DNA from: Mytilus californianus | Taxonomy: Eukaryota | NCBI RefSeq assembly: GCF_021869535.1 | Contig: NW_026262581.1 | Coordinates: 105,462,001 to 105,526,000, forward strand | Reading direction: 5' to 3' | DNA length: 64,000 nucleotides | Part shown: positions 1-64,000 of the stretch, piece by piece | How positions within the stretch are numbered: the stretch's first letter is position 1 | How the letters are laid out: each line of letters begins with the position of its first letter | Notes under the pieces: model-generated | What the model was told of the DNA's origin: nothing | Databases searched by the model: none | The model's input: only the letters and a program-made list of their open reading frames with translations | Made by a program: the position numbers and the translations under genes

Positions 1-1015
1 ATTGAAACTCTTAAAACGCACCTTGATATATATTTCACTGCATGTCACCTCATTTTTGCGGAAAAAAAATCACTTTCCAGCGTTCGGACAAGTTACCGCA
101 ACCTGGTTTAATGTTTCGTTTAAAAACTTCAAAAATCCAAATGAGAACCGTTTAGAACAACGCAGGCAATGCTAATAATAAGGTCCAATATCAACAGCTC
201 TTATAAAATAGAAATATCTGTACTCTTTATCAACATGTCTTTTGAAATTCAATTTACGAAATGTCCTTTTTCTATTGTCAGTAGTCTGCTTAGGCTATAT
301 GATAACAACTTAAACAAGTATCTATGAAATTATGTTCATTATCGCGATAACTGTTATCTCCCCTGGAAGTGTATCAACTCAATAAGAGAACACAACCGAT
401 AAAGCTAAGTTTAGTTGATGCTTTGACTGTTCACTTAACAATAGGTAATTGTTGAACTAAACGCTATTTGACAAACTTGATGATTTTAGTTTCGATGTAG
501 TGAATTTCACATATTTTCATACTGATATATGTAGATCACTTGTGTATGGTACTAAATACGTATATAAAGAAGTCATGTTATCCGCTGGTAAAAAAAATAT
601 GTAGAAAAATAATTACTTCTAAGGCCTCAAATTGAAAGCATTATTAAAATATTTTACGATCGCAATTATGAGTTCGCCGATCATTACTGCATCTGTCACA
701 GATGATCGTAAGCATGTTTTTCTTCAACTCGTTACTAGTAATAAGCGTTAGGCATTAATGTACGGTTGTCAATTAGAAAAGGACCTAACTAGCCTTCATG
801 AACACCTGCCAATACTCTATGATTTGTAATGGTAGTAGGTAAAGGTTAACCTTGAAGTGATGTATGCGTACATACTGTCCATTCATGTAGTTGTGTGTTT
901 GGTTGTTGGCTTTTTCCCTATATAGCGCTTCTGATTTTCCTTTGTACACATAATTTGGTTTCTTGTTAAATCATTATTAAGGTTCATCAATACGATTTGA
1001 CACAAATTTACAATG

Positions 1016-1270
1016 AAGGAGAGGCAAAAGATACAAAGGTACATTCAAACTCCTAAGTTGAAAACAAACTGACAAAGCCATGGCAACAAAAACGACCAAA
1101 AGACAATCAACAGTCTACAAAACACAACATAGAAAGTTAAAGACTGAGCAACTCGAAGCCCATCAAAAACCGGGTAGGATCTCAGGTACTCCGAAAGGGT
1201 AAGCAGATCCTGCTCAACACATGGCACTCATCGTGATGCTTATATAAGGACAAGCCCAGTGATAAGTCTT
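1016..1270 (+). mobile_element. Dispersed short repeat family A
   Basis: gagaggcaaaagatac..aaaacaaactgaca..gccatggc..aaagactgagcaac..tctcaggt(a/g)ctccg..ggtaagcagatcct is closely similar to 60861-61070, with fragments at 2856-2886 (-), 6161-6239 and 51251-51459. Confidence 0.75.
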
Positions 1271-2544
1271 ATTACAGATAAACTTTTATTAAATGCTTGA
1301 CAACGTGATACCATATTGAATTTGTTAACGGCATATTTATTTTATCATTTGATGGGGAAAATTCGAAAAGAGTATAATATGAGATTGATATAAAAACTGA
1401 CAGCAAATTTTCCTCCTCGTTTACCTGGCACAAAATCAGTCTAGTGGCAGCAATCAACTAGTATTGACATTTGTCGACATTAAAAAAAACTAACCAATAT
1501 TATTAGTATTCCAATAAATTATTGTTTGGTAATTTCGTATCTATTTTTGTTGTTAAAGACACTTTTAATGAACTGTATATTAAAAGTTTTCTGTGATTAA
1601 TAAAATCACTAGAATGCATCGATCTGTTCAGACGTAGTATTTATTTATACATTTTGTTTTAGGTAAAGAAACAGATGTAATTGTGGTCGCTTCAAATTTG
1701 AATAATTTGTATGTAATCGACTTCAGAAAACATTTTGTCGAGTCATTTGAACATTCTACAAAGGGTTATACACACTTATGATACGATGCACACTTATGAT
1801 ATGATACGATGCACACGGAAGTAATTAGAAATGTTTTATCGATAACTATAATTGCCTTTTGTGAATTATGATTTTTTTAACACCACCCTTTTTTGTATCG
1901 TCGAACATTTTCCTCACTAAATTCCGGGTAAGATGACGCCATTTTGTATTTGTTAACTGCAAATTTATCTTCTAATTGAGTGGACATACTACCAGAAGAA
2001 AAGGGTATAAGATCTAAATAAATACTAACAGCAGATTTCCAACAATGTTTATTAGACCAACAAAATATTCGTCATATGCAAAAACCCTTAAGGAAGAGAT
2101 ATGGAGTAAGTTCCTCAGATAAGAGAAACCGAAATACCTATGTTTTATAATCGTAATTTCTAGAGCTTGTTGTCGAGGGATTTTTTTCAAGTTTTTCTTC
2201 CAATAAAGCTTAGGTTGGAGAGTTGTCTCATTGGCACTCATACCACATCTTCTTATTTCTAGTAAACAAGTATTCAATGCCATTGTTTTTTATGTTATCG
2301 TCTTATTAATGCGTCTTTATTTCAGCTTATATTATTTGACAGAACCAATAGATACTAAACATCTCATCATTCTTGGCTATCCCTTCTTGACTAACTTGAT
2401 TTTAGTCTTTGAAGATTTCTTTTCCATGACTACTAGTATACTTAAAACACGTTCTGCATTGCCCTTTCATCCATAAAACCCTACCCACAACTGTAAATAG
2501 TCGAATGTTTTCTTTAAAACGAAAACTCAATTAGTGATTCACTC

Positions 2545-2720
2545 TTTCAGCACCCTTGGCTTTGTCATTGCGGCCAGATGTATTGTTTGAGGAAGCCGGA
2601 AAACCCGGCGAAAATCATCTTCCATCGGCAGGAAAACTGAGAATCCAAATCAATTAAAACCGTAGTCGAACTTACTTGTCACATGTGGTTTTCGAACTCA
2701 CAAACTCAATATTGACAGGA
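2545..2720 (-). mobile_element. tRNA-derived SINE remnant
   Basis: The reverse complement has a B-box-like gagttcgaaaacc, then ttaattgatttggatt and ttttcgccgggttttccggcttcctc. The latter resembles the conserved SINE central-domain motif ttttctccggg-ctccggcttcctcc. Confidence 0.6.
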
Positions 2721-2889
2721 TAGACACAAACAATCACACAATCAACAATCGAGTTTTCTTTAAAAAGAAGCATTCTACCAGTTCCAGTTGTGGATATTTG
2801 CGATTGAAAGGCAATACAGAACGTATAATAAGTAAAGTCATGGAAGATTCGGTTTTTGCCATTGCGTTGTCAGTTTGTTTTCAACTTCG

Positions 2890-2990
2890 AATCATAGGCA
2901 ATTAAGATCGAAGACGATCGCAACTACCACGTACAGGGTTCAAATTCACAACCTCAGTATTGACTCGATTTAGACGAGTCTACCGAGGCC
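2890..2990 (-). mobile_element. Second SINE 5' head fragment, same family
   Basis: The reverse complement ggcctcggtag...gtcaatactgaggttgtgaatttgaaccc...cttaattg aligns by eye with the head of 2545-2720. Confidence 0.5.
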
Positions 2991-4593
2991 TTAATAGCAA
3001 CAATAGGGAACTCTTCTGTATTATTGACATTTAGACTTGTAAACGAAATAATGTCTTATACTAGATGTGCAGTGCCGGACTTTACATTATTCTTCCTTCT
3101 TAAAAGTATATAAAGATTTAAGGAATTCAATATTATAGGATTCATATGGAATTCTTTTGTATCATTGACATTCACAACTTTAAAATAAAGATGATACTAA
3201 CAGCACAACCAATTTTACATCTTTTTGTAAACATAAACCTAAACAATTGTCTATGATATCAATATCAAAGTTAATAGGAACACTTGTTGAAAGTAAGACT
3301 TTAAAAATCTTACCAATATTGCTAGTATTCCAATATTTTGCTTTTAAATTATATAGTATCTTTTTTGTCGTTGTTAAACCATCTGATCACATTTTAAGCA
3401 GTATTTGATAAAGAAAATTGATTAAATGTATCAATTTGTTCAGATTTATTGATTTTTGTATGTGAAAACACACCAAAAAAGTTACCAGACTTTTAAGACG
3501 CGCGTTGTACTTGTGACAGCTGTAATATTTTTATGAAACTGACATCAGAAAACATATTTTGTCGAATTAAAATACGATACACCAGGAACTCACTTAAAAT
3601 GTTTCATCCTGCAATCATCCCTCTACTGTACAAATAACAGGTACACAAATACATTTTTGCTTTATTTGTACTTGTACTTGTACAAATAAAGTCTCCTGTT
3701 ACCCGCTTTCTTGTTGAGCAAGCAGTAATATGAATATTTCTTTCTGGGTAACAGTTCATTTTGGGGTCCTTTTCGCGGTCCGCGTTTAAACTATGTCGAT
3801 TTCTTTGAAAAAATCAGAGAAAATGATTGGGAATTAAACACCTAAGCTCAAGTGCCGGTGTTGGTTGCAGGATAAAAAACAATATATGTACATTGTCTCG
3901 CTTTTCGTCCTGTTTCTCTAAAGCTCGTACAAATAAATTTTACATTTTCCGACAATGTACATATATTGTATATTTATTGATATATATAATATGCTTACTC
4001 TGGGTTTTGATTTTTTTTATATCCTACCCTTTTGGTATGGTCTTACCCTTTTTACCCCTATATTCCGGGTAACGTGACGCCATTTTATTTTTGTTAACGG
4101 AAAATGTGTCTTCTTATTTGATTGGTAATACTACTAAAAGAGTAGTATATGAGATCGAAATAAAAACTGCCAGCAGATTACAAATCTCGTTTTCCTTGAC
4201 CAAATTTAGTCTTAACATGCAACAATCCTTTTGCAGTTTGTATCTTGAATCAAGTTGCTTAAATACGGGAAACTTGAATTTTCTTTGTGACTTAATTTTG
4301 AAATTTCTAGTTTAATAAAAATGATTAATTACTGAGAAAGAAATTTCCATTCTTGCAAGATTTTACTTTTTCACGGTTTCTTTATTGTTTTTCTGCTCTT
4401 AACGAATTTAATTTGTTTAATTGCTACTTAATTTTCGTCATCCTAAGTTTGTCATAACTTTTCTTATTGGATTATCAGTTGATTTCTACTCACTTTCATT
4501 TACCTGTTAAATTACATACCTTTTTTCTTCACTCCAAGATGTGTTTTCACACGGTAAACACTTAGTTCTTTTTATATCATTTTTGAATTTTGA

Positions 4594-4708
4594 GTTGAAG
4601 CGTCGATCAACAATTTTGATAGTTTAGAGAACATTTTTTTAAAATTTAGATAGATATTACTTTGTTGAAGCGTCGATCAACAATTTCGATAGCTTAGAGA
4701 ACATTTTT
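4594..4708. repeat. Two ~45-bp direct repeats, 70-bp period
   Basis: gttgaagcgtcgatcaacaattt(t/c)gatag(t/c)ttagagaacattttt at 4594 and 4664. Confidence 0.85.
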
Positions 4709-6160
4709 AACCCGCCCACCCTTGCCCTATTTATAAATGGGTATTACATTACATTTTTCTACTGGTCTTTAGGGTTAATTTTTATGTATTAACAATTTTT
4801 GAACTTCTACTTTGGTTATTCTTAAATTTGTTTATCAATTATTATTGAACTATTGTGTTGTGTGAATCCATTTCATTAGCCTTATAAATGTTTTTTTTGT
4901 ATTAGTTGTTTCATCTTTTTGAAAGTAAGTGTAATTTTCTCGAGCTTTCTCTCGAAGGATTTTATCAATTGTTATTATTTATTGTCCATTGAAACTAAAA
5001 AAAAAAAAAACCAGGTATGTATATTCAATGTCATTATTTCTATAGGTACCTTCTTGGTAAACGCACCTTTCCTTTAGCTTATATTAGTATTTGACAAGAC
5101 TCGTAGATAATGAACATCTAATTATTTTGTTTATCAATTCCTGGCTTATTTGACTTAAATCTGTGAATATATCTCTCGTTCTGTATTGACTTTCTATCAA
5201 CTTATTCTTCTTTGATCCGATGTAGGAGAATGACAATTATTGAAAGGAAAATGAAAATGAAATTGTCTTCAAACTTTTGGCGTGTTCCTAAATTGGGAAT
5301 AAATGTTTTCTTTTTTGAGGAAGAACATTAAAAAGCAATTTCGGAAACATAAAAATATGCATATGAAAAAGAAGTATACTTGGAAAAATAGAAAGAAAAA
5401 AGAAAGAAATTTACATAAAAGCAAACAAACAAATACCTTAAAGGAGAATGTTCTTTTCTATATGAAGGTTATGCAAACGTATTGATGGAATAGGCCTTCC
5501 TTTATATATAAATAAAAGGAGATGAGGGGTATACGTCAACTATTCAGCAATCCAACAAAATTAAAAAAAGACGGTCAAAAAACAAAACATAAATGATGTA
5601 ATAATATTTTCCTTTTCTTCATGCTTGTAGGAACGAATCTATTCACAAGAGTTAATCTTTCCTACAGAATGTGTTTATTAAAAACTAAAAATCATTACAA
5701 TAGTAAATCATCAATATTCAAAGTATCTATAGCAGTCGGAAATTGAAATTTGTACTGATGCATTTTGAATGTTATACTATTATGATATGATATAATCTCT
5801 GTATAAGAGGAAATAAAGTCAATAATAATAATATGTCGAAATGAAGAATTAAAGAAGAATGCATATCAATAAAAATCAGTTCACAAGAATTATATACCAA
5901 TAGATTATATGAAAGAAAAGAGGTCGGACCAGGTTTCCGTGAAATTTATTTCACGCTAGTGTCATTTAAAAAAATCATTTTTTTTTCTGATATTTACAGT
6001 ATGACAGCTGAATGTACGTATACTGATGCTCTAGCAACATTGCGGCGTAACATATAATCAAATTATAAATGCCTGCAGATGACCTAAAACGGAAATTATG
6101 TTAGATTTCAGTCAATTTTAATTAATTATCGTCAAAATGAAAAGGAATAACATTCTAAAC

Positions 6161-6239
6161 CAAGGTGCTCCAGACGGGTAAGCAGATCCTGCTCCGCATG
6201 TGGCACCCGTCAGGTTGCTCATGTTAGTACAAACCCGGT
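6161..6239 (+). mobile_element. Family A 3' fragment
   Basis: caaggtgctccagacgggtaagcagatcctgctccgcatgtggcacccgtc matches the end of 1016-1270. Confidence 0.65.
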
Positions 6240-8264
6240 TTTGGTTTGATAATGTTAAAGGATTCACATGGAAGTCTCCTGTGTTTTTTAAATTCACACT
6301 CGTAAACGAAAGTTCGTAACAGCAGCAAAACCAATTTTACATATTTTTTTAAACTGAAATTAAAAAATGTTTCTGGCATCAATATCAAGCAATTACAGTT
6401 GCACTTTATATCAACTTTATGATACCTTTTTGGATTGCAATCCACCAGTACTGGCATTAAGACATTAAAAAAACTTACCAAATTGAATATTGATAGAATT
6501 CCAATGATTTTTCTTTTGTTATTTTTTGGAATTTCGTATTTATTTCTTTTCGTGGAACAATCTTATCGTATGCTTTATATTAAAATTGATTGAACGCATC
6601 AATCTGTTCAGACTAAATATTTATTTATAGATTTTATTATGTAACGAAACAGATGTAATTGTGACAGTAGTAATTTTCAATAATTTTGATGTAAATGACG
6701 TAAGAAAAAATATTCATATCGATACAACATTCCCCAAAGGTGATACACAATTATAATGAGTCGCATAAGGAAGTTTTAAAAATGTTTTATCGATTACTCT
6801 AATCTGTCTTCACTGATTTTTGATATTTTTTACCTCCACCCCTTTTGATATCGTCTTACCCTTTTCTTCCCTAAATTCCGGGTAACATGACGCCATTTTG
6901 ATTTTGCCATTTGATAAGGGACTTTCCGTTTTGAATTTTCCTTGGAGTTCGGTATTTTTGTTATTTTACTTTTTTTTGTAAACTGTAAATTTCTCTTCTC
7001 GTTTGATTGAACTAATGCCAAATGAGAAGGATATGAGATCTAAATAAATACTGACAGCAGATTCCAAACTATGTTTACCTGGCCCAAAACAAGTTGTCAA
7101 TCATTAAGCAGGAAGTTACGTGGATTATGTTCCTTCTTAATGTTATTATGACAGCTGCAATCTTGAATAATCTTTATGTAACAGACGACGTCAGAAAACA
7201 TTTATTTTGCCGATTCAACATTCCACAAAGAGTGACAATCGGGATTATACTTCCTCAAAATTATTGCCTTATTACCCCACATACTTTTTTGCAATCGTAT
7301 AAATGATAGTCATTGTAGGGATGACGAACTAGCAGTTTAGCTCTTGAAAAACACTAAATTTATCCACATAATTTCATCACGATCCTTACATGGCAGTTGT
7401 ATTTTTAACGAAAAATGTATCTACTAGCCATTTATTAAGCATCATTTAATGTACTTTTAGGCCCTATGTCAACTTAAAAATAACTAGTGTCTGATGGTGT
7501 TAGGGGGAATTTTCGAAAGTTAAAAAAAACACTTAATCAATTCTAATTAAATATTTTGTGGAATGGTAGACTAACGTTTGAGATAAATTAATCTAGATAT
7601 ATAACACACACACAAAAAATTTTTTTTTTTCAAGTTATGCATAAAAAAGATCCACGAGTAAATACACAAATAAGAAGATGACGTATGATTGCCAATGAGA
7701 CAACTATCCACCAAAGTTCAAAAATAGTAGATGTAAGCAATTATATGCAACCGTACGGCCGTTATGGGCTTTCGATAAAAAATTAGTACGTGTTAGTGAA
7801 AGGTGTGTCCGACTTTTCCTTCGTTAGTAAATTAATAAATATGACTTAACATTAATTGAAAAATGAGTGAACGAAAATAAAATAAAGTACAATTTTACGA
7901 TTTTTCCCACAAAAACTGTTGCCAGTGGCAGAGATGCAAATTAATGTTTAAAAAGATCAATCTTTTATCTTTCTGTGAAAATATTTTCGGCGGAATGTAT
8001 GCTAATGCACAAAAAAGATCCACATGTAATTTTCATCAACCATTATCGACTGTTTTGTGTTTGTCTTTAATTCAAAATGTCAAACATATCGAAGTTCTAT
8101 AATTTAAGAATAAATACGTATATAAGATGCAACAAATACTAAATTATGCACCTACTTTAAACTTTTAAAGCCCATAGAAACAGATGTAAACAGAATGTAA
8201 ACAATTCAACAAAAAACTGAGTTTTGCCATACACTGTGAATTATAACAACACAGGAACAATATG

Positions 8265-8660
8265 AAAATAAGGAGATGTCGTATGATTGCCAGACAACTA
8301 TCCACCAAAGTTCAAATGAAGTGGATGTATGTATATATAGGCAACCGTACGGCCTTCAACAATGAGAAAAACCCATACCGTATAGTCGGCTGTTATATGC
8401 CCCGACATGAAAAATATGAAACAATTCAATTGAGAAAACTAACGGTCTAATTTATAACAAAACAATTTACGAAAAACAAATATGACAGAGATGAACCAAT
8501 GACAACCACTTCAAACTACAGGCTCCCGACTTGGGACATGCACATAATGAATGTGGCGGCGTTAAACATGTCTGAAGGCGCCAAACCCATTACCTGGGAC
8601 AGTGGTGTAACAGTAAAGCATAAGAACAAATTATAAAAAACAGTTGAAAAGGGCTTAACT
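8265..8660 (+). mobile_element. Dispersed short repeat family B
   Basis: The head aataaggagatg(t)ggtatgattgccaatgagacaactatccacca is shared by at least 8 copies in the window: 2215-2258(-), 7668-7760(+), this one, 12205-12520(-), 12863-13390(+), 15310-15428(-), 15915-16092(-) and 17243-17525(+). Confidence 0.8.
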
Positions 8661-10595
8661 CTTAATATTTGGAATAAAAGGTTAAAGAGGCAGATACAGT
8701 GGTAAATACTTGAATCATTTAAGATAGTTAAAAACAATGCCAGATGTATGACTGAGAAAGATCTATAATTTCAGTATGAAAATAAAATCAAATACAAATT
8801 GAAAATACATAAGGATGTAAAATCTTCAGAAAGGTTACACTGCTGCATGTCCAAACTGAGTAGTTGAAAAAATTAAACATGAAAATTTAAGAGAGAAATG
8901 AAGAAAAAAAAGTAGTACATGTAGCAAATATTGGATCGTTTAAATTTGTAATTCTAGCTTTTTTGAATATATTGTTAGACTTGTTATTCGAAGATTTAAC
9001 CATTTCGCCAATTCTTATCATGTATCTAAGATAATCTGTATGAAATGATTAAACTAAGAAAAATCCAAACTACCAAAACGTCTATTTGTTTCTCCTTTAG
9101 GTTGCAATTCTGTAAATATAGACAATGCAATTTCCAATAGGAACTCCCTTTGCGGCTGAAACTGTGACACTTTTACTATGAATTTTGGTGAAAAATAATA
9201 TCCCAGAACGGAAAGTTTATATGCATTACTATTTTATTCAAAGGTCAAAATATAGGGCTGTGCGGCATATTTTCAACATTTATATGCCCTGTACTTCTAA
9301 GAGTTTAAACTTGTACTAAAATTCTAAACTACCCTTACCGCCATATTTGGACCTCCTAGGAATTGAAATTTAGGCGCTACCAATTTTTCTATGCTGGTTA
9401 CATTCCCAAGTGATGTCTCTATGAGATGAAACACAGAGATCATAAATGGGAACCTGTACGTTAACAAATTAACATATCTATGAATATTATATATCTCCCC
9501 GAAAGAGGCGTGGTTTAAGAAACAGCTGTATTTACAAAGTGCAACCTTTAAAAGTGGAAGAAAACGATACATTAACTCTTTTACTTTTAAGTCATACATC
9601 CGATACACCCTAAGAAGAACCACTATGAAAAAAATATTTAGCAATAGTATTGGTAACCATATTTTAAGAGACCATCCATGTTTTTACAGGTTTGTATTAA
9701 TGTTAGAACAATTTATCTTTCTTGATTTTGAGTTATCACGTTATAATTTATACATTTTTATAGCTGAAACAACAATTTTTTTATCTAGAGACTTTTTCGG
9801 ACTTGGCTGATGAAATAATTAAGTCATAGAACCAGATGACCGAAACGGCCCTAAACCTCTACTTTATCTTTATATTTTATTGTTAGTAGGAGCTAAACAT
9901 GCTTTTCTGTATCAAAATCGTCTACGTGCTGTAAAAATATATATATATGCGTACATACTTTCTGGCATTATGAAAGTAATATAGTGCCTTATTTAATCCT
10001 CTTATATAATGTAGTTTCCCTTGGTTGCACTAAACTATATGACAGAATGGTGTGGCAACTAATTTGGCTAATTTTGCAAAACATTACCACGCATATCACA
10101 ACATGATGAGAAAGCTAATTTATTTAAACTTATTTCAACAAATGATTGTAAATCTGTAGTATTCGCATAAAAGAGGATATCAACATCGGGTGTGCACCAC
10201 AGAAACTACAGAAAAACACTTTCCTCATTTATGCTTAGAAGGTAGGAATAGTTCTATGTTGAAAAGAAATTAAGATAAGTATATTTTATAATGATGTATA
10301 TCTGATTCAGAATATGACATGAAATAGTATGTGTGTTGGGAGTTCTTATTCATAATTTTGTTTAATTCTTATCTTGCTTTCCATGGTAAAATTGTTTTAC
10401 CCCGCATTCCAATGAGTATCGCTGAAAACTTTAGAACAGACGTAGTAACACCATGGTAATTAGGGAAACCCCATAACAGACTCATTCTGGTCTATATTGT
10501 TTGGTTCGTCTAATTAAATAGGTCGAATAATTATAACATGTTTTCAACAAACTGAATCTAAAAGTATATTTTGATTAGGAACGCATTAACAGTTT

Positions 10596-10619
10596 AAAAA
10601 AAAAAAAAAAAAAAAAAAC
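10596..10619. repeat. Poly(A) tract (~24 nt); another ~22-nt tract at 13982-14003
   Basis: Read directly from the sequence. Confidence 0.9.
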
Positions 10620-10815
10620 ACCATGAGCTCCGAAGAACACTTAACTGATTTGAATGAAAATTATAAAACTCATTATAATTCAAATTTACCCTTATTACCT
10701 TATTATAAGAAAACAAAAGTGTCTTACATGACAAAATAGTGCGTTTTTGCTAAATGCCCTTAAAAAATTCGGACAAAGTAAAATTAGGTTGAAATCTGGC
10801 GAGTGACTCTTTCTG

Positions 10816-11714
10816 TTATACATTTATCAATATTATTTATAATTGGTCTACGTACATTTAGCAATATACAATTACACTATACAAAATAGTTAAAGTGACT
10901 CATTTGTAAATATCTGATATCTTATAATTTAGCTTGTACTTTATTTATAAACCGTTTGAAAAGAAAGCTTTCAATATTTTTTAAGGTACTATTGGATTTC
11001 ATGACACAATTTCAATTAAATGCGATAATTATTAAAAAATGTGTTTCTATCACAAAATTGAAAAAAATATGTAACTCTTGGGAGCATTATACGAAAAGGC
11101 TTTTACAGAACAGCAAGAATCGTTTAAGGTAAAATTTGCCTGAAATAGTTGCAACCTTAGCTTTAGCACAATTATGAAAATTTGAAATATTCCTTCATAA
11201 TTTCCCCAGTTTGTCATATAATTCTTATCAAATATTTGATTTTTCAGTTGAGCATTTGTGTTATGTAAACTTAACAAAATGTACACTAAAAGTTCCTGAA
11301 ATGCAGTAATTTTTCATGAGATAATTTCAGTTAAATTTAATTTCACTTGAAAATTTCATTTGTGAATATTTTAATAAAATCTTATTTTTATATGTTTGCA
11401 GTGTGATACATTAGTGACTGTTGTCGTGCAACAGACAACCGTGATGATAATATGACTTATCCTGTAGTTAACTGATTGAGCAAATAATTCGGATTGGCGT
11501 CCTTACAAAAGACGCCTTTGATTCAAAGGTATGTTTATTACTCATTTACATGACTCTCATGCGAATCATTAAAAAACTCAATTATACATTTATCAATATT
11601 ATTTATAATTGGTCTACGTACATTTAGCAATATACAATTACACTATACAAAATAGTTAAAGTGACTCATTTGTAAATATCTGATATCTTATAATTTAGCT
11701 TGTACTTTATTTAT
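10816..11714. repeat. Exact 133-bp direct duplication (10816-10948 = 11582-11714)
   Basis: Base-by-base comparison by eye shows identity at offset 766. Confidence 0.9.
11402..11528 (+). other. Candidate 127-nt non-coding (UTR/lncRNA) exon
   Basis: It has an acceptor cttatttttatatgtttgcAG| and a donor AAG|GTATGT, and all three frames are blocked by stops. No transcript evidence. Confidence 0.35.
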
Positions 11715-12204
11715 GTAAGCATGATTATTTTTAACATAAAGAAATCAAACTTTCTTAGTATAGTATATCGACTATGCACCTTAATGCAACAGAGGTGTTC
11801 AAAGGACATGATGTATATAAATAAATCAAACCCCAAAACAATAAAACCATCAAAGATATCTAGAGGTTCAACCCGTTGTTTTATTCTTTAAAATGCATAC
11901 ATTTATGTATTGCTATACAGTTATTCTGTCGATTCTTTTTCTTATATTTTGGCACACGGTCGTACTTTTATCAGACTATTTATGACGTCTTTAAACTAAA
12001 TCCGTTGGATGTGTACTGATATCAAAGTCTGGGGGAGAACATGATGTATTTATTAGTTGAGATGGCGTTGAACAACTTTCAGTGGCTGCGAGTACTTTGT
12101 GTCTTTTGTTTTTGTGATGTCCCAGGTTGGAGGAGGGGGTCTCTTGGTCGCAACACTTACTTTCTTCCTTCTGCATATGTAAAGGACAACTATGATATTA
12201 TATA

Positions 12205-12520
12205 GGTTGAGCGCTTACAAACATGTTTAATCCCGCCGCATTCCTTTTGTGCCTGTCCCAAATCATGCGCCTGTAATTCAGTGGTTGTCGTTGATTGTTG
12301 TATGTCATATTAGTTTTGTTTTTCGTTGTTTGGTCATGAATCAGGTCGTTGGTTTTATCGTTTGAATCGTTTCAAATTTTATCATGCCGGGACCTTCAAT
12401 ATGTGACTATACGGTATGATTTTGGCTCATTGTTGAGTCCGTATGTCGACATATAGGTCCTTACATCCACGTGGACCCTGTTGGATAGTTGTTTCGTTGG
12501 CAATCATTATGATTATTTTT
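12205..12520 (-). mobile_element. Family B copy
   Basis: The reverse complement aligns with 8265-8580 and 12863-13190. Confidence 0.7.
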
Positions 12521-12624
12521 ATAAAGCTACCATTTATTTAAATTATGCTCTCAATTTCAAACATTGGAATTCATTGCTTAATATTTATATTATAAAAAAT
12601 ATGTTTCTCTGTTTATTATTTTAT

Positions 12625-12720
12625 TGATTGACTGAGTATTGCTCGATTATCACCCAGTGTCCAATTTAATGTATATTGAGGACGAGAAAAAAAAATGGCG
12701 ATTAATACAATTGGTAGGTT
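12625..12720 (-). mobile_element. SINE-like 3' fragment ending in (TCAA)n-like tail
   Basis: The reverse complement reads acctaccaattgtattaat...ttctcgtcctcaatatac...tcagtcaatcaa and is similar to 54071-54125. Confidence 0.4.
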
Positions 12721-12862
12721 CAAGTAGACCGGGATGAAGGATGGGAAAGATTTTTTTTAAAGTCATTAATAAAGTATATAATAAATGGTTTAGGAAATAT
12801 ATGACCTCGTGCAATGAAAAGAATTCAAAATCGGTTAGATGTAGGAGTACAAGTGTTCACAT

Positions 12863-13390
12863 AAAAATAAGGAGATGTGGTATAATTGCCAATGAGACAA
12901 CTATCCACCACAGACCAAATGACATAGAAGTTAACAACTATAGGTCACTGTACGGCTTTCAACAATGAGTAAAACCCATACCATATAGTCAGCTATAAAT
13001 GCCCCGAAATGAAAAATTTTAAACAATTCAAACGAGAAAACTAACGGCCTGATTTATGTAAAAAAACAATGAACGAAATACAACTATGATATACAGCAAC
13101 AAACGACAACCAGTTAATTACAGGCTCATGACTTGGGACAGGCACATACAGAATGTGGTGGGGTTAAACATGCTAGAGGGCGCACAACCCTCCCCTAACC
13201 TGAGACAGTGTTGTAACAGTACAATATATGATTAACTATAAAAATCAGTTGAAAAGGTCTTTACTCATCAGATCGACACAAAGCAGAAAAACAAGTAACA
13301 AAAAACACAGACCGAACGTGGCAGGGTATTTATACATCCCTAAAACAAAAAAGACACTTAGTACAGATCTGAGAGTACTCGCAGTTACTG
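12863..13390 (+). mobile_element. Family B, longest copy
   Basis: Has the intact head at 12863 and continues through cttgggacaggcacatac and cagttgaaaagg, as in the 8265 copy. Confidence 0.8.
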
Positions 13391-15914
13391 TTAAGTCGGG
13401 ATAACATCGCGATTATATATACTGATCTCGCATCTTTTAAAACAGCCCAAAAGGTTTAAACCAACACCCAACATATACAATTACAAATTTAGCAATATCG
13501 GCTTTTGAAAGGAACTTTAAAATTCCAAGATAAAAAGATGATATCTTATTAAATTTAAAATTTGTAAACGTGAAGTCTATTTATTTATTTTATCTTATTA
13601 ATTAAAAACTTGGAAATCAAAAGACAAAATACAGCGTATATATTTTTTCTTTAAACTGTCACTATTCATATTCGTAACTATGAATACATTATTAGTGTGT
13701 TTATAATAAGCATATTTATACTCAATACATAAACCTTCGTTTCAATAAATATTGACAGTGCTATTTGCAGATCAGATTAAAATTCCGGCTGAGGTCAAAA
13801 TAAGGCATTTAATCATATCCTGTGTGCATTTACAATAAAAGATTTAACACATCGAAGTTGACAGAAGATATTTAAAAAGATATCAAAAATGAAAAATAAA
13901 CAATTAACGCAGATCACTATATCTTTTTTTAAAAAGCATACATTGTTACTGAATTTAAAATCCGAAGACTTTCATTGAAAGAAAAAAAAAAAAAAAAAAA
14001 AAACACTTCATAAACGCATCTTCAGGAACAACAGATGTTCGGGAAAAGACAGATTCTAAGACTGAAATTTGAAACATTACTTATAATTTATGATTTAATA
14101 AACGAATGATCTACCGGGATTTGCATGTTTTTTAAGTTGGTTCACTAACTCATAATTTTGGCCCTAAAAATCTGATATTTTGTAACTGCGATGATGTTAG
14201 GAAAATTATATGAAGACATATGTTAAAATGTCAAATTGTTCAGTTATAAAAGATTTTTGACCAATTGCGTCATTGGTGATGTATTTCTGACGTCATAAAT
14301 GTAGGTGAATTTGTGAACGCCTGAATTTTGGCATAATTAGTTGAAATTTATGTCAGTTTTCTGAATAATTAACAGTGGCGCTACTCCTCGTCAACAAATA
14401 TTTTTGCTGAAATATTTTAAATATATACAATAGTCTTTACTTTTCAACTAAAATTTCAATGAGCGAGGGGTGGCGTTAAAGATGAAATCATGAAATAAGG
14501 TAAAAAAAGATAATGAATTTCTTGAAAAATGGACTAAAATGAAATCTATATCACCTATTTTAGGCTAATATATTTATAATATATGAAGCAGATATACATT
14601 GTCTCTTATTATACTTTTAAAAATAATACATTTAGCAATACGTACACAGTTAATTTTCTCGAACAATTGAAGTTTTAAAAATGCACTTTTACAGGGCCGT
14701 TTATTGGGTTTACTAGCTAGGCCTATTCAGTAAGTGCTTTTGAAAATTGGGTTGTTGCAATGATTTCTGAATGGCACATTTTAAAACACTGGTCTCGGAT
14801 TTAACGACCCTATTCTGACTAACGTGGATGCGTATGTATATATCCCATACCACCTAGCGGTGACTTGATAAAATATGAATTGTAATGTGTAAGTATTGTT
14901 TAGTCAACATACCAGCCATTTTCTCAAGTGTATTCTTTGAAATATCCATAATACCTTCTTTTCCCCTGGTTTCACAATGATATATGTTTTTATTGGTACT
15001 AATGCTTCAGTTAATTAAGACGAACAAGTAGGGATACTTAACTTATCAAGTCATTGTATGCAAATTCATGTTATCGTTTTGTGGTAAAATTCGTCTTTAC
15101 ATTTTATGTAATTCAAATATTTCTCCAATTTTGCAGAATTTTATTTTGAAGCTATGCACTTCAGCCAGACATCTTTCTATTCGAAATGATAACATAATTT
15201 GGGAGAAACTAATTGTTCAAAATCATTAGTTTTAGTGTTAGAAGATTTTATAGTCTAAAAAAGCGGGTGGCAAACTTCATTAAACCCCATTCATGTTTAT
15301 GCTGTTCGGTGTAAGCCAAGGCTCCGTGTTGAAGGCCGTACTTTAACCTATAATTGTTTACTTTTTACACATTGTGACTTTGATGGAGAGTTGTCTCATT
15401 GGCACTCATACCACATTTTCTTATTTATATTATACCATTGTTTGTTACATGTGTAAACAATATTGATCCAGATGAATAAAATTGAACAAACAGTAATTTT
15501 TTTGACGATTAAACTTTTGTCAATGGTAAATCGGCCACATCTTTTTGCATCGAAGAACATTCGGCGAAAATAATATTTCTTTTTATAGACTTTTCTTTAA
15601 CAAAGTAGAATACCCATATCAGAGACAGACTTACTAAGTTGAAAACTTATGTGTGATTTATTTGTCCTTATGAACAATAGTTATGTCTAAACATGAAGCC
15701 GTAAACAAAATAGAACAACCCGTATAGAATAGAAGTCAAAATCAGAACGACACAAATAAAAATATCAAATGAAACACACTCGAGAACACATAAAAAGGTC
15801 CGACAACATGAACTTGTCTTAAGCCAATCAGGAGTATAAGTCAAGATATAGAGCACCATCGCTGTTATGTAAGAGATATCCTGCCTCATGTAGGAATTAG
15901 AATTGAAATGAATG

Positions 15915-16092
15915 AAATGAACTAGTTAGTTTTTCTCAATTGAATTGTTTCATATTTTTCATGTCGGGCCTTTCATAGGGTTTTCGCATTGTTGAATGCC
16001 GTACGGTTGCCTGTAATTGCTTACATCTACTTCATTTGAACTTTGGTGGAAGTTGTCTACTGGCTTTCATACCACATCTCCTTATTTTCATA
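15915..16092 (-). mobile_element. Family B copy
   Basis: gccgtacggttgcct..cttacatctacttcatttgaactttggtgga..ataccacatctccttatttt is the reverse complement of the head. Confidence 0.75.
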
Positions 16093-17242
16093 TTAAAAAA
16101 ATAAAAGTATTTCAAGTTTGTTTAATCTAATGTACTGCTGATGTTCAAGGGTAATTATTTCATTATACATTCCATAAGTTTTTCTGAGTTTATGTTTTTT
16201 ATTTCATAAATCAGATTCCGATTTGCATGTTCTCATCATTATAAGGGGGATCACCTTGTGTCCATAACTTAAGTAAAAGAAATCTCAAGATGAGAACTAG
16301 TACACCCAACATCATGACAGTGGTTACAAAGCAACTTGTCGAAATCAATTTTATTTTGAACCAGTAGTCCACAGCTTCCACAATAAAGTTCATTATCTTT
16401 TGATGCTGATGTAAGTATGTCCTAAACTATTACAATGTCATTATATAAATTACATTGTTTCAACTACAATCGCACGCCAATCTTTATCATAAAGGACAGT
16501 TGATTGGACAAAACGGGAACGAATATTGTATTAAAAAGACGCCAAGGTCTAAACTAGCTCTAGCTTATATTAAAGACAATGTAAACAAGCAAGAAGGTCT
16601 CCTAGTGTACATGAAGTTTTGTTTGTGGACATATGTTGCTGGTGGATAAAGTCTTGCACCGACTGAAATCAATGTAGGGTTTACAGAGAAATGACGATTT
16701 AAGGGTTCGAGTTTTGTATCATTTGAGTAAAAATATTATCTATGTAGAACATTTGCTGTCATTTCGACTTGAGTCAAACTCAATTATGCATATTGTATTG
16801 TTTTATAGATTTTGTTTAGTCCCCCCCACCCCCTTTCCACTGAAATCAATTATTCTTCTTGAAGAAATTTTGAATCAATAAAAATATTTTAAAAAACTAA
16901 CTGAAAAAAAACCATATATTTTGCAGTGCACTATTGTGTTTTAGGGTAATAATTTTCATGCCTGGCAAGGCAATTGTAACTCGCAACACATTCTATATAT
17001 TCAACAATTCAATCCCTGGGTTGTCATATTTAAATGATTTGGAACAGCCATGAAATAAAATAGATAACGAAGTGTCTATCTACTGAGTGCAGAAAACATA
17101 AAATATGCAAATTGATAGATAAACATTTGTTTCCTTTCCATATTCAAAACTTTTCGCATTATTTTAGAATTTTTATAGCTTTTCAGAAAGCTTATTGAAT
17201 TTTTTAAAACAACCATTTTATGATTTGATATAAGTACAATAT

Positions 17243-17525
17243 GAAATAAGGAGATGTGGTATGATTGCCAATGAGAACTTTCCACCAGGGACCAAATGAC
17301 GCTCGAGAAATAACGTAGATGTTAAAGCAACTAAAAGTCATCGGCCTTCATTAATAAGCAAACCCCATACCGCAATAAGCAAGCCATAAAAGGCCCAGAC
17401 ATAACAAAATGTAAAACATTCAAAACGAGAAAAAAAAGCGTGAATTATGCACAAAACAACAAACGAATAACAAATATGATTCATAGCAACGAACGACAAT
17501 CACTAAATTACAATCTCCTGACTTT
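17243..17525 (+). mobile_element. Family B copy
   Basis: Starts aaataaggagatgtggtatgattgccaatgaga, with the downstream body similar to other copies. Confidence 0.75.
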
Positions 17526-19148
17526 GGACTTTTTCACATAAATAATGCGAGTCAAGCATATTCGTGTGCGTTATAAATTACACCAAAGGCTTTCTTTATT
17601 CAAAGAACAAGTTCGAAAGTACATAATTATTACCAAATCACCATGATAAAGAAGGTTTATAATGGAATGTCTTTCGGATTCAAATTATTCAAATTTGGTT
17701 AGCGATGCAAAATTTTACATAAACATGTAAAATTTTCAGTTTTGTGACAAAATACGACTTTATGAGCAACAGATAGTAATTCAGATTTGGAAATAATATT
17801 TAGGAAAGATGATAAAGACTGTTTAATAATCAGTTTGCAGTAGGATTTTGTAACTTTTAGATATTTACCTTGCAAGTTAAAAAAAATACAGGGTAAATCG
17901 GCCACATCTTTTTGCATCGAAGAACATTCGGCGAAAATAATATTTCTTTTTATCAATCACATTTTTGTTCATAAAAGACACCGAGTGCTTTAGTAAAGAT
18001 TGACATTTTAGACAAGTGTGTGAAATGCATTTCCTCTTTTTCAACTGTATATAAACCGAAAATGTATAAATTTTAATCGACAAAGAGAGGCACGTTTTTC
18101 CGGACTTTTATGCAAAAGAGAACTTTCTATTTATACACAATATTTTCAAGCAAGTACAATTTAATCTTTCACTCATACTGAACTCCTGATCACTCCTCTG
18201 TTTTCATATTTAAATGAAATCAATGGATCTCGTAAAATTTACGACTCCAGAATATCTTTTAATAGATAAGTATTTGAAAGATCGATACTAAATATATCCT
18301 GCTGAAATTTTCTTTCTTATGCACCGAATTTTTTTTTCTTTTTTGGAAGAGGATGCATCTTTTTAAAAAATAAACTGTTTGACTAAATGTCTTGAAAAAT
18401 GCATTGCTTGTTTTGAAAAAGAATGGAAAAAGTAGTTTATTTCTACTGAAAATTATTTTTAATTTAATAAGTTTTTTTCCTAATTGTTCCGAGAGGACGT
18501 TCAAAAGACGGGTTGTCTATCAATTTAAGAAGACGGGGGAATGAATTGCTATCCAATGAATGGTCCACTGTACAAAGTGTTGAAGAGCGGCGATGCTCAT
18601 ACACATCGAATGACATTGTCATAAATGAATGACATTGTTGTACAAACAACAAAAGGGGCTACTACATAATCAAGATTGTGTAATCCTAATTCAAAATAAA
18701 GTTGAAATTAACAAGTAGCTTTGCAACCACTGTCGTGATGATGGATGTAAAAATATTTGGTGAAAATTCGAAAAGCAAAAAATAATTTATTCCTCAGAAT
18801 GTTTTTGTGTTTACAATCATACTAACTAAAAACAGAAAAAGTCTGGGACGAATCACATACATAAGTAACTGTATAGTGAAGAAATCAATGTTTATTAATC
18901 AAGTATATGTCCATAAAAAGTAAAATATTCATTAATGTCTGTGAGTGATAACATTTCACAACTCGTAAAAAATAATACTCGAAACTTTTGTAAATTGGTA
19001 TGAAGACATCATAAGATTAAAAAATAATCATAATAAAGGAAAAGTTGAAGCCAGGTGATTTATGTTATTACCACAAATTTCATTTTTAGCTGAGTGGAAT
19101 ATTTTTCAAAATTGACAAATTCCTTAAAATTATAAAATGCTATTGAGA

Positions 19149-19214
19149 TGCAGACCTGATTATTTCGGAAACAATTGCACAAAAAGATACACGTGTGGGC
19201 ACCTTGAAATATAA
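19149..19214 (+). pseudogene. Possible decayed EGF-like (MEGF/SCARF-type) exon fragment
   Basis: It reads CRPDYFGNNCTKRYTCGHLEI* after ..tattgAG|A and resembles CxxGYFGxxCxxxCxC with one Cys lost. It is short, so a chance match is possible. Confidence 0.3.
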
Positions 19215-19680
19215 GTGAGAATCCATACCTTCTACAAGTAATTATCGACATATATCACTACTGGCTATGTAGTAAAAGTAATAGACCACTTTCGAGTTCT
19301 TTGCATATCCGTCAAAAACTTTGGTTTTTGTGAGCATTATTCGTGCGTTTAAGGGCATCGTCACTTCGTTCCCATGTTGAGCGATCGGTTGAAAAAAATA
19401 TAATGCTATATTGCCCGAACTATTCGGCAAATTAAATTCTTATAATTGATAATCAGCACTGCTCTCATTAGGGAATTGTGATTAAGTACCTACCGAACAA
19501 CCATTATTTCTAGTTTATCCTGCATAATGACGATCACGAAGACGCTTGAAGAATTTTATTAGTGCAGGGATACAGGCGATCCCCTCTATCTGGTAAATGA
19601 CGTCATAAAGGCGCGCACAACTGACGAACTTTTCCGATGAAAGACATAACTCGATTGTTATTCATAACCGTCTACATAGC

Positions 19681-20260
19681 AGCAAACTTATTTATAAGTA
19701 TCAGTCGGAATTTTAATTTAAACATTCAGCTGTACATCAACTAACTATACCATCTCCTACTTCTATTAAAAAGAAACAACTTAGATACTTCGTATTCTGT
19801 CATTTTTACAAAAGCACTTGATAAAATATGGCATAGTAAACTTACACTTCAAATGAAATCATATACGGAAATTAGAAAAGTAGGGAACTTTTCAAAGTAA
19901 ACCGAAGTTAGTTATCAGATATTCATCTACATCATTGTTCATTGTTTCTACTGGAGTACCCCAAGGTTCGGTTATCGATCCCTTTTGATTTTGATGATGA
20001 ATTACTTTCATTGACTATACTGTTTGTTAGTGAAAGATCGCTGGGTTATTCAATCTTCAGAATTGGAGACTTAGAATTTGTAATTAATCATTATTGAGAT
20101 AAACTTAGTGTTCGGTTTCAAATCTGGCTCATGTCTTTTAGCCCAGTTAAAACGGCAATAATGACTTGCCCAAACACTTAGTTCCAAATAATTTGAGTAT
20201 TCTTTCAAAAATCATCAACACTTAGCTATAACTCTTTCTCCGGACGCAAAGTGGACTGTT
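19681..20260 (+). mobile_element. Old, highly degenerate CR1/L2-type RT core fragment
   Basis: Motifs appear in the correct order across frameshifts: LIYKYQSEF..HSAVHQL, FVFCHF/TKALDKIWH (cf. DFSKAFDKVWH), TGVPQGSV, LFVSERSLGYS (cf. LFADDTSL), WLMSFSPVKT, HLAITLSPDAKW. Confidence 0.8.
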
Positions 20261-22598
20261 TCCTTTTGATATGCGCTGTCAAAAATTTCCGGATTTTAAA
20301 ATCTCATTCTCTTTTACCAGCTTTCTCAACAGAGCTTTTGATTTTTCATTTTATACAAAATAATCGATAAAAAATGGAAATAATACTTTATTAAATTTAA
20401 TGTGTCCAAAGCGCTTTTCTGGATTTACATTCAACAGGAAAGCTCAAATCAAAAACTTGAAAAGCCAAGGATGTATAAGTACCTGAACACGCAAAGTTCT
20501 ATATGACCAAAAGAGAACTAAAAAATAGTCAAATCCATCTAAGATTTACTTTACCTGAGGGAAGTCTAACCTTAGTTCCTTAATAATTTTTTAATTTATC
20601 AACAGAGAATTTCAAAAAGGTATGTTACACATCTTGTTTGTCAGAAGTACTGAGCTGATGATGTCTTTTGGTACTAACAGTCCACCAGTAGCGGTATCGA
20701 CTCATTGCTAGAAAATCAAAATAGCACATTATTAATTTTGGGAGTCCCAATCGCTTTATTGGATTTACCTTGATATGGAAGGCTCTGAAATATGATGTCT
20801 TCAGGTTTAAACACAATTTTCCGGCTTTAGTTTTCGGCTTTGGAAGATGCAATATTATTTAGTTCGCTGAACGTAAATAAAGCAAGTGTAGCCTCCTGAT
20901 GTTGAACTCATTTTTCTTTAATTTACAAATTTAAACTGTTAAACAATACAGTTAACATTCACACTGATATAATATTTGATGTAAAAGAACAAAAATTATA
21001 GTACTAACCTAAAAAGATCCCATATTAAAACGTTTTACATATAGTATTAATTAGGTTATTGTTTGTGTCTAACTCGGTTGAATATTAAAATGTTTTCAAC
21101 TGTATAACCAGTCAATCAAATTATCTTTATATTTTCAATTTTAACAACATCTATAGTCCTTTTGACTTCCATATATTTGCAGAAAAATACATTTTTTCAA
21201 ATCAACATTTGTTTCTTGACGTATGCTAATATATGATATATACGAACTCTGACTATTGATTTTATAATTTTTGGTCTGTAATTAAAAAAGTTACCCATTA
21301 GGTCTCTTTGTTAATTTTATTTTTTGAAGTGTTAAATACTTGATGGAGTAGGTATAAATAGTCTAACAGCCTCCAAATAAAAAAAAAAAAACCATACACG
21401 TGCTTTGAATTAATGTCTCATTGTACCATGTGACTTTCACATTTAAATATATTAAATATTTGAAAAAAAAATGTCATCTTCGTAGTTATATAATGCACTA
21501 TAACTGATGTAGATTGAAGCAAGCTGAAAAAATATTTTTAAAAATGTTTTGTCTTCTTTTATATTTTGAAAATAACATTCTTTTCATAAAATATATTTAT
21601 ACCACAGTTTTGTATTTAGATGAAAAGAATAAATAAGTAGTTTTACAATGTTCATGCCTCTTTATTGTATTAACATATTGCAGTTGTTTTAACTTTTATT
21701 CTCTAGTGTATCAATGAATTATTGATATGTGCTGTATCAATAATTCATTGATAATTGATAGGTATAAAAGAAGGTAGTTAAAAATATTTACTTCAACCAG
21801 ACTTCACATCAAACATATTATTCAATCATCTTTAAATAAATTAGACTTCCTTTATTTCGAATAAGTAGATCCTAAAGCGCTATTTGCACAATCTTCATCA
21901 TCAAGCACATTATTACTTAACATCCTCTTTTTCTTGTAGTAAACTTTAACTATTTTCTTGGAGTTGACATGACTTTACAAATAGGACAACTTTTGGTATT
22001 CAATCCGGAACTACAGGTGCTGGTTTCATCTTTGTTTGTGTCGAACAATCTTTAAGATTCAAATGGGGTTTACTGTATAACCGTACGCATATTTACTTCT
22101 GTATATATAGACTGTCTGGTCATCTTCATGACGTTATACAAATCGGTCAATTGATTAATCAAATTCTTTTTATACTGCAAAATGTGTCCAGTCGATATCC
22201 TTCTTCATGGAGTGAATGTAGTAATCAATTCTTGCCTAGGTTAGTTTCAGTTTCTGTCTTTTTCATAACAAAAATGTCTAAATAATTAAATTTTTTCTAA
22301 GGCACTTACTTGTGTTATTCTGTTTTGTTTGTTTTTTTAGAATATTTTCAATAAGAGTCAACGCCATAGGTGTTCTACTGTAAATGAACTAGCGACATCA
22401 AAGACAACCAAAAACGTTGAATAAAATGTACGAAGACAAGTCAAAAGAATAATCTGACCTAAATAACATCATCTGTCGTTTGTCCAAGAACGTTCGTACC
22501 TTTTTCCATATAAGATGAAGCATATAATGTAACCATTCAATCAAACCACTTATAAACAACCTGGAGATTCTGTGGCAAAAAGAAATTGTCTTCTTTAG

Positions 22599-25500
22599 TT
22601 AATGTATCAAGTCTTTCAACAAACGAAATGTCCAAACCCAAAAGTCAAAATAACAAAGACGAAATTATCACTGACCTAGATGACGAATCTAAAATTAATG
22701 GAACTAAAGCACATTCATTTCCTGCAAATACAAAAACTTCGAGATCAATAATAAAAGCAACAGACTCATCTTCTCTCAAAAATGGGAATGAAAAATATAA
22801 TGAAAGAAATAGAAAAAAAGAAACAAGTATTCTGACAAGTCCTGACCGCACATTGAAACCTCCGTCGACGACAAAAAAACCACGAAGGCCCGTCAGTGGT
22901 AAAACGACAACAAATGCGAGTAGTACCACAAAAGAAATAAATGGACTCGCTGATGAAGAAGTATCAACAGGTACTCGAACACCTCCTGACCACACTTCAA
23001 GACCTTCGTCGGGGGTAAATAAAACATCAAGGCCCACCAGTGCGAAGACGACATCCACATTAATAGACGATGATGTAAAGACTAGTGGAACAGAAAGTCC
23101 AGTAGTAATGAACAACGAAATAGTATCTAGGAGAACATCAAAATCAAATGAATCGTCAAGACCTTTGAGTGCCAAAGACAACGCAGCAGATCTTCTCCCT
23201 GCAGATGAAAAAGATACATCAAAAACATCTGACACTTTGAATAACATGAATGAGGACCAGACAAAAAATCAATCTGATCTAGGCAAAGAAAATGTGACTG
23301 GGACAACATCGTCGTCGTCTGGTCCACATTCTAGACCTTCTTCAGGAATAGAAGCATCTAAGGTCACCACTGAAATCGAAACCAATGATAAAATACCTGG
23401 AGATTCTCCACCTACAGGAAAATTGTCACCTGTCAATAATGTATCAAGTCCAGTACATAAAGCTAATAAAATATCAAGGACAAGTAGCCCTACCGACACG
23501 AAAATCAGTGACTTAAATGAGGAATTTGAAGTTAAGGAAACTAGAAGACAATCATCTTCTGACAAAATTACAACATCAAGACCAACATCAGGTTCAGGAA
23601 GCGCATCCAGACCAACAAGTGCGATTAAGAACACTAAAGAAATAAATGGACACGTTGATGAAGAAGTATTTACAGGAACTCGAACACCTCCTGACCACAC
23701 ATCAAGACCTTCGTCAGGGATAAATAAAACATCAAGGCCCACAAGTGCAAAGACGACAACCACACAAATAGACAATGATGTAAAGACTAGTGTTACAGAA
23801 GGTCCAATAGTAGTAAACAACGAAAGAGTATCTAGACCAACATCAAAATCAAAGGAATCGTCAAGACCTTCGAGTGCCAAAGACAACGCAGCAGATCTTT
23901 TCCCTGGAGATGAAACAGATACATCAAAAACATCTGACACTTTGAATAACATGAATGAAGATCAGACAAAAGATCAATCTGATCCAGGCAAAGAAAATGT
24001 GACTGGGACAACATCTACGTCGTCTGGTCCACATTCTAGACCTTCTTCAGGAATAGAAGCATCTAAGGTAACCACTGCAATCGAAACCAATGATAAAATA
24101 CCTGGAGATTATTCACCTACAGGAAAATTGTCACCTGTCAATAATGTATCAATTCCAGTACATGAAGCTAATAAAATATCAAGGACAAGCAGCCCTACCG
24201 ACACGAAAATCAGTGACTTAAATGAGGAATTTGAAGTTAAGGAAACTATAAGACAATCATTTTCTGATAAAACTAAAGAAATAAATGGACACGCTGATGA
24301 AGAAGTATTTACAGGTACTCGAACACCTCCTGACCACACATCAAGACCTACGTCCGGGATAAATAAAACATCAAGGCTCACAAGTGCAAAGACGACAACC
24401 ACACAAAAATGCAATGATGTAAAGACTATTGGAACAGAAGGTCCGATAGTCGTAAACAACGAAACAGTATCTAGGCCAACATCAAAATCAAAGGAATCGT
24501 CAAGACCTTCGAGTGCCAAAGACAACGCAGCAGATCCTCTCCCTGCAGATGAAACAGATACATCAAAAACATCTGACACTTTTAATAACATGAATGAAGA
24601 CCAGACAAAAGATCAATCAGATCCAGGCAAAGAAAATGTGACTTGGACAACATCGTCGTCGTCTTGTCCACATTCTAGACCTTCTTCAGAAATAGAAGCA
24701 TCTAAGGTAACCACTGCAATTGAAACCAATGATAAAATATCTGGAGATTCTTCACCTACAGGAAAATTGTCACCTGTCAATAATGAATCAAGTCCAGTAC
24801 ATAAAGCTAATAAAATATCAAGGACAAGTAGCCCTACCGACACGAAAATCAATGACTTAAATGAGAAATTTGAAGTTAAAGAAACTAGAAGACAATCATC
24901 TTCTGACAAAATTACAACATCAAGACCAACATCAGATTCTGGAAGCGCATCCAGACCAACAAGTGCGAGTAAGACCACTAAAGAAATAAATAGACACGCT
25001 GATGAAGAAGCAACTACAGGTACTCGTACACCTCCTGACCACACATCAAGACCTTCGTCAGGGATAAATAAAACATCAAGGCCCACAAGTGCGAAGACGA
25101 CAACCACACAAATAGACAATGATGTAAAGACTAGTGTTACAGAAGGTCCAATAGTACTTAACAACAAAACAGTATCTAGGCCAACTTCAAAATCAAAGGA
25201 ATCGCCAAGACCTTTGAGTGCCAAAGACAACGCAGCAGATCTTCTCCCTGCAGATGAAACAGATACATCAAAAACATCTGACACTTTGAATAACATGAAT
25301 GAGGACCAGACAAAAAATCAATCTGATCTAGGCAAAGAAAATGTGACTGGGACAACATCGTCGTCGTCTGGTCCACATTCTAGACCTTCTTCAGGAATAG
25401 AAGCATCTAAGGTAACCACTGCAATCGAAACCAATGATAAAATACCTGGAGATTCTTCACCTACAGGAAAATTGTCACTTGTCAATAATGTATCAAGTTC

Positions 25501-28500
25501 AGTACATAAAGCTAATAAAATATCAAGGACAAGTAGCCCTACCGACACGAAAATCAGTGACTTAAATGAGGAATTTGAAGTTAAGGAAACTAGAAGACAA
25601 TCATCTTCTGACAAAATTACAACATCAAGACCAACATCAGGTTCAGGAAGCGCATCCAGACCAACAAGTGCGATTAAGAACACTAAAGAAATAAATGGAC
25701 ACGTTGATGAAGAAGTATTTACAGGAACTCGAACACCTCCTGACCACACATCAAGACCTTCGTCAGGGATAAATAAAACATCAAGGCCCACAATTGCAAA
25801 GACGACAACTACACAAATAGACAATGATGTAAAGACTAGTGTTACAGAAGGTCCAATAGTACTAAACAACGAAACAGTATCTAGGCCAACATCAAAATCA
25901 AAAGAATCGTCAAGACCTTCGAGTGCCAAAGACAACGCAGCAGATCTTCTCCCTGCAGATGAAACAGATACATCAAAAACATCTGACACTTTGAATAACA
26001 TAAATGAAGACCAGACAAAAGATCAATCTGATCCAGGCAAAGAAAATGTGACTGGGACAACATCGTCGTCGTCTGGTCCACATTCTAGTCCTTCTTCACG
26101 AATAGAAGCATCTAAGGTAACCACTGCAATCGAAACCAATGATAAAATACCTGGAGATTCTTCACCTACAGGAAAATTGTCACCTGTCAATAATGTATCA
26201 AGTCCAGTACATGAAGCTAATAAAATATCAAGGACAAGTAGCCCTACCGACACGAAAATCAGTGACTTAAATGAGGAATTTGAAGTTAAGGATACTAGAA
26301 GACAATCATCTTCTGACAAAATTACAACATCAAGACCAACATCAGATTCAGGAAGCGCATCCAGACCAACAAGTGCGAGTAAGACCACTAAAGAAATGAA
26401 TGGACACGTTGATGAAGAAGTATTTACAGGTACTCGAACACCTCCTGACCACACATCAAGACCTTTGTCAGGGATAAATAAAACATCAAGGCCCACAAGT
26501 GCAAAGACGACAACCACACAAATAGACAATGATGTAAAGACTAGTGTTACAGAAGGTCCAATAGTAGTAAACAACGAAACAGTATCTAGGCCAACATTAA
26601 AATCAAAGGAATCGTCAAGACCTTCGAGTGCCAAAGACAACGCAGCAGATCTTCTCCCTGCAGATGAAACAGATACATCAAAAACATCTGACACTTTGAA
26701 TAACATGAATGAAGACCAGGCAAAAGATCAATCTGATCCAGGCAAAGAAAATGTGACTAGGACAACATCGTCGTCGTCTGGTGCACATTCTAGACCTTCT
26801 TCAGGAATAGAAGCATCTAAAGTAACCATTGCAATCGAAACAACTGATAAAATACCCGGAGATTCTTCACCTACAGGAAAATTGTTACCTGTCAATAATG
26901 TATCAAGTCCAGTACATGAAGCTAATAAAATATCAAGGACAAGTAGCCCTAGTAACACGAAAATCAGTGACTTAAATGACGAATTTGAAGTTAAGAAAAC
27001 TAGAAGACAATCATCTTCTGACAAAAATAAAACATCAAGACCAACATCAGGCTCAGGAAGCGCAACCAGACCAACAAGTGCGAGTAAGACCATTAAAGAA
27101 ATAAATGGACACGTTGATGAAGTAGTATTTACAGGTACTCGAACACCTCCTAACCACACATCAAGACCTTCGTCAGGGATAAATAAAACATCAAGGCCCA
27201 CAAGTGCAAAGACGACATCCACACAAATAGACAATGATGTAAAGACTAGTGGTACAGAAGGTCCAATAGTAGTAAACAACGAAACAGTATCTAGGCCAAC
27301 ATCAAGATCAAAGGAATCGTCAAGACCTTCGAGTGTCAAAGACAACGCAGTAGATCTTCTCCCTACAGATGAAATAGATACATCAAAAACATCTGACACT
27401 TTGAATAACATGAATGAAGACCAGACAAAAGATCAATCTGATCCAGGGAAAGAAAACGTGACTGGGACAACATCGTCGTCGTCTGGTCCACAATCTAGAC
27501 CTTCTTCAGGAATAGAAGCATCTAAGGTAACTACTGGAATCGAAACCAATGATAAAATACCTGCAGATTCTTCACCTACAGGAAAATTGTCACCTGTCAA
27601 TAATGTATCAAGTCCAGTACATGAAGCTTATAAAATATCAAGGACAAGTAGCCCTACCGACACGAAAATCAGTGACTTAAATGAGGAATTTGAAGTTAAG
27701 GAAACTAGAAGACAATCATCTTCTGACAAAATTACAACATCAAGACCAACATCAGGTTCAGGAAGCGCATCCAGACCAACAAGTGCGATTAAGAACACTA
27801 AAGAAATAAATGGACACGTTGATGAAGAAGTATTTACAGGAACTCGAACACCTCCTGACCACACATCAAGACCTTCGTCAGGGATAAATAAAACATCAAG
27901 GCCCACAAGTGCAAAGACGACAACCACACAAATAGACAATGTTGTAAAGACTAGTGTTACAGAAGGTCCAATAGTACTAAACAACGAAACAGTATCTAGG
28001 CCAACATCAAAATCAAAGGAATCGTCAAGACCTTCGAGTGCCAAAGACAACGCAGCAGATCTTTTCCCTGCAGATGAAACAGATACATCAAAAACATCTG
28101 ACACTTTGAATAACATGAATGAAGACCAGACAAAAGATCAATCTGATCCAGGCAAAGAAAATGTGACTGGGACACCATCTACGTCGTCTGATCCACATTC
28201 TAGACCTTCTTCAGGAATAGAAGCATCTAAGGTAACCACTGCAATCGAAACCAATGATAAAATACCTGGAGATTCTTCACCTACAGGAAAATTGTCACCT
28301 GTCAATAATGTATCAAGTCCAGTACATGAAGCTAATAAAATATCAAGGACAAGTAGCCCTACCGACACGAAAATCAGTGACTTAAATGAGGAATTTGAAG
28401 TTAAGGAAACTATAAGACAATCATCTTCTGACAAAATTAGAACATCAAGACCAACATCAGATTCAGGAAGCGCATCCAGACCAACAAGTGCGATTAAGAA

Positions 28501-31500
28501 CACTAAAGAAATAAATGGACACGCTGATGAAGAAGTATGTACAGGAACTCGAACACCTCCTGACCACACATCAAGACCTTCGTCAGGGATAAATAAAACA
28601 TCAAGGCCCACAAGTGCAAAGACGACAACCACACAAATAGACAATGATGTAAAGACTAGTGTTACAGAAGGTGCAATAGTAGTAAACAACGAAACATTAT
28701 TTAGACCAACATCAAAATCAAAGGAATCGTCAAGACCTTCGAGTGCCAAAGACAACGCAGCAGATATTCTCCCTGCAGATGAAACAGATACATCAAAAAC
28801 ATCTGACACTTTGAATAACATGAATGAAGACCAGACAAAAGATCAATCTGATCCAGGCAAAGAAAATGTGACTGGGACAACATCGTCGTCGTCTGGTCCA
28901 CATTCTAGACCTTCGTCAGGAATAGAAGCATCTAAGGTAACCACTGCAATCGAAACCAATGATAAAATACCTGGAGATTCTTCACCTACAGGAAAATTGT
29001 CACCTGTCAATAATGAATCAAGTCCAGTACATGAAGCTAATAAAATATCAAGGACAAGTAGCCCTACCGACACGAAAATCAGTGACTTAAATGAGGAATT
29101 TGAAGTTAAGGAAACTATAAGACAATCATCTTCTGACAAAATTAGAACATCAAGACCAACATCAGGTTCAGGAAGCGCATCCAGGCCAACAAGTGGAATT
29201 AAGAATACTAAAGAAATAATTCGACACGCTGATGAAGAAGTATTTACAGGAACTCGAACACCTCCTGACCACACATCAAGACCTTCGTCAGGGATAAATA
29301 AAACATCAAGGCCCACAAGTGCAAAGACGACAACCACACAAATAGACCATGATGTAAAGACTAGTGTTACAGAAGGTCCAATAGTAGTAAACAACGAAAC
29401 AGTATCTAGACCAACATCAAAATCAAAGGAATCGTCAAGACCTTCGAGTGTCAAAGACAACGCAGCAGATATTCTCCCTGCAGATGAAACAGATACATCA
29501 AAAACATCTGACACTTTGAATAACATGAATGAAGACCAGACAAAAGATCAATCTGGTCCAGGCAAAGAAAATGTGACTGGGACAACATCTACGTCGTCTG
29601 GTCCACATTCTAGACCTTCTTCAGGAATAGAAGCATCTAAGGTAACCAATGCAATCAAAACTTATGATAAAATACCTGGAGATTCTTCACCTACAGGAAA
29701 ATTGTCACCTGTCAATAATGTATCAAGTCCAGTACATGAAGCTAATAAAATATCAAGGACAAGTAGCCCTACCGACACGAAAATCAGTGACTTAAATGAG
29801 GAATTTCAAGTTAAGGAAACTAGAAGACAATCATCTTCTGACAAAATTACAACATCAAGACCAACATCAGATTCAGGAAGCGCATCCAGACCAACAAGTG
29901 CAAGTAAGACTACTAAAGAAATAAATGGACCCGCAGATGAAGAAGTATTTACAGGTACTCGAACACCTCCTGACCACACATCAAGACCTTCGTCAGGGAT
30001 AAATAAAACATCAAGGCCCACAAGTGCGAAGACGACAACCACACAAATAGACAATGATCTAAAGACTAGTGTTACAGAAGGTCCTATAGTAGAAAACAAC
30101 AAAACAGTATCTAGGCCAACATCAAAATCAAAGGAATCGTCAAGACTTTCGAGTGTCAAAGACAACGCAGCAGATCTTTTCCCTGCAGATGAAACAGATA
30201 CATCAAAAACATCTGACACTTTAAATAACACGAATGAAGACCAGACAAAAGATCAATCTGATCCAGGCAAAGAAAATGTGACTGGGACAACATCGTCGTC
30301 GTCTAGTCCACATTCTAGACCTTCTTCAGGAATAGAAACATCTAAGGTAACCACTGCAATCGAAACCAATGATAAAATACCTGGAGATTCTTCACCTACA
30401 GGAAAATTGTCACCTGTCAATAATGTATCAAGTTCAGTACATGAAGCTAATAAAATATCAAGGACAAGTAGCCCTACCGACACGAAAATCAGTGACTTAA
30501 ATGAGGAATTTGAAGTTAAGGAAACTAGAAGACAATCATCTTCTGACAAAATTAGAACATCAAGACTAACATCAGGTTCAGGTAGTGCATCCAGACCAAC
30601 AAGTGCGATTAAGAACACTAAAGAAATGAATGGACACGCTGATGAAGAAGTATTTACAGGAACTCGAACACCTCCTGACCACACACCAAAACCTTCGTCA
30701 GGGATAAATAAAACATCAAGGCCCACAAGTGCAAAGACGACAACCACACAAATAGACAATGTTGTAAAGACTAGTGTTACAGAAGGTCCAATAGTACTAA
30801 ACAACGAAACAGTATCTAGGCCAACATCAAAATCAAAGGAATCGTCAAGACCTTCGAGTGCCAAATACAACGCAGCAGATCTTCTCCCTGCAGATGAAAC
30901 AGATACATCAAAAACATCTGACACTTTGAATAACATGAATGAAGACCAGACAAAAGATCAATCTGATCCAGGGAAAGAAAATGTGACTGGGACAACATCG
31001 TCGTCGTCTGGTCCACATTCTAGACCTTCTTCAGGAATAGAAGCATCTAAGGTAACCACTGCAATCGAAACCAATGATAAAATACCTGGAGATTCTTCAC
31101 CTACAGGAAAATTGTCACCTGTCATTAATGAATCAAGTCCAGTACATGAAGCTAATAAAATATCAAGGACAAGTAGCCCTACTGACAAGAAAATCAGTGA
31201 CTTAAATGAGGAATTTGAAGTTGAGGAAACTAGAAAACAATCATCTTCTGACAAATTTACAACATCAAGACCAACATCAGGTTCAGGAAGCGCATCCAGA
31301 CCAACAAGTGCGAGTAAGACCATTAAAGTAATAAATGGACACTCTGATGAAGAAGTAATTACAGGTACTCGAACCCCTCCTGGCCACACATCTAGACCTT
31401 CGTCAGGGATAAATAAAACATCAAGGCCCACAAATGCGAAGACGACAACCACACAAATAGACAATGATGTAAAGACTTGTGTTACAGAAGGTCCAATAGT

Positions 31501-34500
31501 ACTAAACAACGAAACACTATCTAGGCCAACATCAAAATCAAAGGAATCGTCAAGACCTTCGAGTGCCAAAGACAACGCAGCAGATCTTTTCCCTGCAGAT
31601 GAAACAGATACATCAAAAACATCTGACACTTTGAATAACATGAATGAAGACCAGACAAAAGATCAATCTGATCCAGGCAAAGAAAATGTGACTGGGACAA
31701 CATCTTCGTCGTCTGGTCCACATTCTAGACCTTCTTCAGGAATAGAAGCATCTAAGGTAACCACTGCAATCGAAACCAATGATAAAATACCTGGAGATTC
31801 TTCACCTACAGGAAAATTGTCACCTGTCAATAATGTATCAAGTCCAGTACATGAAGCTAATAAAATATCAAGGACAAGTAGCCCTACCGACACGAAAATC
31901 AGTGACTTAAATGAGGAATTTGAAGTTAAGGAAACTATAAGACAATCATCTTCTGACAAAATTAGAACATCAAGACCAACATCAGGTTCAGGAAGCGCAT
32001 CCAGACCAACAAGTGCGATTAAGAACACTAAAGAAATAAATGGACACGCTGATGAAGAAGTATTTACAGGAACTCGAACACCTCCTGACCACACATCAAG
32101 ACCTTCGTCAGGGATAAATAAAACATCAAGGCCCACAAGTGCAAAGACGACAACCACACAAATAGACAATGATGTAAAGACTAGTGTTACAGAAGGTGCA
32201 ATAGTAGTAAACAACGAAATATTATCTAGACCAACATCAAAATCAAAGGAATCGTCAAGACCTTCGAGTGCCAAAGACAACGCAGCAGATATTCTCCCTG
32301 CAGATGAAACAGATACATCAAAAACATCTGACACTTTGAATAACATGAATGAAGACCAGACAAAAGATCAATCTGATCCAGGCAAAGAAAATGTGACTGG
32401 GACAACATCGTCGTCGTCTGGTCCACATTCTAGACCTTCGTCAGGAATAGAAGCATCTAAGGTAACCACTGCAATCGAAACCAATGATAAAATAACTGGA
32501 GATTCTTCACCTACAGGAAAATTGTCACCTGTCAATAATGAATCAAGTCCAGTACATGAAGCTAATAAAATATCAAGGACAAGTAGCCCTACTGACAAGA
32601 AAATCAGTGACTTAAATGAGGAATTTGAAGTTGAGGAAACTAGAAAACAATCATCTTCTGACAAATTTACAACATCAAGACCAACATCAGGTTCAGGAAG
32701 CGCATCCAGACCAACAAGTGCGAGTAAGACCATTAAAGTAATAAATGGACACTCTGATGAAGAAGTAATTACAGGTACTCGAACCCCTCCTGGCCACACA
32801 TCTAGACCTTCGTCAGGGATAAATAAAACATCAAGGCCCACAAATGCGAAGACGACAACCACACAAATAGACAATGATGTAAAGACTTGTGTTACAGAAG
32901 GTCCAATAGTACTAAACAACGAAACAGTATCTAGGCCAACATCAAAATCAAAGGAATCGTCAAGACCTTCGAGTGCCAAAGACAACGCAGCAGATCTTCT
33001 CCCTGCAGATGAAACAGATACATCAAAAACATCTGACACTTTGAATAACATGAATGAAGACCAGACAAAAGATCAATCTGATCCAGGGAAAGAAAATGTG
33101 ACTGGGACAACATCGTCGTCGTCTGGTCCACATTCTAGACCTTCTTCAGGAATAGAAGCATCTAAGGTAACCACTGCAATCGAAACCAATGATAAAATAC
33201 CTGGAGATTCTTCACCTACAGGAAAATTGTCACCTGTCATTAATGAATCAAGTCCAGTACATGAAGCTAATAAAATATCAAGGACAAGTAGCCCTACCGA
33301 CACGAAAATCAGTGACTTAAATGAGGAATTTGAAGTTAAGGAAACTATAAGACAATCATCTTCTGACAAAATTAGAACATCAAGACCAACATCAGGTTCA
33401 GGAAGCGCATCCAGACCAACAAGTGCGATTAAGAACACTAAAGAAATAAATGGACACGCTGATGAAGAAGTATTTACAGGAACTCGAACACCTCCTGACC
33501 ACACATCAAGACCTTCGTCAGGGATAAATAAAACATCAAGGCCCACAAGTGCAAAGACGACAACCACACAAATAGACAATGATGTAAAGACTAGTGTTAC
33601 AGAAGGTGCAATAGTAGTAAACAACGAAATATTATCTAGACCAACATCAAAATCAAAGGAATCGTCAAGACCTTCGAGTGCCAAAGACAACGCAGCAGAT
33701 ATTCTCCCTGCAGATGAAACAGATACATCAAAAACATCTGACACTTTGAATAACATGAATGAAGACCAGACAAAAGATCAATCTGATCCAGGCAAAGAAA
33801 ATGTGACTGGGACAACATCGTCGTCGTCTGGTCCACATTCTAGACCTTCGTCAGGAATAGAAGCATCTAAGGTAACCACTGCAATCGAAACCAATGATAA
33901 AATACCTGGAGATTCTTCACCTACAGGAAAATTGTCACCTGTCAATAATGAATCAAGTCCAGTACATGAAGCTAATAAAATATCAAGGACAAGTAGCCCT
34001 ACTGACAAGAAAATCAGTGACTTAAATGAGGAATTTGAAGTTGAGGAAACTAGAAAACAATCATCTTCTGACAAATTTACAACATCAAGACCAACATCAG
34101 GTTCAGGAAGCGCATCCAGACCAACAAGTGCGAGTAAGACCATTAAAGTAATAAATGGACACTCTGATGAAGAAGTAATTACAGGTACTCGAACCCCTCC
34201 TGGCCACACATCTAGACCTTCGTCAGGGATAAATAAAACATCAAGGCCCACAAATGCGAAGACGACAACCACACAAATAGACAATGATGTAAAGACTTGT
34301 GTTACAGAAGGTCCAATAGTACTAAACAACGAAACAGTATCTAGGCCAACATCAAAATCAAAGGAATCGTCAAGACCTTCGAGTGCCAAAGACAACGCAG
34401 CAGATCTTCTCCCTGCAGATGAAACAGATACATCAAAAACATCTGACACTTTGAATAACATGAATGAAGACCAGACAAAAGATCAATCTGATCCAGGGAA

Positions 34501-37500
34501 AGAAAATGTGACTGGGACAACATCGTCGTCGTCTGGTCCACATTCTAGACCTTCTTCAGGAATAGAAGCATCTAAGGTAACCACTGCAATCGAAACCAAT
34601 GATAAAATACCTGGAGATTCTTCACCTACAGGAAAATTGTCACCTGTCATTAATGAATCAAGTCCAGTACATGAAGCTAATAAAATATCAAGGACAAGTA
34701 GCCCTACCGACACGAAAATCAGTGACTTAAATGAGGAATTTGAAGTTAAGGAAACTATAAGACAATCATCTTCTGACAAAATTAGAACATCAAGACCAAC
34801 ATCAGGTTCAGGAAGCGCATCCAGACCAACAAGTGCGATTAAGAACACTAAAGAAATAAATGGACACGCTGATGAAGAAGTATTTACAGGAACTCGAACA
34901 CCTCCTGACCACACATCAAGACCTTCGTCAGGGATAAATAAAACATCAAGGCCCACAAGTGCAAAGACGACAACCACACAAATAGACAATGATGTAAAGA
35001 CTAGTGTTACAGAAGGTGCAATAGTAGTAAACAACGAAACATTATCTAGACCAACATCAAAATCAAAGGAATCGTCAAGACCTTCGAGTGCCAAAGACAA
35101 CGCAGCAGATATTCTCCCTGCAGATGAAACAGATACATCAAAAACATCTGACACTTTGAATAACATGAATGAAGACCAGACAAAAGATCAATCTGATCCA
35201 GGCAAAGAAAATGTGACTGGGACAACATCGTCGTCGTCTGGTCCACATTCTAGACCTTCGTCAGGAATAGAAGCATCTAAGGTAACCACTGCAATCGAAA
35301 CCAATGATAAAATACCTGGAGATTCTTCACCTACAGGAAAATTGTCACCTGTCAATAACGAATCAAGTCCAGTACATGAAGCTAATAAAATATCAAGGAC
35401 AAGTAGCCCTACTGACAAGAAAATCAGTGACTTAAATGAGGAATTTGAAGTTGAGGAAACTAGAAAACAATCATCTTCTGACAAATTTACAACATCAAGA
35501 CCAACATCAGGTTCAGGAAGCGCATCCAGACCAACAAGTGCGAGTAAGACCATTAAAGTAATAAATGGACACTCTGATGAAGAAGTAATTACAGGTACTC
35601 GAACCCCTCCTGGCCACACATCTAGACCTTCGTCAGGGATAAATAAAACATCAAGGCCCACAAATGCGAAGACGACAACCACACAAATAGACAATGATGT
35701 AAAGACTTGTGTTACAGAAGGTCCAATAGTACTAAACAACGAAACAGTATCTAGGCCAACATCAAAATCAAAGGAATCGTCAAGACCTTCGAGTGCCAAA
35801 GACAACGCAGCAGATCTTTTCCCTGCAGATGAAACAGATACATCAAAAACATCTGACACTTTGAATAACATGAATGAAGACCAGACAAAAGATCAATCTG
35901 ATCCAGGCAAAGAAAATGTGACTGGGACAACATCTACGTCGTCTGGTCCACATTCTAGACCTTCTTCAGGAATAGAAGCATCTAAGGTAACCACTGCAAT
36001 CGAAACCAATGATAAAATACCTGGAGATTCTACACCTACAGGAAAATTGTCACCTGTCAATAATGTATCAAGTCCAGTACATGAAGCTAATAAAATATCA
36101 AGGACAAGTAGCCCTACCGACACGAAAATCAGTGACTTAAACGAGGAATTTGAAGTTAAGGAAACTATAAGACAATCATCTTCTGACAAAATTAGAACAT
36201 CAAGACCAACATCAGGTTCAGGAAGCGCATCCAGACCAACAAGTGCGATTAAGAACACTAAAGAAATAAATGGACACGCTGATGAAGAAGTATTTACAGG
36301 AACTCGAACACCTCCTGACCACACATCAAGACCTTCGTCAGGGATAAATAAAACATCAAGGCCCACAAGTGCAAAGACGACAACCACACAAATAGACAAT
36401 GATGTAAAGACTAGTGTTACAGAAGGTGCAATAGTAGTAAACAACGAAACATTATCTAGACCAACATCAAAATCAAAGGAATCGTCAAGACCTTCGAGTG
36501 CCAAAGACAACGCAGCAGATATTCTCCCTGCAGATGAAACAGATACATCAAAAACATCTGACACTTTGAATAACATGAATGAAGACCAGACAAAAGATCA
36601 ATCTGATCCAGGCAAAGAAAATGTGACTGGGACAACATCGTCGTCGTCTGGTCCACATTCTAGACCTTCGTCAGGAATAGAAGCATCTAAGGTAACCACT
36701 GCAATCGAAACCAATGATAAAATACCAAAAGATTCTTCACCTACAGGAAAATTGTCACCTGTCAATAATGAATCAAGTCCAGTACATGAAGCTAATAAAA
36801 TATCAAGGACAAGTAGCCCTACCGACACGAAAATCAGTGACTTAAATGAGGAATTTGAAATTAAGGAAACTATAAGACAATCATCTTCTGACAAAATTAG
36901 AACATCAAGACCAACATCAGGTTCAGGAAGCGCATCCAGGCCAACAAGTGGAATTAAGAATACTAAAGAAATGATTCGACACGCTGATGAAGAAGTATTT
37001 ACAGGAACTCGAACACCTCCTGACCACACATCAAGACCTTCGTCAGGGATAAATAAAACATCAAGGCCCACAAGTGCAAAGACGACAACCACACAAATAG
37101 ACCATGATGTAAAGACTAGTGTTACAGAAGGTCCAATAGTAGTAAACAACGAAACAGTATCTAGACCAACATCAAAATCAAAGGAATCGTCAAGACCTTC
37201 GAGTGTCAAAGACAACGCAGCAGATATTCTCCCTGCAGATGAAACAGATACATCAAAAACATCTGACACTTTGAATAACATGAATGAAGACCAGACAAAA
37301 GATCAATCTGGTCCAGGCAAAGAAAATGTGACTGGGACAACATCTACGTCGTCTGGTCCACATTCTAGACCTTCTTCAGGAATAGAAGCATCTAAGGTAA
37401 CCAATGCAATCGAAACTTATGATAAAATACCTGGAGATTCTTCACCTACAGGAAAATTGTCACCTGTCAATAATGTATCAAGTCCAGTACATGAAGCTAA

Positions 37501-40500
37501 TAAAATATCAAGGACAAGTAGCCCTACCGACACGAAAATCAGTGACTTAAATGAGGAATTTCAAGTTAAGGAAACTAGAAGACAATCATCTTCTGACAAA
37601 ATTACAACATCAAGACCAACATCAGATTCAGGAAGCGCATCCAGACCAACAAGTGCGAGTAAGACTACTAAAGAAATAAATGGACCCGCAGATGAAGAAG
37701 TATTTACAGGTACTCGAACACCTCCTGACCACACATCAAGACCTTCGTCAGGGATAAATAAAACATCAAGGCCCACAAGTGCGAAGACGACAACCACACA
37801 AATAGACAATGATGTAAAGACTAGTGTTACAGAAGGTCCTATAGTAGAAAACAACAAAACAGTATCTAGGCCAACATCAAAATCAAAGGAATCGTCAAGA
37901 CTTTCGAGTGTCAAAGACAACGCAGCAGATCTTTTCCCTGCAGATGAAACAGATACATCAAAAACATCTGACACTTTGAATAACACGAATGAAGACCAGA
38001 CAAAAGATCAATCTGATCCAGGCAAAGAAAATGTGACAGGGACAACATCGTCGTCGTCTAGTCCACATTCTAGACCTTCTTCAGGAATAGAAACATCTAA
38101 GGTAACCACTGCAATCGAAACCAATGATAAAATACCTGGAGATTCTTCACCTACAGGAAAATTGTCACCTGTCAATAATGTATCAAGTTCAGTACATGAA
38201 GCTAATAAAATATCAAGGACAAGTAGCCCTACCGACACGAAAATCAGTGACTTAAATGAGGAATTTGAAGTTAAGGAAACTAGAAGACAATCATCTTCTG
38301 ACAAAATTAGAACATCAAGACCAACATCAGGTTCAGGTAGCGCATCCAGACCAACAAGTGCGATTAAGAACACTAAAGAAATAAATGGACACGCTGATGA
38401 AGAAGTATTTACAGGAACTCGAACACCTACTGACCACACACCAAGACCTTCGTCAGGGATAAATAAAACATCAAGGCCCACAAGTGCAAAGACGACAACC
38501 ACACAAATAGACAATGATGTAAATACTCGTGTTACAGAAGGTCCAATAGTAGTAAACAAAGAAACAGTATCTAGACCAACATCAAAATCAAAGGAATCGT
38601 CAAGACCTTCGAGTGCCAAAGACAACGCAGCAGATCTTTTCCCTGCAGATGAAACAGATACATCAAAAACATCTGACACTTTGAATAACATGAATGAAGA
38701 CCAGACAAAAGATCAATCTGATCCAGGCAAAGAAAATGTGACTGGGACAACATCTACGTCGTCTGGTCCACATTCTAGACCTTCTTCAGGAATAGAAACA
38801 TCTAAGGTAACCACTGCAATCGAAACCAATGATAAAATACCTGCAGATTCTTCACCTACAGGAAAATTGTCACTTGTCAATAATGTATCAAGTCTAGTAC
38901 TTGAAGCTAATAAAATATCAAGGACAAGTAGCCCTACCGACACGAAAATCAGTGACTTAAATGAGGAATTTGAAGTTAAGGAAACTATAAGACAATCATC
39001 TTCTGACAAAATTAGAACATCAAGACCAACATCAGGTTCAGGACGCGCATCCAGACCAACAAGTGCGATTAAGAACACTAAAGAAATAAATGGACACGCT
39101 GATGAAGAAGTATTTACAGGAACTCGAACACCTCCTGACCACACATCAAGACCTTCGTCAGGGATAAATAAAACATCAAGGCCCACAAGTGCAAAGACGA
39201 CAACCACACAAATAGACAATGATGTAAATACTAGTGTTACAGAAGGTGCAATAGTAGTAAACAACGAAACATTATCTAGACCAACATCAAAATCAAAGGA
39301 ATCGTCAAGACCTTCGAGTGCCAAAGACAACGCAGCAGATATTCTCCCTGCAGATGAAACAGATACATCAAAAACATCTGACACTTTGAATAACATGAAT
39401 GAAGACCAGACAAAAGATCAATCTGATCCAGGCAAAGAAAATGTGACTGGGACAACATCGTCGTCGTTTGGTCCACATTCTAGACCTTCGTCAGGAATAG
39501 AAGCATCTAAGGTAACCACTGCAATCGAAACCAATGATAAAATACCTGGAGATTCTTCACCTACAGGAAAATTGTCACCTGTCAATAATGAATCAAGTCC
39601 AGTACATGAAGCTAATAAAATATCAAGGACAAGTAGCCCTACCGACACGAAAATCAGTGACTTAAATGAGGAATTTGAAGTTAAGGAAACTAGAAGACAA
39701 TCATCTTCTGACAAAATTAGAACATCAAGACCAACATCAGGTTCAGGAAGCGCATCCAGGCCAACAAGTGGAATTAAGAATACTAAAGAAATAATTGGAC
39801 ACGCTGATGAAGAAGTATTTACAGGAACTCGAACACCTCCTGACCACACATCAAGACCTTCGTCAGGGATAAATAAAACATCAAGGCCCACAAGTGCAAA
39901 GACGACAACCACACAAATAGACAATGATGTAAAGACTAGTGTTACAGAAGGTCCAATAGTAGTAAACAACGAAACAGTATCTAGACCAACATCAAAATCA
40001 AAGGAATCGTCAAGACCTTCGAGTGTCAAAGACAACGCAGCAGATATTCTCCCTGCAGATGAAACAGATACATCAAAAACATCTGACACTTTGAATAACA
40101 TGAATGAAGACCAGACAAAAGATCAATCTGGTCCAGGCAAAGAAAATGTGACTGGGACAACATCTACGTCGTCTGGTCCACATTCTAGACCTTCTTCTGG
40201 AATAGAAGCATCTAAGGTAACCAATGCAATCGAAACTTATGATAAAATACCTGGAGATTCTTCACCTACAGGAAAATTGTCACCTGTCAATAATGTATCA
40301 AGTCCAGTACATGAAGCTAATAAAATATCAAGGACAAGTAGCCCTACCGACACGAAAATCAGTGACTCAAATGAGGAATTTCAAGTTAAGGAAACTAGAA
40401 GACAATCATCTTCTGACAAAATTACAACATCAAGACCAACATCAGATTCAGGAAGCGCATCCAGACCAACAAGTGCGAGTAAGACCACTAAAGAAATAAT

Positions 40501-43500
40501 TGGACACGCTGATGAAGAAGTATTTACAGGAACTCGAACACCTCCTGACCACACATCAAGACCTTCGTCAGGGATAAATAAAACATCAAGGCCCACAAGT
40601 GCAAAGACGACATCCACACAAATAGACAATGATGTAAAGACTAGTGTTACAGAAGGTCCAATAGTAGTAAACAACGAAACATTATCTAGACCAACATCAA
40701 AATCAAAGGAATCGTCAAGACCTTCGAGTGCCAAAGACAACGCAGCAGATATTCTCCCTGCAGATGAAACAGATACATCAAAAACATCTGACACTTTGAA
40801 TAACATGAATGAAGACCAGACAAAAGATCAATCTGATCCAGGCAAAGAAAATGTGACTGGGACAACATCGTCGTCGTCTGGTCCACATTCTAGACCTTCT
40901 TCAGGAATAGAAGCATCTAAGGTAACCACTGCAATCGAAACCAATGATAAAATACCAGAAGATTCTTCACCTACAGGAAAATTGTCACCTGTCAATAATG
41001 AATCAAGTCCAGTACATGAAGCTAATAAAATATCAAGGACAAGTAGCCCTACCGACACGAAAATCAGTGACTTAAATGAGGAATTTGAAGTTAAGGAAAC
41101 TAGAAGACAATCATCTTCTGACAAAATTAGAACATCAAGACCAACATCAGGTTCAGGTAGCGCATCCAGACCAACAAGTGCGATTAAGAACACTAAAGAA
41201 ATAAATGGACACGCTGATGAAGAAGTATTTACAGGAACTCGAACACCTCCTGACCACACACCAAGACTTTCGTCAGGGATAAATAAAACATCAAGGCCCA
41301 CAAGTGCAAAGACGACAACCACACAAATAGACAATGATGTAAATACTAGTGTTACAGAAGGTCCAATAGTAGTAAACAAAGAAACAGTATCTAGACCAAC
41401 ATCAAAATCAAAGGAATCGTCAAGACCTTCGAGTGCCAAAGACAACGCAGCAGATCTTTTCCCTGCAGATGAAACAGATACATCAAAAACATCTGACACT
41501 TTGAATAACATGAATGAAGACCAGACAAAAGATCAATCTGATCCAGGCAAAGAAAATGTGACTGGGACAACATCTACGTCGTCTGGTCCACATTCTAGAC
41601 CTTCTTCAGGAATAGAAACATCTAAGGTAACCACTGCAATCGAAACCAATGATAAAATACCTGCAGATTCTTCACCTACAGGAAAATTGTCACTTGTCAA
41701 TAATGTATCAAGTCTAGTACTTGAAGCTAATAAAATATCAAGGACAAGTAGCCCTACCGACACGAAAATCAGTGACTTAAATGAGGAATTTGAAGTTAAG
41801 GAAACTATAAGACAATCATCTTCTGACAAAATTAGAACATCAAGACCAACATCAGGTTCAGGACGCGCATCCAGACCAACAAGTGCGATTAAGAACACTA
41901 AAGAAATAAATGGACACGCTGATGAAGAAGTATTTACAGGAACTCGAACACCTCCTGACCACACATCAAGACCTTCGTCAGGGATAAATAAAACATCAAG
42001 GCCCACAAGTGCAAAGACGACAACCACACAAATAGACAATGATGTAAAGACTAGTGTTACAGAAGGTGCAATAGTAGTAAACAACGAAACATTATCTAGA
42101 CCAACATCAAAATCAAAGGAATCGTCAAGACCTTCGAGTGCCAAAGACAACGCAGCAGATATTCTCCCTGCAGATGAAACAGATACATCAAAAACATCTG
42201 ACACTTTGAATAACATGAATGAAGACCAGACAAAAGATCAATCTGATCCAGGCAAAGAAAATGTGACTGGGACAACATCGTCGTCGTTTGGTCCACATTC
42301 TAGACCTTCGTCAGGAATAGAAGCATCTAAGGTAACCACTGCAATCGAAACCAATGATAAAATACCTGGAGATTCTTCACCTACAGGAAAATTATCACCT
42401 GTCAATAATGAATCAAGTCCAGTACATGAAGCTAATAAAATATCAAGGACAAGTAGCCCTACCGACACGAAAATCAGTGACTTAAATGAGGAATTTGAAG
42501 TTAAGGAAACTAGAAGACAATCATTTTCTGACAAAATTAGAACATCAAGACCAACATCAGGTTCAGGAAGCGCATCCAGGCCAACAAGTGGAATTAAGAA
42601 TACTAAAGAAATAATTGGACACGCTGATGAAGAAGTATTTACAGGAACTCGAACACCTCCTGACCACACATCAAGACCTTCGTCAGGGATAAATAAAACA
42701 TCAAGGCCCACAAGTGCAAAGACGACATCCACACAAATAGACAATGATGTAAAGACTAGTGTTACAGAAGGTCCAATAGTAGTAAACAACGAAACAGTAT
42801 CTAGACCAACATCAAAATCAAAGGAATCGTCAAGACCTTCGAGTGTCAAAGACAACGCAGCAGATATTCTCCCTGCAGATGAAACAGATACATCAAAAAC
42901 ATCTGACACTTTGAATAACATGAATGAAGACCAGACAAAAGATCAATCTGGTCCAGGCAAAGAAAATGTGACTGGGACAACATCTACGTCGTCTGGTCCA
43001 CATTCTAGACCTTCTTCTGGAATAGAAGCATCTAAGGTAACCAATGCAATCGAAACTTATGATAAAATACCTGGAGATTCTTCACCTACAGGAAAATTGT
43101 CACCTGTCAATAATGTATCAAGTCCAGTACATGAAGCTAATAAAATATCAAGGACAAGTAGCCCTACCGACACGAAAATCAGTGACTCAAATGAGGAATT
43201 TCAAGTTAAGGAAACTAGAAGACAATCATCTTCTGACAAAATTACAACATCAAGACCAACATCAGATTCAGGAAGCGCATCCAGACCAACAAGTGCGAGT
43301 AAGACCACTAAAGAAATAATTGGACACGCTGATGAAGAAGTATTTACAGGAACTCGAACACCTCCTGACCACACATCAAGACCTTCGTCAGGGATAAATA
43401 AAACATCAAGGCCCACAAGTGCAAAGACGACATCCACACAAATAGACAATGATGTAAAGACTAGTGTTACAGAAGGTCCAATAGTAGTAAACAACGAAAC

Positions 43501-46500
43501 ATTATCTAGACCAACATCAAAATCAAAGGAATCGTCAAGACCTTCGAGTGCCAAAGACAACGCAGCAGATATTCTCCCTGCAGATGAAACAGATACATCA
43601 AAAACATCTGACACTTTGAATAACATGAATGAAGACCAGACAAAAGATCAATCTGATCCAGGCAAAGAAAATGTGACTGGGACAACATCGTCGTCGTCTG
43701 GTCCACATTCTAGACCTTCTTCAGGAATAGAAGCATCTAAGGTAACCACTGCAATCGAAACCAATGATAAAATACCAGAAGATTCTTCACCTACAGGAAA
43801 ATTGTCACCTGTCAATAATGAATCAAGTCCAGTACATGAAGCTAATAAAATATCAAGGACAAGTAGCCCTATCGACACGAAAATCAGTGACTTAAATGAG
43901 GAATTTGAAGTTAAGGAAACTATAAGACAATCATCTTCTGACAAAATTAGAACATCAAGACCAACATCAGGTTCAGGAAGCGCATCCAGGCCAACAAGTG
44001 GAATTAAGAATACTAAAGAAATAATTGGACACGCTGATGAAGAAGTATTTACAGGAACTCGAACACCTCCTGACCACACATCAAGACCTTCGTCAGGGAT
44101 AAATAAAACATCAAGGCCCACAAGTGCAAAAACGACAACCACACAAATAGACAATGATGTAAAGACTAGTGTTACAGAAGGTCCAATAGTAGTAAACAAC
44201 GAAACAGTATCTAGACCAACATCAAAATCAAAGGAATCGTCAAGACCTTCGAGTGTCAAAGACAACGCAGCAGATATTCTCCCTGCAGATGAAACAGATA
44301 CATCAAAAACATCTGACACTTTGAATAACATGAATGAAGACCAGACAAAAGATCAATCTGATCCAGGCAAAGAAAATGTGACTGGGACAACATCTACGTC
44401 GTTTGGTCCACATTCTAGACCTTCTTCAGGAATAGAAGCATCTAAGGTAACCACTGCAATCGAAACTTATGATAAAATACCTGGAGATTCTTCACCTACA
44501 GGAAAATTGTCACCTGTCAATAATGTATCAAGTCCAGTACATGACGCTAATAAAATATCAAGGACAAGTAGCCCTACCGACACGAAAATCAGTGACTTAA
44601 ATGAGGAATTTGAAGTTAAGGAAACTAAAAGACAATCATCTTCTGAAAAAATTAGAACATCAAGACCAACATCAGGTTCAGGAAGCGCATCCATACCAAC
44701 AAGTGCGATAAAGAACACTGAAGAAATAAATGGACACGCTGATGAAGAAGTATTTACAGGTACTCGAACACCTCCTGACCACACATCAAGACCTTCGTCA
44801 GGGATAAATAAAACATCAAAGCCCACAAGTGCGAAGACGACAACCACACAAATAGATAATGATGTAAAGACTAGTGTTACAGAAGGTCCTATAGTAGAAA
44901 ACAACGAAACAGTATCTAGGCCAACATCAAAATCAAAGGAATCGTCAAGACTTTCGAGTGCCAAAGACAACGCAGCAGATCTTTTCCCTGCAGATGAAAC
45001 AGATACATCAAAAACATCTGACACTTTGAATAACACGAATGAAGACCAGACAAAAGATCAATTTGATCCAAGCAAAGAAAATGTGACTGGGACAACATCT
45101 TCGTCGTCTGGTCCACATTCTAGACCTTCTTCAGGAATAGAAGCATCTAAGGTAACCACTGCAATCGAAACCAATGATAAAATACCTGGAGATTCTTCAC
45201 CTACAGGAAAATTGTCACCTGTCAATAATGTATCAAGTCCAGTACATGAAGCTAATAAAATATCAAGGACAAGTAGCCCTACCGACACGAAAATCAGTGA
45301 CTTAAATGAGGAATTTGAAGTTAAGGAAACTAGAAGACAATCATCTTCTGACAAAATTAGAACATCAAGACCAACATCAGGTTCAGGAAGCGCATCCAGA
45401 CCAACAAGTGCGATTAAGAACACTGAAGAAATAAATGGACACGCTGATGAAGAAGTATTTACAGGAACTCAAACACCTCCTGACCACACATCAAGACCTT
45501 TGTCAGGGATAAATAAAACATCAAGGCCCACAAGTGCAAAGACGACAACCACACAAATAGACAATGATGTAAAGACTAGTGTTACAGAAGGTCCAATAGT
45601 AGTAAACAACGAAACAGTATCTAGACCAACATCAAAATCAAAGGAATCGTCAAGACCTTCGAGTGCCAAAGACAACGCAGCAGATCTTTTCCCTGCAGAT
45701 GAAACAGATACATCAAAAACATCTGACACTTTGAATAACATGAATGAAGACCAGACAAAAGATCAATCTGATCCAGGCAAAGAAAATGTGACTGGGACAA
45801 CATCTACGTCGTCTGGTCCACATTCTAGACCTTCTTCAGGAATAGAAGCATCTAAGGTAACCACTGCAATCGAAACCAATGATAAAATACCTGGAGATTC
45901 TTCACCTACAGGAAAATTGTCACCTGCCAATAATGTATTAAGTCCAGTACATGAAGCTAATAAAATATCAAGGACAAGTAGCCCTACCGACACGAAAATC
46001 AGTGACTTAAATGAGGAATTTGAAGTTAAGGAAACTATAAGACAATCATCTTCTGACAAAATTAGAACATCAAGACCAACATCAGATTCAGGAAGCGCAT
46101 CCAGACCAACAAGCGCGAGTAAGACCACTAAAGAAATAAATGGACCCGCTGATGAAGAAGTATTTACAGGTACTCGAACACCTCCTGACCACACATCAAG
46201 ACCTTCGTCAGGGATAAATAAAACATCAAGGTCCACAAGTGCGAAGACGACAACCACACAAATAGACAATGATGTAAAGACTAGTGTTACAGAAGGTCCT
46301 ATAGTAGAAAACAACAAAACAGTATCTATGCCAACATCAAAATCAAAGGAATCGTCAAGACTTTCGAGTGCCAAAGACAACGCAGCAGATCTTTTCCCTG
46401 CAGATGAAACAGATACATCAAAAACATCTGACACTTTAAATAACACGAATGAAGACCAGACAAAAGATCAATCTGATCCAGGCAAAGAAAATGTGACTGG

Positions 46501-49500
46501 GACAACATCGTCGTCGTCTAGTCCACATTCTAGACCTTCTTCAGGAATAGAAGCATCTAAGGTAACCACTGCAATCGAAACCAATGATAAAATACCTGGA
46601 GATTCTTCACCTACAGGAAAATTGTCACCTGTCAATAATGTATCAAGTCCAGTACATGAAGCTAATAAAATATCAAGGACAAGTAGCCCTACCGACACGA
46701 AAATCAGTGACTTAAATGAGGAATTTGAAGTTAAGGAAACTATAAGACAATCATCTTCTGACAAAATTAGAACATCAAGACCAACATCAGGTTCAGGAAG
46801 AGCATCCAGGCCAACAAGTGCGATTAAGAATACTAAAGAAATAATTGGACACGCTGATGAAGAAGTATTTACAGGAACTCGAACACCTCCTGACCACACA
46901 TCAAGACCTTCGTCAGGGATAAATAAAACATCAAGGCCCACAAGTGCAAAGACGACATCCACACAAATAGACAATGATGTAAAGACTAGTGTTACAGAAG
47001 GTCCAATAGTAGTAAACAACGAAACAGTATCTAGACCAACATCAAAATCAAAGGAATCGTCAAGACCTTCGAGTGCCAAAGACAACGCAGCAGATCTTCT
47101 CCCTGCAGATGAGACAGATACATCAAAAACATCTGACACTTTGAATAACATGAATAAAGACCAGAAAAAAGATGAATCTGATCCAGGCAAAGAAAATGTG
47201 ACTGGGAAAACATCGTCGTCGTCTGGTCCACATTCTAGACCTTCTTCAGGAATAGAAGCATCTAAGGTAACCACTGCAATCGAAACCAATGATAAAATAC
47301 CTGGAGATTCTTCACCTACAGGAAAATTGTCACCTGTCAATAATGTATCAAGTCCAGTACATGAAACTAATAAAATATCAAGGACAAGTAGCCCTACCGA
47401 CACGAAAATCAGTGACTTAAATGAGGAATTTGAAGTTAAGGAAACTAGAAGACAATCATCTTCTGAGAAAATTACAACATCAAGACCAACATCAGATTCA
47501 GGAAACGCATCCAGACCAACAAGTGCGAGTAAGACCACTAAAGAAATAAATGGACCCGCTGATGAAGAAGTATTTACAGGTACTCGAACACCTCCTGACC
47601 ACACATCAAGACCTTTGTCAGGGATAAATAAAAGATCAAGGCCCACAAGTGCAAAGACGACAACCACACAAATAGACAATGATGTAAAGACTAGTGTTAC
47701 AGAAGGTCCAATAGTAGTAAACAACGAAACAGTATCTAGACCAACATCAAAATCAAAGGAATCGTCAAGACCTTCGAGTGCCAAAGACAACGCAGCAGAT
47801 ATTCTCCCTGCAGATGAGACAGATACATCAAAAACATCTGACACTTTGAATAACATGAATGAAGACCAGACAAACGATCAATCTGATCCAGGCAAAGAAA
47901 ATGAGACTGGGACAACATCGTCGTCGTCTGGTCCACATTCTAGACCTTCTTCAGGAATAGAAGCATCTAAGGTAACCACTGCAATCGAAACCAATGATAA
48001 AATACCTGGAGATTCTTCACCTACAGGAAATTTGTCACCTGTCAATAATGTATCAAGTCCAGTACATGAAGCTAATAAAATATCAAGGACAAGTAGCCCT
48101 ACCGACACGAAAATCAGTGACTTCAATGAGGAATTTGAAGTTAAGGAAACTAGAAGACAATCATCTTCTAACAAAATTACAACATCAAGACCAACATCAG
48201 GTTCAGTAAGCGCATCAAGACCAACAAGTGCGAGTAAGACCACTAAAGAAATATATGGACACGCTGATGAAGAAGTATTTACAGGTACTCGAACACCTCC
48301 TGACCACACATCAAGACCTTCGTCAGGGATAAATAAAACATCAAGGCCCACAAGTGCGAAGACGACAACCACACAAATAGACAATGATGTAAAGACTAGT
48401 GTTATAGGAGGTTCAATAGTAGTAAACAACGAAACAGTATCTAGGCCAACAACAAAATCAAAGGAATCGTCAAGACTTTCGAGTGCCAAAGACAACGCAG
48501 CAGATCTTCTCCCTGCAGATGAGACAGATACATCAAAAACATCTGACACTTTGAATAACATGAATGAAGACCAGACAAAAGATCAATCTGATCCAGGCAA
48601 AGAAAATGTGACTGGGACAACATCGTCGTCGTCTGGTCCACATTCTAGACCTTCTACAGGAATAGAAGCGACTGAGGTAACCACTGCAATCGAAACCAAT
48701 GATAAAATACCTGGAGATTCTTCGCCTACAGGAAAATTGTCACCTGTCAATAATGTATCAAGTCCAGTACATGAAGCTAATAAAATATCAAGGACAAGTA
48801 GCCCTACCGACACGAAAATCAGTGACTTAAATGAGGAATTTGAAGTTAAAGAAACTAGAAGACAATCATCTTCTGACAAAATTACAACATCAAGACCAAC
48901 ATCAGGTTCAGGAAGCGCATCAAGACCAACAAGTGCGAGTAAGACCACTAAAGAAATATATGGACACGCTGATGAAGAAGTATTTACAGGTACTCGAACA
49001 CCTCCTGACCACACATCAAGACCTTCGTCAGGGATAAATAAAACATCAAGGCCCACAAGTGCGAAGACGACAACCACACAAATAGACAATGATGTAAAGA
49101 CTAGTGTTATAGAAGGTCCAATAGTAGTAAACAACGAAACAGTATCTAGGCCAACAACAAAATCAAAGGAATCGTCAAGACCTTCGAGTGCCAAAGACAA
49201 CGCAGCAGATATTCTCCCTGCAGATGAAACAGATACATCAAAAACATCTGACACTTTGAATAACATGAATGAAGACCAGACAAAAGATCAATCTGATCCA
49301 GGCAAAGAAAATGTGACTGGGACAACATCGTCGTCGTCTGGTCCACATTCTAGACCTTCTTCAGGAATAGAAGCGACTGAGGTAACCACTGCAATCGAAA
49401 CCAATGATAAAATACCTGGAGATTCTTCACCTACAGGAAATTTGTCACCTGTCAATAATGTATCAAGTCCAGTACATGAAGCTAATAAAATATCAAGGAC

Positions 49501-51007
49501 AAGTAGCCCTACCGACACGAAAATCAGTGACTTAAATGAGGAATTTGAAGTTAAGGAAACTAGAAGACAATCATCTTCTAACAAAATTACAACATCAAGA
49601 CCAACATCAGGTTCAGGAAGCGCATCAAGACCAACAAGTGCGAGTAAGACTACTAAAGAAATATATGGACACGTTGATGAAGAAGTATTTACAGGTACTC
49701 GAACACCTCCTGACCACACATCAAGACCTGCGTCAGGGATAAATAAAACATCAAGGCCCACAAGTGCAAAGACGACAACCACACAAATAGACAATGATGT
49801 AAAGACTAGTGTTACAGAAGGTCCAATAGTAGGAAACAATGAAACAGTATCTAGACCAACATCAAAATCAAAGGAATCGTCAAGACCTTCGAGTGCCAAA
49901 GACAACGCAGCAGATCTTCTCCCTGCAGATGAAACAGATACATCAAAAACATCTGACACTTTGAATAACATGAATGAAGACCAGACAAAAGATCAATCTG
50001 ATCCAGGCAAAGAAAATGTGACTGGGACAACATCGTCGTCGTCTGGTCCACATTCTAGACCTTCTTCAGGAATAGAAGCATCTAAGGTAACCACTGCAAT
50101 CGAAACCAATGATAAAATACCTGGAAATTCTTCACCTACAGGAAAATTGTCAACTGTCAATAATGTATCAAGTCCAGTACATGAAGCTAATAATATATCA
50201 AGGACAAGTAGCCCTACCGACACGAAAATCAGTGACTTAAATGAGGAATTTGAATTTAAGGAAACTAGAAGACAATCATCTTCTGACAAAATTACAACAT
50301 CAAGACCAACATCAGGTTCAGGAAGTGCATCCAGACCAACAAGTGCGAGTAAGACCACTACAGAAATAAATGGACCCGCTGATGAAGAAGTATTTACAGG
50401 TACTCGAACACCTCCTGACCACACATCAAGACCTTCGTCGGGGATAAATAAAACATCAAGGCCAATCAGTGCAAAGACGACAACATCAAAATCAAAGGAA
50501 TCGCCAAGACCATCGAGTGCCAGTAACAGCGCAGCAAATCTTATGTCTGAAGATGAAACAGATACATCAAAAACATCAAAGCAAGTGCATGTAGTTAATA
50601 AAATATCAAGGACAAATAGTCCAGACGACACGAAAACCAGTGACTTCAAGGACAAATTTGAAGTTAAGGAAACTAGAAGACAATCATCTTCTGACAATAT
50701 TACAACATCAAAACGAACTTCAGGTTCAAAAAGCGCATCAACCCCTAAAAGTAGAAGTGAGAACACTAAAGAAATAAATGGACACGCCGATGAAGAATTA
50801 TATACATTAACTGAAACATCTATTGACCAGGTATCAAGACGTCCTCGTCAAGTGAGTAAAACTCAAAGGCCAATTGAAGAAAACAAACAAATGGTTACAG
50901 AGGTAAAAGACAAACCTGAAGATGTAGAAACACGTAGAAGGTCTTCATCATCAGACAATATAAGAACATCAACTGGCACAACTATAATTGGAAATGATGA
51001 GATAGAG
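22599..51007 (+). CDS. Giant coding exon A: Ser/Thr-rich, predicted-disordered tandem-repeat polypeptide (~9,460 codons from ATG 22628); function unknown
   Basis: The frame is stop-free from 22556 to 51019 (track ORF 22586..51022 uses a TTG start). The first in-frame ATG is at 22628, with a possible phase-1 acceptor ttgtcttctttag| at 22598. A donor GAG|GTAAAC follows 51007 on a codon boundary. A short unique N-terminal stretch precedes ~40 copies of a 235-aa unit, about one-third S+T by manual count. Confidence 0.85.
22928..50790 (+). repeat. Coding tandem array, 705-bp unit: 39 units (unit 2 is 66 bp short), a 408-bp deleted unit 40, and a remnant
   Basis: Unit starts (T-K-E-I-N-G register) lie at 22928, 23633 and 24272, then every 705 bp to 50357, with a remnant at 50765. 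The 705-bp periodicity is mirrored in the minus-strand ORF track. Confidence 0.97.
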
Positions 51008-51250
51008 GTAAACACTATATAATTATATTCATCTTCTAGAGTAAAAAATCAAATACTCAAAATTTAGAATTTAATAAGATATTTATCATCGCACTGCAAT
51101 GACCAACATTACAAAATGTAATTGATGTACAATATTACCAAATGTCAAAATTCGTTTCAAAGTTAATCGAATTTATTTTTAAATGTACCGTCTACCGCAC
51201 AGAGCATTATACAGTTACATTGGTGTTAATTTGTTTATTGAAATTATAAA

Positions 51251-51459
51251 GAGAGAAAAGAAACCCAAGGAGCCATAAAAAATCCAATAAAAAAACCCAA
51301 CACTATGGCAAAAAAGAAAAATGACGAAAAGACACGTCACCAACAAAACAATTTACAAAAAAAAATTAAGATTGAGCAGCACATAAGAATCGCATAAAAA
51401 ATCTGGGGTAAACTCAGGTGCTCCGAAAGGGTAAGCACGTCCTACTCCACTAATGCACC
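51251..51459 (+). mobile_element. Family A, degenerate copy in the intron
   Basis: Carries actcaggtgctccgaaagggtaagcacgtcctactccac plus upstream similarity to the other copies. Confidence 0.6.
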
Positions 51460-53382
51460 TTTACACCGAACAATGTTTATATCAATTATTTTCACAAAAA
51501 AAGAAACAAAAACTCTAAATCACCCAACACAGCTTCCAACACTAATCACTTTTAGTCGTATATTGCATGGTATATAGTTTTTACACGAACGGTACATACT
51601 TTTGTTTTATCTTTGTCTATATTTCAAGAAATAGGAATAATATGCAATAATTCATTGTTTAAATGGAACTTTTGTGAATTTATTGGGCTATGCAAAAAAA
51701 TATTAGAGTTTCGTTTTTTTACTTTTCAATCTATACACTATTCCGATTTTCTTTTCTTTTCAAATATCTGCCGTTGTAATAAATAACTTTGTCCGTCCCA
51801 TAGTGATAATTCGTAGTTAATAAAACAGCATTCAAGAGAAACCTTCATTTTGCTGCTTCTAACAAATACAATATGTTTAAAACTAGTTACACTTCAAGGC
51901 TCGATTGTTCAATTATGACAGCTACGTATTTTAAATATAAAACATGTATTTGTTGAAGCGATTTTAAGATCTCATTTTGGAAAATGAAAGTCGTTGATCT
52001 CATGTGAAGCATAAAATATAATGAGATCCCTCAAATAGGCTTATATTGGATACTTTTTTATATGTACTTTTTGGCGGGGTATTTATTTCCGATTATTTCG
52101 CAGTAGGTATATTTTGTGAAAATATATACACACGAATAGAAATACAGCTTCAAATGACATACTTTTTCCGTGTTCAAAGTAACTATGCATGGATGATCAT
52201 AAGGGTAAAATTTCATTGTATTGTAATCAAGATATATAGAACAATAAATGGCACTGGCTATTTTCAGACTCTCTGCCCATAAAAATCTTTTATCTTTATC
52301 GATTCTTTTATATCGACCTTTTTCAATAGCTAACTGATGAGCACTAATTCTAAATTGAGTTAGGATTTTTCTATACTGAAATTTATTAACTTGACATAAA
52401 TATGCTTCCCTTTTGAAATTGTTTTAAATTTAAAATAAGTGTGCAATGTTTCCTTTTTTAACATTTGCATTATCATCTATAGTATTTTTTCAGTAAATCC
52501 TATATCTTCGAATCAATGTTTTTTTTTAACTTTTTTAACGTCAAAACTTTTTATATCAACATCAATACATATCAAAATATAAACAATACTAGAATACCAA
52601 GATGACTTATTACATTTGTAAGTGTCCAAACTTGTGACCAGGGCTTGCTTTAACAAAAGACCTTCTTCTAAACTATTAGTTCTTTATAATTTTTTTAGAA
52701 TTGAACAAATATTGTCAATATGCAATGGAGTACGACCTAGCTCTCCAATAACAGCTAAATTACATGATTTTTTATTTACTCCAAGAATGTTTTTGTAGAA
52801 CTTTAAACTTAAGTTTTCGCAATCAAACTTACTAATTTTTTTCTCAATTTCAAAGAGACTGTCTGTTTGACATTACGATACTTTAAAAATGCATTTCCCC
52901 AAATTTCTGAGCTATATGTTAAATTCGACTTTATCGTGGGGTCAAAGATATGTAAACAACTATCAATTTTCGGGATGTTTTCAACAAAAATTCTTTTTAA
53001 CTTGAAGAAAGCCAGTAACTTTCTTGATCAAATCATATCAAACCATAGAAAACTTCCAGAAGCAGAAAAACATCACACCCAAATATTTATAATTCTTGAC
53101 ATTTTCAATGGGTTCACCATCAAAACAAATGTTACATTTAATCATTTTACCACCTTTATTAAAATTTACATTTTTTTTTAAAGATTAACCTGAATACACC
53201 AGTTTTACAATATTCTTCTAGTTTATTTAAACATCTAATCAATCGTGATTGACTAGCAGAAAGAAGCCCAACATCATCGGCATACATTAAACATTTAGTT
53301 TTGTACTATCTAATTCAGTTGGTAGACATTAATCATAAAAAATACACGGTATATCATTGACAAATGTCTAACTCCAATGTTA

Positions 53383-54220
53383 GGCCGTGTTCACATTGAG
53401 CTAAACTCGGTGTGGTGTAAGTGTACTCTACACTTAAAACTAAACTCAATTACGTTCTCATTGATAAAAATCACTGTTAACATGTAGTTTGAAACAGGTT
53501 TTGACTACATACAGTCGATAGACAATGTAGGCCTTGTGTGGGTTAAGTGTTCATAAAACAAGATATCAAGAGCGTGGATTTTATTGTGAATATTTAAGGA
53601 AGTTAAATATATTGAATAAATATTATTATGATAATTCTGTGAGTTAAAATATTTTCCTATTTTTATGACAAACACTCCAAAAATTGCTCCTTTAAAAACA
53701 TTATTAAATTTAATATCCTTAGTGGGCCATTTGATTTTCAGCGGGAGGATTTTTTTTTTCTGATAGAATATTCATTTTACACAGGTTGATAGCACTTTTC
53801 ATTTATTTAGCGCGAAAATTATTTTCACTTTTTTCAACTTTTTTTTGCAAAGTCCTGCATTTTGAAGGACAAAATATTCATTTTCATTATGTCGTGGACA
53901 AGGTAATTTTTACAGTTAGTACCAGTCCATACTATTCATTTCCATAATCACCATATGTGTGACTGGGGAATATAGTAATATGGTTACCTAGATCTTCTTC
54001 CGATCGACCGTAAAACCTTTCCAAAGTAGAGCGTCCGGTTGGCTACGTCTCGGACGGCCTCTATTAAAGGACCTACCAATTGTATTTATTGTGAATTTGT
54101 TCTCATCCTGAACATGTATGAAATACAGATGAGAAAAATTTTAATGTGAAACCAGTGTCCACTACATTAAACTAATTGTTAACAAGTTTACAGTACGCAG
54201 CGTTTGGTGTGAACACGGCC
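53383..54220. mobile_element. PIF/Harbinger-type (Tourist-like) MITE, 838 bp
   Basis: It has perfect 13-bp TIRs, GGCCGTGTTCACA (53383-53395) and TGTGAACACGGCC (54208-54220), each flanked by TTA (53380-53382, 54221-54223). A TTA/TAA TSD is diagnostic of PIF/Harbinger. No transposase ORF is present. Confidence 0.85.
53985..54125 (+). mobile_element. SINE-like fragment nested in the MITE
   Basis: acctaccaattgtatttat...ttctcatcctgaacatgtatgaaata matches the reverse complement of 12625-12720. The family assignment is from recall only. Confidence 0.45.
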
Positions 54221-55400
54221 TTAGCTTTTAATTTATCATTTAAACGAACGTATCCCAATGTTTTGGAGTTTTAACAACAAGGCTTCATGCACTACAGAAT
54301 CAAATGCTTTCCTAAAATCTACAAAATATGTATATAAATAAGTTTTGTTTGCGATAGAATTTTCGGCTTGCCATATTAGTGAGTACTTTTTAATTTACAC
54401 AAAACAAAACTAACTTAATGACATCTTTTATTGACTGATTTTTCCAAAGACCTATGAAACTAATAGTCAGCAAAAATTCTCTATCAGTCAAGGTTACTAA
54501 GTTAGATGGTCAATTGAAAGGTATATACTATTAATGAAATACATATATAAATCTTTCCAATAACTAATCGTTACATAGTTAAGTGCTTTCGGCCAATTAA
54601 ATTGTATTATTTTCATGATCTTTATAGTGAAGATGTTTATAAAGCAGGGTTTGTCCTATTGTTTACTTTCAGTTCAAATAAAAACATATTTAAAGTAGTT
54701 TCAACTGCTTCGCATTGACATGATTTCTGATTGAAATTGATTAGATATTGAAGTTGGAAATAAACAGAAAATCCAGATAGGTTGATTTGGAATTAATACT
54801 AATATCAAGTAAAGATTATGCAAAGCACAAACTGAATCATTTTTCATGCTTATCATAAAATATGTATATAGATTCTACCACACCATTCCTTTGATTACGA
54901 TATTTATTCACTCGAGGTAGTTACATTTTTAAACTAAAAAAAAATCGAGGCTCGTCGAGCATGTTATTTTTTTAATTGAACTATCGAGAGTAAATAAATA
55001 CTGTAGTCAACCTGGTGAGGTAATATAATATGTTTATCTGACGATTAAATGGAAAATTTTCAAATGGATATGGCAGTAAATAACAGAAGACAAATTTTAA
55101 TAACGTCTGAAATAAAGTTAAAAAAACAATTATGTATTTGATTTCATTTATAACTGGCTCTAAAATGAATTCCTGGCTCCCCTCATGACATCTGATAAAT
55201 CATTTGGTGAAACAAAAGAAAAGATAACTTCCTGTAACGGCCCCTGATATGAAACCCCATAGAAAAACAAGAGTGCACACGCTGAAATGTCTCGCCTTCT
55301 TTACTAATCATTGATATTATGTTGATAGTCCTAAATATAAAGCTTTATTACAACTGTCACATAAACTTAACATTAACCAAGTAAACTAAACATTGACCAA

Positions 55401-56310
55401 TGAACCATGAAAATGAGGTCAAGGTCAGATGAACCATGCTAGGCAGGCATGTACAGCTAACAATTCTTCCATACAACAAATATAGTTGACCTATTGCTTA
55501 TAGTTTAAGAAAAACAGACGAAACACAAAAACTTAACACTGAGCAATGAACCTTGAAAATGAGGTCAAGGTCAAATAAAACCTGCGTGACTGACATATAG
55601 ATCATAAAATATTTCCATACACCAAATATAGTTGAACTATTGCATATAGAATTAGAAAAAAAGACCAAAACTCAAAAACTTAACTTTGACCACTGAACCA
55701 TGAAAATGAGGTCAAGGTAAGATGACCCCTGCCAGCTAGACATGTACACCTTACAATCATTCCATACACCAAATATAGCTGACCTATTGCATGCAGTATT
55801 AGAAAAAAAGACCAAAACTCAAAAACTTAACTTTGACCACTGAACCATGAAAATGAGGTCAAGGTCAGATGACACCTGCCAGCTAGACATGTACACCTTA
55901 CAATCATTCCATACACCAAATATAGTAGACCTATTGCATACAGTATAAGAAAAACAGACCAAAACACAAAAACTTAACTATAACCACTGAACCATGAAAA
56001 TGAGGTCAAGGTCAGATGACACCTGCCAGTTGGACATGTACACCTTACATTCCTTCCATACACCGAATATACTAGACCTATTGCTTATAGTATCTGAGAT
56101 ATGGACTTGACCACGAAAACTTAACCTTGTTCACTGATCCATGAAATGAGGTCGAGGTCAAGTGAAAACTGTCTGACGGGCATGAGGACCTTGCAAGGTA
56201 CGCACATACCAAATATAGTTATCTTATTACTTATAATAAGAGAGAATTTAACATTACAAAAAATCTGAACTTTTTTTTCAAGTAGTCACTGAACCATGAA
56301 AATGAGGTCA
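55401..56310 (+). repeat. ~147-bp satellite-like tandem array (7 cores) inside the HINE
   Basis: The motif tgaaccatgaaaatgaggtcaaggtca recurs at ~55401, 55547, 55694, 55841, 55988, 56135 and 56290. Confidence 0.92.
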
Positions 56311-56427
56311 AGGACATTGGACATGTGACTGATGGAAACTTCGTAACATGAGGCATCCATATACAAAGTATGAAGCATCCAGGTCTTCCATCTTCTAAAA
56401 TTTAAAGCTTTTAAGAAGTTAGCTAAC

Positions 56428-56466
56428 GCCGCCGCCGCCGCCGTAGCCGCCGCCGCCGCCGCCGCC
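56428..56466. repeat. (GCC)5-GTA-(GCC)7 microsatellite, part of the HINE
   Basis: Read directly from the sequence. It explains the poly-Ala and poly-Arg short minus-strand ORFs. Confidence 0.95.
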
Positions 56467-56663
56467 GGACCGCTATCCCTATGTCGAGCTTTCTGCGACA
56501 AAAGTTGCAAGCTCGACAAAAATGAAAGAAAACAAATAGAAATAAACATACTCTGCACTGCACAAGAACACCAATTGTCCTTTTTTTATTAATCAATTGA
56601 ATGAAGATTTTCTTTGACAATGTAAATGTTTATTGAAGAAAATATTCATATCATATCTTCCAG

Positions 56664-59600
56664 GAGTTAAATAACTTTACGATGATCGAGGTAGCAGGAA
56701 AAGAAAATGCCACAACGACTACCAATAATAAAATGAGGGCAATAGAAGACGACAAAAATACATGCATTTCACAAATTGAAGATTTGCGAGAAGAGCAAGG
56801 ACTGTTACGAACAAAAATAGAAAGAAAACAGGAAAAGATCATTCAGTTACAAAAAGATTTTGATGAAATGAAATTGGACAACAAAAGGATTTCAGAAGAA
56901 GAACAAGAAATAAAACATCATGTTGAAAAGCTAGAATCAGAAATACTAGTTTTTACTAATAATTTATCTCAAGTAAGTGAGAACACAGATGTCGTATTGA
57001 GTCAGTTTCATGAATTAAGAGTACATATTGAAAACGAAAGTAAAATACACGATAGACAACATGACAACAAATATAGCAAGGAGTTTATTAATGATACTCA
57101 AACATTAGACACTGGAATGATGGAAGAGACGAATAACGGTATTCATCATATTAACAAAGAAAAAGTAAAAGGAGAAAAGTGTCACAATGCACAAGAAGAT
57201 GTTAGAAAATATGATGAACAGCAAAAGAGTGCATATCAAGAATTAGATAACAGAATCAAAGAGTCTAATGAATTGTTAAAAAATTATCACGAATTTGATA
57301 AAACGCTTCACGCTACAAATCATCAACATTTAATTGAGATAAAGCAAACCATTGAGAATATAGGAACACACAATGAAAAACATCGAGAACCGGAGCAAAA
57401 TAGTCAAGAAAACAATCAAAGCGCTGGAGAAAAGAATACACTTATTTATGAAATGAAAACACAATTTATTGAATTAAAAGAATTTATAGAAAACGACATG
57501 ATTGTAAAACACAAACAATACAAAGATACTACCAACTTTCATGAAAGTAGTTTTGCAGAAGTAAAATTTTCTTCTGCAAAAAATGTTGATGATGATAGAA
57601 ACTATCATGACCAACAACGGAACGAACTGCGACAACTGCGACAGGCAGTAGAGGGCAGCATTAAAATTCATGAAGCAGAGGGAGAGAATAACAGAAAAGC
57701 TCATGATATCCAACTTAAAGAGTTCCATGAGTTAAAGAATATAGTAGAAATTAGAATGAAAGATATTCAAAGTCGTCACACAGAAGAAGAGGGAGATGAT
57801 CACTACGTTCTCAAATACATTAATCACATCAAAGAACACATGAACGTGTTTGAACAGACACTTAAAGATGATAGAATATCACATGAGTGTCAGACTCAAG
57901 AATTTAGAGAATTACGACAACTGCTGGAGAATGATAGACGTGTAAATAAGGAGTTAGTTGAAGAGAAAGAAAAACATAACGGCGAATGGAAAGACGAAAT
58001 GAAAGCAATTAAGACAGCTATAGAAAGTGATATCAAAATGCATGAAGAACATAGCAAATTGTTCGGTCAATACCAGAAAAGCCAAGAACAAGAATTCCAT
58101 GAACTCAAGAAAGCAGTAGTAAATTCTCAGGCAAACAAAGTTCACAAGGACGCCCAACCAGGAGAACATACCGATAGATTTGTCAATACCTACAGTCAGG
58201 TAGATCAGTTGAAACAATTTTTGTCAAATAATAGCGAATCCCAAAACAAACAAATAGAGGACTTAAAAGTTCTCAAACAAACAATAGAAATTGATATGAA
58301 GCTAAGGGAAGAACAAAGGGAGAATGACAGAAAAGCTCTTAATGAAAATATGAATGAGATAAAACATAAGCTTGGATCTATCTTAGTAGCCTGTGATAAA
58401 CAGCACGTGGCACCTACCATTGAACAAAGTAATGAAAGGCGGGACAACCTTGACAATGGAAATCAAGGGGAGGTTATAACTTATCATTTTAATATAATAA
58501 AAAATATGATTGAAAAAGATATGCTTCTCCAAGATAATAGAAGAGAGGCTGAAAGAATACACAACAAAAAACAGCAAATGGAAACACAAAAGTTGATTAC
58601 AATATTAGAAAATGACAGAGAGTTAAGAGCAGAACAACGTCAAGATTTCTTAAATCTAAAGGAAAAACTTGACAGTAATAGAAAATTTCAAGAAAACCAG
58701 GTGGAGGTTCAGGAATCATATCATAATAATTTGAAAGAGTTAGAAAAAACTTTTGAACGTTATACGTCATTACAAGTCAAAACAAGCAGTCCAGACGACT
58801 CAAAACAACAAGGTTATATTTCCAATACTATTCCTAATAGCATGAACAGCCATTTTGAGGATCTGAATCAAAGTAGTGAACGTAGAATAATACTTCAAGA
58901 CGAACAACTGCGTGATGGAAACATGATTCAAGAACAACTACAAAACACATTACAGAAGTTGAATGGTAATATAGGTGATAATATTAAACATCTGAAAGAT
59001 ATGAATGACAGACAAGAAATCTTGCATGGAATAGAACTTAATGAATTTATAGAAATAAAACAAAAAATTGATGCTAGCAACAAATATCAAGAAACACAAA
59101 AACAATCGGTACAAGAAATGATAGGAAAAATGGAAAATGGAAACAAGCAACTACAAAAGACGTTGCTGGTTGATAGAAATTTCTACGAAGAACAACGAGA
59201 GAATGATCGAAAATACTATACAGAATTACGACAGAGTGAAACAAGAATTACTGGAAATCTGTATGAAGATTATAGTCGCTCACAACAAGAACTGAAAAAC
59301 GTCAGTATGGAACTACATACTGAAACTAAAAAATGCTTAACAGGTAGAATTACAGCAGTACTTGATGTGTGTCAAGAAACATCTGAAATAGTAAAAAGTC
59401 TAGACAAGAGACCTCTTGCTGCTATTAAGCAAACTGCAGACAGTGCACCAGTTGTACACGATTACGTCGAAAGAATAGACAACCATTTTTATGAATTGAA
59501 ACATACAATGGACAAAGACAGAAAACGACAAGAAAAACAACATGATGAAAAATTGAAATTGAAATCGGAGCAAAGAGAACACAAGAAGAAAATCAAAGAA

Positions 59601-60620
59601 AAACATAGAGAGGAAGATAAAAAATCCCAAGAGGAGTTAAGAAAACAGGAAAACCAACTAAGGGAAAACCAAATTGAAGAGATGCAAATATTGAGATTAA
59701 CTGTTGAAAATGACAAAAGAATTCAAGGTAAACAGCAAGAGGAAACCACAAGGTTAATAAAGAAAAACAACAAGGATATATTGGATTTGAAACAAGCGAT
59801 CGATGATGAAAGACAGCTACGAGAAAGGCATAGACGGGAGACGAGGCTGAGTAAAGATGAAAGTAAACAAAATGATACAAAATGGATAGAAAAATTATGT
59901 GATGATACTTACATAATGAAAACCCAGTTTCAAGAACTGAATGAAGTTTTTACAAGAGATCGAAAGCTTTATGAAAGACAGAGAGAAGAAGATATATTGT
60001 ATCGCGTAGAGCAAAGAGATCATCAGAAAACTATCCATGAAAAACAACGAGAAGAATTTCAGTTATTAAAGGAAGAACTAGCAAAAGGCAGAAAATATCA
60101 GGAAAATCAGCGCGAGGACATTGCAAAAATGAGAACAAGATTTGAAGAACTAAAACAAACCATTGACTGGGATAGAAATTTCCAGGATAAACAAAAGGAT
60201 AACGAAAGGAAAAATCTGGACGAACAACGGCAGATTGACAGGAGACTTTATTACCAACAAAAAGAACAGTTTCAAGAATTAATGAAAAGTGTTGAGAATG
60301 ATAGAAAAATAAATAAAGAAAATGTGCAAGAAATGAATGGCAACATAAGCCAAATAATAAAAGCTGTCAAAAAGCCCAAATCCTTGTCTAAACCCGAAAA
60401 GAAAAGTATGGTTGCGGAAAAGGAATTCAGGGTAAAGAAGCGAAAGACGACTGAAAAGGTCTTTCTTCAAAGGCGTAAAGGTATAGAAATTGTAGTCCTG
60501 CCAAAAATTCCGTCAAACATTACCAGCAGAGCACGCGAAGACTTGCACAAAGAAAAAACAAAGAAAAAAACAACGAAAACAACCAAGAAGAAAAAGAAGA
60601 AAAAGAAATTAATTTTATGA
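56664..60620 (+). CDS. Exon B: E/K/Q/N/D-rich coiled-coil region (1,318 aa) with Lys-rich C-terminus; probable last coding exon
   Basis: Track ORF 56682..60620 extends six codons upstream to the acceptor. It has a helical charged composition with very little Pro or Gly, recurring F-x-E-L-K-x-x-I-E-x-D-R-like motifs, and ends TKKKKKKKKLIL*. No specific gene recognised. Confidence 0.85.
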   Translation, partial: ELNNFTMIEVAGKENATTTTNNKMRAIEDDKNTCISQIEDLREEQGLLRTKIERKQEKIIQLQKDFDEMKLDNKRISEEEQEIKHHVEKLESEILVFTNNLSQVSENTDVVLSQFHELRVHIENESKIHDRQHDNKYSKEFINDTQTLDTGMMEETNNGIHHINKEKVKGEKCHNAQEDVRKYDEQQKSAYQELDNRIKESNELLKNYHEFDKTLHATNHQHLIEIKQTIENIGTHNEKHREPEQNSQENNQSAGEKNTLIYEMKTQFIELKEFIENDMIVKHKQYKDTTNFHESSFAEVKFSSAKNVDDDRNYHDQQRNELRQLRQAVEGSIKIHEAEGENNRKAHDIQLKEFHELKNIVEIRMKDIQSRHTEEEGDDHYVLKYINHIKEHMNVFEQTLKDDRISHECQTQEFRELRQLLENDRRVNKELVEEKEKHNGEWKDEMKAIKTAIESDIKMHEEHSKLFGQYQKSQEQEFHELKKAVVNSQANKVHKDAQPGEHTDRFVNTYSQVDQLKQFLSNNSESQNKQIEDLKVLKQTIEIDMKLREEQRENDRKALNENMNEIKHKLGSILVACDKQHVAPTIEQSNERRDNLDNGNQGEVITYHFNIIKNMIEKDMLLQDNRREAERIHNKKQQMETQKLITILENDRELRAEQRQDFLNLKEKLDSNRKFQENQVEVQESYHNNLKELEKTFERYTSLQVKTSSPDDSKQQGYISNTIPNSMNSHFEDLNQSSERRIILQDEQLRDGNMIQEQLQNTLQKLNGNIGDNIKHLKDMNDRQEILHGIELNEFIEIKQKIDASNKYQETQKQSVQEMIGKMENGNKQLQKTLLVDRNFYEEQRENDRKYYTELRQSETRITGNLYEDYSRSQQELKNVSMELHTETKKCLTGRITAVLDVCQETSEIVKSLDKRPLAAIKQTADSAPVVHDYVERIDNHFYELKHTMDKDRKRQEKQHDEKLKLKSEQREHKKKIKEKHREEDKKSQEELRKQENQLRENQIEEMQILRLTVENDKRIQGKQQEETTRLIKKNNKDILDLKQAIDDERQLRERHRRETRLSKDESKQNDTKWIEKLCDDTYIMKTQFQELNEVFTRDRKLYERQREEDILYRVEQRDHQKTIHEKQREEFQLLKEELAKGRKYQENQREDIAKMRTRFEELKQTIDWDRNFQDKQKDNERKNLDEQRQIDRRLYYQQKEQFQELMKSVENDRKINKENVQEMNGNISQIIKAVKKPKSLSKPEKKSMVAEKEFRVKKRKTTEKVFLQRRKGIEIVVLPKIPSNITSRAREDLHKEKTKKKTTKTTKKKKKKKKLIL

Positions 60621-60860
60621 TAATTTAGCCATGTACTAATAGTAAAATGGGACTAATAACATTTGTTTCATATGTTGATTCATGTACATGTAGATATATG
60701 CGCTTGATTTGAAATTATTGTGAAGTCTTTGGTAATATTTGATTTATATATACTATTATTATTCCAAAACATATGATTTATATTTACGTAATTAAACAGA
60801 TTTTAAATAGTGACTCGTGAATATAAAATCTTCAAATAATAGAATAACGGGTCTTTTTGA

Positions 60861-61070
60861 TCAAGAGAGGCGAAAGATATTAAAAGGGGTATGTAAACTC
60901 ATAAGTCGAAAACAAACTGACAATGCCATGGCAAAAATCGAAAAACGACGAAAAAACTAACAACAGTACACAAAACACAACATAGAAAACTAAAGACTGA
61001 GCAACACGAACCCCACCAAAACACGGGGTGATCTCAGGTGCTCCGGAAAGGTAAGCAGATCCTACTCCAC
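60861..61070 (+). mobile_element. Family A copy downstream of exon B
   Basis: Aligns over ~200 bp with 1016-1220. Confidence 0.75.
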
Positions 61071-61289
61071 AACTATTTAAAAATGTATTTGAAAGTTGGT
61101 TCAATTTCTAAAATCGTCATTGGTATAAACTCAAGGTTAAAAATACTATTTCGTAACATACAAACTATTGATACTTTAATTGAAAGTATTGGTCGTCGTT
61201 GTTTCGTTATATGGAAGTTGTAATGTTTTAGTGTCAACATATTCTATTTCCAGTTGAATAATATACACAATTAGACATTAACATATTAA

Positions 61290-62516
61290 TACAACTGAAT
61301 AATTTATAGGATCCGGAAACAAGCTGTTAACCTATACTAATCCGTTTCCTAATACAGATAAGAACATTTCATATGAAAAAATCATATACATCAGAAATAC
61401 AATAGTAAAGTGCATGTTTCTGAACGGACACAAGTACATGTATTCTATATATAAATAAGCACTGTAGACCTGTTGAAAAAGATGTTTGTAATCATATGAC
61501 AAATATTTTGCTACTGAGTATGAATGTGTGAACTGCCAAGAATATTTCGATGTTTTGTTCCTAGCTGAGTTCCGTTAAACCGTATAGCAAAATTTCGTCT
61601 GACAAGAAATGCTTTATTCTGATGTTATAAAAGTGCTGTTCACGCATGATGCGAAATCGGGGGCAGTGCAACAAGTAATGTGCTGTGGTTTCTATAGCAC
61701 CACATAAACAAAACGGAGAGGCCACTATATTTTTACAAAAAGATGCTGATTTAGAGAGCTGCATTGCATACGAAGTCTTGCGTGATAAATTTGACCTAAT
61801 CGCTTACCAATGTAATAATAATATGGGGGTTTTGTTACCCGAGACTGGACACAACTCCTGAAAGCTTCCACTGAAGAACTATTTTTAACACTCTTAGGGA
61901 GAAGATTCCATGAACATACAGTTGCAGGTAAACAATAATTCGAATAAAGGGCTGTTCTTGTTCGAACATGGGGGATCAGTAAAGAGTTTCTCGTATTATG
62001 ATTATGTATAGTTGCATGGGATTCTGGAACTAAGTTTTTCATCTTGGAGAAATAAATTAATCTATGGGCCTCCCTTCGATCTTTAAGCTTTTCCCAACCT
62101 GTTTCGAGATATTATATCTCTAAAGAAACCAGCCTAGTACCCCAAGTTACGATCCTGGCAGCCTCTGTTTGTACTTTTTCAATCTTATCAATCAAAAGAT
62201 GTGTGTTGTTGTCCCAGATAACATCAGTATATTCTAAAAATGGTCTTATATATGTTAAGTACATTGTCTCTAGTGCTCGTCTGTCTACGATGAATTTAAA
62301 TTTTCGTAGAACATTCAGTCGTTTGTAAGCCTTTTCGGTTATTACATCAATATGTTTGTTCCATGTGCCATCATTTGAAATTTGTAATCCAAGGTGTTTA
62401 TGAGTGGATAACTCAGTTACAGTTAAGTTGTCCATGTTAAGTTTTGGATGATCAGGTTTGTGAAGTTTCCGTGAAATTGTCATGGTCAGGGTTTTCTGCG
62501 GGTTAAAGGTCACTAG
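61290..62516 (-). mobile_element. CR1/L2-type LINE, 3' part (post-catalytic RT region, Cys/His C-terminus, 3' UTR), pseudogenised
   Basis: The minus-strand translation reads LVTFNPQKT..HKHLGLQISNDGTWNKHI..YIRPFLEYTDVIWDN..IEKVQTEAARIV..(one TAA)YLETGWEKLKDRREAHRL..RLRMQCSSLNQHLF, then a frameshift, then CKNIVASPFCLCGAIETTAHYLLHCPRF. The 3' UTR boundary is approximate. Confidence 0.9.
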
Positions 62517-62920
62517 GTGACTGATGCTATAGTACGTGCTATAACAGACGAACTTATTGTATTGACAAGGCAGATAAAAATATTCCCATCCGAATTATTA
62601 AAGTCAGAAAAGATAAACCACCATGGCTTACCGCTGATATCAAAAGGATGATTCGTAAAAAAAAATCGTATCCATAGAAGAGCCAAAAGAACCAATTCCG
62701 CTCTGGACTGGAGAAAATTTCGATTAATTAGGAATAAATGTAATAAACTAGTTTTAAACTCAAAAACTGATTATTTTTCAAAATTGTTTTACCAAAATCA
62801 TATCTGAAACTCATGGTGGTAAACAATATTGGAGTCTTATTAAATCTTTAATGAAATGTGACTCCGGTGACAGTCGCAACATTTCCCCTTAAAGATAGGC
62901 GACGACCTGATGTGTGAAGA
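62517..62920 (+). mobile_element. CR1/L2-type LINE endonuclease-RT linker fragment, opposite orientation to the adjacent 3' part
   Basis: The plus-strand translation, with frameshifts, reads ADKNIPIRIIKVRKDKPPWLTADIKRMIRKK/NRIHRRAKRTNSALDWRKFRLIRNKCNKLV..KQYWSLIKSL. This is the typical PW..I..RKRNR..AK..W..FR..RN linker. Confidence 0.8.
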
Positions 62921-64000
62921 CACAATATGTTTTTTTCAATTTTTTCCGCTGTTTAATAATACACAGGATTTTTTTCACAGATTTGAGGTGAATTTTATTT
63001 ACATGTATATTCTTTCACGATCATTTGTCTCGATATACTGAATGATGAACGAGATCAATAAAACAATCCCTGTTGTCCTTGACATAACCATTCTAAGTGT
63101 ACTTATATGTGGTAGTTATTTAACACACTTCCTCCTTACGATCCCTTAACCCTATCCTTTTCCTTCGGAGCGGCCATTCCTTAATGGTGATATTAATTTA
63201 TTAATTAATCAATGAGAACAATCAATGTCTTTAATGAAAAAATCTATGTAAGCTTAATATTTATACTATACATGTTCACGACCAGATATGATTCACCACA
63301 TGACGCAAAGATTTATCCTGAAAATGTTGCAATTGGAAGATTAAAAGTACTATAGTACTTTAATTAAAAGGGGACTTATTAATTTGATCTTAAAATATAA
63401 TTTAAAAACCTATCTTTTCTTAAAAGCACGAAAACGAGTAATTATTACAGAAAAAGTTGTGTTAACATTTAAAGCGACATTAGCTACGAGTTTTACAGTA
63501 TAATTTGAAAATAATTAAAGAATATTTCTAATTGTTTCAAACATTTACAAGAACGCAATATTGTATAAAAATTCGCTTTTAACAGTCGGTTTAATTTGAA
63601 AATAGTAAGCTGACACAAATCAGTGAAATTTATTGACTTGCAAAACAATAACTCGAGCTCCTTTGCATCGGTGCGCATGCGACCTTTGCTTGACCATTGT
63701 TGTAGAATGCTTCTACATGTGCTCAACATATTAAGTTGTTGAAAAAAAAAATGACAGCTGATAAAATGAATCAATGGAAGTGATTTTGTTGACTAATTCA
63801 GCCTTCAAAATCATTTTATACAGGATACAGGTAAAATGAGGATGTACCTAATTATTCTATTGGTGGCCATGGATTTTACAGTAACTGTCCTTCATCTCAA
63901 TATTATTTGAAAAGAACTGAAATATGAATATAAATTATTCAACAATATGTCAATAATCCTAGAAAGAAGTTTGCCTACTTTACCCCTTATTTGTATCCTC

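Follow-up and report, generated by a model that had tools for sequence, protein, structure and literature searches.

Two long open reading frames (ORFs) lie on the + strand of the window, a 64,000-nt stretch of the Mytilus californianus assembly GCA_021869535.1. ORF A (22586..51022), if read from a TTG, comprises 9,478 codons; it contains an in-frame ATG at 22628, with the closest in-frame stop 5' of that ATG at 22553; ORF B (56682..60620; 1,312 aa) lies 5.6 kb 3' of ORF A. An open frame of 28.4 kb at ∼39% G+C cannot be attained by chance. RefSeq splits the locus into XP_052105846.1, “mucin-5AC-like” (1,233 aa), and XP_052105858.1, “interaptin-like” (2,002 aa). An earlier sequence-only reading had joined both ORFs into a single gene, and this proposal was supported: none of its three refutation tests (junction, read-through, and linkage) went against it. 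The two ORFs are two coding exons of one M. californianus gene, which probably encodes a full chain of 10,778 aa and 1.16 MDa. In this gene, a 28.4-kb coding exon A extends from the ATG at 22628 to a splice donor at 51007 and is followed by exon B (56664-60620); the fusion product (9,460 + 1,318 = 10,778 aa) would have a mass of 1,161 kDa and a pI of 5.95 and would require an mRNA of ∼32 kb. All coordinates given in that reading, including the ORFs, ATG, donor, acceptor, phase 0, and both codon counts, were reproduced (Table 1).

Table 1. Features of the proposed gene and its surroundings, in window coordinates
Feature	Position	Strand	Basis or remark
Candidate 5' UTR of exon A	22340..22627	+	Inference; follows a polypyrimidine-TAG motif resembling an acceptor (22339/22340)
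Start codon, then an N-terminal lead-in of 99 aa that is a decayed repeat unit	22628..22924	+	RefSeq XP_052105846.1 uses the identical ATG
39 tandem units of 705 nt/235 aa, S/T/P-rich	22925..50353	+	Unit 2 lacks 66 nt, in frame
Truncated 40th unit with a diverged tail whose last residues before the donor are GNDEIE	50354..51007	+	
Intron, 5,656 nt, GT..AG, phase 0	51008..56663	+	Contigs in X16 and X18; RefSeq XP_052105858.1
High-copy dispersed repeat within the intron, outside the gene product	55240..56640	.	TRF; read depth
Predicted helical rod of exon B	56664..60365	+	AlphaFold secondary structure, low confidence, mean pLDDT 51
Non-helical polybasic C-terminal tail and stop codon	60366..60620	+	KKRK motif, eight-K run, ends LIL
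Two ATTAAA polyadenylation-type signals	60791..60884	+	Pattern scan; 171 and 259 nt past the stop

The donor (GATAGAG/GTAAAC at 51007/51008) is located four codons ahead of the ORF A stop, and the acceptor (CTTCCAG/GAGTTA at 56663/56664) six codons ahead of the ATG at 56682, both in phase 0. The splice predicted from these motifs, 51007/56664, was seen in contigs of X16 and X18, which join 51005 to 56662 (“skips 5656, GT..AG (cut +2)”), the equivalent of the predicted positions; these junction contigs have 30 letters on the short side, against a 31-letter threshold for “bridging.” The depth of the joint was 16.2 in X16 and 22.5 in X18, close to the summed depth of the allelic exon B contigs that start at 56662 (∼23.5 and ∼21.7, respectively), so that most of the exon B RNA in these samples is joined to exon A. 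X16 and X18 were classed as RNA by their behavior and not from a library record, because their depth is zero at 51040-51239 and across most unique intron bins. No read-through beyond the donor was found in either sample within 51040-51239, and there is therefore no sign of transcripts ending just past 51022, the outcome that the sequence-only reading had named as speaking against it. A scan of 51008-51700 for ATTAAA or AATAAA returned a single AATAAA at 51286, where the depth is about zero. The truncated 40th unit and diverged tail of exon A are likewise covered by contigs in X16 and X18, with 65% of the sampled words present in X16. Expression was seen in four M. californianus runs, X16-X19, which belong to one 2021 study. 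In the raw reads of RNA run X20, by comparison, neither exon had any depth, which makes this run uninformative on splicing, and 12 further runs labeled as M. californianus contained almost none of the sampled words.

The intron itself harbors a dispersed repeat, with a 147-nt tandem array at 55383-56218 (TRF), which reached depths of hundreds to thousands in all four runs whose depth was profiled, most reads being just 90 to 99% alike. A Logan contig (L002) with intron sequence 5' of exon B was set aside as uninformative on intron retention because it ends near the end of the aligned M. californianus sequence and is of unrecorded library type.

The linkage of the two parts was borne out in other mussels: the array and the tail adjoin on the same strand in both Mytilus edulis and Mytilus galloprovincialis. 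In these two species, the donor (GN-D-x-IE/GTAAAC) and the acceptor (ACAG/GAGTTAAAT) are conserved, as are, across species, the phase and the six codons ahead of the exon B ATG. For example, M. galloprovincialis XP_076077259.1 reads GNDQIE/ELNNLT at the junction, and XP_052105858.1, which already uses the 51007/56664 junction, reads GNDEIE/ELNNFT. The RefSeq model is not independent evidence, since the same public RNA data are probably behind it. At the other end of the gene, M. galloprovincialis shares the polypyrimidine-TAG motif at 22339/22340 along with its flanking sequence, and residues 81-99 of the lead-in align to the end of a repeat unit. The number of units was estimated as ∼26.5 in the M. 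edulis assembly; the newer M. galloprovincialis assembly holds >14.8 units inside the 10 kb fetched, with at least 3,493 codons open up to the donor.

That automated annotation would split or mislabel such a gene had been forecast, and RefSeq does both. XP_052105846.1 covers the first units and is filed apart; it starts at the ATG at 22628 and ends in out-of-frame residues, and ORF A stays open throughout the interval that separates the two RefSeq models. The internal intron of the RefSeq annotation (31986..50315) measures exactly 26 × 705 nt and skips 26 units, with both ends at CAG/GTTCAG, the equivalent position in two units. This in-unit site is a poor donor (GTTCAG), and the acceptor is purine-rich and lacks a pyrimidine tract. 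The intron was rejected on account of its exact period multiple, its poor splice sites, and skipped units without stops or frameshifts; a skip of an exact period multiple is as expected from collapsed short-read transcripts aligned to a repeat. Similar fragmentation was found elsewhere: in M. edulis, no fewer than eight gene models divide up the locus, and at least seven were recovered by accession (including CAG2209932-34 and 36-38), whereas in M. galloprovincialis LOC143047844 lacks 10 kb or more of open frame. The names “mucin-5AC-like” and “interaptin-like” stem from composition rather than homology. The RefSeq models are wrong, and XP_052105846.1 and XP_052105858.1 need to be merged and renamed; expression and proteomic studies that use the present models will misassign reads and peptides.

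The units that RefSeq places in an intron bear the marks of coding sequence. Among 38 units, 245 distinct variants include no real stops, against 10.9 expected (P = 1.5e-5), and the 26 skipped units include none against 6.4 expected (P = 0.0014). Frameshifting indels among the array units were not found, and the other two + frames contain 13 and 30 stops per unit. Some of the depletion of stops could stem from recent amplification of units; distinct variants were each counted once. Amino acid change between copies is effectively neutral (omega among units, 0.97), and omega of the unit between species is 0.65. For exon B, dN/dS against M. galloprovincialis is 0.33, falling to 0.15 in the last third. 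The entire array looks coding, and selection holds it open; from the open frame and the depletion of stops and indels, we infer that translation runs through the whole array to give a single chain. Antisense ORFs of 227 aa are present in nearly every unit, one minus frame having a single stop per unit; they have no other support and were rejected as genes.

The annotation can be read in other ways. If a 5' mucin-like repeat gene and a 3' coiled-coil gene were independent and connected by rare read-through chimeras, this would account for the two RefSeq models at the locus and for earlier annotations of M. galloprovincialis and M. edulis, in which the tail is given as its own protein. This explanation is largely refuted and very improbable: the joint occurs in two samples at exon B-like depth without read-through past the donor, the only AATAAA close downstream (51286, in 51008-51700) has a depth of about zero, the frame of ORF A is not interrupted by a stop between the models, and the donor, acceptor, phase, and six pre-ATG codons of exon B show cross-species conservation. 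A single locus that makes no megadalton protein is a more serious, albeit still unlikely, alternative. Transcripts with few units, produced by splicing at CAG/GTTCAG or by internal starts, may yield products of ∼1,400 to 2,000 aa, and the tail alone may be made from the ATG at 56682. A GT..AG pair does lie at the equivalent place in every unit, XP_052105858.1 (2,002 aa) and XP_076077259.1 (1,429 aa) both start within the array, and the read evidence covers the splice junction rather than the array from its 5' to its 3' end; the M. galloprovincialis RefSeq isoform X2 (1,291 aa) starts at the exon B ATG, so a tail-only product may exist. Against this stand the absence of stops and frameshifts from the 26 skipped units, unexplained if these are intronic, together with the poor in-unit sites, the exact period multiple of the skip, the out-of-frame ending of the companion model XP_052105846.1, and an X18 junction depth near that of exon B.

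The gene could also be real and its length of 10,778 aa wrong, should the array be over-expanded or collapsed in the assembly. At 28.4 kb, the array has double the length of the HiFi read N50 (14 kb; PMC9710001), and it contains higher-order repeats of 2, 4, and 11 units, with units 13-20 and 23-30 forming near-identical higher-order blocks; furthermore, heterozygosity of the mussel is high (2.73% [PMC9710001]), and the number of units may therefore vary between alleles. Conversely, exact repeats reach no more than ∼1.14 kb and a divergence of ∼5% separates most units, such that each 14-kb HiFi read can be given a unique position, and long arrays were independently assembled in M. edulis and in the new M. 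galloprovincialis assembly. An artifact of this kind is accordingly rather improbable, and one gene with a very long repeat exon remains the preferred reading.

The predicted product consists of a repeat arm and a C-terminal rod. The period of the array is exact, with 38 of the 39 anchor spacings equal to 235 aa and the exception, at unit 2, equal to 213 aa owing to the 66-nt in-frame deletion. Serine (17.6%), threonine (14.8%), and proline (7.4%) make up ∼40% of the array, which has 239 SRP[ST]S and 199 [ST]P sites of phosphorylatable type; cysteine accounts for 0.1% of exon A and 0.5% of exon B. AlphaFold assigned no secondary structure to one unit (mean pLDDT, 44), and the ∼9,300-aa arm is predicted to be disordered. 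An example peptide from the repeat unit, DNAADLLPADETDTSK, had been named in the earlier reading. The sequence-only reading had also called the C-terminal part a coiled-coil tail, a claim that stood in part. Long helices were indeed predicted for exon B (nine, of 38 to 164 residues each), and the rod carries a degenerate recurring module, hydrophobic-x-E-L-K-x-x-hydrophobic-E-x-D-R...E-x-Q-R-E-x-D-R-K, with an internal self-similarity score of 69 for exon B versus a shuffle maximum of 45. The periodicity of heptads, however, is weak: Fourier analysis of exon B gave little power at the 3.5-residue period and no support for a classical coiled coil, and the rod might take the form of single charged helices or helical hairpins. 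The polybasic tail is almost invariant across three aligned Mytilus sequences.

A hydropathy scan, used in place of a dedicated predictor, detected neither a signal peptide, the N-terminus (MSKPKSQNNKDE) being hydrophilic (mean Kyte-Doolittle of −1.46 over the first 25 residues), nor a membrane segment, the peak 19-residue hydropathy in the whole protein being 0.62; the product is therefore predicted to be intracellular. Searches for relatives led back to mussels. An exhaustive HMMER search with the last 1,200 residues against 1.84 billion representatives matched the Mytilus cluster alone, and no giant relatives of the array (5,200 to 16,500 aa) were identified with the first 1,500 residues. 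Pfam families were absent from the N-terminus, unit, and exon A tail (E ≤ 0.1) and from exon B (E ≤ 10). The PDB sequence search yielded nothing beyond a marginal coiled-coil match over 60 residues (E = 0.05), the ESM Atlas gave no match above 0.74 and unrelated clusters, and a literature search turned up no relevant paper on “interaptin-like” proteins, whether from Mytilus or not.

The composition and architecture of the product suggest that it serves as a spacer or tether of giant size. In this model, the helical rod conserved at the C-terminus would self-associate, and the polybasic tail would anchor the product to an anionic surface, such as microtubules, chromatin, or a membrane. The disordered, phosphorylatable arm of ∼9,300 aa could then act as a length-selected entropic spacer or brush, in which the exact residues barely matter, with a contour length of up to about 3.4 μm. 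Neutral change between copies (omega ∼1) combined with a strictly open frame points, if the reading holds, to selection on length and bulk physics rather than on sequence. It is tentatively proposed that the gene is a Mytilus-restricted orphan that grew to megadalton size through a satellite-like exon and was selected for length or bulk properties as a molecular ruler or entropic brush, a possibility that we put at somewhat below even. If confirmed, the protein would be among the largest in animals without a homolog beyond one genus and, if the full chain is made, one of the largest predicted in any mollusk. The locus would then show clearly how a gene confined to one lineage can attain megadalton size when a coding exon is amplified in the manner of a satellite. 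Because its copies diverge neutrally in amino acids while stops and frameshifts are purged, it would also allow selection on how long a disordered region is, and on what it is composed of, to be tested cleanly in nature.

Among known proteins, those behind the RefSeq names share composition with the mussel product. Like mucin-5AC, the array consists of S/T/P-rich tandem repeats, a shared composition and not homology; in contrast to mucin-5AC, the mussel protein lacks a signal peptide, has 0.1% cysteine in exon A, shows no VWD, C8, TIL, or cystine-knot domains (Pfam), and is joined to a helical rod of intracellular type. Interaptin (Dictyostelium abpD) has in common with the 3' part a long charged helical rod (predicted), whereas the mussel protein has no calponin-homology actin-binding domain (Pfam), no C-terminal membrane segment but a polybasic C-terminus, and no detectable homology. 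Closer parallels are architectural. Ki-67 (MKI67) carries ∼122-aa phosphorylatable tandem repeats in a single large exon and a basic C-terminal anchor, and it functions as a steric/electrostatic brush; its disordered arm on a basic anchor matches the mechanism proposed here. Unlike the mussel protein, Ki-67 has no long helical rod, and in the mussel protein no FHA or PP1-binding region (Pfam) or homology was detected, the KKRK motif being the only nuclear pointer. Futsch/MAP1B, a neuronal protein of giant size that associates with microtubules and contains a long series of tandem repeats, would be a plausible functional analog if the polybasic tail binds microtubules, although no MAP1 homology regions were detected and repeat length and composition differ. 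AHNAK (desmoyokin), a vertebrate giant intracellular scaffold of ∼600 to 700 kDa without a signal peptide, has many ∼128-aa tandem units in one giant intronless exon between distinct ends. The mussel protein is not an AHNAK family member: it has no ∼128-aa units, N-terminal PDZ domain, sequence similarity, or Pfam matches, its 235-aa unit is predicted to be fully disordered, its C-terminus is a ∼1,200-aa helical rod, and it is ∼1.7 times larger. The sequence-only reading had suggested a titin/AHNAK/futsch-scale architecture; the resemblance to AHNAK lies in gene architecture, and in the difficulty of annotating it. By architectural kind and not by homology, the mussel gene belongs with the giant single-exon tandem-repeat intracellular proteins, which lack secretion signals and whose numerous near-identical units occupy a single unbroken coding exon that selection keeps open.

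The window matched contig JAKFGE010000001.1 of GCA_021869535.1 (0 mismatches in 43,375 bases compared). Translation of ORF A, the reading frame of the repeat array, can begin at 22628, where an in-frame ATG first occurs downstream of the 22553 stop. Joining exon A to exon B, which carries the tail, gives a protein of 10,778 aa (computed mass, 1,161 kDa; pI 5.95). The open reading frames, both splice sites, their phase and the length of the fusion, all proposed in the sequence-only reading, were reproduced from the sequence. Approximately 290 nt 5' of the start codon, a polypyrimidine tract followed by TAG/AAT (22339/22340, in the region 22300-22345) forms a putative acceptor; this motif is well conserved with Mytilus galloprovincialis and points to a non-coding 5' exon farther upstream. 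The stretch from the motif to ATG 22628 contains several upstream ATGs.

Features of the giant gene in the window.
Feature	Position	Strand	Remark
ORF A	22586..51022	+	ORF scan
Repeat array, 39 units, each exactly 705 nt	22925-50353	+	unit 2 short by 66 nt, in frame
Splice donor, GAG/GTAAAC	51007/51008	+	phase 0
Splice acceptor, TTCCAG/GAG	56663/56664	+	phase 0
ORF B	56682..60620	+	ORF scan

To examine the junction, contigs or reads of four runs were aligned to 50840-56830, which covers the donor, the intron and the acceptor. Two of these runs, X16 and X18, both from M. californianus, are separate samples from one study, with ∼41 Mb of contigs per run. In each, one contig joins 51005 to 56662, skipping 5,656 nt (GT..AG, cut +2, both 3), which corresponds to the predicted 51007-56664 splice, at a depth of 16.2 and 22.5, respectively. 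On its short side, the joint has 30 letters, which falls one short of the 31-letter bridging rule; this is the overlap expected for 31-mer unitigs that end at an allelic branch, and in both samples the matched position is exactly that of the predicted acceptor. Two allelic contigs per run start at 56662, with summed depths of ∼23.5 and ∼21.7; compared with the junction depth, these sums indicate that most of the exon B RNA in X16 and X18 is joined to exon A. The alternative raised in the sequence-only reading, exon A transcripts ending just after 51022, found no counterpart: no read-through past the donor was detected in either run. Depth was zero at 51040-51239 and across most unique intron bins, so that both runs behave as RNA. 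The raw-read RNA run X20 had no depth on exon A or exon B within the region examined, and 12 further runs labelled M. californianus contained almost none of the sampled words; expression is therefore confined to some tissue or stage. We consider it very likely that the junction is genuine and that the two frames form a single gene.

The intron contains repeats of its own. A dispersed high-copy repeat (55240-56640), of which 55383-56218 consists of tandem 147-nt units, had contig depths of thousands in each of the four runs and showed a ∼40-fold strand bias (581 versus 13) in the stranded raw reads of X20. Most of these reads derive from other copies because they are only 90 to 99% alike, and the repeat resembles a transcribed family, either a satellite or MITE-like. 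A shorter element (54040-54240), covered in all four runs (depth up to 128) by sequences with fixed differences from the window, probably represents a fragment of another dispersed repeat.

RefSeq places two gene models at the locus, matching the forecast that automated annotation would split or mislabel the gene. The “mucin-5AC-like” XP_052105846.1 (1,233 aa) runs from ATG 22628 to 28497, its last residues out of frame, and the “interaptin-like” XP_052105858.1 (2,002 aa) takes an internal Met (30626) as its start. Because the latter reads GNDEIE/ELNNFT, the junction itself was already in RefSeq; the single giant gene is absent from it. XP_052105858.1 also removes 31986..50315, that is, 18,330 nt or exactly 26 units, as an intron. 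Both ends of this skip fall on the same CAG/GTTCAG site at the matching position of two units, the donor being weak and the acceptor purine-rich. These properties led us to reject it as a real intron; it is the mark left by collapsed repeat transcripts when these are aligned with a forced GT-AG gap. No array-related protein of 5,200 to 16,500 aa was present in a collection of 5.8 billion proteins.

The behavior of the array itself points to coding sequence. The 245 distinct variants relative to the unit consensus are spread evenly over codon positions (78/88/79), with 185 nonsynonymous and 59 synonymous changes versus 178.6 and 55.5 expected (omega, ∼0.97 among units). Nevertheless, variants create no stop in the actual sequence versus 10.9 expected (P = 1.5e-5), the codon of the lone consensus-relative “stop” carrying another change as well; units 14 to 39, the RefSeq “intron,” likewise contain none versus 6.4 expected (P = 0.0014). 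No frameshifting indels were found across the 28 kb of array, compared with 1 to 2% indels in the non-coding 147-nt satellite of the intron. Between species, dN/dS is 0.65 for the unit consensus, 0.33 for exon B and 0.15 for its last third. Thus, the array is maintained in frame, in length and in composition but hardly in its residues, and the tail is under conventional constraint.

The units average ∼94 to 95% identity. A decayed unit makes up the first 99 residues of the ORF A product, and the 3' end consists of a truncated 40th unit followed by a diverged tail. Near-identical higher-order blocks occur at lag 2 (units 13 to 20), lag 4 (units 23 to 30) and lag 11 (units 9 to 11 versus 20 to 22). 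Given that the longest exact repeats are ∼1.14 kb and that the HiFi reads of the assembly have an N50 of 14 kb at ∼45x coverage (PMC9710001), the assembled unit number appears credible. A 227-aa antisense ORF recurs in nearly every unit (22645-50766, minus strand) because one minus frame holds a single stop per 705 nt; these ORFs show no sign of expression and were rejected as genes, appearing to be a by-product of sense-strand composition.

The array and the tail are also adjacent, with their splice sites kept, in Mytilus edulis and M. galloprovincialis, the linkage that the single-gene reading predicted. M. edulis (GCA_905397895.1) has ∼26.5 units with a 705-nt period, a tail orthologue 3.2 kb downstream, the donor GNDQIE/GTAAAC and the acceptor ..TTACAG/GAGTTAAAT. 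On its contig CAJPWZ010001218.1, repeated switches of frame affect the array as well as the exon B orthologue, likely through assembly indel error, and the locus is broken into at least 8 gene models, of which at least 7 were retrieved under their accession numbers (CAG2209932-34 and 36-38). In the older M. galloprovincialis assembly (sequence L001), the array is collapsed and the tail gene is intact downstream; the ORF begins MNKMNEDKTKDQ.. at the array start (2860-2950). The M. californianus counterpart (22428-22628) is decayed, with a short upstream ORF from ATG 22428 that stops after 9 codons (22455) and a TAA at 22553, so the two species seem to differ in start codon, within the degenerate first unit. 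In the newer assembly (GCA_965363235.1, OZ263145.1), at least 3,493 array codons, directly upstream of RefSeq LOC143047844, are all open, from the beginning of the stretch examined (positions 1-10396) up to the conserved donor, which is followed by an intron of 3,165 nt. In these 10 kb, the array is annotated as coding for its final 138 aa alone: RefSeq isoform X1 (XP_076077259.1) includes these and the junction GNDQIE/ELNNLT, and isoform X2 starts at the ATG of exon B.

A hydropathy scan of the whole protein revealed no signal peptide or hydrophobic segment (19-residue maximum, 0.62), and the product is therefore predicted to be intracellular. The array is rich in Ser (17.6%), Thr (14.8%) and Pro (7.4%), has a net charge near zero, and contains 239 SRP[ST]S, 199 [ST]P and 21 RRQSS motifs; AlphaFold, given 23 unit sequences, modeled the unit without secondary structure (pLDDT 44). 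Exon B is rich in Glu, Lys, Gln and Arg, with just 0.8% Pro, and a degenerate helical module recurs along it (self-similarity, 69 versus a shuffle maximum of 45). Of the coiled-coil tail proposed previously, the long helices are predicted by AlphaFold, albeit at low confidence (nine helices of 38 to 164 residues over most of exon B; pLDDT 51), but heptad periodicity is weak; we therefore call exon B a segmented helical rod, not a proven coiled coil. Its last ∼85 residues are modeled as non-helical, also at low confidence, and the C terminus, with KKRK and eight consecutive lysines, is almost unchanged across three aligned sequences. Pfam, PDB and Atlas searches returned no match, and an exhaustive HMMER search recovered the Mytilus cluster alone; by these searches, the gene is confined to Mytilus.

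Both the observation and the interpretation of the sequence-only reading hold: the gene is real and mis-annotated, and its product is probably megadalton-sized, the full-length form being somewhat favored. As the most likely, still tentative mechanism, for which the odds are rather against the specifics, the product would be a giant intracellular tether or spacer, in which the conserved rod (∼0.19 μm) might self-associate, the polybasic tail might bind an anionic surface, and the ∼1-MDa disordered, multiply phosphorylatable arm (contour length, up to ∼3.4 μm) could serve as a brush or spacer whose length is under selection. The gene structure resembles that of AHNAK and the proposed mechanism that of Ki-67, without homology to either; we regard it as one more case of an architecture already known, and not as a novel type of system.

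What the first reader, a model, noticed from the sequence alone, without database searches (positions are those of the whole stretch)
22599..51007. ~28.4-kb uninterrupted coding exon kept open only on the + strand
Seen: there is no stop or frameshift in 28 kb despite many amino-acid-changing variants between units. The near-open antisense frame acts as an internal control, and there several independent variants create stops (ORFs truncated at 24109, 27628, 29806/37561/40381/43201, 44467, 45469). This implies selection for translation of the + frame with loose constraint on residue identity. Established knowledge: the largest well-known human coding exons (TTN, AHNAK, MUC16) are roughly 17-22 kb, so this would be exceptionally large.
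Basis: partly seen in the sequence, partly recalled or inferred. Interest (0 to 1): 0.78.

Follow-up and report, generated by a model that had tools for sequence, protein, structure and literature searches.

The report
Giant 28-kb repeat-coding exon in mussel
The California mussel has one unbroken 28.4-kb protein-coding stretch made of about 40 copies of a 235-amino-acid unit, kept readable by selection although the amino acids themselves drift almost freely; it probably encodes the floppy 1-megadalton front part of a Mytilus-only giant protein that current annotation cuts into two false genes.

Summary
Window 22586-51022 (+) is one open frame of 9,478 codons, built from about 40 tandem 705-bp units (37 full-length, none with an indel).

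- **Selection on the frame.** The 37 units carry 209 distinct variant alleles. About 8.7 should create stops and none does (simulated P = 1e-4). The other five frames gain stops at the expected rate.
- **Loose residue constraint.** dN/dS is about 1 within the array and 0.66-0.78 between species.
- **Replication.** 10.4 kb of the M. galloprovincialis array is fully open, and M. edulis shows 2 stop alleles against 12.4 expected.
- **Gene structure.** The exon ends at a conserved phase-0 donor (51007). It joins a 1,318-codon alpha-helical exon (56664-60620, dN/dS 0.33).
- **Protein.** About 10,778 aa and 1.16 MDa, with no signal peptide or membrane segment. No relative was found outside Mytilus.
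- **Annotation.** RefSeq splits it into "mucin-5AC-like" and "interaptin-like" models. Their array-internal "introns" skip whole repeat units in register, and the one checked base by base has no GT-AG ends.

Caveats:
- The one RNA run laid gave no reads, so expression is not shown.
Coding probably starts at ATG 22628.
- Human mucin repeat exons up to about 69 kb are now reported, so the size is large but not unprecedented.

The parts
22628..51007 (+). Coding part of the giant exon: first in-frame ATG to the splice donor, 28,380 nt = 9,460 codons (about 1.0 MDa, pI 5.8)
   Evidence: The ORF is open. The ATG is conserved in M. coruscus, and the RefSeq model P0004 starts there.
22586..22627 (+). 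The exon's true 5' end is unknown.
   Evidence: The previous in-frame stop is at 22553. The AG reads GG in M. coruscus. No ORF of 107 aa or more lies in 1-22580.
22908..50484 (+). Tandem array of 705-bp (235-aa) units: 37 gapless full units, one unit with an in-frame 66-bp deletion (24062-24700), and partial end units
31046..36685 (+). Block of two-unit (1,410-bp) higher-order repeats. In its core the best match lies two units away, at 99.7-99.9% identity.
   Evidence: Autocorrelation and nearest-neighbour table.
38096..43735 (+). Block of four-unit (2,820-bp) higher-order repeats. The best match lies four units away, at 99.0-100% identity.
50485..51007 (+). Degenerate terminal units (80-88% to the unit). 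This is the unique 3' end of the exon, ending ...NDEIE.
   Evidence: It is present in RefSeq model P0001.
51008..56663 (+). Intron with a GTAAAC donor (phase 0) and a TTCCAG acceptor (phase 0). It holds a high-copy dispersed repeat near 51300-51500 and a 147-bp tandem repeat at 55383-56218.
   Evidence: Sequence. The junction is used in RefSeq models of two species. Donor and acceptor are conserved in M. galloprovincialis. Repeats.
56664..60620 (+). Second large exon: 1,318 codons plus the stop. It is E/K/Q/R-rich and alpha-helical, and ends in a conserved poly-Lys tail followed by LIL.
   Evidence: It is 82% identical to the M. galloprovincialis protein. dN/dS is 0.33 overall and 0.12-0.20 at the C-terminus. 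AlphaFold2 predicts helices of 184, 124 and 145 residues.

Best explanation
**What it is.** The stretch is a real protein-coding exon of a Mytilus-restricted gene.
- Translation most likely starts at ATG 22628 and reads 9,460 codons without interruption through about 40 tandem 235-aa units.
- The units are rich in Ser/Thr/Pro and in charged residues, and carry about 239 SRP[ST]S motifs. They are predicted to be disordered.
- The exon is then spliced (51007 to 56664, phase 0 on both sides) to a 1,318-codon alpha-helical rod exon with a polybasic tail.
- The predicted product is about 10,778 aa and 1.16 MDa, with no signal peptide or membrane segment, so it is probably intracellular.

**How the array evolves.** It changes by in-register unequal crossing-over or gene conversion. 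This produces the two- and four-unit higher-order repeats and leaves the array interior without positional orthology between species.

**What selection does.** It removes only what breaks the frame (stops and frameshifts) and tolerates almost any amino-acid change. Length, composition and the attached conserved C-terminal rod therefore seem to matter, not the exact sequence.

**What is shown.** The frame is open, nonsense and frameshift variants are depleted in three species, the splice sites are conserved and phase-compatible, and the rod exon is under purifying selection.

**What is inferred.** Translation of the whole array in one molecule, the start codon, the intracellular location, and a function as a long flexible spacer or brush anchored by the helical rod.
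For: - **Open frame.** 9,478 codons are open; the other frames carry 54 to 1,191 stops.
- **Nonsense depletion in M. californianus.** There are 209 distinct variant alleles, 8.7 stops expected and 0 seen, simulated P = 1e-4. Counting 297 parsimony steps gives P = 3.5e-6. The 119 singletons alone give P = 0.007.
- **Control frames.** Stop-creating alleles in the five other frames are 17/15.5, 19/11.4, 12/12.4, 20/13.2 and 5/7.7 (observed/expected).
- **Indels.** The 37 full units have none, and the two array length changes worked out (66 bp and 81 bp) are multiples of three.
- **M. galloprovincialis.** In chromosome assembly OZ263145.1 the frame is open over all 3,493 codons held, against 5.3 stops expected.
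- **M. edulis.** 2 stop alleles against 12.4 expected.
- **dN/dS.** About 1 within the array, 0.66-0.78 between species, and 0.33 for the rod exon.
- **Codon usage.** Third-position base composition matches between the two exons.
- **Splicing.** The junction 51007|56664 was predicted from the sequence and is present in XP_052105858.1 and in M. galloprovincialis XP_076077259.1.
- **No hydrophobic segment.** The maximum 19-aa Kyte-Doolittle value is 0.62.
- **Fold predictions.** The unit has pLDDT 48 with no secondary structure. The rod gives three long helices.
- **Array is multi-copy in a second DNA data set.** Array pieces have word depth 740-920 against 36 for the unique exon end.
Against: - **No RNA evidence.** RNA run X21 (about 6% sampled, 10.3 million reads) gave no reads on 45500-51300. 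Its tissue is unknown.
- **No full-length transcript or protein.** No long transcript or peptide evidence was available. No annotated protein of 5,200-16,600 aa matches the array.
- **A shorter isoform exists.** RefSeq isoform X2 in M. galloprovincialis starts inside the rod exon, so the rod may also be made without the array.
- **Weak sequence constraint.** With dN/dS near 1, the array gives no sequence-level proof of a protein function beyond frame maintenance.
- **Assembly uncertainty.** Array length in the assembly could be off in the near-identical higher-order-repeat blocks.
Confidence: 0.72

Rival explanations
1. Two products rather than one. The array ORF is translated as its own protein of about 9,465 aa; unspliced, it stops five codons after the donor, at 51020-51022. 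The helical protein is made separately from a start inside or just before the 56664 exon.
For: RefSeq isoform X2 of M. galloprovincialis starts at the conserved ATG in the rod exon, which corresponds to window 56682. The unspliced reading ends at 51022. The NCBI annotation also treats the region as two genes.
Against: Donor and acceptor are conserved and both are phase 0. The spliced junction is in RefSeq models of two species. A separate array gene would still be a 28-kb coding exon, so this rival changes the product and not the finding.
Confidence: 0.15
2. The current annotation is right. Most array units are intronic, and only a few units are exonic in two short genes (mucin-5AC-like of 1,233 aa and interaptin-like of 2,002 aa).
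For: These are the models XP_052105846.1 and XP_052105858.1 on the same assembly.
Against: The model 'introns' join the same unit position in different units (for example 32018-50347, exactly 26 units). For that one no register gives GT-AG ends. Intronic units would accumulate stops and frameshifts, yet none of the roughly 40 units has one, and even the singleton variants lack stops.
Confidence: 0.08
3. A young non-coding satellite whose consensus happens to lack stops in one frame, open by chance.
For: It has a satellite-like higher-order repeat structure, 96% unit identity and dN/dS near 1. No RNA reads were found in the one run tested.
Against: Conditioning on the variants actually present gives P = 1e-4 or less, and the five control frames behave neutrally. 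The frame, the 705-bp unit length and the absence of frameshifts persist at 12% nucleotide divergence in M. galloprovincialis and M. edulis, while the neighbouring intron is almost unalignable. The array abuts conserved splice sites.
Confidence: 0.03

Closest known systems
Human mucin VNTR exons (MUC12, MUC4, MUC16)
   Same: One very large coding exon made of tandem Ser/Thr/Pro-rich repeats, with an ORF maintained across degenerate units and repeat-driven evolution. Liftover and automatic annotation tend to break such exons into segments (PMC13345508).
   Different: This protein has no signal peptide, no membrane segment and no SEA or von Willebrand-type domains. About 27% of its residues are charged. 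It carries a C-terminal 1,318-aa helical rod. It has no sequence homology to mucins, and the RefSeq name 'mucin-5AC-like' reflects composition only.
Chironomus Balbiani ring genes (BR1, BR2.1, BR2.2, BR6)
   Same: [quoted passage not shown] From my own knowledge, these genes are 35-40 kb with a core repeat exon of comparable or larger size.
   Different: The BR products are secreted silk-like proteins with Cys-containing repeats. There is no homology, and the mussel protein lacks a signal peptide.
Intracellular repeat giants: AHNAK, Ki-67, and neurofilament-H side-arms (from my own knowledge, not tested)
   Same: A long, disordered, possibly phosphorylated repeat region encoded in one big exon and attached to a structured or coiled-coil anchoring part. 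This is a plausible model for how the mussel protein works (flexible spacer or brush).
   Different: There is no sequence similarity. This unit is longer (235 aa) and the array is 5-10 times larger. Domain order and taxonomic range differ. The function here is only inferred.
RefSeq models XP_052105846.1 (mucin-5AC-like) and XP_052105858.1 (interaptin-like), M. californianus
   Same: They cover parts of the same ORF and the same 51007|56664 junction, with identical residues.
   Different: They skip 2,049 bp and 18,330 bp of the open array as in-register 'introns' (the 18,330-bp one has no GT-AG ends in any register) and split one reading frame into two genes. About 20 kb of the open frame is left unannotated as coding.

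Membership tests
Giant tandem-repeat (VNTR-type) coding exon | One uninterrupted reading frame across the whole array | tested here: met
   9,478 open codons. There are no stops, and no indels in the 37 full units.
Giant tandem-repeat (VNTR-type) coding exon | The frame is maintained by selection, shown by depletion of nonsense and frameshift variants relative to neutral expectation | tested here: met
   0 stops against 8.7 expected, P = 1e-4. The control frames behave neutrally. The result is replicated in M. galloprovincialis and M. edulis.
Giant tandem-repeat (VNTR-type) coding exon | The array is transcribed and translated as one exon | tested here: inconclusive
   One RNA run gave no reads. 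The only support is indirect, from RefSeq models that use the exon's end and its donor.
Mucins (secreted or tethered) | Ser/Thr/Pro-rich tandem repeat domain | tested here: met
   Ser 17.7%, Thr 14.8%, Pro 7.4% of 9,478 residues.
Mucins (secreted or tethered) | Entry into the secretory pathway: a signal peptide, and for tethered mucins a membrane segment | tested here: not met
   The N-terminus after ATG 22628 is hydrophilic (mean Kyte-Doolittle -1.46). The maximum 19-aa hydropathy is 0.50 in the array exon and 0.62 in the rod exon. No upstream coding exon is evident.
Mucins (secreted or tethered) | Flanking mucin domains (VWD/C8/TIL/CTCK, or SEA) | tested here: not met
   Pfam scans of the first 705 aa, the last 540 aa and the rod exon gave only a marginal low-complexity DUF7343 hit and a sub-threshold Skp1_POZ hit.
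Interaptin (Dictyostelium actin-binding coiled-coil protein) | N-terminal calponin-homology actin-binding domain and a C-terminal membrane anchor (features recalled from my own knowledge) | tested here: not met
   No Pfam family was found in the rod exon, no hydrophobic segment, and an exhaustive HMMER search found no relative outside Mytilus. Only the long helical character is shared.
Non-coding satellite with higher-order repeats | No reading-frame constraint, so stops and indels accumulate equally in all frames | tested here: not met
   The + frame is free of stops while the five other frames gain them at expected rates. Indels are absent or in-frame. The higher-order repeat structure itself is present.

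The most novel reading that the evidence does not exclude
A genus-restricted 'orphan' protein of about 1.16 MDa, built from two repeat expansions. Its 1-MDa N-terminal region is selected only to remain translatable (for length and composition, not sequence). It would act as a giant intracellular polymer brush or spacer, tethered by a conserved helical rod with a polybasic tail. This would be one of the largest single coding exons and proteins described in molluscs, and a clean natural case of selection on an open frame with dN/dS near 1.
Probability: 0.35. Interest if true: 0.65.

Novelty: new member of a known kind. Interest (0 to 1): 0.5.

Why it matters
- **Annotation.** One frame of 28.4 kb is currently split into two unrelated-looking RefSeq genes with false in-register introns. 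The same locus is fragmented or left unannotated in M. galloprovincialis, M. edulis and M. coruscus. This is a concrete example of how long coding arrays are lost by automatic pipelines.
- **Evolution.** Selection on reading-frame integrity can be separated cleanly from selection on sequence here. dN/dS is about 1, yet nonsense and frameshift variants are absent in three species. That makes the locus useful for studying how disordered repeat proteins evolve.
- **Mussel biology.** A 1.16-MDa, Mytilus-only, apparently intracellular protein is unexplored. Its tissue and role are unknown.
- **Size.** The exon size itself is no longer exceptional, given recent long-read results on human mucins.

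Tried and rejected
- **RNA evidence.** One read-laying run on 45500-51499 gave no RNA reads in X21. X3 ('RNA?') holds a gapless, open 735-nt unit-like contig, but it also carries intron repeats, so it cannot be taken as RNA.
- **Logan contig L003** proved to be genomic, not cDNA.
- **Family and structure searches.** Pfam, the PDB sequence search and an exhaustive HMMER search of the rod exon found nothing outside Mytilus.
- **Giant annotated homologues.** A word search for proteins of 5,200-16,600 aa found none.
- **M. edulis and M. coruscus assemblies** carry 1-bp homopolymer indels. In M. edulis these also break the conserved rod exon. Their frameshifts were therefore not used as evidence, only their substitutions.
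- **Positional orthology** of units between M. californianus and M. coruscus: none in the array interior, where every register gives about 94.8%.
- **The short M. edulis array fragment (L008)** as a neutral control was inconclusive: 1 stop against 4.3 expected, with many indels.
- **Upstream coding exons.** No ORF of 107 aa or more lies in 1-22580, and the flank shows only non-coding-level similarity to M. edulis.
- **Literature.** No paper pairs 'interaptin-like' with Mytilus.
Full report
**1. The observation**

The window has no N. The ORF listing reports a single ORF at 22586..51022 on the + strand, 9,478 aa. Inside that span the other two + frames have 536 and 1,191 stops. The three antisense frames have 702, 54 and 658 stops.

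Autocorrelation gives a 705-bp period, with weaker 1,410- and 2,820-bp periods. BLAST of one unit against the window shows the following:
- 37 full units of exactly 705 bp with no gap (23357, and 24701 to 50080).
- One unit with an in-frame 66-bp deletion (24062-24700).
- Degenerate partial units at both ends.

Mean pairwise unit identity is 96.2%, with a minimum of 92.5%. The array region has about 39% G+C and a strong A-over-T skew. The flanks are about 28-33% G+C with little skew.

**2. Is the open frame more than chance?**

Using the most conservative event count, each distinct non-consensus base at each column counted once, the 37 units carry 209 variant alleles: 159 nonsynonymous, 50 synonymous and 0 nonsense.

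| Test | Expected stops | Observed | P |
|---|---|---|---|
| Observed mutation spectrum on the consensus (4.1% of changes make a stop) | 8.7 | 0 | 1.4e-4 |
| Simulation, 20,000 runs, keeping the 12 substitution classes | 8.6 | 0 | 1e-4 |
| 297 Fitch steps on a maximum-likelihood tree | 12.3 | 0 | 3.5e-6 |
| 119 singletons, the youngest variants | 4.9 | 0 | 0.007 |

As an internal control, the same alleles create stops in the other five frames at about the expected rate:

| Control frame | 1 | 2 | 3 | 4 | 5 |
|---|---|---|---|---|---|
| Stop-creating alleles observed | 17 | 19 | 12 | 20 | 5 |
| Expected | 15.5 | 11.4 | 12.4 | 13.2 | 7.7 |

That frame does, however, carry one consensus stop per unit, in 36 units.

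The two array length changes worked out are multiples of three (66 bp and 81 bp), and the frame stays open across the remaining 3'-end rearrangement.

The nonsynonymous:synonymous ratio is 3.18 observed against 3.26 expected. Variants are spread evenly over codon positions (64/80/65). Within the array, residue identity is therefore effectively unconstrained.

**3. Identity of the locus and current annotation**

The window is Mytilus californianus, assembly GCA_021869535.1, record JAKFGE010000001.1. That assembly was built from PacBio HiFi reads plus Omni-C (my recollection of PMC9710001; the paper was listed but not opened).

Two RefSeq models lie on the ORF.
- **XP_052105846.1, 'mucin-5AC-like', 1,233 aa.** It uses 22628-24109 and 26159-28321, then a frame-shifted tail ending at 28497.
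- **XP_052105858.1, 'interaptin-like', 2,002 aa.** It starts at a variant ATG at 30626 and reads to 32017. It then skips exactly 26 units (18,330 bp) to 50348-51007 and continues with 56664-60620.

The array-internal 'introns' join the same unit position in different units. For the 18,330-bp one, no register within the alignment ambiguity gives GT-AG ends. I read them as artefacts of aligning collapsed evidence onto a repeat. No annotated protein of 5,200-16,600 aa resembles the array.

**4. Exon boundaries and the rest of the gene**

*3' end.* The frame meets GAG|GTAAAC after 51007, at phase 0. The next long open frame begins at TTCCAG|GAG at 56664, also phase 0, and runs to the stop at 60618-60620. 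I derived this junction from the sequence before seeing that XP_052105858.1 contains exactly it (...NDEIE|ELNNFTM...). M. galloprovincialis XP_076077259.1 uses the homologous junction, and both splice sites are conserved there.

The ATG at 22628 and its surroundings are identical there. An in-frame stop lies at 22553. In M. edulis a stop followed by Met codons sits at the array's 5' edge. No ORF of 107 aa or more lies in 1-22580. I therefore place the coding start at 22628 and leave the exon's 5' end open.

**5. Comparative evidence**

*M. galloprovincialis.* The chromosome assembly OZ263145.1 (locus L006) holds 10.4 kb of array upstream of the donor. The frame is open over all 3,493 codons held and runs off the locus. 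The other frames have 30-455 stops. Its length variants (9-nt gaps in two units and a roughly 291-nt shorter unit) leave the frame open. About 5.3 stop alleles were expected among 114 alleles.

*M. edulis.* The loci L004 and L005, merged, hold about 26 units of 705 bp. The assembly has 1-bp homopolymer indels that also break the conserved second exon, so frameshifts there are uninformative. Of 267 substitution alleles only 2 are nonsense, against 12.4 expected.

*M. coruscus.* L007 holds at least 14.5 kb of array, 96-97% identical to the M. californianus consensus, again with noisy indels.

*Between species.*
- Consensus units differ by 12% in nucleotides between M. californianus and the M. 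edulis group, with no indel and no stop. dN/dS is 0.66-0.78.
- The second exon has dN/dS 0.33, falling to 0.12-0.20 in its C-terminal third.
- The intron is almost unalignable, with only 128 nt aligning at 77%.
- Units are more alike within a species (95-96%) than between the two lineages (83-88%). The array interior has no positional orthology between M. californianus and M. coruscus. Both observations fit concerted evolution.

**6. The protein**

| Part | Length | Mass | pI |
|---|---|---|---|
| Array exon, from ATG 22628 | 9,460 aa | about 1,003 kDa | 5.8 |
| Second exon | 1,318 aa | 158 kDa | 6.6 |

Together they come to about 10,778 aa.

The array ORF (9,478 residues) is 17.7% Ser, 14.8% Thr and 7.4% Pro, with about 27% charged residues. 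From ATG 22628 to the donor it has about 239 SRP[ST]S motifs and 371 R-x-x-S/T sites. AlphaFold2 on one unit gives pLDDT 48 and no secondary structure. This was a single-sequence prediction, so it is weak evidence for disorder.

A 500-aa piece of the second exon folds as three helices of 184, 124 and 145 residues at pLDDT 74-87.

Neither exon has a hydrophobic segment. The maximum 19-aa Kyte-Doolittle value is 0.62, and the N-terminus is hydrophilic. The protein is therefore probably not secreted, and 'mucin-like' describes its composition only.

Homology searches found no relative outside Mytilus:
- Pfam gives nothing credible.
- The PDB sequence search gives nothing.
- An exhaustive HMMER search of 1.84 billion representatives with the second exon returns only the Mytilus cluster itself.

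Third-codon-position composition is nearly the same in both exons.

**7. Expression**

This is the weak point. The look-up of sequencing runs offered one definite RNA run of the species, X21. Laid on 45500-51499, with about 6% of the run read, it gave no reads on the array or on the unique exon end. Its only four reads fell on a dispersed repeat in the intron. The tissue is unknown, so this shows only absence in that sample.

In DNA run X15 the array pieces have word depth 740-920, against 36 for the unique exon end. The array is therefore multi-copy in a second DNA data set; whether X15 is an independent individual is not known.

Run X3 is of uncertain type. It holds a gapless 735-nt unit-like contig whose 24 listed differences leave the frame open.

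Indirect support comes from the RefSeq models of two species, which include the end of the array exon and its donor.

**8. Mechanism**

*Shown.* The frame is kept open by purifying selection against nonsense and frameshift changes, while amino-acid replacements are nearly neutral. The array turns over by in-register recombination, which produces the higher-order repeats. The downstream rod exon is conserved.

*Inferred.* The whole array is translated into a very long flexible polyampholyte, possibly multiply phosphorylated. It is attached to a helical rod with a polybasic tail that could mediate oligomerisation or anchoring. A truncating mutation anywhere would lose the rod, which would explain frame maintenance without sequence constraint.

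The nearest functional analogies are intracellular repeat giants (AHNAK, Ki-67, neurofilament side-arms). These come from memory and were not tested.

**9. Comparison with what is known, and novelty**

Giant tandem-repeat coding exons are a known kind.
- A 2026 pangenome preprint states that all human mucins have a large VNTR exon. It reports MUC12 alleles up to 23,080 aa and MUC4 repeat alleles up to 27.8 kb, and notes that liftover fragments such exons (PMC13345508).
- Balbiani ring genes have repeat-built central coding regions (PMC4192438).

What is new here is the particular gene. It is a Mytilus-restricted, apparently intracellular protein of about 1.16 MDa that is missing from current annotation as a single entity, with an unusually clean signature of selection on the frame only.

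- The spliced two-exon protein was never joined for a search or a fold. Each exon was handled by reference.
I confirmed them.

Noticed in passing
window 55383-56218: A 147-bp tandem repeat (5.3 copies, 84% matches; also scored as a 440-bp period) lies inside the intron between the array exon and the helical exon.
   Followed up: no
window about 51300-51500: A high-copy dispersed repeat: DNA run X15 has word depth of about 13,000 there against about 36 for single-copy sequence. The only RNA reads of X21 on the stretch fall here.
   Followed up: no
L008 17345-20713 (M. edulis CAJPWZ010001218.1, about 200 kb from the main array): A second, short (4.6 units) copy of the array with 35 indel events and no helical exon beside it. 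It is either a decayed partial duplicate or an uncollapsed haplotig. As a neutral control it was inconclusive (1 stop allele against 4.3 expected).
   Followed up: partly
L004/L005 (M. edulis) and L007 (M. coruscus): Both older long-read assemblies carry frequent 1-bp homopolymer indels. In M. edulis these also break the conserved helical exon. Their gene models at this locus are strings of fragments (for example 453, 841, 370, 2,791, 441 and 994 aa).
   Followed up: partly
window 60540-60620: The protein ends in a conserved polybasic tail (Lys run followed by LIL; LIIL in M. galloprovincialis). It could be a nuclear-localisation or polyanion-binding signal.
   Followed up: no
L006 13580 (M. 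galloprovincialis), equivalent to window 56682: RefSeq isoform X2 (XP_076077268.1, 1,291 aa) starts at a conserved ATG six codons into the helical exon. This hints at an alternative promoter in the intron and at a rod-only product.
   Followed up: partly
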